A DNA stretch of 63,577 nt, filler included, from Lenisia limosa (GCA_001655205.1; 13 parts of 13 records of this genome joined end to end with filler, not necessarily neighbours in it), one strand, 5' to 3'. Counted from the whole stretch's first letter, positions 1 through 63,577 are shown. Notes: generated by a model from the sequence alone, not told the origin. A program made the numbers and translations.

Positions 1-60
<60 letters not shown>

Positions 61-705
61 AGCAGTCAGCCCGAGGGCCGTCCACCTCCTCCACTGCTAG
101 CACATCCAGGCAGTCACAATCGGCCCACGCACCCGACCCTTAGAGCCAATCCTTATTCCGAAGTTACGGATCTATTTTGCCGACTTCCCTTACCTACATT
201 ATTCTATCGCCTAGAGGCTGCTCACCTTGGAGACCTGATGCGGTTATGAGTGCCAGGTGTGACGGTTCAAATAGTCGCCTTGCGATTTTCAAGGGTCGTC
301 CTGTCCCCCCCTCTCCGCCTAAAGCGATTCCGGGGGCACAATGGTTACGGCTTGTTAACAAGAAAAGAAAACTCTCCTCGGGACTCCTGCCAACGTCTCG
401 CAATTCGTTTGTGTTACCACATGTGGTGTTACGCACGACCTGGTTCAGGAATATTAACCTGATTCCCTTTCGGAGGGTGGAGACGGCCAGACCCGAAGGC
501 CCGGCCGGACGTCTCACTTTTAAACGGCGTTACCCTCGCCCTTAGGACCGACTCACCCGTGTCCAACTGCTGTTCACACGGAACCTTTCTCCACTTCAGA
601 CTTCAAAGTTCTCATTGCTACTACAACCAAGATCTGTACTAGGGGCCAATCAACGCAGCCTCACGGCCAACGCTTCTTCTCAACCCCCACGCCCTACTCT
701 TCTAG
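1..705 (-). rRNA. LSU (28S) rRNA internal fragment, probably a degenerate copy
   Basis: Reverse complement of conserved LSU blocks: tgacgaggcatttggctaccttaagagagtcatagttac, ccttagagccaatcctt..gaagttacggatctattttgccgacttccctta, ggaacctttctccacttcag. Conserved segments are missing internally and homology stops near 705. Confidence 0.9.
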
Positions 706-734
706 GCGTCTTAAAAGCAAGTCGCCAACAAAAA

Positions 735-1005
735 GATGTCCAATATGATGTTTCAGTTTCCATAGTAAGGCGACCTTAAAAAAGTGAAGCCTTTTGCTCA
801 ATTTATGCGTAATTACATATAGTATTTGATATGTTATAGTGTTTCTTTTCTGTTCTTTCTAAAAGGTGAAGTCAAGTTTTGTTGCTACTTAAAAAGAATT
901 CTACAAAATGTAACTGCAGTATTTATAGTCTTTTTGTTTATTTTTTCTTCCTTTTTCTGCTTTCTGAAGTTGAGATGGTTTTCCTCATGGGACCCCTACT
1001 GCCTT
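735..1005. repeat. Dispersed repeat, second copy at ~5585-5890, partial inverted copy at ~7690-7780
   Basis: cagtttccatagtaa(a)ggcgaccttaaaaaagtgaagc...gatggttttcctcat is shared by both direct copies. Confidence 0.85.
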
Positions 1006-1879
1006 GAATTGAAGAGAAGCCCTACGAAGAAATGGGTCCGTGTTCTAAAGTTGCGATGCGTAATGAGGTCTCTGTTTCAAAATGTTGGAAGACTTTTCAA
1101 AGAAGAAGCGTCACAACACCGGAAAGGCAATTCCACACTTCACTTCATCAAGGTCAGCTGACAATTTTGTTTTTTTTCCCTCCAGACACTTTGTAGCTAG
1201 CTTGGATGCTCTTCTTGCTGAATTTATAACTTCTTGGTCAAAAGCGTCATTTATTTAAGAGCCACCAATCTTTTTATGGCTAAATCCGGAGTCCACTTAA
1301 ATTGCAAGAAATATGCACTTTACTAAGAGAACTTGGAAAACAATATTTTCTCGTTTTCTAGGTATTAACTTTTCCTGAAATATTGGTCAAATCGTATAGG
1401 TTTCAAGTCTAAATTACCCATAAAAAGTGCTATTCCATTAATTTAGATGATGATTTCACAAAGTGGTGTAAAACAGAGACATTACTGTGTCCTATAAAGG
1501 AATTCAGCTAATCTGGTAACCATTAAACTCAAAATTATACATTTGTCCACCGCAGAACAAAAATTGTATAAAATTGTTCAGAGAAATTAAGCAGACTCCC
1601 GCTTTAAAAAGAAACTTCAAGAACACAGACAGGTTGTTTTTGTGAATTTTTAACTAGATTTGATGAACTCTTCAAAAATGACCATCATGCGCCGAACTTT
1701 TGCTGCTAAGAAGCATCTTCTGATCTAGTGCTCCCAAGAAGGAACCTGTTAGTTGAACAAGTAAAGATTGATGCATACCTCTTCAACTTCAATTCCATTA
1801 TCATAGAAGGGTATCGGAAAATAGGCATGTATATGTGAATATATGCACCACGCAAGTGAAATCTCCTACCTTAGTTAAA

Positions 1880-2560
1880 TTGAGAAGGCGCCTCAAGCGT
1901 GTCAAAAAGGACCTCCTGGAATCCACCGTAAGCAAGACCTCGGTGAAAACATACAAGTCCGGCATCAAGTCGCTGCTGCGAGAAAGAGAAAACGAAACCA
2001 CTTCCCATTACAGAAGAGAAAGTTTATCATTGTTATGGTAACATTATAAAAATTTGTACGTTGAATTATGATTGGCCTACATCTCCCCGCACATGAAGGG
2101 AAGACAGACCTGCTCAGGCTATGTTTCCGTTCACGCCCATTACGCAGCCATAAATGGCCAGCCCCACCCCATCAAGGGACGTTATGCAGCCCAAAGGTAT
2201 AATAATTACGAGTCCATACCTTACTAATTATCCAGAATGATCCTGAGCATCAATAAGGCCAACAAGTCCAAGCCAGTGAAACAGGCCCCCGATATGTCCT
2301 CCGCCCAGTTTCATTAGCACGAATGCACTCGCCCCCCAACTGGCCCCAACAAGAAGAAGAACATCCTCATCCGAGCCATTTACCTCGCAGGCTACTACGG
2401 AATTTGCCGCATGCATAGACAACAAGTTTGACGGCGATGAGGCCAGTATGACAGTGAAATTTACCAAGAATTCCCTCACTCCCCCGACACCTTAACCTAC
2501 TAGTCCTCTCCCCTCCTTGATCATGCTCTCCGAGCCCTCCAAGCCCAGTCCGCCGCTAAC
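1880..2560 (+). mobile_element. Degenerate tyrosine recombinase (DIRS- or Crypton-like), with frameshifts and stops
   Basis: Translated pieces in the expected YR order: LLESTVSKTSVKTYKSGIKSL, LPITEEKV, GYVSVHAHYAAINGQPTP, RMILSINKANKSKPVKQAP, ILIRAIYLAGYYGICRM (resembles the AF..GFLR catalytic-Arg motif). Confidence 0.5.
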
Positions 2561-3850
2561 CCAGCCAACGGCATTAATTCGAATTAACGACATAATTTTG
2601 GACTATTTAAATATGGCAGTTTTTCAGAAAAAATATGAAATTTTTTACTCATTTCAAAAATTTCCATGTTGGGAGCTGTTTCATATAAAATGTTCGATAA
2701 CAAACAATAACCGAGTTGTCTGGACAAGGTCATCGGCAACTTGGTCAGAAAGTTGAAAAAATGCTATGTGATTTGAATCTGTACAAACTGTGAAAATATA
2801 CTCATACTATAGGACCTTACACTGGTATCATGACAGTACCACCTGAAATTAATCCTGAGGATTTTTCCAGAAGCCTACCAAATGTAATAAATGTGAAGCT
2901 TGTCTTCCAATTTTGGATAGCTTATCTGGAAACAGCGGTGCCTGAAAAACGTAAATCAGTTTACAAAATACTGTTATCTTTGATGGGTTTATTTTAAAAA
3001 AAAGAGAAATTATAAAGTGAAGCCGGATAAAATTTGAGCTCAGGTTTCAACCCTGTTTTCCCAATTAGGCAAGTATCGAACTTTCTGGAACATTTGGGTC
3101 ACAAATCAAAAAAATATCGCAAAAGTTATGAAACTTCCGCAAACTTAATTCCAAATCTAAAATCACAGTAGCAGCAAGATTAAGTCATGATTTTTGAAGA
3201 AAATTGGCCTGGGCTCCCGGCCCAGAGTACCAAATTTCCTGGAATTTCTGTGAAATTTTACATCTGGTTATTATTTCATTTTTCCAATGGTTTTTAATGA
3301 TGTTCACGTTTATAAGAGGGCAACTGTTCAAAAAGTTTATAAAAAATCGGGTAAAAATCAGGTTTAGTATCGGAAGCATACATAGATAGCCGTTCTTCTT
3401 GTCGTATGTTGCTAGTCATTTCTTTTCTTTGTTTCATTAAGTTGGTACTTACACGTGATGTAAGCACTTGTTTGAAATTAATACATTTTTTTAGTTATAA
3501 TTGGGGCTTCATTATTATTAGCATGTGTTTCATGTTTATGGTATTAGCTACAGAAACTTTTGCAGATTTTTTATTATTATTTTGTTTTTATGTGTGTCGT
3601 TTGTTGAACAACCCACCCCTATTTTTGGTTGTTTTGCTTTCTGATTTTTTTCATTTTAATGATGGGACATTTTTTGAAGAAACTAATATGATGGAAACAG
3701 AAACATTATATTGGACATCTTGGCTCCAGTTCACTGAGTTTAAGAAATGTTTTTTAATGACGAATTTCTACCTTTTTGCTTTAGATCACTCAAAATTTGA
3801 CATTTCTCAGATTTCACCGAGGCAAACGAGGATAGCAGAGTGAGAACCGA

Positions 3851-4572
3851 GCCTTCATAAAAAGCTTCTTGTGGATGGATGGTTATTGGTAAATGTGTCA
3901 AAAATGATTAATGTTTGATGTGCTATATGAAATCACTCAGTCAAACCATATATATGCATCTCTGAAACCCAATGTATTCCGTATTTCCATATGCTTCAAA
4001 ACAGTCATATTTGGGAGAAAACGAAAGGGAAACGAAAGGGAAACGCTATTTAGAGAAGAGTAAAACATTGCAAAAGTCACATTTATGTGACAAATCTCAT
4101 TTTGTATGAGAAATGTCATATTTGTGTGAAAAAATGCCATTTTAATTTGTTAAGTCATATTAAAATGACATTTTCCATATCTGGTAATCATATACAGACA
4201 TCAAAAGTTGCAGGGCTTTTGTTATCACTTGGCTCAATTGAGCAATAACGTGTAAATAAATCAGCTGATCTAAAGATATTTCTGCTATGTTCATGCTTCC
4301 TTCTGTACCTTTCTTCCTTCTTTTTGGTCGTATGATCAGATTTTTTTTTTTATGAGGATTCAGGATCTTCCCATAAGATCTCTCTCAATTGTTTTCTCTC
4401 AAATATGACAGTTTTGAACCATATGGGCAAGAAAATATTAGCAATAATTGGTAATAATTTGAGTTCAGAAATGCAATTGGGACTGCGTGACACCACACAG
4501 TAAATCAAAAATTAATCCTTTTAGAAACATTTACCAATAACCATCCATCCCAAGAAGCTCTTTAAGAAGGCA
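3851..4572. repeat. Inverted-repeat pair (~46 bp arms) around ~630 bp
   Basis: ccttcataaaaagcttcttgtggatggatggttattggtaaatgt (3851-3896) versus acatttaccaataaccatccatcccaagaagctctttaagaagg (~4527-4570). Confidence 0.7.
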
Positions 4573-6280
4573 AAAAGCAGACAGGTCTAAGGAGATCGTT
4601 CAGCCATTGAGAGAGATCTTACGGGAAGATCCTNNNNNNNNNNATCTTATCTAAGTCATTACTTTTCAAAACTTCATTTATAAAGTAAAGATCAGCTAAC
4701 TCAAGATCCTGTCGGGACAAAGGGGATAAGAAGGGGGGTAAAGAAGGAAATATGACAGAATCACTTGTGAATATAATAAATGATAAGTTCCACAGGTAAA
4801 TATGATGATTTCCTTGTGATTGTATCATTTTTTCTTTCCCATTTGGGTGAGAGTAGTTGGCTTTGAGGAATGGGAATAAAAAAAGGAAGAAATCATCAGA
4901 GAGCCTCAAAATACGCAGCAAGAGAAACAGAGGACCGGGGGATGAAGATCGGTTCAGGGATCAGGATCAGATCAATGAATGAAGCAGCGAGGTGCAAAAA
5001 CTGCTTGGATGCATTGGTAAAGTTCTTCAAATGCTCTAAATGATCATAATACAGGCAGAGCAGTAGGGAGCAACCAGAAGAAGAGGAAAGGAGATCATTC
5101 CCTCGTTCTTCCCTCTGAACATCCTTCAGTTATCAATTTAAAAAATTCACTCCGCCATATCCACTCGTGGATATATGGCACAACATATACACATGTGAAT
5201 TGTTGGAACGTCATTTTCTACTGTGGTTTTGATCATTGTTTCATATTTTTTGTCATAGTTTATTTTTAAAGTAAAGTTCAGCTAATCCAAGATCCTTTCC
5301 GGACAAAGGGGATAGTGGGAGTAAGAAGGGGGGGGGAGAAGAAATATGATAGAATTACTAGTGAATATGTTATGTCATATCCCCCAGGGAACGTATTCCA
5401 AGATTTCCGCGGTTGTTTTAAGGAGGTTCCGAGGGACGAACGAAGCATAGTGTCGAGGGGGTATGAGCTATCATAAACATGATGAAATATGAGAAATATC
5501 ATTTTTGAGTCATCTCAAGCAAAAAGGTCGAAATTCGTCACATAGAAAACAATTGTCAAAATTCAGGTAAGCAGAGCCAAGAAGATGTCCAATAGGATGG
5601 GTCAGTTTCCATAGTAAAGGCGACCTTAAAAAAGTGAAGCATTTTGCTCAATTTATGCGTAATTATGTCAAGGCAGCCGTTCAAAATTCTGGCTATTTCA
5701 CTGATTCTCGAGTGTTTCTTTTCTGTTCTTTCTAAAAGGTGAAGTCAGGTTTTGTTGCTACTTAAAAAGGATTCTACATAATGTAACTAATGTAAAGTGA
5801 TGCAGTACATATAGTTTTTTTTTCTTCTTCCTTTTTCTGCTTTCTAAAGTGAAGAGATGGTTTTCCTCATTGGATCCTCTTACTGCCTTTCTTTGAAGCA
5901 AGATCTTGCTTAACAAGAAGGTTTTACTGATCAGCATCCGAAATCCTTCAATTCTAGAGCAGTGTTTATTTAAAAGCAAATAATAGTCAAAAACAGAAGA
6001 AGCAACAAAAAAGAAATTAAAAGAAAAAAAATTTCTTTATGTATCAAATTAACTGAACTGAGGTCACCCAGTTTACTAAAGTACCCCTAGGTTTATTTAA
6101 TATTTCAATATTTTTTTTGTTAAAACAGCATAAACTAGAGCTTTTTGAATAGTATGAACCATAATATGCATTGCGGATGTTCCGAGGGACGAACGAGGCA
6201 TAGCCCAGTGAGAACCGAGGAACCTCCTTAAACCAACCTCGAAAATCCACCCATGCCATACTCCCTCAGAAACTTTACAT

Positions 6281-6700
6281 ACCCGCGGGAATAGGATAAA
6301 TGACATATTTTGACTCATTGTTCTCCACTTGTTTCGTCATAGTTTGCGTTGTTCAGACAAAGAGAGGTGGGGGAGGGGGGATTCGCACCCTTTATTATGT
6401 GCTTAGCACTATTAACAAAATATAAGCGAAAAATAACATTTCAGGAGTTTTCCTCAACTGATCGATCAAGCTGAAGACCTGTCTTTTGGGGAGCATCATG
6501 AATGGTTTTAGAATGAATTGAAGCGTTTTTTCGTGTCGATTTAGTCTGAGAAATTGAGGTTTTTGAACATTTCTTTCTACCATTTGTGCAGCCGAAAGGC
6601 TGCCATTTTCTTCTCTTTGTCTGAACAACGCAAAATATGACTGTTCTAACAAGTGGGGAACAATGAGCCACAATATGTCATTTATCCTATTCACGCGGGT
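6281..6700. repeat. Fold-back with ~85 bp inverted arms; arm also present at ~9040-9110
   Basis: acccgcgggaataggataaatgacatattttgactcattgtt...gttcagacaaagag versus ctctttgtctgaacaacgc...tcatttatcctattcacgcgggt. Confidence 0.75.
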
Positions 6701-9700
6701 AAAATAAATATTGTTCTTAAATATCGATAATATTCGAAGATTTATCGAGAAATTCAGGGATATTTCGTTGATAAGAAAGCTTAGGGTGGTCATCCAATAT
6801 ATAAGTTTATTTTGGCCTGACCCCATGACCCCATGAAAAAAAAAGCGTGATTAAAAGCGTGATTTTAGGCCTCAGACCCCATGACCCCATGAAGATATAT
6901 ATAGTATGTATATATAAAGTCAAAGCTCCGGACATCATTCAAAATCTCCGGACACATCAAAACTCCTGGACAGCTTGAATTTTCCCTATAAAAGTACTAT
7001 AAACGTCATTTCCCCGTTATTTTCAAGTAATTTCAGTCATAATCATATGGTAGAATGCGATTTTTACATATTTTTGGCTCAAACCCAAATTAAGACACTT
7101 GGCTACCCGTTTGCGGCCCTTAAACTGCCACAAACAACCAAAACCGTTATAATCAACCACTTCAAGGAATAAATGGCATCTGGGAAAGTTTGACCTTGAC
7201 AAGTCTTCAGCGTGATCGATCAGTTGAGGAGGAAGTTGAGAGCAACTGAACTCCTAAAATCATTATTAATCGCTTGTATTTTGTTTATAGCTAAGCGCAT
7301 AATAAAGGGAGCGAACAAAGGAGAGTGATAATCCCAGAGTGTTCTCAAAAAAACAGACTTATTATCTTTATATTTTCAACTACCCAGCAATTTTTCGAAT
7401 ACCCTTAAAAGAAACATCCTCAAAAGAAACTCTCTGAATCATCTGGATCTGTCTTCTAAAACGATTTCCACTCTAAAAAGGTCAAAAAGAAATGTTAAGA
7501 GGAAGCACACCTTTGACAGATCAGGAAGAAACTGATCACCCGAACACATTCTGAAAACTGATATTTCTTTGATAAGAAAGCTTAATAAGTGTCTAAGAAG
7601 TAGTCTTAGGCTGCAAGTTTCCAGCATTCAGCAGTAAGAAGAAAGCAAGTAAAGAACCTATTAAAGTCGATCAGTACGGTGAATACACTAACAAACCTTC
7701 TTGTTAAAAAAGATCTTGCTCCAAAAAACGCCAGGTCTTCAAGTCAAGGCAGTAAGAGGATCCAATGAGGAAAACCATCGCGAATGTTGTCAGAAATGTT
7801 TGTTATATAAGTAATTTAGACCTTTTTGCTTGAGATCACTTAAAATATGACATTTCTCAGATTTCATCGGGTATATGATAGCTTGACAGCGACCCTCGGA
7901 GATACATATGGCATTCGGGATTTCCTATATCCTCTCGGGAACAGTGTTTCCTCGGGGGACAGTCATATTTTTCTTTTTGGGGCTTCAAAAAACATCATAT
8001 TTTGTCGCGCTGATCGAACTATTAGAAGCATGAAACGTAATATACGGGGACAATGTGATTAAAAGGGGTTAGAAGGCGGGTGATTCATCGGAATGTCATA
8101 TATGGTGAATAGTCATATTTTGCGATGTTCAGAGAGAAGATAATGGCAGCCTTTCTGACTCTAAATGTTGAATGTTGAAAACTTGCAGTCGAAGACTGCT
8201 TCTTAGGCGCTTATTAAGGGTGGTCATCCAATATACTGTATATACTTACCCACTGACCCCATATCATATACATATATATTTTGGTCGCCGGCACGACCCA
8301 CCCCCCCCNNNNNNNNNNNNNNNNNNNNNNNNNNNNNNNNNNNNNNNNNNNNNNNNNNNNNNNNNNNNNNNNNNAACATTTATACTATTTATTATTTTGA
8401 CTTTTTTTCTTATTGTGAAAAAAAAAGTTATAAAAAGTTCAGTTTTCAACTGGGCACAAGAAAATATTTTTCTCCAATAAAAGTGTTCAAACTTTCAGAC
8501 ATTTGTGAAATTGTTGATTGTGTTGGACGATTACATAGAAAATGCTAAAAAAAACAGACTGTTTTTTAAAAAAAATTCAATGAGAAAACGAAGATTTGAA
8601 TGGGGAAATTGGTACAAAAATTTTCAATATATATATGTATATGTGGGTCCTTAAATCTCTGGACAGCATTCAAAATTCACCGGACACATCAAAACTCCCG
8701 GACAGCTTGAAGTTGACCACTTGTATGGGTCAACAGTAGTGTTTAATACAAAACTGGTTCGACAGATATCTTATAGAGAGAAAATGACCTCTTACTGTTC
8801 CCCAACTTTTTTTTTTCAATTTGAGCAAGTGTCAAAAATCCGTGAATTTGGTCTCCCGGGGGTGGCCCCTTTTGCCTTTTCACGGGATTTTTTTTCTAAA
8901 TCTATCCCTCTTTTAGTCTTAAGAAACAAAAATTTGCACCCCTCGGAGTAATTGGTAATGGATTCCTCTTTGCTTTGGCTATGTGATGGTGAATTTTGAG
9001 AGAAAAATGTTCAAAATGAGCATCATGAATGGGGTTAGACAAAATATGACTGTTCTCTATAATAAGTGGGGATCAATGAGTCAAAATATGTACTTCATCC
9101 TACGGGTGAAAAAATATGATAAATATCATTTTTTTCTCATCATATTCATCATATGACCCCTTAATCCTCTTTGTCACGTAAATGATGTTTTATGCTTCTA
9201 ATAATTCGATCATAGCGACAAAGTATGATTTTTCGCTAAAAAATTTAACCCAAAACAAAAAAATATGACTCGAGATTATATGATATCTAAAATATGGTCG
9301 TTATTATGAATATTTCGAAAAATAAGATATTTCCCATTTCCCTAGGGTGTAATATTATAATACATGTGTAATATATGCACATGTACTGCCTTCATTGAAA
9401 TAGGACGTGGTTTGGTCATTAGGTTTTGACATGACAAGTTATTTTGCTCAAAACCAATAAGAAAGTGGACTGGGATTGGGATTTGGTTTGATAAACTGGT
9501 TCGCTACAAATTAGAATATACAACAAAGCCCATTGACAAACACAACAAAAGAGAGTGCCAGGAAAGGGTGGTTCATAACCAGTTTTTAATTCCCTTAAAA
9601 GAATCCTTGATAATAGTAACCCTGTCTGACAAATATTATTGAGGTTTATACTCTATTTTGTTGTGTTTATATTAAAAAAAAAAAAAGCAGAGAAATTTTG

Positions 9701-9847
9701 GATTTATCGCAGGCAAATGGCAAACAGTGAGTTGATTTAATTATCTTGGTAATGAAGAGAAAGAAAAAAAATCAAGATGTGACGTGTGAGATATCCACTA
9801 TGAATTTTAGTTATTCAAACTGAACAGATCTACTTTCATGAACTTAC

Positions 9848-10604
9848 AATTTCTTGGAGTAGAACTGACGCTGGAAGTGCTAAAAAGGGATCATTATTTT
9901 GCATAAAGGCTGTTAGAGATGATTCAAAGATATCTTTTGTGTCATGGTCTTCATTTGAGACAAATCTGGCGCATTAAATAACTAAGAAACCTCCTTGCTG
10001 TTAACAAAGCCATCGATCTGATCCGATATGAGGCACTTTCACACCCCTGGTCACTTGATAATTTTATCAACTCAGGAAATAATGTTTCTCCTAATGATTG
10101 TCCTCCAAGGCAAGCAACACACTACTTAAAAAACAAACTAAACATTCAATGCAGCACCTTGAGAGGCTCTATTACTACTATGTAAATCTGAAATTATTGA
10201 ATTCACAATTAATGGAACAAGCTCATGTGTGTCATTCAGAAGCAAAGAACAAAACATGTAACCCAATGTTAGATTTGGAAAAAAAACAATAAATTTTTCA
10301 CTGTATTTTTGTGAGGAAAGAAGTTTCACTGCCTCGATAAAGCCAAAATCAATATGGTAACCCAAAAGAAAGATATAAACAAGTTTGGCACAATACTTTT
10401 TTCTTGAATAACCTGAAAATGAAAAACAACCCAATAAACCGTCTAACCCACCAGCTGAAAACTTCACTCTCACATTTGCAAGCTCTTTCTCAACTCTTAA
10501 AATAGACATACTATCATTGGCTGCGGAATAACCAAAATGATGTTACCAGATCTGATATCCGCTATAAAATTCTTTAAGCCCTTCATCTCTTTTCGACCCA
10601 CCAT
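9848..10604 (-). CDS. AP2A: AP-2 complex alpha subunit (alpha-adaptin), 5' part; multi-exon, continues leftward with uncertain structure
   Basis: Spliced reading MVGRKEMKGLKNFIADIRS..LRVEKELANVRVKF..GYSRKKYCAKLVYIFLLGYHIDFGFIEAVKLLSS..ALNCVACLGG matches the alpha-adaptin N-terminus. Introns at 10521-10546, 10413-10439, 10122-10143 and 9966-9990 are GT-AG. Confidence 0.9.
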
Positions 10605-11127
10605 ATTAATTGTGCTATTGTGAATAGTTAATTTGGAGAACTGGAGACTGGGACCATGGGGTGTAGAGTAGAGATCCTGGGGGAGCAATTTTGTATTTTC
10701 TTGAATTAGTCTACGGGCAAAAGGTCACGGTAATCTACTCTACAGCAAGGCAGGAAAATACCAAATTGAAGGACTTTTAGATGAGAACTTTTGAGAACCC
10801 AAGGTTGAAGACGCTTAAGTGAGCACTTTCAGAGGTAGATATATAAAAAGCCACATTAAAGCGAGATGTGCACCGCTTGGTTATAATGCTACTAGCCTCT
10901 CTACCCCGTAAAAAACTGTTCAATTGAATATTATCTCATTTGCCAGGCTAAAAGGCAACAGAGAGGCTGAAGCGCGACTGGAAATACCAGAGTTCTGATG
11001 TTTTTAGTCTTAAGAAAATATTTTCTTTGTTTTTTATGTTCAATTGTTGGCTTCTAAAAAAAGTTTCATTTTGTTAAGTTGAATATATTTGATATAAACC
11101 TAAATATGGTCACCAAGTTTTTGGGGA

Positions 11128-11518
11128 ATGGAAGATTTGTTCTCCAGTATCACTATCAAAGAAGCTGTCTCTGAAGAGGACGATGATTATGAGAATATTC
11201 CCAAAACCACCTTCTACTGGCTGTCAGGCTTCAAAATGGCATATTTATCCCCTATCACGTCCCTACCCGATCGCCAGCTCTTCCTCTTTGCCAAGAAGAC
11301 ACATTTGTTTGTTAAAAACATTAGGTAGGAGCACGCTTGATGGGTAAGTTGCCTCTTTCTTTAATTTGTCGTCTCAAAAATATGTGTCACTCTTCTTGTT
11401 ATGTCCTGAATTACTGTTCTTAACCTTTTAAGGTTAAACAATGTCAGTGAAAGGCAACCAGAAAACAGTCTCCCATCTTCGCCGAGACCTGAACACACCT
11501 CGAACTGCCGTGCCAAGT
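11128..11518 (+). CDS. Hypothetical protein, first two exons
   Basis: ORF MEDLFSSITIKEAVSEEDDDYEN.. ends at a GTAGG donor; the next exon (~11434-11518) stays in frame. No family recognised. Confidence 0.45.
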
Positions 11519-11544
11519 AGGATTATTTTATAAGATAGGTTGGT

Positions 11545-12467
11545 GTTTAAAACTGCGAACATGATTAAAACCGCGAAAAAGCCAAAAATCGACATAAATC
11601 GCTTCAATAACACCCTTTTTAGTGTGAAAGTTGGCAGTTTTGAGTACTAGACTATCAATAACATCAAAACAAAGAAATTTTGAGCAAAAATAATAATAAA
11701 AAAAGAAGAGATAAAAAAACGGGAAAAAAGATCTTTTGATCAGAATCGAACCCGGCCGGGGTCACCCAGTTTCCTTTATGCGAAAATAATTTTTGAAACC
11801 CCTCTTTCAGAATAATAGAACATTTTGAGCCTATTAAAGTGCCCCACTATTGAAACGCAGATTTTTAAGGAGAATTCGAATCTGGGGTCCATTTTTGGAG
11901 AAAATGTAGTGGTTTTGAGAAGTTTAAGTCAACTTTTGTAACGGTTTTTTCAAGAATTTTTCTTGTTCAGTCTCTATAATAGAGCCAATGGACGAAATAG
12001 ACGTCTGATTAAAGTATATGCTGCGTCAACAACCCAATTACCGTTCTGGAACGGCACATAAGGTAAGAGTCAAATTCGCTTGACTTATTAACATCTTCTA
12101 TCATATTTTCGCCCATTTATGGGGAGTTTACGCTCATTTTTTGCCCAATTTGTCTCGTATTCTCTACTTAAATGCCTCTAGGTTACNNNNNNNNNNTCAC
12201 ATCTGATGATGCAAGAACGTCTATCACAGGGACAATTTTGGGCCCATAATCAGTGTTTTTAATGTATTCCGCACCCATGAAGGTGGTATTTTGCATGTAG
12301 GTTGATATCCCTGCCTATTCTTATGAATAAAACCCTGTATAAAGGAGTGTTTCGGGCAATAATTTGCAAAAAATGCGAAAGAGGCGTAAATAAGGAGCGT
12401 ATTGGCTCAAAAATTGAAAGAAAAGCCTCCTTTTTGTTCGCGGTTTTAATCATGTTCGCAGTTTTAA
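11545..12467. mobile_element. Candidate non-autonomous DNA transposon with ~35 bp TIRs
   Basis: ttaaaactgcgaacatgattaaaaccgcgaa versus ttcgcggttttaatcatgttcgcagttttaa. No clear TSD. Confidence 0.5.
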
Positions 12468-12862
12468 CTCCTATATATATGCTCGAGGTCCTAAACTATG
12501 TCGTTAATTCAATTTTCTGTGACTGTCTCTTTTTTCTGTTACGGTCAACTTCACAACAATTTAACTCGTAAAAAAGGACATATTATGAGAAAAATGCGAG
12601 CATAAACTGAAAAAAATTGCGCGAGCGTGGCGCTAAAAAAAATTAAATTTCCAGGATAAAGTGCTGATCTTGCAAAAAAAGAATTGTGAAAGGTTATATT
12701 TTTCTTTTTTTTTCGTTCATAAACAAATCAAGTGTGTATATCTCAGAAATATATTACTGTTTTGAAGAGGAATAGCAGATTTGGCGACCGTAAATAGTTA
12801 ACAACATTAATTTGAAATAACGACATTTTTTGTATATTTTTCGTTGTTTCCCTCTCAAAATG

Positions 12863-12962
12863 NNNNNNNNNNNNNNNNNNNNNNNNNNNNNNNNNNNNNN
12901 NNNNNNTTAATTAATTAANNNNNNNNNNNNNNNNNNNNNNNNNNNNNNNNNNNNNNNNNNNN
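12863..12962. other. Artificial scaffold-joining linker N44-TTAATTAATTAA-N44 (first of 12)
   Basis: Identical 100-nt six-frame-stop spacer also at 18028, 26940, 32278, 35686, 40938, 45080, 49488, 52333, 58615, 60044 and 62088. Confidence 0.97.
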
Positions 12963-13038
12963 TATATAATTGGCCACTTTGCCTTGTACTCTACATTTTT
13001 TATTTCTAGTACTAAAACTATGAGAAAAAATTCCAACC

Positions 13039-15503
13039 TGCAGCTTCTCTACCAGGTCCGAAACATTAATAGCAGCTTTACGCGCGTCAGCTTCACGTGA
13101 GCGCGCAGATTCGAAAATATCAGCTGCTGCAGACTACAGAGGAAAATAACACAATAGTGCAATTCCCATATGCAATACTCATACCCAACGCAAAACTAAG
13201 AATTTATCTTTGAAGAAGAAAACACATTTCATACAGTTTAATTATTGCGGTACAATACAATACGTGAAAGTTTTTAACAACCCAATTTCCCCTTTTGTCG
13301 TCAGACGTACCTTGTCGGCTTCTAATCGCTGCTTCTCTGTATTAAGATGAGCTTCTCTCTGCTCAATATCACCTTGCATGGTAGTGACACTGCTTGTGTA
13401 AGGTGTGGGTAGATAGAAGAAATAAGTTCACCCCCCCCCCCCCGAAAAAAAAAANNNNNNNNNNNNNNNNNNNNNNNNNNNNNNNNNNNNNNNNNNNNNN
13501 NNNNNNNNNNNNNNNNNNNNNNNNNNNNNNNNNNNNNNNNNNNNNNNNNNNNNNNNNNNNNNNNNNNNNNNNNNNNTGCGCTGTTGTTCCCAGCACCCAC
13601 GTGTCAAGAGCCTCCATAGCCCTTTGTAGCGTTGCGTTGACCTGTTCTCTGTCATGCTTGACCTGGGCCTTTTCCCGTTCGAGTTCAGCTCGGAAGGTTG
13701 CAAGGAGCTGGGCCTCTTCCTTGTTCTAAGTATGGTTATGCAGAATATATTATGAGGTACGTAGTGAACTGAACATGGGGCAGGGGGTTATGCGAACCAA
13801 GAAACCCCAAACTTTCTGATAAGACTCCTTGGCTTGCTTGGTATATTTTTCGTCAACATGTTTGGCAGTTCGCAGGGCTTTCTCTTGTTCCCTTAACTGG
13901 GCATCTTTGGCAACAATCTTGATAGTAAGGGTGCGTGGGTGAGTGAATATAGTTATTTGCTACAAACTACAAGGAGAAACTCCTTGTTGTCTTCATAATT
14001 TGAGCAACACAAATCCCTCCATCTGAAAAAAACTATTTATACACAAGCTTTTCAATCCACCCACCATTTCATTGAGGTTTGCAACGCGTTGATCACCATC
14101 TTTCTGGTCAAGAGCAATGTGGTCTTCCAGGGTTCGGATACGCTGGGTCATAACAGAGAGGGCGGCCTGTTGAGAGGCTACAGTTGCCGATGAGGCTTCC
14201 AACATTGTTTTCACCTTCTCAAGGCGCTTTCCATCGTCATCTGCATAGTTAGGATACTTACTGAATAAAACCCCCTACTTTGCGCAATACGATGCAAATT
14301 AGCTCTTTGCTGGTCTAACAAAGCTGCCCGTTCATCGTTCCATCTTTGACTAGAGCAATAAGGGGAAACAATGGGAGGGTTGGGGTGGAATGGAAACTTG
14401 AACCAAAAATACACAATAAGAGGATAAGAATCATAATCCATACCGCTCAATTGAAAAAGCCTGCTCAACTGAATGCCTCCATCGATCATTTTCAACCAAA
14501 GCCCTGATCCGTCAGAGCCAAGTGAGGTAATAAGAGCATCTAGGAGTACAATAATACCCCATTTCTGTTTTATCTTCAATATGAATATTTTGATCTATTG
14601 AAATGCCTAGTAGTGCTTCATTATGTGCTCAAACTGACTGAATTCCTACATAACTTCTTTTTTGAAAAGAAGTGATTTGCCGTGATTTGCCGCTACTAAC
14701 CCCACGATGAAAAATCAGCTTGAAGTGCGGCAGTGCTCTTTGGGTAAGGTTTCTGGGGGTGAGCGTAGGGATCTGAAGGGTGTGGGTCGGGGCGAGCTTC
14801 ACGAGCTGGGATGGAGAACGTCCGCTATTTCGGTAAATTTGCAGTAAACCCTACTCACAGAAATAGATACATATTTATGATATCAACATTTTTTTACCAC
14901 CAAAATATGAGAGAACTTACCTCATTCGCTGGGGAGTTCCGACTACTTGCGTATGAAGACGGGAGAAGGTGGGATTGTTGATTCAGAAACACATCACGGC
15001 CAGAAGCAGAGAGGCTACACGAGTTGATGCGAATAATAAAAGCAAACACATGGAATTAGGATGCATTATGTGGTTGAAATCGAGAGGAAAAGAACTAATT
15101 GTGGGGAACCAAAGAGCAACTCTGAAAATCACATACAATACCAAATTAAGCCCATATCAGGAAAACCAGCCATCCTTTTGCCCATTAAACCAACAGAAAA
15201 ATATTAAGACTCTTCATCAACCAAAACTTAGCTTTTGGACAAAATATGACAAATTCCAAATTCCAAAGTGAATATGAAAAACCTCAACATCAGAGGCAAC
15301 ATCGCAACCCACTTTTGAAGGCCAGGGCTGGCATAGCTGCGGGACGAAGATGGTGGCGCTGAGGGTTGTGGAGAACGAGAAACAATTGGGGATACGTATT
15401 GCTGGTGTTGCAGAAGATTGGGCCGTGGTGGAACTGGGGATTGCCGAGATCTTGCTCTTGCAACTGCCGAAGACAGACGGGGATCGTCGCGGGGTGTGTA
15501 CAT
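13039..15503 (-). CDS. Hypothetical coiled-coil protein with Ser/Pro-rich N-terminus, multi-exon, 3' truncated
   Basis: Exons MYTPRDDPRLSSAVARARSRQSP.., KTMLEASSATVASQQAALSVMTQRIRTLE.., KEEAQLLATFRAELEREKAQVKHDREQ.., MQGDIEQREAHLNTEKQRLEADK with GT-AG boundaries. Confidence 0.65.
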
Positions 15504-15904
15504 CGGGTTGTTGATTGGCTATTTTAGTCCATGATGCAAAGAAAAGAGCCAAAGGTGCTTAGAATACTGCTACACAAGAAGTTCTTCCAGCAAAAAGAAA
15601 GTGTTTTGCTTAAAAAGCTAATTCACCAAAAGAATTCGAAACTATTTCAAAAATATGATGGTTTCTGAGCCCCATTGACGTTAATCAAAAAACGCGCGTC
15701 TTTTATATTACACTTATTACACTGTAAACAAGAGTATAAAAGTTGGTTTTTTTAAAAAAAAATTCCTCTGTTTCCCCCTTAAATTCTGTATACGCTCAAT
15801 CATAGCACATTATTAGGTAAAACTATTGACAAGGAGTAAATGTTGTAATTTTAAACCCAGACAAGAACGTTATTGACCAGTCCTACATTTAAACACAACT
15901 CAAA
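15504..15904. promoter_or_regulatory. Probable bidirectional promoter between the coiled-coil gene and PP2A
   Basis: Divergent ATGs ~400 bp apart; AT-rich with one isolated ACGCGCGT motif near 15693. Confidence 0.45.
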
Positions 15905-17705
15905 ATGGTAGTTCATGATTATGGAGACTTAGATGCGAAAATTGAGAGACTTAAGGACTGCAAACATCTCACTGAACCCGAGGTGAAGGCGATCTGCGAG
16001 CAGGTATGGCATTATGTGACAATTATAACGTTATCTACACAGGTTCGAGAAATTTTAATTGAAGAGAGCAATGTCCAAGCAGTTCCTTGTCCTGTTACGG
16101 TAAGTTTTTTTTTTCTTGGCGCTGATTTTGACGTTTATTTAGATTTGTGGTGATATCCATGGCCAGTTCCATGACCTTTCAGAGCTGAGACGAATTGGAG
16201 GAGAGGTATTTCTGAGCGTTTCTTCTTCAAAATGCTTACTTTTGTGTAGTGTCCCAATACTAATTACCTTTTCATGGGAGATTACGTCGATCGCGGTTAT
16301 TACTCCGTAAGCAAGGGTGCCGTCCACCTTTAAAACGTCTGTTCGCACGTGTTTTCGTGTTCACAAGCCTTAAACTGATGCATTTGCAGGTCGAGACTGT
16401 TTCACTCCTCATCACCCTGAAGCTTCGTTACCGCAACAGAATCACAATCCTTCGTGGAAACCACGAGTCAAGGCAAATTACCCAGGTTAGTGGAATACTC
16501 ACGAAAGCGGGGTGTTGTTCACGATGTTGCTATCATTCGATTCGATCTGTTGAAGGGCGCTTTTGAAATATGGATTTTGGGTCAGGGAAATGTTTTGACA
16601 GGGCGACAGGGCAATGAGAAAATAAATAGCTTTGAAAAACTTTGACGTTCATCTATTTTAATGTATTGAGAAAGTCTTGTTTAAAGCTGTTGTTCTCAAC
16701 AGTGTCTACCCATTCTCTTGCTGAATAGATTGTTTCCTTGGTTGACAACAATTCTTCTCATACTGGGTACAGGAACCAGGTCCTTCGTACTGTTTCCACT
16801 TGTTTCTGTTTTCTTATGTTAGTGAATACAATAATACCCCGCTCTGATAAAGATAATCTTTTGTAACACTCTCAGTAGAGTCTGAAGGGGATTTCATGAC
16901 TTACCCCCCCCCCCCNNNNNNNNNNNNNNNNNNNNNNNNNNNNNNNNNNNNNNAATGTGTGGAAGTACTTCACTGACCTCTTCGACTACCTTCCCCTCAC
17001 CGCCCTTGTTGACAACCAGGTTTGTGGGCGATAAACACCATTCTCATGGATAGTATTGCATTTATTGTTATTATTATTATTGTTGTTGTTGTTGTTGTTG
17101 TTGCTCTGACTTTGTCTTTGCATTGGTGTCCCTGACCACTGCAGATCTTCTGCATGCACGGTGGCCTCTCCCCCTCCCTCGACACCCTCGACCACATCCG
17201 CTCCCTCGACCGCATCCAAGAAGTCCCCCACGAAGGCCCCATGTGCGACTTGCTCTGGTCCGACCCCGACGACAGGTTTGCGGGGAGGGGGCTGTTAGCC
17301 GCTCTATTTTACCATACCCTTTTGAGTATATTCTTGCCTTTGGCTGCATTCTTTTACCCCCTAGATCTGGCTGGGGTATCTCGCCAAGAGGAGCCGGGTA
17401 CACCTTCGGCCACGATATCAGTGAACAGTTCAATCACAACAATGGGCTTCGTTTGGTGTCTCGCGCACATCAGCTCGTTATGGAGGTGTGAGGAGTGTTG
17501 TCTTTTAAACATGTTTTTTTCTGTTTTTTTTTCGGATTTGGCCAAGTAATGTGATGATGCTGATCCTACTGCGATTTACCCTCCAGGGCTACAACTGGTC
17601 ACACGAGCGCCACGTTGTGACCATCTTCTCTGCACCAAATTACTGTTATCGTTGCGGCAACCAGGCTGCTATCCTTGAGGTGGACGAGCACATGGGCTTC
17701 AACTT
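15905..17705 (+). CDS. PPP2C: Serine/threonine protein phosphatase 2A catalytic subunit; part of one exon lies in an N gap and the last exon is missing
   Basis: [95 protein letters not shown]. Confidence 0.95.
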
Positions 17706-17920
17706 GTAAGTGGATTTCTCTGTACGTAAAATTGTTTCGTATATTATACTCAGATTGAAAACCCTCTTGTCATTTTTTTGTTGTCTTTATATAATATCTC
17801 AACCTGGAAGAGTAGTGCAATAGGCACGTTCGACTCTACTTTTATCTTGAGTTATTTTCCTTCTGGACTGGGCTTTATTCCTTGTTCTTTGTTTTTTTGG
17901 TATTTCACCGAGTGATGGGA

Positions 17921-18027
17921 TGCGGTGCTGCGGAAGCGACTGGCCTTGGCTTGTTTGTTGTGTTGTTATCAACCCTTGTGTGTTGTTAGCCAACAGAGTT
18001 GATTTGGGGGTATTTTTTGTTTGTTGG
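17921..18027 (+). repeat. Intron-associated repeat B, in the last visible PP2A intron
   Basis: gtgatgggatgcggtgctgcggaagcgact...atcaacccttgtgtgttgttagccaacagagttgattt. Confidence 0.85.
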
Positions 18028-18696
18028 NNNNNNNNNNNNNNNNNNNNNNNNNNNNNNNNNNNNNNNNNNNNTTAATTAATTAANNNNNNNNNNNNNNNNN
18101 NNNNNNNNNNNNNNNNNNNNNNNNNNNAGAGTTGATCTTGTACTTTTTTTTGTTTCATAAATTTACCAATTATACTCCGCCCTATCCCCCTCTATTATCA
18201 TAAATACACAACCCCCCAATAATAGTAATTATAGTTAAAATAATAATAATAAAAATAATAATAACAATAATAATAATAACAATAAAAGTAATAGTAACAA
18301 TAAAAATAGTAATAGTAATTAAAAAATATTCTTCTCTTTTGCTCATAATATTTCAGCGTCGAAGCGGAGTAAACGAGGCGCCCAACTCCAGGGTTTGACC
18401 GGGCAATTGATTAGGGTAAACTATCTCACTGCTATATAATATTTAGGCCTTCCCTACATACATGTAATTACATATTTGTTTATAACTATCAATATTTATC
18501 ATAAATAGCCAGAGTCTTTGTAACCGATTCAGGACACCTTGGCGGTGTATTCAAAGAGCAGATCGCCTAGTCCTAACACTATGGTTTGGGGTGAGACGTG
18601 TAGTGACTTAGGCTACTATTAGCAATCAATACCAACAACCCGCCATTCTATCACCAAGCAATTTCATATTGTATGTGATCTGCAAAATTTTTTTGC

Positions 18697-18815
18697 TTCA
18701 GAACCGACTGGTCTGGGCTTTGTTTGTTTTGTTTTTATCAACCCTTGTGTCAGCTAACAGAGTTGATTTGGGGTTTTTTTATTTCATAAATATTCCAATT
18801 TTACTTTCCCCCCCT
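18697..18815 (+). repeat. Repeat B copy
   Basis: cgactggtctgggctttg...atcaacccttgtgtcagctaacagagttgatttgggg...ttcataaatattccaattttactttccccccc. Confidence 0.8.
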
Positions 18816-18845
18816 GGGTAAACACGTCTAATTAGTACATATAAT

Positions 18846-18947
18846 TAGGGCCTCACCTCTGGTTCCAAAAAGACAAGTAAAATATCGATATTTTTCGGGA
18901 ATTTATGTAAAAAAACTCGTCTTATTTCGAATCAAAGTGAAGCACTA
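18846..18947. mobile_element. hAT-type MITE
   Basis: TIRs tagggcctcac / gtgaagcacta; TSD catataat / catataaa. Confidence 0.8.
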
Positions 18948-19032
18948 CATATAAATAATATGTGACATTGGATGTACTATAGTATATCATATGTAGTAAT
19001 AGTATGTATATTTGCGTCACCCCCCCCCCCAG

Positions 19033-22000
19033 AATAACACGTCATCGGTACAATCCTCACCAGGTCCCCATACTCCACGTTTTACTGCAACCATGAACTC
19101 CGCACTCCAATCTGCCCAGGTTTGGGATACTTCGCAACCAGGGATTCACTTCGGTTCGAAAAATACCGGTAAAATATCGATAGTTTTTGAGAAATTATTT
19201 AGAAATTCAATCTGTTTTTGAACCGATGTGAAGCCCTACTCGCAACCTTTTGAGGATATACAGTGGCTGGGAGAAGTCTTGACCTATATTCCTTTTGAAA
19301 TCACATAAGAACAAATCGGTCAAGAGTTTTCCAGGTCACATTGGAAAAGATCGCTAAACTACCGAAAAATATCGATGATTTATCGAAAAGTTCACATTTT
19401 CTAGACCGCAGTCACGTATTCATACCCACTTCATTCATATTGCTGTGTGTTCTCCTCTTCTTAATAGCGTTTTGAAGAGGCGCACTATTTTTTGTNNNNN
19501 NNNNNNNNNNNNNNNNNNNNNNNNNNNNNNNNNNNNNNNNNNNNNNNNNNNNNNNNNNNNNNNNNNNNTGTTTTTGTTTTTGTTTCCTGTTTTTTTCTAG
19601 TTTTAGCGTTGGTTGCTCGTGTTTGTTATGCTTGTTTTTGATTTTTATTTAATTTTGAGTTTCAGATTATTCGGTTCGTGTTTCGTGATGTAGTACCTTT
19701 ACTTCAATATTCTTCATCGAATATTCCTTCGTTTTACCCCCACCCCCCAGAAAGTCCTCAATCCGGGCCGGGTATCGGAAGGCGAAGCTTCCGACAGTTC
19801 TGACAGTTCCGACGACGATTCCCTCATTTCAAACAGCGGGGGGACTACTCACTCCGGGGAGGGAATTGGAGGTGGGAGGAGGGGAATTGGATAGATTTGG
19901 AGACATTATTTTTTCTGAATTCTAGATGTTCGAAAATTATCAAAAATTTACGAGTCTTTTTGTGACCGGAGAGAAGCCCTAACTCCCAGGTCTCTCTTTC
20001 ACCTCCCGGGTCTATCTTTTACCTCCCAGGTACCCCGGGGAAAACTCCGAAAAGTGTTGGCCAGGTTGCCTTGAGACTTGTTGCCCACCGCCAACGTCGA
20101 AGGTACCCGGGGATTTAGGAGGATTTTTTTCGGAATTTTGGGGAATTTTGGGGATTTGCGGTGATTTAGGTACGGGGGTTGGGGGAGGGGAATTTTGGAG
20201 AATTTGGGAGGTTTAAGTGGGAGGCAAGTTTCACTAGGATGTTTTAGAGTTTGTCAGAAATGGTGTAATAGTTGAAATATTGTTTCAACTTAATATTAAT
20301 TTACTCAAAACATTTTCCTTACAACTACAATATTTGCACATAGTATGCGTGCCTCCTCAGCATAACACAGTGTGCATAACGTTATTGCACATAAATACTC
20401 TAACTACCTTCTATGTGATAGTACTGTGACATTGACACTCCCTTTAGGTCTAGAGGAACAGAGGATACACTGTCACTCTCCCTTGCACATGCAGATATGG
20501 CTGAAATGAAAGCCCATGTTAAGGTAAGGGGGTTGAAATGAAAGCACCCTCAAAGTGTTATCTGATCAAAGGCAGAGTTTTACTCGGGGCTTTTTGTTTT
20601 GTTTCGTAAATTTCCCCATTTTACTCCCCCCCCCCCCNNNNNNNNNNNNNNNNNNNNNNNNNNNNNNNNNNNNNNNNNNNNNNNNNNNNNNNNNNNNNNN
20701 NNNNNNNNNNNNNNNNNNNNNNNNNNNNNNNNNNNNNNNNNNNNNNNNNNGAAAAAACCGACAAACTGGAGAGACTTAAAATCAGAGAAAGGGTGGGTCT
20801 CTTGACAAAATTTTCGAAATGGGCATAATATGAAAAGAAGTATTATCTTTATTTAGTGTTCTCGTTATAAGCTAGACATAAATAAACAAAATGATCCTAT
20901 AATCCAATATCTCTCTTAAGCATATGGTGTGGACGGCTTCCGCCAGATACAACGTTGTTTTATATTTCATCTAGTGTGTCAGATGGACATATGATATAGT
21001 GGAGGGGGATAGTACAAAAAATATTGACCCCAAGTTGACAAGAATACTGAATTTCGATAAATCCTCGAAAAATCATCAAAATACTTAGTTGTACTGTTTT
21101 ATTTCTTGGATTATCTTGTCATAAAAAATAAATCTGATATGATATGGTATCATAATATGATACATTGAAACGAGTTCGAAGAATTAAGTCCAATTGTTGG
21201 ATAGGAACTTGTAATTATTGTAGTTCCCTTTGTTTCAGAATCCAATGTTGTTTGTTTATATATTTAGTAGTCATAATAAATCCATTTAATTGTCATAATT
21301 AATCACTCACCGAGACAGCAATTTCGAGTGAACCAAAATCGAAGAGGTGTCCAAACGGGTCCTGATGTATGCTTTATTTTTGGGGGGGGAAGTACTTTGT
21401 TTTATTATATTGGATTGAAATTGTTTTTTGATTCGGGTTTTTTTTTTACCATTTTCACTCCTCATCGTGCCCCCAGATTCCCGCCATTTGTGCATATTGT
21501 CGATCAGACAAAAGCCGGTACCGAGACGAGGTCAAAGAACTCAAAGCAAAAGTGGGCTTTTTTTACACTGTGACCGGGTTAAAAGTCTTGACCGATTTTC
21601 TATGTGATTTCCTCAGGAAAATCGGTCAAGGCTTATCCCGGTCACTGTTTATCGTACACAATATGAAGCTATAATAGTACCCACCGACATACATACACCC
21701 ACCAATAAATAACCTTACCTGTGGGCTTTTTCTAATATCAATAGGGCTTCCTTACGGGACGAAAAGGATCGTTAAAATATCGATATTTTTCGAGGATTTA
21801 TCGAGATATTCAGGCTTTTTTTGGGACCGTATGAAGCCCTAAATATTTTCAAATACAACCACCATATTCCTTGAGGGTGAGCGAAAGACAAATAGTTGTC
21901 TTGTATATATAATACATGGCTTCATTTTGAGCCAGAAAATGACTGAAAATCTCGATAAATGATCGATATTTTTCGATATTTTGCCGATCGCTTTCGTACC

Positions 22001-25000
22001 AGAGTATAGAAACCCACATAGTTCCTATGAATTACCTTTTTCAGCACAAAGAGCAGTTGAAAGCAATGAGAAAACAGTATCGTTGGGCGCTGCATCAAGT
22101 TGACCTCGAGTGCACCCTGGCTGAAGATGCGGTNNNNNNNNNNNNNNNNNNNNNNNNNNNNNNNNNNNNNNNNNNNNNNNNNNNNNNNNNNNNNNNNNNN
22201 NNNNNNNNNNNNNNNNNNNNNNAAACAAATTATAATTTAGTAGGATTGTTTTGAACAATACATAGGAAGGGGGAGTGGGGGGTATTGACATGGTGGTGGA
22301 GTGAGGGGTTGAAAGAAAACCAATATGGTAATATGATGTCTGGGATACCAATATTGATGGGATGATATGAGGGCGGTACCAGTATTAATGGGATACTACT
22401 TGAGAGACAAGTAAGGGGTGGGGGGATTAGGGCTTCACTTCGGTTCAAAAAAAAGGCTGAATTTCTAGATAAATCCTCGAAAACTATCGATAATTCCCCG
22501 GTATTTTTCGAACCGAAGTGAAGCCCTAGGGTGGATAGATGAAAATAAGTGTAAAAACCAGGAATATTACTTCCAAAGAATATTTGACGGTTTGGGGTAG
22601 AGGTATGGATAAATATGGAATGCATATTCCTGAGTGGAAAAGGACTAATACTCACAAAGATGCGAAATGACCCATAAAGTGATACGATATTCCATTTTTA
22701 ACATTTTAGGAAATCTTTAACCTTCGACAAGACATCTCAGCTTTTGGTAAATGGGTTTTTTTTGCTTTTACATTATTTTTTATTGTTTTAAATATTGAAC
22801 TCAACACTATATCATAGATCATATAGCATTGAGAAATGAAAAACAAGGTTGTATCTGGACGAGTTCGTCCACATATCACGCTTATAAAAGGTATTGAATT
22901 GTAGTATAATTCACCCAATCATTTGCCTTACAACTCTGTGCACACAGCTTTCTGCGTGCCTCCCCAGCATACCTTACAATATAGGTCAGGAACTCGCAAG
23001 AGCGTCAGCTCAACTGCCTTTTCACCCCCCTCAAGTACGCTGGAGAGTGATGGGTGCGGTGCAGAAGCGTCTGGGCTTTGTTTTGTTTTCAACCTATTGA
23101 TAGCTGATTTCGGGCTGTATTGTCCAGTTCCCCCCCCCCCCCCNNNNNNNNNNNNNNNNNNNNNNNNNNNNNNNNNNNNNNNNNNNNNNNNNNNNNNNNN
23201 NNNNNNNNNNNNNNNNNNNNNNNNNNNNNNNNNNNNNNNNNNNNNNNNNNNNNNNNNNNNNNNNNNNNNNNNNNNNNNNNNNNNNNNNNNNNNNNNNNNN
23301 NNTTTTTTGTTTCATAAATTTTCCAATTTTTGGTTTTATTATTGTGAACAAGAGAAAACATTAACAAATAAATACATAGGGATACCATAAACAGATTGGA
23401 ATGATGGGATGAGTACATTTACGCCAATATTCTTCATCAAAATATTCTTCGTTTTGTAGCTGCCGTGCTGGAATGTGGTGGGGCTGTGTTCATCTTGTGT
23501 TCAACCCCTTCCCAAAATACTAAGCCAACAGATTCTGGGTTTTTACAAATTTCAAAAATTTTCCATATTTACGGTGTTCCAAAGAAATTTACCTGCTAAT
23601 CATAAAGGATGTCGCTTCGAAAGTACAAGTACTCAGAAGGACTCAGTACCCTGTAAGCCAAACCTCCACTCTAAATGAGAATATAGCCTCACCTTTTTCA
23701 GCGTGCATCCCCCCCACCCCCACCCGCAGCATACAATAGTGGAAATGACGTCTTTTTGCAAACTTAATCCATCATTAGGACTTCATCATAATGTAGCGTC
23801 ACATTTTTCAGCTCCTTCGAGGCAACGCTCTGGCAAATTGGGCTGTTCTGACTAATAAACTCCTTGGCAAAGGAAACCCGTTTCACATGCACTCGGTGCT
23901 ACTCCATCAGGATTCAATGGTGGGATCTACATATCATATCTTATATACAGGCATACTAAATATAGAGATGATAAATACGTGTAGCACTTTTTGGGTTATT
24001 TTCAAACGTTATTTTCACACATTTGAAGTACAGTTCCCTCATAGTGATGCATGCATATCCACTCGTATAATAGGTAACTGACAAGTTTCAATGATGCACA
24101 ATACTCTGGCTGCGATGTGTGCTGAAACGATTGACTAAAGATAAAGCTCATATGCGTGTCAGGACTTATCGTGGCCACTACATATCATGTTTTTTTACGG
24201 TTATAGCGTGATCCAGATTACGCGATTCACTATCGTTTTTCGATTCATTATCGTTTTTCGATTCACTATCGTTTTTTGATAGTTTTCGGATCTTTTCGAA
24301 CCTAAGCGAAGCCTTCCTAATATCTTGGGCTTCACTTCAGTTCGAAAAAGACTGGTAAAATAGAGATAGTTTTCGAGGATTTATCGAGATATTCAGTACC
24401 AAAGTGAAGCCCTAGATATATGGTTTAACACCAGTACGAAAGATATTGGTAAACTATCGAAATTTATAGATGATTTATCGAAATATATAGTAGATGATTT
24501 ATCTATAAATCTAGTGATTTTCTGGATCGGAGTGAATTTCTTACTTATATCATACAGTCCGCGTACGCACAACCAGCAGCATCGGCAGGAGGCAAAATCA
24601 GCCCATGTCCTCATACCTCTGTTGATGGTACTCTAGCGTGAGAGGGGGGGGGTTATTCTGCCTGCGAATTATTGTACGTGTGTTTGGGAGAAGAAGGTAC
24701 GCATGGCTAAAACAAGTTTGTTTCAAATAGAGACTATCCCTCCCTTCTCGTTTCAAATTTAATATTCCACCAAACACTATCAGCCTCATATCCCCCTAAA
24801 ATTGGAAAATTATTGGGGGGGGGGGAACCATATCAGCAGGTAAAACGAAGGAAACTTCGATAAAGAGTATTGATAAATTATAATAGNNNNNNNNNNNNNN
24901 NNNNNNNNNNNNNNNNNNNNNNNNNNNNNNNNNNNNNNNNNNNNNNNNNNNNNNNNNNNNNNNNNNNNNNNNNNNNNNNNNNNNNNNNNNNNNNNNNNNN

Positions 25001-26925
25001 NNNNNNNNNNNNNNNNNNNNNNNNNNNNNNNNNNNNNNNNNNNNNNNNNNNNNNNNNNNNNNNNNNNNNNNNNNNNNNNNNNNNNNNNNNNNNNNNNNNN
25101 NNNNNNNNNNNNNNNNNNNNNNNNNNNNNNNNNATCGGAGAGTTGCCAATAGCCCCATCTGAAGTTATCGCTCCTCCTATTAAGCCGAGAACGACAGTGA
25201 GCTGTGCGTCCCATAATCTGAAGTGTTGTTTTGCTGGTGAATCTGTGGTAACTGTTTTTCACTTTTCAGTCGCCTGTAAGGAGGCGATTCGCTCAAACTG
25301 ATAGTGCCACTGTGGGCGGGGTCCTTTGTGTTGTCAACCGCCGTATCTCTATGATCCTAGTTTCAATGGAGACTTTACTCTTAATGATCCTAGTTTCAAC
25401 GGAGACTTTACTCTTTATGATGCTAGTTTCAATAGAGACTTTACTCTTCATGATCCTAGTTTCAATAGAGACTTTAATCTTTATTTTAATGGAGACTTTA
25501 CTCTTCATGATCCTAGTTTCAAGAGAGACTTTACTGTAAAAAAGGGGAGGGGGGCACGGATAGTTAACGAATGAAGGGTCCCTCTGATTTCCCCTCATAA
25601 GATACGGCAAAGAAGATCCATTGCGTCGCGAGACTCAGCCTCACTCATTCGCCCGCATGAGGAGTGCCCTTGGGAGATTGACGGAGTAGCGTTTGAACTG
25701 CCAACTTCTGTAGGGTGGCCTATTGTTATTCTCATTATTCTTATTATTCTTATTATTCTTATTATTCTTATTATTCTAATTATTATTCTTATTATTATTC
25801 TTATTATTATTTTTATTATTATTCTTTTTCTTATAATAATTATTATTATTGTAATATCATTACTATTATTCTTCTTTTTATTCTTCTTATTCTTATAATT
25901 ATTCTTATTGTAAAATCATTATTATTATTATTATTATTATTATTCTTATTAATTATTCTTAATTATTCTTATTCTTATTATTATTATTATTCTTATTCTT
26001 ATTATTATTCTTATTNNNNNNNNNNNNNNNNNNNNNNNNNNNNNNNNNNNNNNNNNNNNNNNNNNNNNNNNNNNNNNNNNNNNNNNNNNNNNNNTTATTC
26101 TTATAATTATTATTGTAATATTATTATTATTATTCTTCTTGTTATTCTTCTTATTAATTATTCTTAATTATTCTTATTCTTATTCTTATTATTATTCTTA
26201 TTCTTATAATTATTCTTATTCTTATTCTTATTCTTATTATTATTCTTATTCTTATTATTATTCTTATAATTATTATTATGATTGTAATATCATTATTATT
26301 CTTCTTATTATTATTCTTCTTATTAATTATTCTTAATTATTATTATTCTTATTATTATTCTTATTATTATTCTTATTCTTATAATTATTCTTATAATTAT
26401 TCTTATAATTATTCTTATTATTATTCTTATTTTTATAATTATTCTTATAATTATTATTATTATTGTAATATCATTATTATTATTCTTATTCTGATTATTA
26501 TTATTATTATTTGTAATGGGTGGGAAGGGGGTCTATAGTGAGTGGGTACCAATTTATGTTTCCAATTTCGCACAGACATATGAATCTCCGCTCCAGGGGT
26601 GGTAATTAGGGCTTCACTTCGGTTCGAAAAAACTTGAGAAACTTCGATAGTTTCCAAGGATTTATCGAGACATTCCTTTTTTCGAACCGAAGTGAAGCTA
26701 GTGGTAAATCACGTTCAATATGCGTCAATCTTAGAAAAATTTGAACCAAAATGCGAGACAATTTTCTGCACTCCGCTCCATTAACTCGGAAATCCCCCAG
26801 ACGTCCCCTGTCCATATCCGACCCAGTTCCCACGCCCCTTCCACGCACCAGTCCCCCCCGCGTCTCAATCGGTCAAGATCCATATCACCAGACCCTCGCA
26901 CGGGGCCCCCTATTCACCTCGGAAG
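19033..26925 (+). CDS. Hypothetical multi-exon gene or genes with coiled-coil and low-complexity exons
   Basis: Short open exons between AG and GT, e.g. NNTSSVQSSPGPHTPR.., KVLNPGRVSEGEASDSSDSSDDD.., IPAICAYCRSDKSRYRDEVKELKAK, HKEQLKAMRKQYRWALHQVDLECTLAEDA. No family recognised. Confidence 0.5.
19139..19238. mobile_element. hAT-type MITE
   Basis: cagggattcacttcggttcgaaaaa...gaaccgatgtgaagcccta; TSD ttcgcaac / ctcgcaac. Confidence 0.85.
19261..19343. mobile_element. Tc1/mariner-type MITE, diverged
   Basis: ta|cagtggctgggagaagtcttgacc...ggtcaagagttttccaggtcac. Confidence 0.7.
19663..19750 (+). repeat. Intron-associated repeat module C, ending at a CAG acceptor
   Basis: cagattattcggttcgtgtttcg..gtacctttacttcaatattcttcatcgaatattccttcgttttaccccc..cag; related copies at ~23410-23459 (+), ~41845-41902 (-), ~53259-53325 (-), ~53400-53490 (-). 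Confidence 0.75.
20893..20975. repeat. Dispersed repeat D (~100 bp)
   Basis: tataatccaatatct...gtggacggcttc(g)gccagatacaaccttgttttatttctcat; other copies at ~22825, 31445, 34805, 36622, 39100 and 42125, in both orientations. Confidence 0.7.
21566..21647. mobile_element. Tc1/mariner-type MITE
   Basis: ta|cactgtgaccgggttaaaagtcttgaccg...cggtcaaggcttatcccggtcactg. Confidence 0.75.
21742..21841. mobile_element. hAT-type MITE, variant-TIR subfamily
   Basis: tagggcttccttacgggacg...gggaccgtatgaagcccta; flanks aatatcaa / aatatttt (5/8). Confidence 0.75.
22428..22528. mobile_element. hAT-type MITE
   Basis: tagggcttcacttcggttc...gaaccgaagtgaagcccta; TSD ggggggat / gggtggat. Confidence 0.88.
23035..23459 (+). 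repeat. Predicted intron beginning with repeat B and ending with module C
   Basis: Donor gtacgctggagagtgatgggtgcggtgcagaagcg at 23035; ends ..tacgccaatattcttcatcaaaatattcttcgttttgtag at 23459. Internal N gap and a non-repeat segment at ~23335-23410. Confidence 0.6.
24325..24414. mobile_element. hAT-type MITE, short internal deletion
   Basis: gggcttcacttcagttcgaaaaagactgg...gtgaagcccta; TSD not evident. Confidence 0.75.
25351..25535. repeat. 33-bp minisatellite, ~5.5 copies
   Basis: Unit atgatcctagtttcaatggagactttactctt(t/a). Confidence 0.9.
25722..26510. repeat. TAT/TTC-type low-complexity microsatellite tract
   Basis: Nearly all ttattattc / ttattc units; the Y/S/I/L-rich ORFs here are artefacts. 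Confidence 0.95.
26607..26700. mobile_element. hAT-type MITE
   Basis: tagggcttcacttcggttcgaaaaa...ttcgaaccgaagtgaagcta; TSD gtggtaat / gtggtaaa. Confidence 0.85.
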
Positions 26926-27067
26926 TCTTGTTTTAGACGNNNNNNNNNNNNNNNNNNNNNNNNNNNNNNNNNNNNNNNNNNNNTTAATTAATTAANNNNN
27001 NNNNNNNNNNNNNNNNNNNNNNNNNNNNNNNNNNNNNNNCTCCCTCTAAGTTATATGAAACAAATCC

Positions 27068-27208
27068 CCGATGGGATGCGGTGCTGCAGAAGCGACTGTC
27101 CTGGTCTTTTTTTGTTTTGTTGTTCCCAACCCTTTTGTGTTGTCAACCATTGGTGTTTGTTTGGGCTTTTCTTTCATAAATTTTCCAATTTTACTCCCCC
27201 CCCCCCAG
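27068..27208 (+). repeat. Repeat B copy ending at a 3' splice site
   Basis: gatgggatgcggtgctgcagaagcgact...ttcataaattttccaattttactccccccccccag, followed by an open GC-rich exon. Confidence 0.85.
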
Positions 27209-30200
27209 ACCCACAGCCAGCCGCCTGCATCCCCTGGGAGTGGTCCTGGTCCTGGCCCTGGGTACCATGGCGCCGACGCCGCCGCAGCTCGTCCTATCGC
27301 CCATGACTGCTTTCTGGTGGGTGGGGTTATGGTTTTTGTGATATTATGACCGCATACAATATCCTCTGACTTGGTAGTATCGCATTCTCCGCCGCCGCCG
27401 CAGAAGACATGCCCGACTTCTTCGCCAGGTGGGGGGTATAATGAGCGATTAGACCAAAATATGAATTTTACATTTCGTTATATTTTTCATCAATCATGTT
27501 GACCACAGGAAAGTAATCACATTTTCTGTGAGATTGCTCATATTATATCACAAATGTGTATTTTAGAACACTGGAAACGGCTTTCATATAATTAATGGAA
27601 GAACCGTATAATATACTGTAGGTTACTTTATAGCATTGCTTCTGAAATCAATTAACTACAATTCTACGATTTAGCTTAGTTCCCGGTTAACTCTACCAGA
27701 TTTGCCGTTCTCCTCTCAGCTGCCCTCTCTGCTGCGGTGGCGGTGGTGGGAAAAGACGAGTTGGTCTTCCGCGAACTGACACAGCTCAAGGTGGGATTAA
27801 ATGATTAGAAGATTTGTTTCATTACAAGCCATCAGAGTTTTTCAACTTTTTTTGTTTCGTAAATTCTCCAATTTCACCCCCCCAGAACCGAGCTGCCCTT
27901 CGGAGTCAATCGATCGCCATTCTGGCCTCTCAAATTCCTATGGTTTGGGGCAGTTTCCCTAACGTTAGCCAACCAGAGAAATTTTCCATTTTTACCACAA
28001 ACACAAACACATACAATTGTGTATGCTATATAAAACCCTCTGTAGTGATCTTTGCCAAAAACAGTTTGAAGCCCCCAAACACACACATACACAGACAATA
28101 TGAGCATAACCCCCCCCCCCCCNNNNNNNNNNNNNNNNNNNNNNNNNNNNNNNNNNNNNNNNNNNNNNNNNNNNNNNNNNNNNNNNNNNNNNNNNNNNNN
28201 NNNNNNNNNNNNNNNNNNNNNNNNNNNNNNNNNNNNNNNNNNNNNNNNNNNNNNNNNNNNNNNNNNNNNNNNNNNNNNNNNNNNNNNNNNNNNNNNNTGA
28301 GAGTGAGAGAGAGGGGGGGGATATTGAGCCTGCTTTTCATTTATTTCTCAATTAATGTCACTGAGTCCCGTAAACACATTTTCCTTCTCTCTTTAAATGT
28401 AGATTAAAACACAACCTTTTCCTTAGCTCATTGAGTGTAGATTAACCTCTCTGAGTTCTCTCTTCGAACCGCTGAGATGCCCCCTGTGGAGGTCGGTTGG
28501 AATAGGTGTTGATGCTCATTTTGGTGTACCTTCCGAGCAAAATACATATTTGTGACATTTTGCAACCTATATGGAGAATGATCATGCTGGGGGGGGGGGG
28601 GCNNNNNNNNNNNNNNNNNNNNNNNNNNNNNNNNNNNNNNNNNNNNNNNNNNNNNNNNNNNNNNNNNNNNNNNNNNNNNNNNNNNNNNNNNNNNNNNNNN
28701 NNNNNNNNNNNNNNNNNNNNNNNNNNNNNNNNNNNNNNNNNNNNNNNNNNNNNNNNNNNNNNNNNNNNNNNNNNNNNNNNNNNNNNNNNNNNNNNNNNNN
28801 NNNNNNNNNNNNNNNNNNNNNNNNNNNNNNNNNNNNNNNNNNNNNNNNNNNNNNNNNNNNNNNNNNNNNNNNNNNNNNNNNNNNNNNNNNNNNNNNNNNN
28901 NNNNNNNNNNNNNNNNNNNNNNNNNNNNNNNNNNNNNNNNNNNNNNNNNNNNNNNNACTGCCCATGTCGGCTTCCAGCCTGCTGAGGCTGCCGGTGGGAT
29001 GGGGTTGGGTGTTGTACATGTATATGCATACGATAGGGTACTCTACATATCGATGTGACTTCCCTGCGGTCCGAAGAAGACAGATTGCGGTGTTACTGTG
29101 TTAGTTTGAGGGAGGGTTCTTGTTTTATGTCTTTTATTAGTGTTTATCATATTAGAAGTTCCTGAACGAACAGGGCTTGGGGGAGGGGGTTAGATCATAG
29201 GAACACGGGGTGTTAGGTTGGAGCTACACTTCTCAAAACACCCTCTCATCATAGGGCTGCATTTCAGTTCGAAAAAAGACCGTTAAAATAGCGAGAAATT
29301 GGAGCCTTTGGGAAGCCCCTCTAATAACTGTATAGGAGACATCTTTACTTCGGCGTCAGCGGAGGAAACACCCTTCGTTACTGCGTGCCTCCAGGTATAA
29401 TGAGGGGAGTATCTATTGGACTCGGTGGAAGAAGGGGGATATAATATCGTATATTTATTTATATTGCCTTATCACTCTAATCATTTGATCGTTTTAGGGT
29501 GTTCCTGATCATTTTAGGATGTTCCTGACCATTTTTAGAGTGTTTCTGACCATTTTTAGAGTGTTGCTGACCATTTTAGGGCGTCGACTTGGTTCTTCTT
29601 TTCCAGGCGTTTATGCACAAAAACAAACTTGGAAGGGTTGGGGGGGGGGGTGAAGAATGGACATTAAGATGGTTTCTCTTTTTAAAATTTCGGGCACTTA
29701 CTTTGTTAGTTTGATAGACATATCATATACAGTATATACATGTATGAAGTAGATGTTTAGTAGCTCTATGCATATGAAGTAGAAATTCAGTGGCTCCATC
29801 AGTAAGGATCCCCGAAACACTACAGCGCATCGACTTGGAATTCACATGTTGCATTGGTAGTCCTATAAAGTTCCTCGCATTTCCCAAAATTACATATTCT
29901 CATGCAATTAACAGAAGTCTCTGCATATTCATAAGAATCCCAAGTCAATATGCCCTGGTGTAGTATAACCCACACACACATACAGCCCCCCTAATACCAC
30001 ACAGCCCCCTGTAGAGCCCATTATCGGCTCATCCGCCTCCGGCACCACCTCTCAGGCCAACAGTCGGCGCGGCTCGACGGACGTCGGCTCCGTCATGAGC
30101 GGTGGCTTGTCCAGTGGGGGGAGGGTAATATGAGCGGTGGCTTGTCCAATGGGGGTAACATTAAATACGGATGTATCGTATATCGTATTATAGGATATAA

Positions 30201-32180
30201 TACACCCATTTGACGGGTAGCAGAAGATCTGGAATGAGGATGTAAGCTGAAAATGTTCGAAGTTAACTAGGGGGCGGGGGGGAGATATCGAGTATCTCAT
30301 CATATGTGCACATGCATGACCGGCATCCGTTTGTTTGCCAACGGAGTTAACTTTGGGGTTATATTTTTATTAATATTTTTCTCATCCTTACCTCCCCTCC
30401 GCAGTCAGCGAAATAGCCTCGGCCATCACTCCCTCTGATGAGGGCGAAGGTGAGCTTTATTTTGACGGCAACCAGCTGAAGAGGCGGCAGAGTAACGCCA
30501 AGTCCAGGTGGGGAGTTGATTGGCCGGGCTTCACTTCGGTCCGAAAAATGACCCATAAAATATCGATATTTATCGAAGATTTATCGAGAAATTCAGTCTT
30601 TTATTGAACCAAAGTGAAGCCCTAGTTGGGGGAGATAAAGGGATGGCTTAGTTGTTTGTATTTTGTCGAACCCCTTAGTTCCCCCTTCCCCCTTGCATTT
30701 ATCACACACACACCCTCATTCCCCTATTTTTTTGTTTTGTTTTTCCGCCGTACAAAGTTATCATTTTATCCCCCCTCCCCATAGATGGCGAAGAGCCTCA
30801 TTGGCGGCCAAACGAATGAGCGTAACTGTCGACGAGGACGAAGCCAACGGTGCCCGGGGGCCAGTTTATGGGGGTATTGGTGGTAGTGAGTTGGGGGTTA
30901 ATTAACAACAAGGGTCAGGGAGTAATAATATTATGATATACAATAAAAAAGGGGGAGAGGAGGGGGTTGACAACATTTCAAGCACTTCTGAGTTTGGATC
31001 CTTTAAAGCTGTGGAATTTCTGACACATTTAGAACTCGGAGATGGTCTCGGTGCTTTACCTAATACGAAGCTGGAGCCCAACGGGCTGTCTCGAAAGCAA
31101 AATGTGTCCCCTAAATCGCCTTCAACGTGAGTGACTGAGTACATGGCTCTTTGTTTATCATCAAACGAATTGATTGCTCCATGCATCCTTTTTCTTACCC
31201 TCATTTTCCCCATCCGTTAACTTGAAAACAGGCCGGACCCTCCGTCGCCCTCCAAACCCGACATAGTCAACACCAGGCGCATGTCCTTGACTGTCGGAAT
31301 GGGGGCCAAAATGATGTCCCATTTCCGCAACCGTGGCCAGAGCCAAAGTGCCCCGGATAAGAAGAAGAAAACNNNNNNNNNNNNNNNNNNNNNNNNNNNN
31401 NNNNNNNNNNNNNCATATCTTAATAAATCATTTAAAACATATAGCTATATAGTGTTATGACTTCGTCCAGATACAACCTTGTTTTGTATTTCTCATTCCT
31501 ATAAATTGTCAACCAGTTTGAAGAGAGAATGTCCAAGAGGTTCCTCACTCCTCTCTCCCCCCCCCCCCCCNNNNNNNNNNNNNNNNNNNNNNNNNNNNNN
31601 NNNNNNNNNNNNNNNNNNNNNNNNNNNNNNNNNNNNNNNNNNNNNNNNNNNNNNNNNNNNNNNNNNNNNNNNNNNNNNNNNNNNNNNNNNNNNNNNNNNN
31701 NNNNNNNNCCCGAGGGCTCGCCTAAAAGTGGGTAGTTTGGGGGTATTCTTATGTTTTCTACTATTTTAAGCATAATAATCCCAATAATTCAGAGGGGTGA
31801 AGGGATTCTATAGAAAACTTCCCGTCCATCCCAGGGTGTTAAATCAAGTATTTATAATACATTAAAAACTGAATACAAAGGAAACAACAAATAATACTCG
31901 CGATATTTAAGCCCCATACCATTCATAACTCTCTTTACCCCTCACGCCCTTATGCTTAGACAGCATAGGATTTGGGCTTTTTCTGTGTAATTTCACGTAC
32001 ACACCCTCTTTATTTCCCACCACCCCCCTATAGACTCATCATATACCCGGGTGCCCTCGGCCACCGTCGACATCAAGGTGACAGACGAGTCCGTGCCGGG
32101 ACCGTTATCCGGAATTGAACTGGACGCAAACTTCCCGCTCGTCCACGCTCGCGCGAGTGTGGCGTGTGGCCGTTCTATTG
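27209..32180 (+). CDS. Hypothetical large multi-exon protein, partial
   Basis: About 15 short GC-rich open exons with C-run AG acceptors and G-run GT donors, e.g. AALSAAVAVVGKDELVFRELTQLK|NRAALRSQSIAILASQIPM, GTLHIDVTSLRSEEDRLR, STSEFGSFKAVEFLTHLELG. Confidence 0.55.
29492..29582. repeat. ~21-bp minisatellite, ~4.5 copies
   Basis: Unit ttttag(g/a)gtgtt(c/t/g)ctgaccat. Confidence 0.85.
29815..29965. mobile_element. Candidate MITE family E; related segments at ~37345-37510
   Basis: acactac..gcatcgacttggaattc at the left versus gaatcccaagtcaatatgc..gtgtagt at the right (imperfect TIR). Confidence 0.45.
30524..30624. mobile_element. hAT-type MITE
   Basis: gggcttcacttcggtccgaaaaa...gaaccaaagtgaagcccta; TSD not evident. 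Confidence 0.8.
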
Positions 32181-32589
32181 GTGGGGTTTAGAACTTTCCG
32201 TTTAACAAATTGACTGGATTGTCATGATATGATATACTGAGTTTTATGAAGTTTTACTCCCTCAGGAATTGTTTTAGNNNNNNNNNNNNNNNNNNNNNNN
32301 NNNNNNNNNNNNNNNNNNNNNTTAATTAATTAANNNNNNNNNNNNNNNNNNNNNNNNNNNNNNNNNNNNNNNNNNNNATACTCGTAGTGGATATTGAAAT
32401 ATTGTATAGTATGTAGGGTATGATATACCTCTCCGAAAAAGACCGTCAAAATATCGATATTTATCGAGGATTTATCGGGAAATTCAGTCTATTTTGGGAT
32501 CATAGGGAAGTCTACTTTCACACATCCGATTTGGGCGTTTCATATTTTTCCATTTTTTCATCACATACTCTCATTGTTTTTACGTATCC

Positions 32590-32932
32590 CCCACTCCCTG
32601 GCCTGGGCTTTGTTTGCTTTNNNNNNNNNNNNNNNNNNNNNNNNNNNNNNNNNNNNNNNNNNNNNNNNNNNNNNNNNNNNNNNNNNNNNNNNNNNNNNNN
32701 NNNNNNNNNNNNNNNNNNNNNNNNNNNNNNNNNNNNNNNNNNNNNNNNNNNNGTCATAATTGATTTTGTGCTTTTTTTGTTCATAAATGTTCCTATTTTA
32801 CTTGATTGATGGGATGCGGTGCTGCAGCGACTAGCCTGGACTTTATTTTTGTGATCAACCCTCGTGTGTTTTCAGCCAACAGAGTTGATTTTGGCTTTTT
32901 TGTTTCAAAAAATTTCCAATGTTACCCCTCTT
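32590..32932 (+). repeat. Two tandem repeat B copies
   Basis: First copy (gapped) ends ttcataaatgttcctattttac; second starts a few bases later with gatgggatgcggtgctgcag. Confidence 0.75.
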
Positions 32933-33282
32933 TTTATTTATGCTTGCCCGCCATGATGGTAAGTGGAGTATTAAACCACCGCCCACATGATGCTGATAAG
33001 TTTGGCACTATACATTTGTAATGTTGTCCTTTTTTTTCCCCTTGGACTGCCGGATATATTATACTACTATATTGGAATTTACCATAAACAACTATCACCT
33101 AAACCATAACATTTAACCATGAGACATATTCAAACATAAACCATGAGACTTAATATGTACATAAGCCACCACCCACATGATGATGATCATTTTGGCGCAA
33201 TACTTTTGTATTGCTGGACATTTTTTACTTGTAATCTCTCCCTTTAAATGGTATGTTATTGACCTCTCCTCCCCCTTTTTTT

Positions 33283-35477
33283 CAGCCCCTCAGGCCCTCA
33301 TTATTACCACCCCTTACCCCGAAGCCCCCCGGGTACGCCCGCCGCGCCGAACTGCCACTTCAGAAGCCCAATGGACGCCGAGTATCAGCATTCCTTTCCC
33401 GCCGGCACACCTCACAAAACCCCATGAAATCTCGTCTTTCCTGGATGGACTGCTTTATAAGGTATGTAGGTGGTGGCTTCCTTATATGGTATGTGAGGGT
33501 TGTTTTTATAAGATAAGTGATGACTGCCTTATACGGTATGTGGTGGTTGCTTCATAAGGTATGTGAAGTGATTTTTTTCTTCTATGATATGTGCGAATTG
33601 CTTTCATAGTTTAGCTGGTTTCTCCACCTCTATTTTCACACACAAACACACACCCAGCTTTCTTCACCACCCCCTCTCCCCCAGGATGAAATTTCAGCCA
33701 CGCGGGGTGCGCAGGCCGTTTCTCTTCCATCTCAAGTAAGGGGATATCACTTTCTGAACTCTTTTCACTGTAAATTTCTTTGTTACTTCCTGTTTGTACT
33801 GGAATATTTCTTTGTAATCTCCTTTGACGACATTTAGGCGGACCGAAGGGCTGCGCGCACGCAAGGAGCAGTTTTGCGTGATAGTCTGCAGCTTGTTAAT
33901 GTGGGGGGGGGGGGNNNNNNNNNNNNNNNNNNNNNNNNNNNNNNNNNNNAGTGGTTGTTTTGCTTAATCACAAAAACAAAAACTTGACTAATTTTTATTA
34001 ATTCTTTCATCACAAATACAAAAACTTGAATATCATGTACTAATTAAATAATTCGACGTTGGAAATGACAAGGGCAGATTGGACAATCGTCGACATCGGC
34101 ACCACTCTGGTCAGATGTGGAGGATGAAAATGAGGTGGGGCACATTACTTACATTAACTCCAACATTAATAACACTATCTTGATCCCGATCAACAATAAC
34201 ATGATTCAAATCAATTGCATTAATTACATTATTTTCATGATTGACTGTTTCCAGAGCACTACAGGCCCCCATGAGGCACCTTCAGGTTGGGGCTGGTGTT
34301 CATTCTGATGATTGTCTAATTTCGTATTTATTTTTAGTTTAAGTTTTGTTTTATCCCCCTGGAATTGCCGAATAGCTAAGCTAACATGTGTCATTGTATC
34401 GTTATAAACTCTAATCATACAGACAATTCAAGATAATTATGTAATTTCCTTCTGTTTTTTTGTTTCTTTTTTGTCTGTTAGTTTTCATTTTCTGAGTTTC
34501 TCTTCTTTTCATAATTCCCATTTTTTATTCTTGTCATCTCTAAGATTCTCTTTCTTGTCGTCTAAGTTTAAATGTATCCTTCTATTTTTATTTTTCAATT
34601 TTATTCTACGTTTCTATTTTGTTTTTAAATTGGTTTGAACTTTCTCACTTTCTGTTTTTGACTCTGCTGTAGGAACTTCCCATGACTACCGTGTTACTAA
34701 AGCGTCTCAGTTGGCTGTCAGAATCCTGGAGGAGGTGGGATGTCAATTATGATGTATCCACCATATCCCCACAGCCCAACTCATTAATGATAAGATATGA
34801 TATATAGCAATGAGAAATAAAAAAATAAAGTTGTATCTGGCCGAAGCCACCATCACGCTCATAAGAGATATTGGATTATGTAACCAGAGAGTTGATTGCT
34901 GGTTCTCTATTTTATTTTATTTTCATAATTTTCCCAAACTTACCCCCCACCCAGTTGCCACACGATTTGGACCTGAGCAGTATCCTAGCCCGCAATCCTC
35001 CGAGCTACGACAATACTATGGCCTCGGTACTCAACCAGGAGGCGAGAGCTGCCCAGGACTGTTTAGCGTATGGGGGGGCATGCTGTGTAGTTGTCTGGTA
35101 TACTGAGGGGGGGGGGGTAACTGTTGATTAATGATATAGTTTGGTATGAAACTATTGATGAGGGTGCTATTGAATTCAATTGATACCCTATTATGATGGT
35201 ATGTTACCCCCCTCCAACAGACTGGTCCGGTCCGATTTGGAGTCCATAATTGCGGCGGCGGAGGGCAGGGTAGTCTTATCCGCGTCCCTAGAGTCGGTTT
35301 GGCTCTCTCTTGACACATCGTCGCTCTGCGCGAGATGGGGTCAAATGGCACCACCGTCTCTCCGGCCGCTGTCTTCTTGGTTGCCGTCTCTGAAGGAACG
35401 CGTGGAATTCTTCCGATCCTGGGGGTGCGGCGTTGCACCTGAAATACTGGATATTTCCGTATTCATGTACCCCCAGA
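33283..35477 (+). CDS. Dynein heavy chain C-terminal region, axonemal-like and divergent, partial
   Basis: Spliced LPHDLDLSSILARNPPSYDNTMASVLNQEARAAQDCLA|LVRSDLESIIAAAEGRVVLSASLESV..PPSLRPLSSWLPSLKERVEFFRSW..DISVFMYPQ parallels axonemal DHC Y.ESMNTVL.QE..YPSLKPL.SW..WISGFFFPQ. The first exon (~33283-33461) is less certain. Confidence 0.8.
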
Positions 35478-35926
35478 GTAAGAGGGTTTTTATTCAGCAT
35501 ATTTAGTGGGTTTTGCAATTCTGTGTGTGTGTTTTCGTTGTTGTTTTTTGTTTTTGTTTTTTTTTATGTTTTGCTTTGTTACATTTTGGCTGATTTTAAT
35601 TCCGGCTCCCCTCCCACTGGGCATAGTTTGCTTTGCTGTTTTTAACCCTTGTGTGTTGTGTTATAGCCAATAGAATTAATTCGGCNNNNNNNNNNNNNNN
35701 NNNNNNNNNNNNNNNNNNNNNNNNNNNNNTTAATTAATTAANNNNNNNNNNNNNNNNNNNNNNNNNNNNNNNNNNNNNNNNNNNNAGGCCAGTCCCTTCT
35801 GCAGCACCGGGGTGAGGTGATTGGTGATACATTAAATGAAATATAAATGCTGGGGGTGGGGGAGTATGATCGTGAAGATGTGTAGGAATGCCCCCCCCCC
35901 GGCCGCCCATATCCCCCCAACATGAC

Positions 35927-38635
35927 TTGACAATCTGAGAAGTCCTCTGCTTCCTGCTTGAGTCTCAAAACTCGCCTTGTATTAGGTGCACCTGAAAGTG
36001 NNNNNNNNNNNNNNNNNNNNNNNNNNNNNNNNNNNNNNNNNNNNNNNNNNNNNNNNNNNNNNNNNNNNNNNNNNNNNNNNNNNNNNNNNNNNNNNNNNNN
36101 NNNNNNNNNNNNNNNNNNNNNNNNNGTGAAAAAATGTGAGTAAGGAATGGTGATCCAATGTATAATGTGGTGATGAAAGGGTAATTTGTCACCAATTTCA
36201 AGTTTAATCATTTAATTTCATCAAAAGTGAATTGTAATGGGCAAAATAACAAAAAGAATAAAAAAACAAAATACAAAACCACTTGAGCATCCAAAAAAGA
36301 CTGAATTCTCGATAAATCTTCGATAAATAATCGTATTTTACACGTCTTTTGGAACCGAAAATAAACAACCAGGCTCACAAGTATCCGGATCGGGCAATTC
36401 CACAATTCCAACAATTTCGTCATCTAGGCCCTGGAAGAACCCGGTGTGACTGTCCGCAAAACCGTAGGATGGAAGGGTCATGATAAGGTCATCAGACTAT
36501 GGGGTGAGATATTTGGAGATGATATTATCTATCATATTATCAAACATATCACCTGTCTATCATATGATGCTTAACTATGAAACGTAAGCCAATATAAAAA
36601 TACAAAATATCTTAGTAAATATGATATGGTGTGGCGAGATACAACCTTATTTGTTATTTCTCATTGCTATATTATATAATATGGAGACAAGGATGGGGCA
36701 GCCTGACTCCCCACCCCCCCGCGACCTAAAGAATACACAAATAATACGGCTTAACCAAANNNNNNNNNNNNNNNNNNNNNNNNNNNNNNNNNNNNNNNNN
36801 NNNNNNNNNNNNNNNNNNNNNNNNNNNTTAAAAAAAAAAAAAGCTTCAGTTGTATTTTTAAGTTTTAGAAGAATTTTTGAAAAATAGAGGGGTCATCTAC
36901 GAGTTTAAAAACAAGTGGACGTCACCACCCACCGGTGCCGGTTGAAGCACCTGCTTCCAGTCGTAGTCCATGCCGTCGTTATCGTCAGCGTCTCCTTCTC
37001 CTCCGTCCTCGAACTCGGAGGAACCTGAACGGGTAAATGGAATGACCCTGTAAACAGGTCCCATTATAATTGTTTGATTAATTGATCCCAGATAGGTCAT
37101 CCTATTAATACTGTGTGCAAGAGGAGGGTAATGCAACGTCATAATCAGTATTCCTTTTCAACGTGGTGGGAGACTGAGAACTCAAACGAGAATAAACATT
37201 TAAATCATGCGGTTAATAGATCCTTTCAAATGAAACAAAGTCATATATTGATACTATACTATATAATTATATATACATATGATATACTGTATATAGTACA
37301 TAATAATATGTATACTAATATATAATATATCTATTTACAATACTCATAGGAACCCCAAGTCAATGCGTCGTAGTGTTCCTAAGAAACCCAAGTCGATGAA
37401 TTCACTAGATCCACCATATTATTCACCAGAATCCCAAGGCAATGAACATAGTATATATTCCCGCCATATTTTCCATCAGAATCCCAAGTTAATGCGGCGG
37501 CGTAGATACCCCACGAACCAACAACCTCCACCATCGGTTTTCCCATGGTATTCTGCTTTGGCGGGGCCAGAAGGGTTGAAATCATGCCAAGATCTGGGAA
37601 GAATCGTCCAGGGTCCTTTTTGGGGATCTTCACGGTCACCCATCCTGAAAAGGCAAATTAGGTATCAAATAAACCAACACGGATATTGAGCTTTCTGCAC
37701 TAATCAGGATAAGTCCCTTAGAATGATATCATATGCATTTAATAGCCCTGGGCAACACTTTCAATACTAGAATAGTCCAAAATTTCACTTAGAATAGTAG
37801 AAAAAATACTCGAAAAATAATAATCGACGGTCTTTTTTGGACCAAAGTGAGACCCTGAATAGCACTTAGAATTGCACCCCCAAACCAGTTGCGCGATTGT
37901 AGGACCCAGATTCGCGTCCATCTTCAACAATCTCATGGGGGAAGTTCAATCTGCTTGTTTGAGGATTGTACAAATCAATTAATGAATTAAAATACTGTGC
38001 TTCTCAAAAGACCCTTTAGTGTTGTTGAGTGGGGAGTGTAAGAAATCGCAAGATTTGTGTCCAGGAAGCAACATACTCTTTAACCCAAGCAATGCTCTTA
38101 GATCAATGAATGTACACAATACACCAACACGCCTACAAAAACTTACATCTTTTTATGGATTCATATTGTTCAAAAGACAGTCGGTGAACATAGCGATATT
38201 TATCAAAAATATTCCAGACTTTTTTTTTGCAAAAACGTAGGGAATCCCAAGTTTCAACCCAAACCTGAGGAAATAGGGCTTGCAATAGAACTTGAAAATG
38301 GTTTCTTCGAAGTAAAAGTCAAGATTGTCAACCTAGAAACAGTAACAAAGAATATCACCTTGAAATATCAACAATAAAGCGAATAAAAGTATCAACCTGG
38401 AAAAAGTAAGGAAAAGAAATGTGTTACCCTGATAAAGTTACAGTTTAAACAGAAATAGTGAATAAGCCAATACTTGAATGGATAAAAAGTAACATGTCCA
38501 TCTTCAATAATCTAATGATTAGGATGAGGACATTGCACATGCCCCAAACATGCCCCAAACCTTAACATATGGCACGTAAAGATGGGCCACAATAAAGTTG
38601 TCCTCTTGCTCCAGCTTAAACTTTGGAGTCAGCAT
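35927..38635 (-). CDS. SHQ1: SHQ1 H/ACA RNP assembly factor, 5' part
   Basis: MLTPKFKLEQEDNFIVAHLYVPYVK|VDNLDFYFEETIFKFYCKPYFL..FPHEIVEDGRESGSY..TVKIPKKDPGRFFPDLGMISTLLAP..DYDWKQ..YGFADSHTGFFQGLDDE. Confidence 0.9.
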
Positions 38636-38860
38636 GACTGATCTCAGTCAGGTGGTGGAAACTGCTGTTGAAGGATATCCTGACACTATCACCTAATTTG
38701 ACTTCAAAAAGCTTGTGTAAATATAAGACGGTGAAGAGATCGAAAAGAGGCTCGCTTAGAGAAAAATTGTTTTTGAATTATATTTTCATGGGACCTCCTC
38801 ATAACACTTCCTATTAAAAAGCCCCCTTCGATCCCCTTTTCAGCCTTTGTCACACAAACA

Positions 38861-40937
38861 ATGTCATTTATAGCCAGTGTGACGAACAAGGAGATTCTTC
38901 CTTCGATAATCGGAAAACTTGCCGGTTGGAGATGATCAGTATTTTCATATGAAACAAACGACCCTCTTTACTACTTCAATTTTCATTATATCACGAAATT
39001 AGACAGTTAATTTAATATCTGCTTTACATCACTCATGGTATTGCATTTCCCTACATTTGTCTTGTTTCATGTTTTTGTTTTCACGTAATTGGACAGCATA
39101 CTATAATCCAATATCTGTGATAATCATGATTGTATGGACGGTTTCGGCCAAATACAACCTTGTTTTATTCCTCATCTCAATATGCTCAGATGGTATGTCC
39201 GTGGAAGAAGCAGCGAGGACTGCTCTTGAACACCCTCAGCTCTTTGTCTTTGGAGAGGTTTTGGAATTCCCCCAAATGGAGGCTTTGAAGGTGGGGACTA
39301 GGGCTTCACTCCAGTCCAAATAATATTGATGGTTAGACATAACATATTTATCGATATTATTCGAGAATTTGTCGAGATATTCAGGCTATCCTTTTCCAGG
39401 CAGTGGTAAAATATGGTACCTCTTTCTACTCGTGTGATAATTAGACGAGCATGAGGTTTCAACCCGTGTTATTATTGTATCATAATATACATGTATTAAT
39501 GCGTTTGGACAAAGAAATGATTTTTCATCATCTTCAGGAAACCTCCCCTGCTCTCTTTGCTACATTGGAGCTGTTTGCTTATGGTACAACAAAGGACTTT
39601 GAAGGTATGCAATTACCCCATTATCATTTCCCCATTTAGATACCCGCTATTTACTTTTCCATTGATATAGAACTCTCCGCACACACCGCTTTTTTATTAT
39701 CATATCATATATATAGTCCCCCACGTACCTCTTCTCACATCCCATAAAAGTAAAGCCCCGTTAGATCTTGTTGACCCATTTCTAGAATCACCACAAAAGT
39801 TTATTGAGCTTTCTCCGTGGACAGCCGAGAAGCTGAAAATGCTCTCTCTCATTACAGCCATTTCCAAAGGAAGGGTATGATATCGGGGATCATTATTAGT
39901 TGAACTTGCTTTATTTGGTTGATTTTAGTCATTTTATCTTTTTAAAAAGACAATAGAAGAAAAAAACAAATACAGTCGAGTATTTTGGGCATCTTTCGAT
40001 TATTTTGGAACAGGACCATATCCAATCAGTCTTTTTGTCAAGATATTCATGACAACGAGATATGTACGATCATTAGAATATGACCTTCCAGCCCACCCCA
40101 TACGACTCTATCGCAGAACTTGCGGTTTCGTCAAATGATGATGAGGTAGGAGTAGCTTCACTTTAGTTCAGCTCGACTATAACTGATAACGACATGACAA
40201 AGTGTTTTCGATCTGTGACTGAACCTAAATAAAACACTGATAAATATCAAAAATTTTACTGCTCTATTTTGGACCATAGGGAAGCCCCATATATGACAGA
40301 CTTACATGTTGTAATTTCATCACGAGAATATGGTACTGTATCATATTATGAGTATTGATAGTCACTGTATAAACTTTATTAGTTTGAAAGTTAGTATTTT
40401 TATATTATAAATGCTTGTATAATATATCATTTGTAGTAATTACTTACTAATTATGAATGAACGCAGATAGTTATGTGTATGTGTACAGAGTTAAAGGCAA
40501 ATGACTGGGTGAATGAACATTATACTCTGATCATGATGATGGGAACGGCTTCGGTCAGTGGTTCTCACCTTTAGGAATATTAACTGAATTAGGTTGAAAG
40601 CGTGGTTCTGGGAAGTATCACCAAGGGGCTGATTTCAGGTGAGAGTTTGAGTAATTGCGATTTGAAAGTCTTTGAAATGGTTTTCACTTTGAAAGTCTTT
40701 GTGCCTCCATTTATGTCAATGCCCCCCTCCCCCTTTTTGGGATGCGGTGCTGCAGAAGGATCTGCTTGGGCTTTTTGTTTGTTTTGTTGTTATCAACCCT
40801 CGGATGTTGTTAGCCAACATAGTTAATTTGGGCTGTTTTTTTATTTCATAACTTTTCCAATGTTAACCTCCCCCTTACAGGCTCCCTCGATGCCCGAACA
40901 CGGTCTGTGATAGTAACTGAGTCGATGCATCGAGACG
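38861..40937 (+). CDS. PCI-domain protein, COP9 signalosome subunit 7 / eIF3m-like, partial
   Basis: AARTALEHPQLFVFGEVLEFP, LFATLELFAYGT, EKLKMLSLIT, SITKGLIS|GSLDARTRSVIVTESMHRD follow the CSN7 motif order. Confidence 0.8.
40738..40880 (+). repeat. Repeat B copy ending at a CSN7 3' splice site
   Basis: gggatgcggtgctgcagaagg...ttcataacttttccaatgttaacctcccccttacag|gctccctcgat; the next exon restores GSLD in frame. Confidence 0.88.
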
Positions 40938-41729
40938 NNNNNNNNNNNNNNNNNNNNNNNNNNNNNNNNNNNNNNNNNNNNTTAATTAATTAANNNNNNN
41001 NNNNNNNNNNNNNNNNNNNNNNNNNNNNNNNNNNNNNACATGTTGAGTCTTGATGGCATTCCGAGCTCCCGTAAGGGCTTGGAAATTGCCTCGTAGTTAC
41101 CATGGATATCGCCAATGACGTTCACTCTTGCAGTCAAAGGGGCTTTGATCTACCATGTTAGAAGACATGGAATACAGTTATTCAAAACACATTTGATGAA
41201 GCTTATAATAGTGTGCTAAAAGACTGTACGGGGTTCTCTCTATGATGTTTCATGTAATTTTCAATGTAAAAAAAAACAATTAAACAACAAAACAGCTATT
41301 TAACNNNNNNNNNNNNNNNNNNNNNNNNNNNNNNNNNNNNNNNNNNNNNNNNNNNNNNNNNNNNNNNNNNNNNNNNNNNNNNNNNNNNNNNNNNNNNNNN
41401 NNNNNNNNNNNNNNNNNNNNNNNNNNNNNNNNAACTCTAAGTTTGCGAAATGCAATACTCAAATTAGCACCGACTCAAATTTCTCATTACAAAGGCTGCC
41501 ATACATGAAACAATTAAGAAGTAGTACGTATGCTAAGCCCTGACATAATTAAAAAAATAAAGCTTAATCTATGTCAAGACTTACTAGGCTCAGTGTAAGC
41601 ATTTTGTGACAGTTTACAAAAAAAATAATGAATTATCAACTTGGAATATGATACTGCAGAAAATTTCAGTTTCTTGATATCATAAAATGGTTTAAAAATG
41701 GTTTAAAAAGCTAACTTGAATGACGGAAT

Positions 41730-44230
41730 CAACGGTTCGGATAGGTCATCAGGGGTCACGGGGTGCGGTAGAGGCTCTGTTGATTCTGAGACTTCTTCCA
41801 TCAGCTCCTGCCAGGCCATATTCATTATCATCGCCATGATCTGAAATTTCGATAAAGAAGATTGGCGCAAAGGTACTAAACACGAACCGAATAATCTGAA
41901 AACAAACAAAAAACAAGCAATGGTAAAAATTGAAAATTTATGAAACAAAATAAGGCCAAAATCAACAAAAATGAAAAATTACGAACGAAAATGGTGGCGG
42001 ACGGTGTAAATGAAAACTATTTACATCCCCCACACACACCCCTCCCTAGAATTAACAATATATTGGCAAAATTGATGAGGTAAACATGTAGTACATGTAG
42101 TATATATTTATGATTGGAACAAAAAAGCATAGTATCTGACCACCATCACGCTAACAAGAGGTATTGAAATATAAGCTAACTAATAACACTACACCTAACC
42201 CTGTGTAATTATAATACTAGAATCAAATGATATTGTTTTAATTCATCTCCATCCCCCATACCTTCCCTCGTTTCGAAGACGAAGTCAGTCGGTGAATAGA
42301 CATCTCAACTGTATCCCACCCTCTGTCAATCTATCCCGTCAAATCGTGGTAAAAAAAATGCAATTTTATCCGTCCGTTCAAAGTCTTATGGCGTGACAAA
42401 GTCGAAAATAAAGGATTGTTAGAGAGTCCCCTCTTACAAGTTCAGCCAGGTCATGATCTGACATTCCATCCTTCTGTTGAGTGCCTGTCAGAACTAGAAA
42501 TTATCATGACAGACAAATGTGAGCAAGTATCAGCTGGACAGACATTATTCTATCAAAAGACAGAGAGGAAATCTGATATAATCTGAGAGAAACATTGTAA
42601 AATTGGGTATTTCTAAAAATTAAAAATGATATACAATTTATATATTTCTTGTTTTTACAGAAGTGTCTGTAACATACTCACACAGGAAATACGAAGGAGT
42701 AAAAATTGAAAATTAATGACACATAAACAAAAACATAATCTTAACAAAGCTGGCATAACAAACATAATCTTAATCTTAACAAAGCTGGCATAACAAACAT
42801 AATCTTAACAAAGCTGGCATAACAAACATAGTCTTAACAAAGCTGGCATAATTGCACTTTCCACAGTGTTATACTTTTCAATCAAAACACCAGTTTACCA
42901 GAGCGCTGAGTGCAAACCACATATCAAGCACCCCTCTCCCCCTCTCCGCCGCCAAAAGATGTCAAGGAATTGAAAGAAAAGTGCCCCCCCCCCCCNNNNN
43001 NNNNNNNNNNNNNNNNNNNNNNNNNNNNNNNNNNNNNNNNNNNNNNNNNNNNNNNNNNNNNNNTTTGAGAAAATACACAACTGAAGAGCCTGGAGAGGGA
43101 GGAAGGTGAAAGGATGCAGCGGTGCGAGAGAGTTTCGGTAGAATCCTCTTCCCTCCGCGGTGAAATCCTAGCGCAATTCCATCAAAGAAAATGGCCCATA
43201 AGTCCGTTTATTGTGGAAATGTAGGTGAATAAATCAAATAAAGAGTGCAAGTGGGAGTATTAAGTGCGAGCTCAGATAAAAGAGTGAAGAACACCATAAG
43301 AAGAATGTTCAAGAAGGAAAGAGCGGAGGCGGTTACATGGAATTCCTTCATATTCAAATGGTTCAGCAATGAAATGTGTCAACAAGAGGCCAGAAGAAGG
43401 ATCAGAAGAGCATGTACAGAGCACAAAAATGAGATGACAATACCCCAAAGAAGTTACCCTGTGTTCATTTACAAGATATTCCAGCATTAATGGTAGATAT
43501 GGCCAAGACAAAATGCATTTTTGGGCTATTGAAGAACGGCAATGCAAACAGGTGAAATCCCCATACGTTGTACAGAGCAGAAGCAGTGTGACCAGACTTA
43601 ACCGCTGCAGCATTGCTGCTCACACAATGCTCAAGACGCCTAGCTGGCCAAGCCTCACTCCAAAGGCTAAGAGGTCAAAAGAATGGGCACGGATGACAAC
43701 CCGCTTGTGCTCTAAAAGCAACAATAGGCCCTTATTTAACAGATTATGAAGCTAGAACTACTTAAAGCGGCGATGTTAGAAAGCTAAAAGGAACTATGCC
43801 AAGAATGACGGTGCCAGTTGTGGGGAGAGACCGGACCAATAATACCCGCCCCCGCACAACTGACCCCATATCCGACCAACTTGTGCCAAGTCTTCACTGC
43901 TTCCATGTGTCTGTCAGTGTCCAGCCTAACAGCGTCTGTGTGTGTGTGTGTGTTTTTTATTTTTATTTTATGTTTTGACCTTGTTTGACTTTTTGATGTT
44001 TTGACTTGACTATCCCAAGTCACCAGATACCCAAATATATTTCATTGAAATTCAAAGTTATAAAATTACATATCTATCTATAATATTGATATCTATCACT
44101 GTCAACTAATACAAAAACAGCCTAGAAAAGTGAGCATTGGCCTAGGGGCACGGATCACCATGTCCAAGCATATCAAGGCTTTCAAGTGGAGCACCAGGAG
44201 TTCCTGGGTGTCAATTCACGGATGCAAAAA
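41730..44230 (-). CDS. Hypothetical multi-exon protein, partial
   Basis: Open exons HKRVVIRAHSFDLLAFGVRLGQLG, KEFHVTASALSFLNILLMVFFTLLSEL, DLWAIFFDGIALGFHRGGKRILPKL, LTGTQQKDGMSDHDLAEL. Family not recognised. Confidence 0.45.
42733..42851. repeat. 29-bp minisatellite, ~4 copies
   Basis: Unit acataatcttaacaaagctggcataacaa. Confidence 0.9.
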
Positions 44231-44969
44231 AAAAGGTAAAATTCAGAAGGTGCAAATGTGCATTTTTGGGTAAGATGACGAATATTCTTAATATATCTTC
44301 ATATTTGAAAATAAAACTCATCAAAAATAGTCTAACCAATTTGAAACAAAAAAAGGTGTTATTGATAGGCTTCACTTCGATTCAATAAGCGACTGAATCT
44401 CTCGATAAATCTTCGATAAATATCGATATTTAATCAGTCTTTTTCGAACCGAAGTGCAGAAGCCAAAGTTATTGACAAGATACAAGGCACGTTATAGGTA
44501 ATCACATTATATTCCGTGACAAACGGGGATGGTAAAACTACGTAACAGGAAGGGGGGGGATGCAATATGGGGTGAAATCATCAAACTGAGAAATTCACTT
44601 CCGATTCCCTGCCGATTCCAGAAAAGACTGACTTTGTTATCAATCCCGAAGTGAATTTTACAAAAAAAAAAACAATAATAAATATCGATATTGTCCATTG
44701 GAAATGAAAGTAAAGCACTGTAGGAAGAAACAAACACCTCCACACCTCTCAAACTGCAGGCATTGAAGATGTAATGATGCGTCATTGACTAGGGTATTAA
44801 TCAGTATAAAATGTTCGGAAGTGGAGGGATATAACCCAGCTAATTAGACAAAATGGTAATTTTGCCACGTATTTTTTTCCAATAGCACACGATTGTTTTT
44901 TATAGTCTTCTATTGTTCTTGCCCGCCATGTATCCCCCAAGGTTTATTGTAAAGGAGTCCTTCAACACC

Positions 44970-45069
44970 ATCGGCTTCACTTCGGTTCGAAAAAGCCCAG
45001 GAAAATATCGATAGTTTTCGAGGATTTATCGAGAAATTCAGACATTTTTCGAACCGAAATGAAGCCCAA
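44970..45069. mobile_element. hAT-type MITE
   Basis: ggcttcacttcggttcgaaaaag...ttttcgaaccgaaatgaagccc; flanks share acacc. Confidence 0.82.
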
Positions 45070-45219
45070 GTTACACCCCNNNNNNNNNNNNNNNNNNNNN
45101 NNNNNNNNNNNNNNNNNNNNNNNTTAATTAATTAANNNNNNNNNNNNNNNNNNNNNNNNNNNNNNNNNNNNNNNNNNNNTGAAAACAACAAAGCCCAAGA
45201 TCCATCCGCTTCAACATCA

Positions 45220-48200
45220 CCACATCCCAAACTCCAATAAAGACTGTATCGGCTAAAGACGTCCACACCATCAGTTTGTAAATATTTTTTGAAAAATAGC
45301 ATTCTGGGGTATACCATGAGCTCCAACTCACAATTGCCCCTTGTTCCTTTGCATTATAGAGCGACACTACTTGGCTAGTGCTGAGGGTTGAATAGTACTG
45401 TCTGACCTGATTGGGAAGGGTGAAGACAATTCAGAATCCCAATTTTTATCTTCAAGCAATATCATTTTAAGACCTGGATGTGAGTATGGTAAAAAGGGAT
45501 TTCTGACCGAAGCCACCACTCATATTTGGGCTTCACTTCGGTTAGAGAAACATGAGTGAATTTCTCAATCAATCTTCGAAATAGTAACACAGTATCATTT
45601 TAAAAGGCTAGTTACAACTTCAATACAGAAAAGGAAAGAACAACATGCGCCTTTTGTGTACGTAATGCAATAGCTTTTATCCCAAGAATAGCTTTTTTAT
45701 TCTCAAAAAAAAAACACGAACGAAATATAAGATTGTTTTTATGATATAATGTCAATATGTCAGCTTACGTAAGTGAACGATGTTCCAGTTTTGGCGCTCC
45801 AATTAATGTCATTTACACGTGTGCAGGCATTGTTACCGTAGCCGCCGAAGAAAATAAGTTTGTCGCTTGCTGGAGAGTGAGGACATCGATATGTATATTT
45901 CTGTATAGAGGTTTTATCAGGGAAAATTATTTTTGGGAAAGAAAGAAGCATGATGAAATAACAGAAGAGATATGATATACAGAATCAGTGGCAGATGAGA
46001 ATCTTAAAAAGGCAACATCAGCCTTCCATGGATAGGAATAGGGCTTCCCTCGGGTCCTGAGAAAGCCTAGATTGCCCCTATAAAACCTCGAATAATTTCG
46101 ATTTTAGCGATTTTCTGACAGAAGGGAAGCCGGTGATATTGATTATAATAAAAGCAATAGAATAGGAATCAGTCAAACCTGCAGGAAGGGTGCTATGCGA
46201 GATAGTTTTGACAAGTTCGCCATTTATATAGAGACCAGTGGATGATGACGCAATTGCCGCCACAATATGCACGGGTTCACCAACGACAGGCTCTGATGTG
46301 AGTGAGAATAATGTTGTGTGTAGTATTTGAACTAGGTTGCGAATATGAAGTGAATAGGAAGCAACCCCTCTGATGAGTGGGAATCTGATTAAGAAAAGAG
46401 ATTTGAAGGATCTAATCTAACATAAGAGAAAACACCAAAAGGCACCCGAATAGAACTCCACACAACTCCCTGCAAAAGTCTCAATTTAGCCCACAAACTC
46501 TTTGCAAAGCCACTCATTGAAAACGGGTTGGAGTTGGTACTTGAAGAGTAGAATTGAACTGTTTCGGGTCCTTGCTAAGCCATAAGTCAAATAGGCGGGG
46601 TCACAAGTTTTTTTTTTTATGGTGAAGTAACGGTGAATTAAAAACCTAGGGAGGCACGTAGAAAGTTGTATGGGTTGTGAAGCAAATGATTAGGGGAGTT
46701 GATAGTATACTACATAGTCGAATATCTCTTATAAACACAGTATCGTCGGTTTTTACTTGGTACTTCTCTTTATTGCACATTTCTAGGTAGCATGGATTCA
46801 AGAATTTTTGGAAGGGTATCCACAACAATCAAACCTAATGGAAAATGCAAAAAGTCATCAGAATAGTAATATCCGCAACTCCGCGCACAAGTAAATCATG
46901 ATCGTACACCCCCGTCCCCCACGAATGTAATGATGAGAGGGTAGCTTTGGGAAGGATGGCAGAATCCTATAATGCCTTCACCATTCATGGACGCGGGTGT
47001 CATTAAAATCTAGAAAGTTAGCTCTTCATACTGTAATGGGTTACTAATGATCTGGTAAAGAAAAGATATCTTATCATATATGATATATGATACATCTTCC
47101 AATTTTCAAGAGAATTGTCTGTTGACGGGTGGTGAGCCGAGTATCAATTGATCTTTACCGAGAGCAACAGCAACAGCTAAGAATGGTCTTAGTGTAGCTC
47201 ATGTAACATACCTCAACCGTCATCTGTGATTTGACATCAGCAACTGCAGTTGTATAACCTGCGAATAGATAAGAGAAGTTGCTTTGAAGTGATAATCTAC
47301 AAACCAGTGTTGCATATTCACTGCTGAAATGATGTGTAATATTTACTTTACAAAACTTATTTAATAACACTTAAAAACTTAAGCTGGAGGGCAGTTTAAG
47401 ATCCATACCACTATCAGCAGTTGATACCAGTGCGTATCTGGCCAAAAGACTGTGGGTCTGAAACCCGCAGCAAACATCAGAAAAGCAGGTCTGGATTTAG
47501 TAAGACAAGTTGTTATATTTCATCACAAAGAATAGGCATGTTGTTGAGGACGGCCAGATACCAATTATTATTTATGTCACATTTCTACAGAGGAAGACAA
47601 AAAAATTGTTGTAAAAATGAACAGCCTATCTGTTTCATCTTGATAGAGGTGAAAATGAAAGCCACAGCACACTCAACAATATTGACCTTTGTCATCTACT
47701 ACTCACCTGAGTGGCATAAACCCCAGAAGATGGTACTTCAAACGAGGTGAGATTTGCCGCAAAGTGGTCCGCTGAAATGGCAACTTCTGTCCATACAAAT
47801 TCTGATTGTTGGCGGATCTGAGACGTTAAAACTGCTTCTTTGGTTTTTGCAATACGTGTATACACCTCACTCTCATTGGAAAGAAAGGACGTTACCTGGG
47901 GCTTCACTTCGGTCCGAAAAATACCGGTAAAATATCGATAATTTTCCAAGATTTATCGAGAAAATCAGTCTTTTTTTCAAACCGAAATGAAGCCCTAACG
48001 TTACCCCCCACAAAGACTTTGCCCAGTGCCGGGTCATTTTGCTTATGGAACGGAGAGAGGTCAAAGAAGAGCTCGCTCCGCGTTAAGTTCATGACCACTG
48101 CTGGTGTGCAAGCTTGATGGTGTAAATTAAAAGATATGATGTATATACAGTGACTGGGATAAGTCTTGACCGATTTGCTTTGAGATTTCCACAGTAAAAC

Positions 48201-49340
48201 AGGTCAAGAATTATCCCGGTCACTGTAATATACCCAAGACACTGCTTTGCAGTACTTATGATTCATAAGATAACAACTTTAGATGTTATACACTGCTTTG
48301 CAGTACTATGATTCATAAGATAACAATTTGTTCATTGTTCACTTCAAAAAAAGATGGTCAAATATCGATATGAGGGAGGATTTATCAATAATTTTCTTTT
48401 TATTTCGGGACCTAGGCACCCGTTTCAACCCCGCATACCAGATCTGGCCTCAATCGACTTCAAAGTTTCCCCAAGGTCCTTTCCTACAAATCAGAAAAGT
48501 CAAATAGTGGTTTATATGTACAGGCACCAACATCCCATCTTACAACTCCGTACATAGAGCTTCTACACTACCCCCAGACCTTGGAAAGTGACCAGGTCAC
48601 CCAGGTTGACGTTCTTATCAGTACCGACATGAATGTAACTCTCAACTTCAAAACTAAAACTGTAACCAAAGAACAGGACCATTCCCAATCAATACTGATT
48701 CATTCAAAAATGTCAAACAGATGTCCACAATTTTCATATATAATCCATATTATTACTTCAAATTATAGTAAAATGCCAGTGATTAAACAAGGTGTTTAAA
48801 TGGTTTAATTGTTGTACAATCAATTTTCCTAGACCAGTTCGGATAAATATGAACCTGAAGGACGAAAGATATATTTTGCTGCCATTGGCGAAATGAGGTT
48901 CCTAAACTAATCTTTTTTTTACATCCATATACCCTGAAAATAGGATGAATAGCACCAGAAGAAGCTTCAAGCCCACAGAAACCATCTTCAAATCCGATCT
49001 TAGAACTTATCCTCTCGTTGGCTGCTTGCAAAAATAAATAAAAAAAACAAGGAGATATGTTTCAAAATTTCAAAAAAGTTCCAAATTTTTCAAATTTTCG
49101 GGTAGAGTTGGCGTTGACGCCATGAATATTTAACAAAAATTTCCCTGCCCCTTTGCCCCAGCTTTGCCCCTTTGCACCTGGAATGGGAGAATAGACTATT
49201 TTTATACTTTATTTATCGGGAATTGTTCTGGAATTGTCGAATCAGAACAGGCTTTTGTTTCTGATCCCTGCCTCTTTGTTCTCTGAGTCCCATTCGCTGC
49301 AGCAGCCTTCACCTTCCTGTAAGCTGAAAGTTTGACACCG
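45220..49340 (-). CDS. Large multi-exon protein with a LamG/concanavalin-A-like segment, partial
   Basis: GEPVHIVAAIASSSTGLYINGELVKT resembles the LamG_3 H.A......LY.NG motif; further open exons such as ESEVYTRIAKTKEAVLTSQIRQQSEFVWTEV. Confidence 0.5.
47897..47997. mobile_element. hAT-type MITE with a perfect 8-bp TSD, abutting a possible splice acceptor
   Basis: acgttacc|tggggcttcacttcgg...atgaagcccta|acgttacc. Confidence 0.92.
48148..48225. mobile_element. Tc1/mariner-type MITE (78 bp)
   Basis: ta|cagtgactgggataagtcttgacc...ggtcaagaattatcccggtcactg|ta. Confidence 0.88.
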
Positions 49341-49629
49341 TTCAATCTATTCGTCAGTATAAAGGATCCTCCATTTCCATTTCAACCAATCTTTTGGTCA
49401 CAATTTCATTTTTGTAACTGTGTTTTTTTTTTTGCTTTGGAGTTTTAGATGACAGTTGAAAGCAAGCCTTTACTTCTCCCCATCATCNNNNNNNNNNNNN
49501 NNNNNNNNNNNNNNNNNNNNNNNNNNNNNNNTTAATTAATTAANNNNNNNNNNNNNNNNNNNNNNNNNNNNNNNNNNNNNNNNNNNNAAAAAAAGCGTTT
49601 TTTCCTTCTTGAGAACAAAGTATGTGGAT

Positions 49630-50068
49630 CACCAAATTGTCTTCATGCAGCTCAAAATCACCCATTCCCACTGATTGCGTCAGTGTTGGCGGTGGTGGAT
49701 AAGCTTCAGTCTTCAGTGTGCTTGGTGGAGGGGAAGGGGCTTGATCGTAGGTAAGAAAATGCTGACATAAATTCCCTGAAGTGAATTACACTCTCAAGTT
49801 TATGTATTTTTTTGCCCTCGCGGTTAACAAGATTATAAAACAATACTCCACAACGCAAAAAGAACAAATGTCAACGAAACGTCAGGGGAGGGTATGGAGG
49901 AATTCAATCATTGGAAAGCACAACGAAAATCAAGAGGACCAAGCAACCTTTTGTCGGTGGAGTCGAAGCAGGGACAGCGCGTGGTGGGGGAGCTCCCGGG
50001 GGTAACACTCTAGGAGGAGGTGCTCTGTTGACTCCTCTTGGAGGGGCCGACTGTGGAGGAGGAGGCAT
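49630..50068 (-). CDS. Proline-rich hypothetical protein, first exons
   Basis: MPPPPQSAPPRGVNRAPPPRVLPPGAPPP.. then PLPPPPSTLKTEAYPPPP.. Confidence 0.5.
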
Positions 50069-50386
50069 GCTATTCCAAATAATACTTCGGCCAAGATCTC
50101 GCTTTCTACGTTCACGCTTCTGACTATTATGATATTAAATGTGTGCTTACGTGACATAAACTTTAAGAAAAGTTATATGAGAGGAAAGAAATAACTGAAA
50201 AAAAATGTCAAAGTGATAGGGTACAACAACCAATTTTCTCAGAGTTAAAATTTATTGAAAAATTGCGCTTATCTAATCAAGTTCATTACAGTTTAAGGGT
50301 ATTGTTAGAGTGAGTCAGCTCGGTATGTGTTTTAGACTGTATTCTAATTCATGTAACAGCTTGCCAGTAGTCTAGAAGTGCTTAAA

Positions 50387-51907
50387 ATGTCAGGTTTCAT
50401 TGTCTGGAAGCCAAACTTTTCGTTTTGGGCTTTTGCTTTAACGCTGGTCTTCCTCGGTCAAAGTAAGCCATCACCTTCTCAATTCCTCCCCTGCCAATAT
50501 CATGCAATTTCAGCAATTATATGATTGTGTTGATATTTTCGTTGCATCGTCGAATAGTAGGACTGTGGAACTCCAGTTTCACCAATCTGTGTAATTTGGT
50601 AACAAGTAAAAAATGAAGTTGATTCAGTAAGTTGATCAGATGAAGATTAATTTAATGTATTGTAAGATTCTCCTTACTATTCCTATTTGACAATTGACAG
50701 CCCATTCCCTCTCGACATGCAAACCCAGGTCGGTGGTCAGTGCTCCAGTTGTCATCTCAGACGGCCTTCAGAACAACCTTTATTCTGCGAACATCGATTG
50801 CGAATGGGTTATTGACACGCCTGGAGCAGAGTACCTTGCAATGAGAGTTGGGTGGGGGATGAAAAGTAACATTATTAAACAGATGAACACAGATCAAAAC
50901 ACTATTTATTTTGTAATCTAAATAGTGCGTACAAGAGATATTTGTAGTTATGACATCTCATTTATTTAGGTTCTTTGGATGAAGACTGAGTGCAGGTGAG
51001 TGAGCCAGTTGTCATATATTTTCTATTTTCTCTTCTAATCCGCCACATTTGCACTATTTATTCACTCATGGTGAAAACATCTGAATGTGTACATTTTCCC
51101 CCTCTCCCCCTGTTCTGTACTATTTATTTGGGCTGTACCATAATCGTATGGCAGATTGGAATTATATTGGTTGTAATATCCCAGTTACGACTTTGTGCGA
51201 GTCTATGCCGGGCCTTCATTTTCATCCCCTGCCGTTGCTGCTTGGTCCGGACTGGTGTGACGGGGGCTGATTACAGGATTACTGTTGATGAAAATTTTCG
51301 AATTATAGTCTAATACGTGTTAATTAAGTGCCGTTATTTGGTCATCAACACCTCCGAGCAATCTATTTGAACCTGATCTGGATTATTCTATGTGTTTTTG
51401 AATTAAAATTCTCAAACCCTATGCGAGGTAGATAATGTCCCCATGACTGAATATAGGTTGACGCTGGTACAACGATAGTGATCCAAGGCTCACAAGCGCT
51501 TGTGCATTTCTATAGGTTTGAAGATGAGCTGCTTTAACAAGTGTTTTTTTTTGAATGCGTCTTCACTTTGATAGAATTCTTTAATATTTGAGGAGCTTAA
51601 ATATCAAAATATCATCTGATCTATGTGAAATATCGAGATACTATGGGTAATTGTATTGATCTATGTAATCAATATTCCAGAAATTAAGATTTAAAGGTTT
51701 TGGGAGCCGAACCACTGGCTTTTTTTTTATAACCAAAACAGTGATGTATACCTGGTGGACCAAGGGTTCGCAATGGAGATAGAGCCCGGACCGTGTGCTT
51801 TTAATTGTTCCGACCATGGAAAATGTCAAGCGGACAGATGCCAGTGTGACAGCGGATGGGATGGTGCAGTTTGTTCCGAAAAAATCACCAGTCTGTTGGG
51901 GGAGCGA
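50387..51907 (+). CDS. Secreted CUB + EGF protein (attractin/MEGF8-like N-terminus), partial
   Basis: Signal-like MSGFIVWKPNFSFWAFALTLVFLG; CUB pieces YSANIDCEWVI, WMKTEC, YDFVRVYAGPSFSSPAVAAWSG; EGF CAFNCSDHGKCQADRCQCDSGWDGAVC. Confidence 0.75.
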
Positions 51908-52432
51908 GTGTTCCTTTTTTTTCATATGCTTACACAAATGATGCATTTCATTATAGTATTCATATATGTGTGTATGTAGAATAAATATATGATATAGTAC
52001 TATAATAGGACTATGCATATCACTTTTATTTATATGTATGTTAACACATATCCACTAGTGAAGTGATCAAATGACCGACTTTCAAGAATGATGAACGAAG
52101 AAAACACGAGGGTTCATCCCAAGTGTATAAGAGTATCATTGAGACTTGTCAGTCAATTATCATACGAGTGAATATGAGTTATCATATCACTGCGTGGAAA
52201 ATGATAGTTCACACGGGTGAAAATGATCCAAAAAGTGATATGATAGGTATGTTATACGATATAGTATACTACATGTATATCATATATACTATATGATATA
52301 CATAGCTATATATATATATGATATACATAGCTNNNNNNNNNNNNNNNNNNNNNNNNNNNNNNNNNNNNNNNNNNNNTTAATTAATTAANNNNNNNNNNNN
52401 NNNNNNNNNNNNNNNNNNNNNNNNNNNNNNNN

Positions 52433-52509
52433 ACACAAGCAAGGGTTGATAACAACAACACAAACAAAGCCCAAGCCATTCGCTTCTGCAGCACCGCACT
52501 CCAGCGTAC
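52433..52509 (-). repeat. Repeat B 5' part, sense to the RBM34-like gene
   Basis: Reverse complement gtacgctggagtgcggtgctgcagaagcgaatggcttgggctttg...atcaacccttg. Confidence 0.8.
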
Positions 52510-52906
52510 GTAAGTCATCAAAAATAAAATAAAAAAAGCGGGGATTTTCTCAACCACGTATTCGGTTTAATTACGTCTAGGGATCCCCATGGTCCCAAAA
52601 AAATCGATATTATAAAGGTGTTTATCGGACTGAAGGGAAGCCCTAATTACCCCCCCCCCCCCNNNNNNNNNNNNNNNNNNNNNNNNNNNNNNNNNNNNNN
52701 NNNNNNNNNNNNNNNNNNNNNNNNNNNNNNNNNNNNNNNNNNNNNNNNNNNNNNNNNNNNNNNNNNNNNNNNNNNNNNNNNNNNNNNNNNNNNNNNNNNN
52801 NNNNNNNNNNNNNNNNNNNNNNNNNNNNNNNNNNNNNNNNACAAAAAAAAAGCCCAAAATCAATTCTGTTGGTAAACAAACAAGGGGTGAGAACATAACG
52901 TTTCTA

Positions 52907-52983
52907 CAGTGATCGGGATAAGTCTTGACCGATTTGTTTTGTGATTTCCCTTGGAAAATCGGTCAAGACTTATCCAGTCACTG
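52907..52983. mobile_element. Tc1/mariner-type MITE
   Basis: ta|cagtgatcgggataagtcttgaccg...cggtcaagacttatccagtcactg|ta. Confidence 0.88.
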
Positions 52984-53089
52984 TACTTTTTAGAAGATAG
53001 ATCAGAAATAGAAGGGGGGGGGGGCAGGAATATGAAACTATCAGACAGAAGCCGCATTATCACTTGCTTGAGAGGTCAGAGCCACTCAC

Positions 53090-55002
53090 ATTCTGATGTG
53101 TTCCTCCAGGGATATTTGAGACAAAAACGGTTCGCTCGGCCTTCTCATCCTCGACCTTCTTTTCTGAGACCTTCTTCTCAAACTTTTCGCGCTTTTTCTG
53201 TTCCGTGAAGACGGCAACTGCGGCGGCACTGGCTGCCACTTTCCTCCGAGCCTCCCTGGGGGGGGGGGTGAAACAAAGGCAGTTTCTATGAAGAATATTG
53301 GCGTAATGGTACCCACGAAACGAAGCGAAATACTGTTTTCCAAAAGAGAGAAGCAAAACCACAATGAGTATAGTCAAGAACCAGTGAGAGAGCGTGAAAT
53401 GAACGAAATGTATGAAATTAATAAAAACGAAGGAAATTTCTATGAAGGTAATAGGAACTAACCCCCTAACCAAATAATCTAAAACCCAAGGAATAATGGA
53501 AAAATTGTTGGCACAACATTTGAAAAACACACGAGGGTTGATAACAACAAAACANNNNNNNNNNNNNNNNNNNNNNNNNNNNNNNNNNNNNNNNNNNNNN
53601 NNNNNNNNNNNNNNNNNNNNNNNNNNTCCTTGGTTTTACGGAGGGCATTGTCACCACGTTTGAAATGCATAATGAGTGATTCCCTACGATCCGAAAAAGA
53701 CCGTCGCGATATCGAAAATTGTCGAGGAGTGTTTAAAATCATATGCTTTGCCAAGTGAATGACAAAGCAAAACTGTCGACGTCTTGTAAAATGATATAAT
53801 ATGCGATTTCATATTATTGTCTTTCACGCTAATCCTCTTCATTGCATTTTTCTTGGTTTTGCCCCCCCCCCATACATGAACTTAGTCTGGGCATCCTTCC
53901 GTGCCGGGGACCACTTGGCTTTCTTCTCCTTCTTCGGTTTCTTCTTTTCCGTCTTCTTGTCTTCAAGCCCATCGTCTCCAACAACAGCCTTCTCGCCAGA
54001 AAAGTCGGCCTTCTTCTCAGTCTTCTCGTCATCTTTCTCTTTCGTCTCACTCTTCTCCTCCTTGTCACCATCCTTTTCCTTCTTCTCTTCAGCCTTCTTC
54101 ATGGACGATTTGTTCTTGGCTTTGCTTTCTTCCTCCGATTTAATGATCTGAAGTGTGAGGTCTTTTTCAAACAGTCCGCTGAATATTGACATGTTTCGTG
54201 CTTTCCTTGTTAACAACAATGTATTGCGAACTACCAATATTGATCACAAGTGCCAAAGCTTCCATTTTATTATCAAGGCCAAGTAAAATGTCAAGATATA
54301 TATGAAGGCTTTATCGCAACTATTCGTTCATATTCAGGGATTTATGCAGACTTTCAGGCTTAAGATCAACCCATTTCAAAGGATGGTATTAATTGTCACT
54401 AGTACACTCATCTTCATATTTACTACTCGGTGTTTGGACTTACGGTGTAATCAGATTAATCAGCTTATTGCAAGTTTTAACGCAGAATTACAAGTATTAA
54501 CGCAGAATCATTATCCCTTCGGGATCCAATATGGTTTACTTGTCATTTCGAAAACCGGATACTCACCAGAATGCTCTCCTTATTCCCATGCATACCTCAT
54601 GGAGATTGATTTCCATTGTCTGCTCCTCACCCTTGGCAGCAGCGAGAGCCTTCCTAGCTTCCTCAATGCTGGATTTGGGGGTCTACATGGTCACAAACAG
54701 GGAGGTCATCAGACAAAACAAAGTTAGTCCATTTTGCCGCCCAAGCTTACAACTTCTAAGTTTTCAAACTCATTTCTGCCGTAAGAGAACTTGGGGAGAA
54801 CAAAAGGGGTTGTGTCACCAGGAGCTGGGTATTCAGAAGGGGAAGCTGAGTCTTCGATATCAGTTTTTGAGTCCTTAGCGGCAGATTTCTTCTCAGCATT
54901 CTTCCGGGACTTCTTTCCTTTGGGAAGTTGAGCAACAGGTACTTCAACTACTTTCTTCTTAAGTTGCGAAGGGGCTTCAAACATGGAAGATAGTCCCTCC
55001 AT
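53090..55002 (-). CDS. Lys/Glu-rich nucleolar RRM protein (RBM34/Nop12-like), 5' part
   Basis: Long KE-rich N-terminus followed by EDEKAERTVFVSNIP (RNP2-like, as in RBM34 ERTVFVGNLP). The rest of the RRM was not resolved. Confidence 0.55.
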
Positions 55003-55272
55003 GATGACTTTTAAAAGGAAAATTGGATTGCACCAAAAACACTTTTAAAGGCTCCCGGCCGCGTATCATATAGCCACACTTTCATACAACGGTCCCCCAT
55101 GAAAAACAGAAGAAAAATACAAAAATACAAAATATCCAATCATCCAATCATCACGCTTCTAAATGTAACATCGTGTTAATTGTTCCACAATATAAAATAG
55201 AATTAGCAATGTAACAAGAGAAAGAGACCAAGAGTCTCTGTTTTCGCTTGATCATTATCGTAGACGACAGAA

Positions 55273-58200
55273 ATGGCCACCCCAGATGCTTCTTCGCTTC
55301 ATTGTAGGTTTATTGAAGATTATATGATGGCATATTGCCCTCAGTACGCTTTCTTCTAAATCTTTTCATGACATAGCAGTCCCATTCCCCTTCTCTGTAC
55401 TGATAATTCTTATCAAAACTTGAAAAATCCTCATTTTGGGGGGAGATTGCTAGTTTTTGACCCTTCCGAGTCTAGCTTTTGGATGATAGTTCACGTTTGT
55501 GTGTTCCATGGGTTGGTGGCCTGATAGCATTCTTAACATGATCATTTCACCCTCCTTCTTGAACCTTTTTAAATTCTCAGCTCTATTCCACATTTAACCA
55601 TTTCTAACCCAACATTCCTCTTTTACCTCCTTTCCTCTTGTTACACCTTATCCAACCTTTCCTCTTGTTATCCAACCTTTCCTCTTGTTACACCTTAACC
55701 AACCTTTCCTCTTGTTACACCTTAACCAACCTTCCTCTTGTTACCCCTTAACCAACCTTTCCTCTTGTTACCCCTTAACCATGACAGTGCTGGTGGATGA
55801 CTGGTCCAACTTCAACCGAGGCGACCGTCTATGTTGGGTTATTGAACGTGGGAGGAGGAATATGAAATACTGTGGGTATGATAATATACAAATATGTGTA
55901 CTATTATGTGGGGGGGGGGGGAGGTCATATTGNNNNNNNNNNNNNNNNNNNNNNNNNNNNNNNNNNNNNNNNNNNNNNNNNNNNNNNNNNNTTGCTATTC
56001 CGTTGCAAGTAGACCAATATAGTATTATTGCTACTCCAGGCTATCGACAGCACCAACTTTCATTATTTATGACTTTTTAACAACTCCAATGATTTTTGAC
56101 ATGGTTGAGTTTTTCGAATAATGTTGTACACTGTAAACAATTAAGCAAAGCTTTTTTTAAGTTTAAATAATCATAATACATATTTGAATTCCAAATTTCG
56201 TCAGTTTCTCTCCTTAAGTATTTTATTCTACCAATTTCCAAAAGTTGGTTGTTTGTTTGGAGATTGTCACAAAACAGATCTGAAATCTCACGTTGCGATT
56301 GAAGGATGTCAAGGTGCTCCACGTACCCCAAAACCAAGGTGGGGAGGTGGTGAGATTAATCAGTTCAAGCACTATATGGCCAATATATTTTAAAACCTTG
56401 TTCTGTATTTCATAATGTATATATGATATTATATCATATACTATATGGTCATTATAGTCCCTCACATACCCAAATTATTGTCATATTGCTGACATAGATC
56501 AGTATTATCACTTTCCAATATTTAGCGAAACAAACAGTTCAACCGGTGTTTGTGTAGCGTACCTGAGCTCATCACTCTTTTTCTCTGCTCAGCAGTTTTT
56601 TTACGAATATCTCTGCAGTTTTTTGAAGAAGATCTCTGCTCTTTAGTTTTAAGATTATCTCAGCTTTCAGTTTGTTAAGAATTCTATCAGTTTTTTTAGA
56701 ATTCTAAAAGTTTTTGATGTTTTAGAGCCGTATGCGCGGAAGTTGGCAAAGGCCAACCAGCCACAGGCACCGTGTAGGGAGATGGGGTGTATACCCAAGA
56801 AGACGTAATTTCTCGATAAATCCTCGATAAATGACGATATTTTACCGGTAATTGTCTGACTGTAGGGAAGCCCTAGCTTTAATACATAGGGTATGTGTGG
56901 GGTACTGTAGGGATGCGGTACTAGCAAGCGAACTGTGTTGGGTTCGACTCAAACACCCCCATGATGGGATGCGGTGCTGCAGAAGCGACTGNNNNNNNNN
57001 NNNNNNNNNNNNNNNNNNNNNNNNNNNNNNNNNNNNNNNNNNNNNNNNNNNNNNNNNNNNNNNNNNNNNNNNNNATTTTCCAATTTTACTCTCCCCCCAG
57101 GAACCTTGTGCTGGATACGGAAGTCCGATTTGTTGCATCAGAGTACCGAGTCGTGATTGTGGTGGACCTCTCTAGGAGCACTGCAGTGGGAGGGGGGTAT
57201 AATGGGTGTATGTGGGGGGTTGGGATTGAATTTCTCAATAAATCCTTGATAATTTTCGATATTTTATCGTTATTTTGGGACCGTGGAAGCCCTTGATATT
57301 TTTTTATTCACACAGACTGTGCCTTTTGAAGGCGACTCAGTTGGCCTCGATCGGATCATTGTTGCTCTCGAGCAGACCCTGTTGTCCCTTGCTGAGACAT
57401 ACTCCTTGCCTGGAGGTATGCTTTTGTTGAAAGTTGAAAAATCTATAAATATCTACGATTCGAAGCCATTGTTGCTCACCATCTCAGCGGAAGCGTCCCT
57501 CTTTAGCCCAGTTGTTCACCTGTCAATTATCGGCCAGGGTGGAGGAAAGTTGGCCATACATTATTCGGGATTTCCTCTTTTCTAAAATGACAGGCAGAGT
57601 GTAACTACACATACATGTATTTCACCCTCACCGCAATGTTTGAGCAAAAGAAGTGTTTTTTTAACAGTATTCTTGTTTTTGTAATTGTTTTTAAACTCTC
57701 AAAGGCGGAGTTGCATAATTTCTTCGAAATTATTTTCATAGAATACAAATTATCCTTCCTCACCACCTCCCTCGTTTGTTTTGTTTTGTTGGATTCAACT
57801 CTCATGAGTTGCTAGCCAACAGAGTTGATTTTCGGCTATTTTTGTTTTATAAATTTTCCAATTTACCCCACCCTTCTCCACAGCATGCCAATTAGAATCC
57901 TGGTACACGACATTCTGTTAACTCCAGAAAGCCTCATGTCAACCTTGTCTAATGTATGGGGGAGTATGGGATTTTATGTTGTTTTGTCATGAAATTATCT
58001 GTTTTATTTTTGTTTTTGAGCCTTTGCAAATTTCTCAAATGCTAAATTCACCAATTCTCATTTCACCCCCCCCCCCCAATGGGATGTGNNNNNNNNNNNN
58101 NNNNNNNNNNNNNNNNNNNNNNNNNNNNNNNNNNNNNNNNNNNNNNNNNNNNNNNNNNNNNNNNNNNNNNNNNNNNNNNNNNNNNTCGTTCGTTTTACCC

Positions 58201-58298
58201 CTCCCCCCTCTTTTAGGTGCGAAGACGTCTGTTGGAAGTCGAGCATAAACTGGTCAAATCCAGGGTTAAGGAAGAGTCTACACTACAGTCATGGAGGG
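55273..58298 (+). CDS. SZT2: SZT2 (KICSTOR subunit) homolog, 5' part
   Basis: Spliced MATPDASSLHL|LVDDWSNFNRGDRLCWVIE|HLKSHV..VRFVASEYRVVIVVDLSRSTA|..IIVALEQTLLSLAETYSLPG|..FSPVVHLSII..RILVHDILL tracks the SZT2 N-terminus (RISRNVRLAWFLSHL..FLA.QYRFVIELDLSPST..FQPEIYVTI..QVLVQG). Confidence 0.82.
55630..55780. repeat. 27-bp minisatellite at the 3' end of SZT2 intron 1, ~6 copies
   Basis: Unit ccaacctttcctcttgttac(a/c)ccttaa; the last unit is followed by ccatgacag| (acceptor at 55787). Confidence 0.88.
56962..57100 (+). repeat. Repeat B copy ending at an SZT2 3' splice site
   Basis: gatgggatgcggtgctgcagaagcgactg..[N]..attttccaattttactctccccccag|gaaccttgtg. Confidence 0.85.
57775..57883 (+). 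repeat. Repeat B copy ending at an SZT2 3' splice site
   Basis: gctagccaacagagttgattttcggct...ataaattttccaatttaccccacccttctccacag|catgccaatt. Confidence 0.82.
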
Positions 58299-61200
58299 GT
58301 GGGGGGGGGTGGCTTGGTAAGGTTGTCGTTCAATTTGCTCTAGAATATTGGAGAGGCTAAATATAACGACTTTCTACCTTGCTCTAGAAGATTGTAGTAA
58401 CGACTCGCTACCTTGCTCTAACAACATATCCCTCTTTTGTCCGAATTGGGCTCGGTTAAGATTACATAATGTAGATCCGGTTTAACCTCTGTAGGAGATC
58501 TAATGGGTACGCTAAACACAGCGCTCCTCTCCGTGTCTCTACATCAGAGCACTGCAGCGTCCTGTGTTGTCCTAATTACGGACGGGGTGGAGGGCATGGC
58601 TGATACGGATTGGTNNNNNNNNNNNNNNNNNNNNNNNNNNNNNNNNNNNNNNNNNNNNTTAATTAATTAANNNNNNNNNNNNNNNNNNNNNNNNNNNNNN
58701 NNNNNNNNNNNNNNGAGTTCCGGAAAAAAGGCGGTTCTCTTACTTCAGGATCCGGAAGAAGAGTGAAGGAACCTGCAGGAGGAACACTGGAATATTAATT
58801 CATGCTCAGAGCAACTCATATCAAATGATATGGCATAGTGTAATGATAAAGCATCGGTTTCTCTTTATCGTTGTTTGAAAAATAAAATGTAAGAAGACTT
58901 AGTTATAAAAACAAACAAGCCTGTAGCGGAAAGCCAAGGAACGCAACGTCATTATCTTTCCTTCAACATAAATCATCTTTTCTCACCTTAAATTTGTCAC
59001 TTTTCTGACTTCTTGGGATGTAGGCACTTGCAATGTAGCAATAGCTTCAGAAGATGCAGGTTTCCTGAATAGTCAAAAGCAAAAGATATAATGTAATATG
59101 CAAATAATAATTATGATACGATTATATGATCTAGGTTTTAGTATATCATATTTGTTTCACATTCAATTGAATACTTTATCACAACATACACAGTATTAGA
59201 ACGATACATGATAAAAAAGATTGCAAACCAATGATTTCCTCTGTTAACCTGGACTTTTCTAACTCCACCACAACGAAGACACTAGAGCCATTAATTAAAT
59301 TAAGCTTAATCTTAGGAAATTTTCAGTAGTCCAACAATACATTTTCACACAATAATTAAAAAGAACTTGGGAGAGGAGAGGGGGGGGGGACAAATGGGTT
59401 CATTTTGAGAATTGTGAAACTAGTTTCACATAAAATAATTGGGGTGAGAGGATGTAAAAAGAGGTTCGTACAGTTTCTAAAATTATACAACGCCAAAACA
59501 CAGATTCCACTCTCTTCACCTCTGAAAGTGAGCAAGACACACCCTAGAAACAATATCCCCCAAACGTTTGCATCATGAAAGGCATCGCAAAACCAGAACG
59601 ATTCAAAACAGCGCAGACAAACAAGAGATGTATTGCGAGAGGAGTATCGCTCTCCTAACTTTCTCAGCGAAGTCTTCCTGCGGAGATGAGATGAACCCTT
59701 GTAAATGAAAATGAGAAAACACCAAATTGAATTGTGTTCGTTAACACAGTGTATGTAGTGCAGCAATACAATACTAATACTAAGTTATACCAAAATATTA
59801 GTTTCATGACAATCAGATAACACAATCCCCAACCAATGGTATAATAAACAATAGTATCAACCATAGTACACGACAAAGAACGATTGGTCGCCACTGCACT
59901 ACTACAGATAATTGGTATATAAAAACCTATTATGAACATGCATAAATAATTATCGTATTGAAAAGAGCTTCACTTTCTGTTCCAAAAGATCGGTCACGGT
60001 ATAGATAGTTATTTTCGAAAATTCACTCATAAACCCAAAAAAANNNNNNNNNNNNNNNNNNNNNNNNNNNNNNNNNNNNNNNNNNNNTTAATTAATTAAN
60101 NNNNNNNNNNNNNNNNNNNNNNNNNNNNNNNNNNNNNNNNNNNCGCTGAAATAAAAATGTTGCAACAAATAAAAGTTAGTATCATTTTTGTTAGCAACAA
60201 GAGTACTACGACAATTGTCTCAGTCATATGCCATAATTTTAGCAAATTTTTCGCATATTTCAAATAAACTCACAGATATATGGACGGTGTGATATATAGT
60301 ATTGACGTTATTGATCTGGTGGTTTACCAATTGTATGATTTTGCAATACTTTTGACTGAAAATATATATATCAATATATTAACTCTTTTCATCTATCATC
60401 TATTGAATAAAATATCTAACCTTGTCTTAGTATTTGTTTTGCTCTTCTACTTTTATCACTTTTACTTCCACCATATCTTCTATCATGTTTGGAATGCTGA
60501 AGAATGTTGTGAGGAAACAAACAAAATCTCCCGGTCCAACCTGAAATGAAGGGGTTAGTTTGGACCGACCGCGGTCGAGCCGAAAAAAAGAAGCCAGGTC
60601 GGGAAAAAAAAAAGAAGCCAGGTCGGGAAAAAAAAAAGTTCAAATTTGGAAGTTTGGTTAATTTAACTAAATTTAACCAATCCCTCCCCCCCCCCCCCCN
60701 NNNNNNNNNNNNNNNNNNNNNNNNNNNNNNNNNNNNNNNNNNNNNNNNNNNNNNNNNNNNNNNNNGTCTGCTGTGCAACTGTGGTGCTGTGGTATTATAT
60801 TCACCTCACCTCCGTAAGCTTCCTCTTCACAGGGGCAGCCAATTTGAAATCCGCAGGATTTGTAACCACGCCATTTTTCGCTTCACAGGTTAATGGATTC
60901 CAAATGTGTTCCGGGTGCTCTACGGTGGACGTCTGAGGAGATTGCTGTCACTGGTTTGTGGGGGGGGGGGGTANNNNNNNNNNNNNNNNNNNNNNNNNNN
61001 NNNNNNNNNNNNNNNNNNNNNNNNNNNNNNNNNNNNNNNNNNNNNNNNTTGGAGAGATGGGAAGCGTTACCCATTTTAGAATCACCCGAGCATAGTAAGA
61101 GAACCTTAAAGCGAAAAGAGAGCTATGAAGCCGCGCACCTAATACAGTCCAGTCTTGCTTCTGAGTAGGTGATACCTCAATAATCTGTTTTGTTATCCTT

Positions 61201-61816
61201 AATTCTTAATTGAGTAGGTTTTATGCTTAAATTACATACTCATTATTACATTTTAATACTTCACACCTTTCTATTGTGGCTTGGAATCCTCAATAATGTG
61301 TCTTACAAATTACAATGTCCTTGACATTGAGTAGGCTTTGAGCTTAAATGACCGAATGTACCATAATCATTATTTATGTATATATTTCTCGCCTTGCTAT
61401 TTAAGTTGGAAGCCTCAATAATCTATCTTTGATTACACTTGTTGTTGTTGAATTTTATCTTACCCTTGTTGATTTAATATATGTATGTACCTAATGGTAA
61501 GATACGAAGTGACGCCGTACTTATCATCTTTGGTCAATCTGCATCCATTATGCTTTTATTGTTTTCTTATCATAGATGGACACTTAAGGAGTGAAAGATA
61601 TAATATACTTCAATGTTGCGGAATAATACAAGAAAATAAGGTAAATTTAGGGCTTTTTTATTTCATAATTTTTCCAATTCTACCTCCCCCCCTCTATTCA
61701 GGTTCTGTCGTATATTACCACTCACTGTTGCGACATTCTTCCGACACTCCGTTCTCATATCCACCCAACCACCATCTCATATATACATCCACTCCATTTC
61801 TCATATCATTGATAAC

Positions 61817-61884
61817 CTGGGCTTCACTTTCGGTCGATAAACTCAATATTTTATCAGTCTTTTTCTTAACGAAGTGAAGCCCTA
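61817..61884. mobile_element. hAT-type MITE, internally deleted
   Basis: gggcttcactttcgg...cgaagtgaagcccta; TSD ttgataac / ttgatatc. Confidence 0.82.
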
Positions 61885-62187
61885 TTGATATCACCCTTTT
61901 TGTTCAGTACCGCCCACCCAACCCTCATCATCTGATATCTCCATCCACTCCATTCCTCATATCATTGGTCACACCAATCCATCACCATCTCATATCCATC
62001 TACTCTGTTCTCATTTTATAAAGTATTTGAAAATTCTTGCTTTCTTCGATTTGTTCTTTATCTATTTTCCCCTGTGATTTGTGATATNNNNNNNNNNNNN
62101 NNNNNNNNNNNNNNNNNNNNNNNNNNNNNNNTTAATTAATTAANNNNNNNNNNNNNNNNNNNNNNNNNNNNNNNNNNNNNNNNNNNN

Positions 62188-63368
62188 AGCCGATGTTGCC
62201 GGCAACCAGTCCCAGGTCTGTCACCTCACAGGCGTGGCTACTCCAGAAGAAACCTTGTGGGGGCTTATGCAAGGCGATTGCAATCAAAATGAATACTCTT
62301 GTTTTCATCAATCCACAACGAACGAGTATCCTCTTTTTTTGGTTATTAACACGCTATCGGAACACGTGGCAACAGCCTGATTAGAGCTTCACTTCGGTTC
62401 GAAAAAGACGGTAAAATATCGATAGTTTTCGAGGATTTATCGAGAAATTCAGTCTTTTTTCGAACCTAAGTGAAGCCCTAAGCCTGGTACTTCCCTTCTT
62501 ACTTATCTTTCCCTTCGCTCACTCCTCAGGTTGGTATCACAGGAGATTCTCCAGCGCCACACCACAAAGGGGCCTAAAACAGTCCACGAGTATAGGGGGT
62601 TGTGGGTTCGGTGGTGGTGATTAGAGCCTCACTTTCGGTTCCAAAATGATAAAAATATCGAGGATTTATCGAGGATTTATCGAGGATCCAGTTTTTTATG
62701 GAACCGAAAGTGACGCTCTAGTAGTGCTTGGTGACCGTTATCATTTCGACTTGCGAGTTGGCTATATGATCATATCACTAGTGGATGGGTGAACATACCA
62801 AAACTCTAAAAGAAAAGGGGGGGGTAGAACATACCATAATCCAAATATGGCATCGACCAAATTTCTATCTTGCATTATACACCATATTTTACATCATGTT
62901 TTACTGGAGTAGACAAGATGACGAGAACCCCTTCTTGGACCCTGTTTCAGGAGTGGAGGAGGAGCCAATCAGAGAAATGCTGTGGGCNNNNNNNNNNNNN
63001 NNNNNNNNNNNNNNNNNNNNNNNNNNNNNNNNNNNNNNNNNNNNNNNNNNNNNNNNNNNNNNNNNNNNNNNNNNNNNNNNNNNNNNNNNNNNNNNNNNNN
63101 NNNNNNNNNNNNNNNNNNNNNNNNNNNNNNNNNNNNNNNNNNNNNNNNNNNNNNNNNNNNNNNNNNNNNNNNNNNNNNNNNNNNNNNNNNNNNNNNNNNN
63201 NNNNNNNNNNNNNNNNNNNNNNNNNNNNNNNNNNNNNNNNNNNNNNNNNNNNNNNNNNNNNNNTTTCAATTTTCCAATTTTACTCTCTAATATCCCAGAT
63301 CCACCCCCCGCAGCACACGGGGCAGACGGTCTGTTCCCTTATCCCGGTCACGGAATAGCTCTAGAAGG
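62188..63368 (+). CDS. Hypothetical multi-exon gene fragment
   Basis: Open GC-rich exons ending at G-run donors: ADVAGNQSQVCHLTGVATPEET, RQDDENPFLDPVSGVEEEPIREM, DPPPAAHGADGLFPYPGHGIALE. Confidence 0.4.
62382..62480. mobile_element. hAT-type MITE, near consensus
   Basis: tagagcttcacttcggttcgaaaaagac...ttcgaacctaagtgaagcccta; TSD agcctgat / agcctggt. Confidence 0.9.
62623..62720. mobile_element. hAT-type MITE, variant-TIR subfamily
   Basis: tagagcctcactttcggttcc...ggaaccgaaagtgacgctcta; TSD gtggtgat / gtagtgct. Confidence 0.82.
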
Positions 63369-63440
63369 GTGGGGGGCTATGTTGTAAGTAGCTAAGTTCA
63401 TATTGATCCTAGTGTTCCCTTTATTCTTCAGCAGAAAACA

Positions 63441-63543
63441 CAATACTAAGTCATATTTAGGCAATTGTTGAACTTCAATACTTGTCATGTTTTGGCGATT
63501 GTTGAACCTCAATACTAAGTCATATTTAGGCAATTGTTGAACC
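63441..63543. repeat. Tandem repeat (33-bp block repeated at 69-bp spacing, with a degenerate unit between)
   Basis: caatactaagtcatatttaggcaattgttgaac at 63441 and 63510. Confidence 0.8.
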
Positions 63544-63577
63544 GGCTGTGAGGGAGCCAAAACCACCCATCCCCAGA

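What the first reader, a model, noticed from the sequence alone, without database searches (positions are those of the whole stretch)
17921..63296. Strand-biased repeat family (B/C) that ends at 3' splice sites in unrelated genes: candidate introner-like element
Seen: a ~150-bp sequence (gatgggatgcggtgctgcagaagcgact...atcaacccttgtgtgttgttagccaacagagttgattt...ttcataaattttccaattttactccccc) occurs about 20 times, whole or partial, on independent scaffolds. Its orientation follows the host gene: + in PP2A, dynein, CSN7 and SZT2; - in SHQ1, the RBM34-like, LamG-like and 41.7-44 kb genes. One antisense fragment was noted (~24795-24870). Its C-rich end runs into the acceptor AG at 27208, 27885, 34954, 40880, 57100, 57883 and 61701; at the dynein, CSN7 and SZT2 sites the next exon restores conserved protein sequence in frame. 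A second module C (cagattattcggttcg..tacgccaatattcttcat..ttccttcgttttacccc) follows B in several introns and also ends at acceptors (19750, 23459, ~53259, ~41845). No TIR, TSD or poly-A tail is evident. Known: Micromonas and Aureococcus introners are small DNA elements that carry or co-opt splice sites. Inference: a mobile or gene-converted unit that supplies branch point, polypyrimidine tract and AG, which would explain the sense-only retention.
Basis: partly seen in the sequence, partly recalled or inferred. Interest (0 to 1): 0.8.

Follow-up and report, generated by a model that had tools for sequence, protein, structure and literature searches.

The report
Mobile repeat rewriting intron 3' ends
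In a single-celled breviate eukaryote, a repeat of about 140 bases lies inside introns facing the same way as the gene and often ends right at the splice acceptor; it likely spreads as copied intron RNA that lands just before the acceptor of introns that already exist, rather than creating new introns.

Summary
The repeat is real. B (about 140 nt, copies 74-88% alike) is sense to its host in 21 of 21 copies; control repeats are mixed (19:11, 4:4). 13 of 23 B/C ends lie within 20 nt of an acceptor, against 0 of 34 control copies. DNA contigs show it is abundant genome-wide, with a sharp GT-initiated 5' edge preceded by a C-run and a 3' edge running into C-run plus AG. RNA confirms two claimed acceptors (19750, 53256) and contradicts one (23459; 23607 is used). 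The host PP2A protein is identical to Lenisia limosa PP2A. The introner label mostly fails here: only 1 of 38 introns starts with B, and the B-bearing PP2A intron shares its position with 5 other eukaryotic loci. Best reading (0.5): an intron-shaped, RNA-copied element that inserts between branch point and AG of existing introns, brings a new branch point and C-tract, and uses the host AG. The mechanism is inferred, from one window. No earlier finding of this scan matched this sequence or genome.

The parts
17912..18027 (+). B copy, 5' end intact, in last PP2A intron; 3' end cut by scaffold end
   Evidence: intron position shared with 5 other eukaryotic loci
18128..18190 (+). B 3' part, not flush (about 160 nt before a predicted acceptor)
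18694..18815 (+). B copy, not flush; a family-A MITE lies between it and the acceptor near 19032
19655..19750 (+). C copy ending at RNA-confirmed acceptor 19750
20545..20637 (+). B 3' part running into an N gap; the RNA's next exon is compatible with an acceptor in the gap, not shown
23035..23143 (+). B copy with a short 5' extension that begins exactly at the RNA-confirmed donor
23303..23332 (+). B 3' end, stacked in intron 23035-23607
23394..23459 (+). C copy, stacked; its AG is not the acceptor used by the RNA contig
23466..23572 (+). degenerate B copy ending 35 nt before RNA-confirmed acceptor 23607
24795..24875 (-). antisense C copy, C-run and B end, about 160 nt into the intron after exon 24558-24638
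27069..27208 (+). full-length B ending in C-run plus AG (acceptor predicted)
27824..27885 (+). 5'-truncated B at predicted acceptor of a 95-nt intron
30331..30404 (+). 5'-truncated B at predicted acceptor
32596..32801 (+). B copy spanning an N gap, head-to-tail with the next copy (weak score)
32805..32935 (+). full-length B, 360 nt before the dynein acceptor, no AG
34885..34954 (+). B 3' part at dynein acceptor, with a family-D repeat directly upstream
35617..35685 (+). B middle part, cut by scaffold end
35786..35809 (-). B 5' fragment in SHQ1, cut by scaffold end
40737..40880 (+). full-length B at acceptor of CSN7-like intron 40639-40880; 10-bp C-rich direct repeat on both sides
41841..41966 (-). 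B 3' part followed by a C copy ending at a predicted acceptor
45182..45233 (-). degenerate B 5' part, cut by scaffold end
   Evidence: host strand predicted only
52433..52515 (-). B 5' part with the same short extension as at 23035
52843..52895 (-). B middle part running into an N gap
53256..53335 (-). C copy ending at RNA-confirmed acceptor 53256
53424..53554 (-). stacked B middle part and C copy in intron 53256-53875
53820..53875 (+). antisense C copy whose C-run is the G-run behind the RNA-confirmed donor
56961..57100 (+). B spanning an N gap, ending at a predicted acceptor
57776..57883 (+). 5'-truncated B ending at a predicted acceptor
58020..58216 (+). stack: B-like end, C-run, B start, gap, C end at a predicted acceptor (weak scores)
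61642..61701 (+). B 3' part ending in C-run plus AG; host gene and acceptor not verified
63264..63298 (+). B 3' end after an N gap at a predicted acceptor (weak)

Best explanation
B (and separately C) is a non-coding repeat that lies sense-oriented in introns and often ends at the acceptor, and it is likely an intron-derived mobile element copied through RNA and inserted into the short stretch between branch point and AG of introns that already exist. Shown: high abundance, sense orientation, acceptor-flush ends, a sharp GT-initiated 5' edge, 5'-truncated and stacked copies, no terminal inverted repeat, and residence in at least one ancient intron. Inferred: the template is an excised intron from a few whole-intron master loci. 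Inferred: reverse transcription starts at its C-rich 3' end, which would explain the 5' truncations. Inferred: integration is guided by C-tract microhomology at a transcribed 3' splice site. The old branch point and part of the C-tract are left upstream, the element's own TTTTAC plus C-tract likely takes over, and the host AG is kept, so the mRNA is unchanged and the insertion is tolerated. New C-tracts would then be targets for further copies, giving stacks. No enzyme was found; a reverse transcriptase or repair polymerase acting in trans is assumed.
For: Sense 21 of 21 in 11 genes (p=1e-6 by copy; copies are not independent); controls A 19:11 and D 4:4. 13 of 23 ends within 20 nt of an acceptor against 0 of 34 control copies. 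Of the other 10, 7 are in stacks (6 upstream of another B/C unit, 1 the last unit, 35 nt from the AG). 10 of 16 B 5' ends have a branch-like motif or C-run directly upstream against 14% of intron positions (p=1e-5). The genome-wide loose-end consensus says the same: T-run, C-run, then GTGATGGGA upstream (121 contigs, agreement 0.47) and TACT, C-run, AG downstream (94 contigs, agreement 0.53). The PP2A intron holding B has the same phase-2 position in 5 metagenome loci. Only 1 of 38 introns starts with B, while 7 of 38 end in B/C (9 with two gap-cut cases). Copy 23035 starts at a real donor, which shows the unit can act as an intron start. One antisense copy sits flush on a donor G-run, i.e. 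a C-run on its own strand.
Against: No reverse transcriptase, endonuclease or master locus was found; no assembly was available. Target-site duplication is not significant overall (permutation p=0.076, 10 copies; one 10-bp case). C-run homology alone does not explain the bias: G-runs follow 15 of 38 donors and would be antisense targets, as common as acceptor C-runs (11 of 38), yet only one unit sits there. C-runs are rare at B-free acceptors (3 of 29), so the upstream C-run may belong to an earlier copy or to the element rather than to a native target. 5' ends were picked by eye. Most acceptors are predicted, some were placed next to B, and 14 of the 67 listed were off by a few bases. Intron antiquity was tested for one intron only. 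Branch-point use is untested. Two of 7 C copies are antisense.
Confidence: 0.5

Rival explanations
1. B is a classical TIR-less introner like Micromonas IE-A: a whole intron that spreads by reverse splicing and makes new introns. The window shows mainly its nested, merged and decayed copies.
For: GT start, branch motif and AG end, sense-only, no TIR. Intron 23035-23607 starts with B at the donor and consists almost wholly of B/C units. The 95-nt intron 27791-27885 aligns to B over its 3' two thirds. Nested, merged and intron-buried IEs are reported in Micromonas (PMC3879977, passages and section 11).
Against: 1 of 38 introns has B at the donor. The genome-wide upstream consensus is a C-run without AG, not exon sequence. 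The PP2A intron is ancient. Non-flush copies lack AG. Antisense C copies are not expected from reverse splicing.
Confidence: 0.2
2. No RNA step: breaks at fragile poly-C/G tracts are repaired by templated copying (ectopic gene conversion or microhomology-mediated repair) from another intron end, which homogenises intron 3' ends.
For: C-runs on both sides of many copies, variable 5' truncation, one antisense copy on a donor G-run, no TIR or poly-A, and many assembly gaps at C/G runs (sequence).
Against: A sharp shared 5' edge in 121 contigs with unrelated sequence beyond it; no co-copied host or exon sequence in window copies; donor G-runs hardly used.
Confidence: 0.15
3. B is an ordinary non-autonomous transposon (Helitron-, SINE- or Crypton-like) that inserts at random; only sense copies at acceptors survive selection.
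For: The introns are full of other small transposons (families A, D, E). Introners from such classes exist (PMC12130899, passages).
Against: Non-flush interior B copies are also all sense; D of similar size is 4:4; 0 of 21 B copies lie outside genes. No TIR, fixed-length TSD or poly-A tail.
Confidence: 0.1
4. B is a functional intron-encoded RNA family (snoRNA-like) kept near branch points.
For: Sense-only intronic location; a 6-bp stem is 79% paired in 13 aligned copies, and 1 of 500 shuffles reached the covariation score of the 9-pair structure tested (the tool warns that relatedness inflates this).
Against: No Rfam hit at E<=1. 5 of 6 B copies fold no better than shuffles (z from -0.9 to +1.3; one at -2.5). 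Many copies are truncated or interrupted, and the element overlaps the branch point.
Confidence: 0.05

Closest known systems
Micromonas introner elements IE-A/IE-C and fungal introner-like elements (PMC3879977: passages and section 11; PMC4540971: passages)
   Same: Repeated, non-coding, under 200 nt, sense strand of genes, no TIR; nested, merged and intron-buried copies occur; RNA-based spread proposed.
   Different: IEs are mostly whole introns at new positions (6,112 IE-A against 463 remnants). Here 1 of 38 introns starts with B, copies pile up at the 3' end of existing introns, and the AG appears to be the host's.
Introners as defined by Gozashti et al. 2022 and 2025 (PMC9860276: parts 1-2 of 7, passages, supplement search; PMC12130899: passages, 12 of 14 supplements searched)
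   Same: Families that carry or co-opt splice signals, some with neither TIR nor TSD.
   Different: Their pipelines require similarity up to both splice boundaries and filter out secondary insertions into existing introns, which is what this element mostly is.
Canine merle SINE at an intron/exon boundary (PMC7349775, search listing and start of abstract only; that antisense poly-A SINEs supply polypyrimidine tracts is recalled)
   Same: A retro-copy lands at an acceptor and brings a pyrimidine tract.
   Different: That is a single antisense insertion with a poly-A tail that disturbs splicing; here copies are sense, C-tailed, abundant and apparently tolerated.
Full-length and tail-trimmed intron circles (PMC10996645, passages)
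   Same: A trimmed 3' end joined to the 5' GT would give the C-run-then-GT junction seen upstream of B.
   Different: Shown only as RNA in yeast and human; no genomic copies are described, and no circle was tested here.

Membership tests
Introner (Gozashti definition) | Multi-copy family in unrelated genes | tested here: met
   21 B copies in 11 genes, 74-88% identity; abundant in DNA contigs
Introner (Gozashti definition) | Similarity reaches both splice boundaries | tested here: not met
   7 of 38 introns end in B/C, 1 of 38 starts with B, and there the two ends belong to different copies
Introner (Gozashti definition) | Creates an intron at a position absent from orthologs | tested here: not met
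   Only PP2A was testable: position shared with L031, L069, L073, L075, L078. Intron 23035-23607 could be new but has no ortholog to compare
Introner (Gozashti definition) | Removed by splicing | tested here: met
   RNA contigs skip B/C-bearing introns 19120-19750, 23035-23607 and 53256-53875
TIR-less RNA-type introner (IE/ILE) | Sense strand only | tested here: met
   B 21 of 21; C only 5 of 7
TIR-less RNA-type introner (IE/ILE) | Stable secondary structure | tested here: inconclusive
   No whole-copy signal; one 6-bp stem partly kept
TIR DNA transposon / MITE | Terminal inverted repeats and fixed-length TSD | tested here: not met
   B has no opposite-strand self-hit at E<1, unlike A and E; TSD permutation p=0.076
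Non-LTR retro-copy (SINE-like) | Shared 3' end with 5' truncations | tested here: met
   3' 23-mer 13 matches against 5' 23-mer 5 matches; N gaps and scaffold ends blur this
Non-LTR retro-copy (SINE-like) | Poly-A tail, variable TSD, Pol III promoter, partner LINE | tested here: inconclusive
   Tail is C-rich, not A; TSD in 1 of 10 copies; no partner among 8 scaffold-1 ORFs or 118 other ORFs; promoter not tested; genome not available
Intronic snoRNA / known ncRNA | Rfam match or conserved boxes and fold | tested here: not met
Any | Element's own branch point is used | not testable with these tools
   needs lariat sequencing

The most novel reading that the evidence does not exclude
A selfish excised intron that homes to 3' splice sites: its RNA (linear or tail-trimmed circle) is reverse-copied into the branch-point-to-AG gap of other introns genome-wide, and has replaced the 3' splicing signals of roughly a fifth of the introns examined without adding or removing any intron. 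This would be a class of splice-site-replacing element that introner screens filter out by design, and a natural record of spliceosomal intron retro-mobility.
Probability: 0.3. Interest if true: 0.85.

Novelty: new variant of a known kind. Interest (0 to 1): 0.62.

Why it matters
How TIR-less repetitive introns move is an open question (PMC10996645, PMC4540971, passages). An abundant family with a fixed GT start, 5' truncations and a stereotyped landing site next to the acceptor makes RNA-mediated models testable from one genome: 5'-end histograms, flank duplications, youngest copies and lariat maps. It would also show that a mobile element can turn over branch points and pyrimidine tracts of ancient introns, and so reshape a lineage's splice consensus (C-runs at 8 of 9 element-ended acceptors against 3 of 29 others). 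Breviates are close outgroups of animals and fungi (recalled), so their intron content bears on ancestral reconstructions.

Tried and rejected
No assembly was held, so there is no genome-wide count of orientation or distance. An exact B 23-mer gave 0 matches in metagenome, viral and prokaryote collections. Rfam: nothing on B/C. Folding gave no general stability; my second helix was mis-registered and says nothing. Shared B/C terminus: rejected (p=0.31). General TSD: not significant. Homolog searches for the scaffold-4 gene, CSN7 and SZT2-like exons returned only the window's own ORFs, unrelated repeat proteins or nothing; the dynein exon after 34954 found no relevant structure. RNA contigs did not cover the SZT2-like gene. 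Exon fits for SHQ1 and scaffold 7 gave no combinations because my starting coordinates were too rough, so those acceptors stay predicted. Summed contig depth (453,580 at 52474 against about 40 on unique stretches) is not used as a copy number. B-like pieces in the RNA run were not taken as evidence of a separate transcript, since DNA or pre-mRNA could give them. No autonomous partner was found in scaffold 1. Literature searches found no description of this repeat. Lenisia is absent from the main text of PMC9860276, occurs once in its stored supplement, in a genome list (file cut when stored), and is absent from 12 of 14 supplements of PMC12130899 (2 not searched); subscription papers are not covered. 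Earlier-finding look-ups gave nothing on this sequence or genome.

Full report
Setting. The window is 13 scaffolds joined by spacers; no assembly was held. Its PP2A exons translate to two stretches (124 and 145 aa) found letter for letter in a EukProt protein labelled Lenisia limosa, so the organism is this breviate or a near-identical one. Two public runs hold the DNA: X1 (96% of sampled words) and the poly-A RNA run X2 (14%). They are from one study and are not independent of the assembly.

Is the repeat real? Yes. Profiles built from window copies, without the terminal C-run, give 21 B hits at 8 bits or more (of 29 at E<=10) and 7 C hits at 13 bits or more (of 9). The best null scores were 7.5 and 12.7. 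Long B copies are 74-88% identical, so the body is a homologous 100+ nt sequence and not a generic splice motif. Laying X1 on 52433-58614 placed 7,860 of 195,906 contigs, concentrated on B and two MITEs. B is thus abundant genome-wide, although summed depth is no copy number.

Orientation. B is sense in 21 of 21 copies in 11 genes, on both strands. In the five genes whose strand rests on RNA or a protein family match (PP2A, scaffold-3 gene, RBM34-like, dynein, SHQ1) it is 12 of 12. Control repeats in the same introns are mixed: A 19:11 and D 4:4. C is 5:2. Host strands for scaffolds 8 and 12 are predictions.

Position. RNA contigs define 12 complete introns, the PP2A protein 7, and open spliced frames 19 more. 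Of these 38, 7 end in B/C sequence (9 with two gap-cut cases) and 1 starts with B. 13 of 23 B/C 3' ends lie within 20 nt of an acceptor against 0 of 34 control copies; this is partly circular where acceptors are only predicted. RNA confirms flush ends at 19750 and 53256. It contradicts 23459: the contig skips 23035-23607, an intron that is a stack of four B/C units beginning at the donor and ending 35 nt before the AG. Across contigs the consensus behind B is TACT, a C-run and AG (94 contigs), so the window pattern holds outside it.

Edges. The consensus in front of B is a T-run, a C-run without AG, then GTGATGGGA (121 contigs, agreement 0.47). In the window 10 of 16 hand-picked 5' ends have a branch-like motif or C-run just upstream, against 14% of intron positions. 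Tails between the branch-like motif and the AG differ from copy to copy, and non-flush copies have no AG, so the AG is probably the host's (inference from sequence). There are no TIRs. A target duplication is clear once (10 bp, CSN7-like intron) but not overall (p=0.076). B and C do not share a significant terminus.

Did it make the introns? For the one testable case, no. Of 80 metagenome PP2A-family loci, most were intronless, and 14 showed split or gapped alignments. I examined 9 of them at this site: 5 gave a GT-AG intron in the same codon and phase as the window's B-bearing intron. The other 4 gave no hit in my script, though their sequence shows a short intron-like insert there. The published introner definition needs similarity at both boundaries and excludes secondary insertion (PMC9860276; PMC12130899). 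B fails this in the window. Whole-intron master copies elsewhere are not excluded, and the copy at 23035 shows that B's 5' end can coincide with a donor.

Mechanism. The anatomy (GT start, branch-like motif and C-tail, shared 3' end with 5' truncations, sense-only, landing between branch point and AG, stacking) fits best with retro-copying of an excised intron into the 3' tail of other introns (0.5). Against a pure C-run homology model, donor G-runs are as common as acceptor C-runs (15 against 11 of 38) but host only one antisense unit. Some coupling to transcription or splicing, pairing across the AG, or selection must therefore be added. Rivals: a classical IE-like introner seen through nested copies (0.2; such copies exist in Micromonas, PMC3879977), DNA-level templated repair at C/G tracts (0.15), random insertion plus selection (0.1), and a functional ncRNA (0.05; no Rfam hit, no general fold).

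Novelty. It works like TIR-less repetitive introns but is not shown to be a member, so I file it as a new variant. My searches found no description of this repeat or of a family that mainly replaces 3' splice signals of existing introns; the library lacks most subscription papers, one supplement was cut and two were not searched. The pattern is solid; the mechanism rests on one window and contig-level data. Interest 0.62.

Noticed in passing
window 18846-18946, 19139-19238, 21742-21841, 22428-22528, 30524-30624, 47897-47997, 61817-61884, 62382-62480 and about 25 more: Family A: about 100-bp MITE with terminal inverted repeats and roughly 8-9 bp target duplications in several copies; an 8-bp duplication would suggest hAT type (label recalled). 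33 copies at >=13 bits.
   Followed up: partly
window 19261-19339, 21568-21647, 48148-48225, 52907-52983: Family E: about 78-bp palindromic MITE with CAGT ends, flanked by TA on both sides in 2 of 4 copies; Tc1/mariner-like (label recalled).
   Followed up: partly
window 20897-20974, 22820-22904, 31457-31503, 34802-34880, 36608-36672, 39101-39184, 42130-42172, 47536-47588: Family D: about 85-bp non-palindromic repeat in introns, both orientations (4:4), unclassified; used as control.
   Followed up: partly
38 introns listed: G-runs of 4 or more follow 15 of 38 donors and C-runs precede 11 of 38 acceptors; where both occur the intron ends could pair (untested).
   Followed up: partly
window 15905-17705: PP2A has at least 9 introns; besides the last one, alignment gaps at two other positions (P0058 residues 37 and 249) recur in fungal-like metagenome loci, suggesting retained ancient introns.
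   Followed up: partly
window 1-720 and 5575-5900: A large-subunit rRNA fragment (minus strand) breaks off into a repeat that recurs near 5580; scaffold 1 is repeat-rich with no B or C.
   Followed up: no
window 10138-10539 (-): Adaptin N-terminal domain exon (E=1e-17).
   Followed up: no
window 41039-41149 (-) and 51695-51976 (+): Weak metallophosphoesterase match on scaffold 7 (E=0.057) and EGF-like domain on scaffold 9.
   Followed up: no
window 25346-25534 and 25716-26500: A 33-bp tandem array and a long (ATT/CTT)n microsatellite inside the scaffold-3 gene region.
   Followed up: no
window 19591-19674: The T-rich stretch upstream of C is also repeated elsewhere (an RNA-run contig with 9 differences), so C may be longer than mapped.
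   Followed up: no
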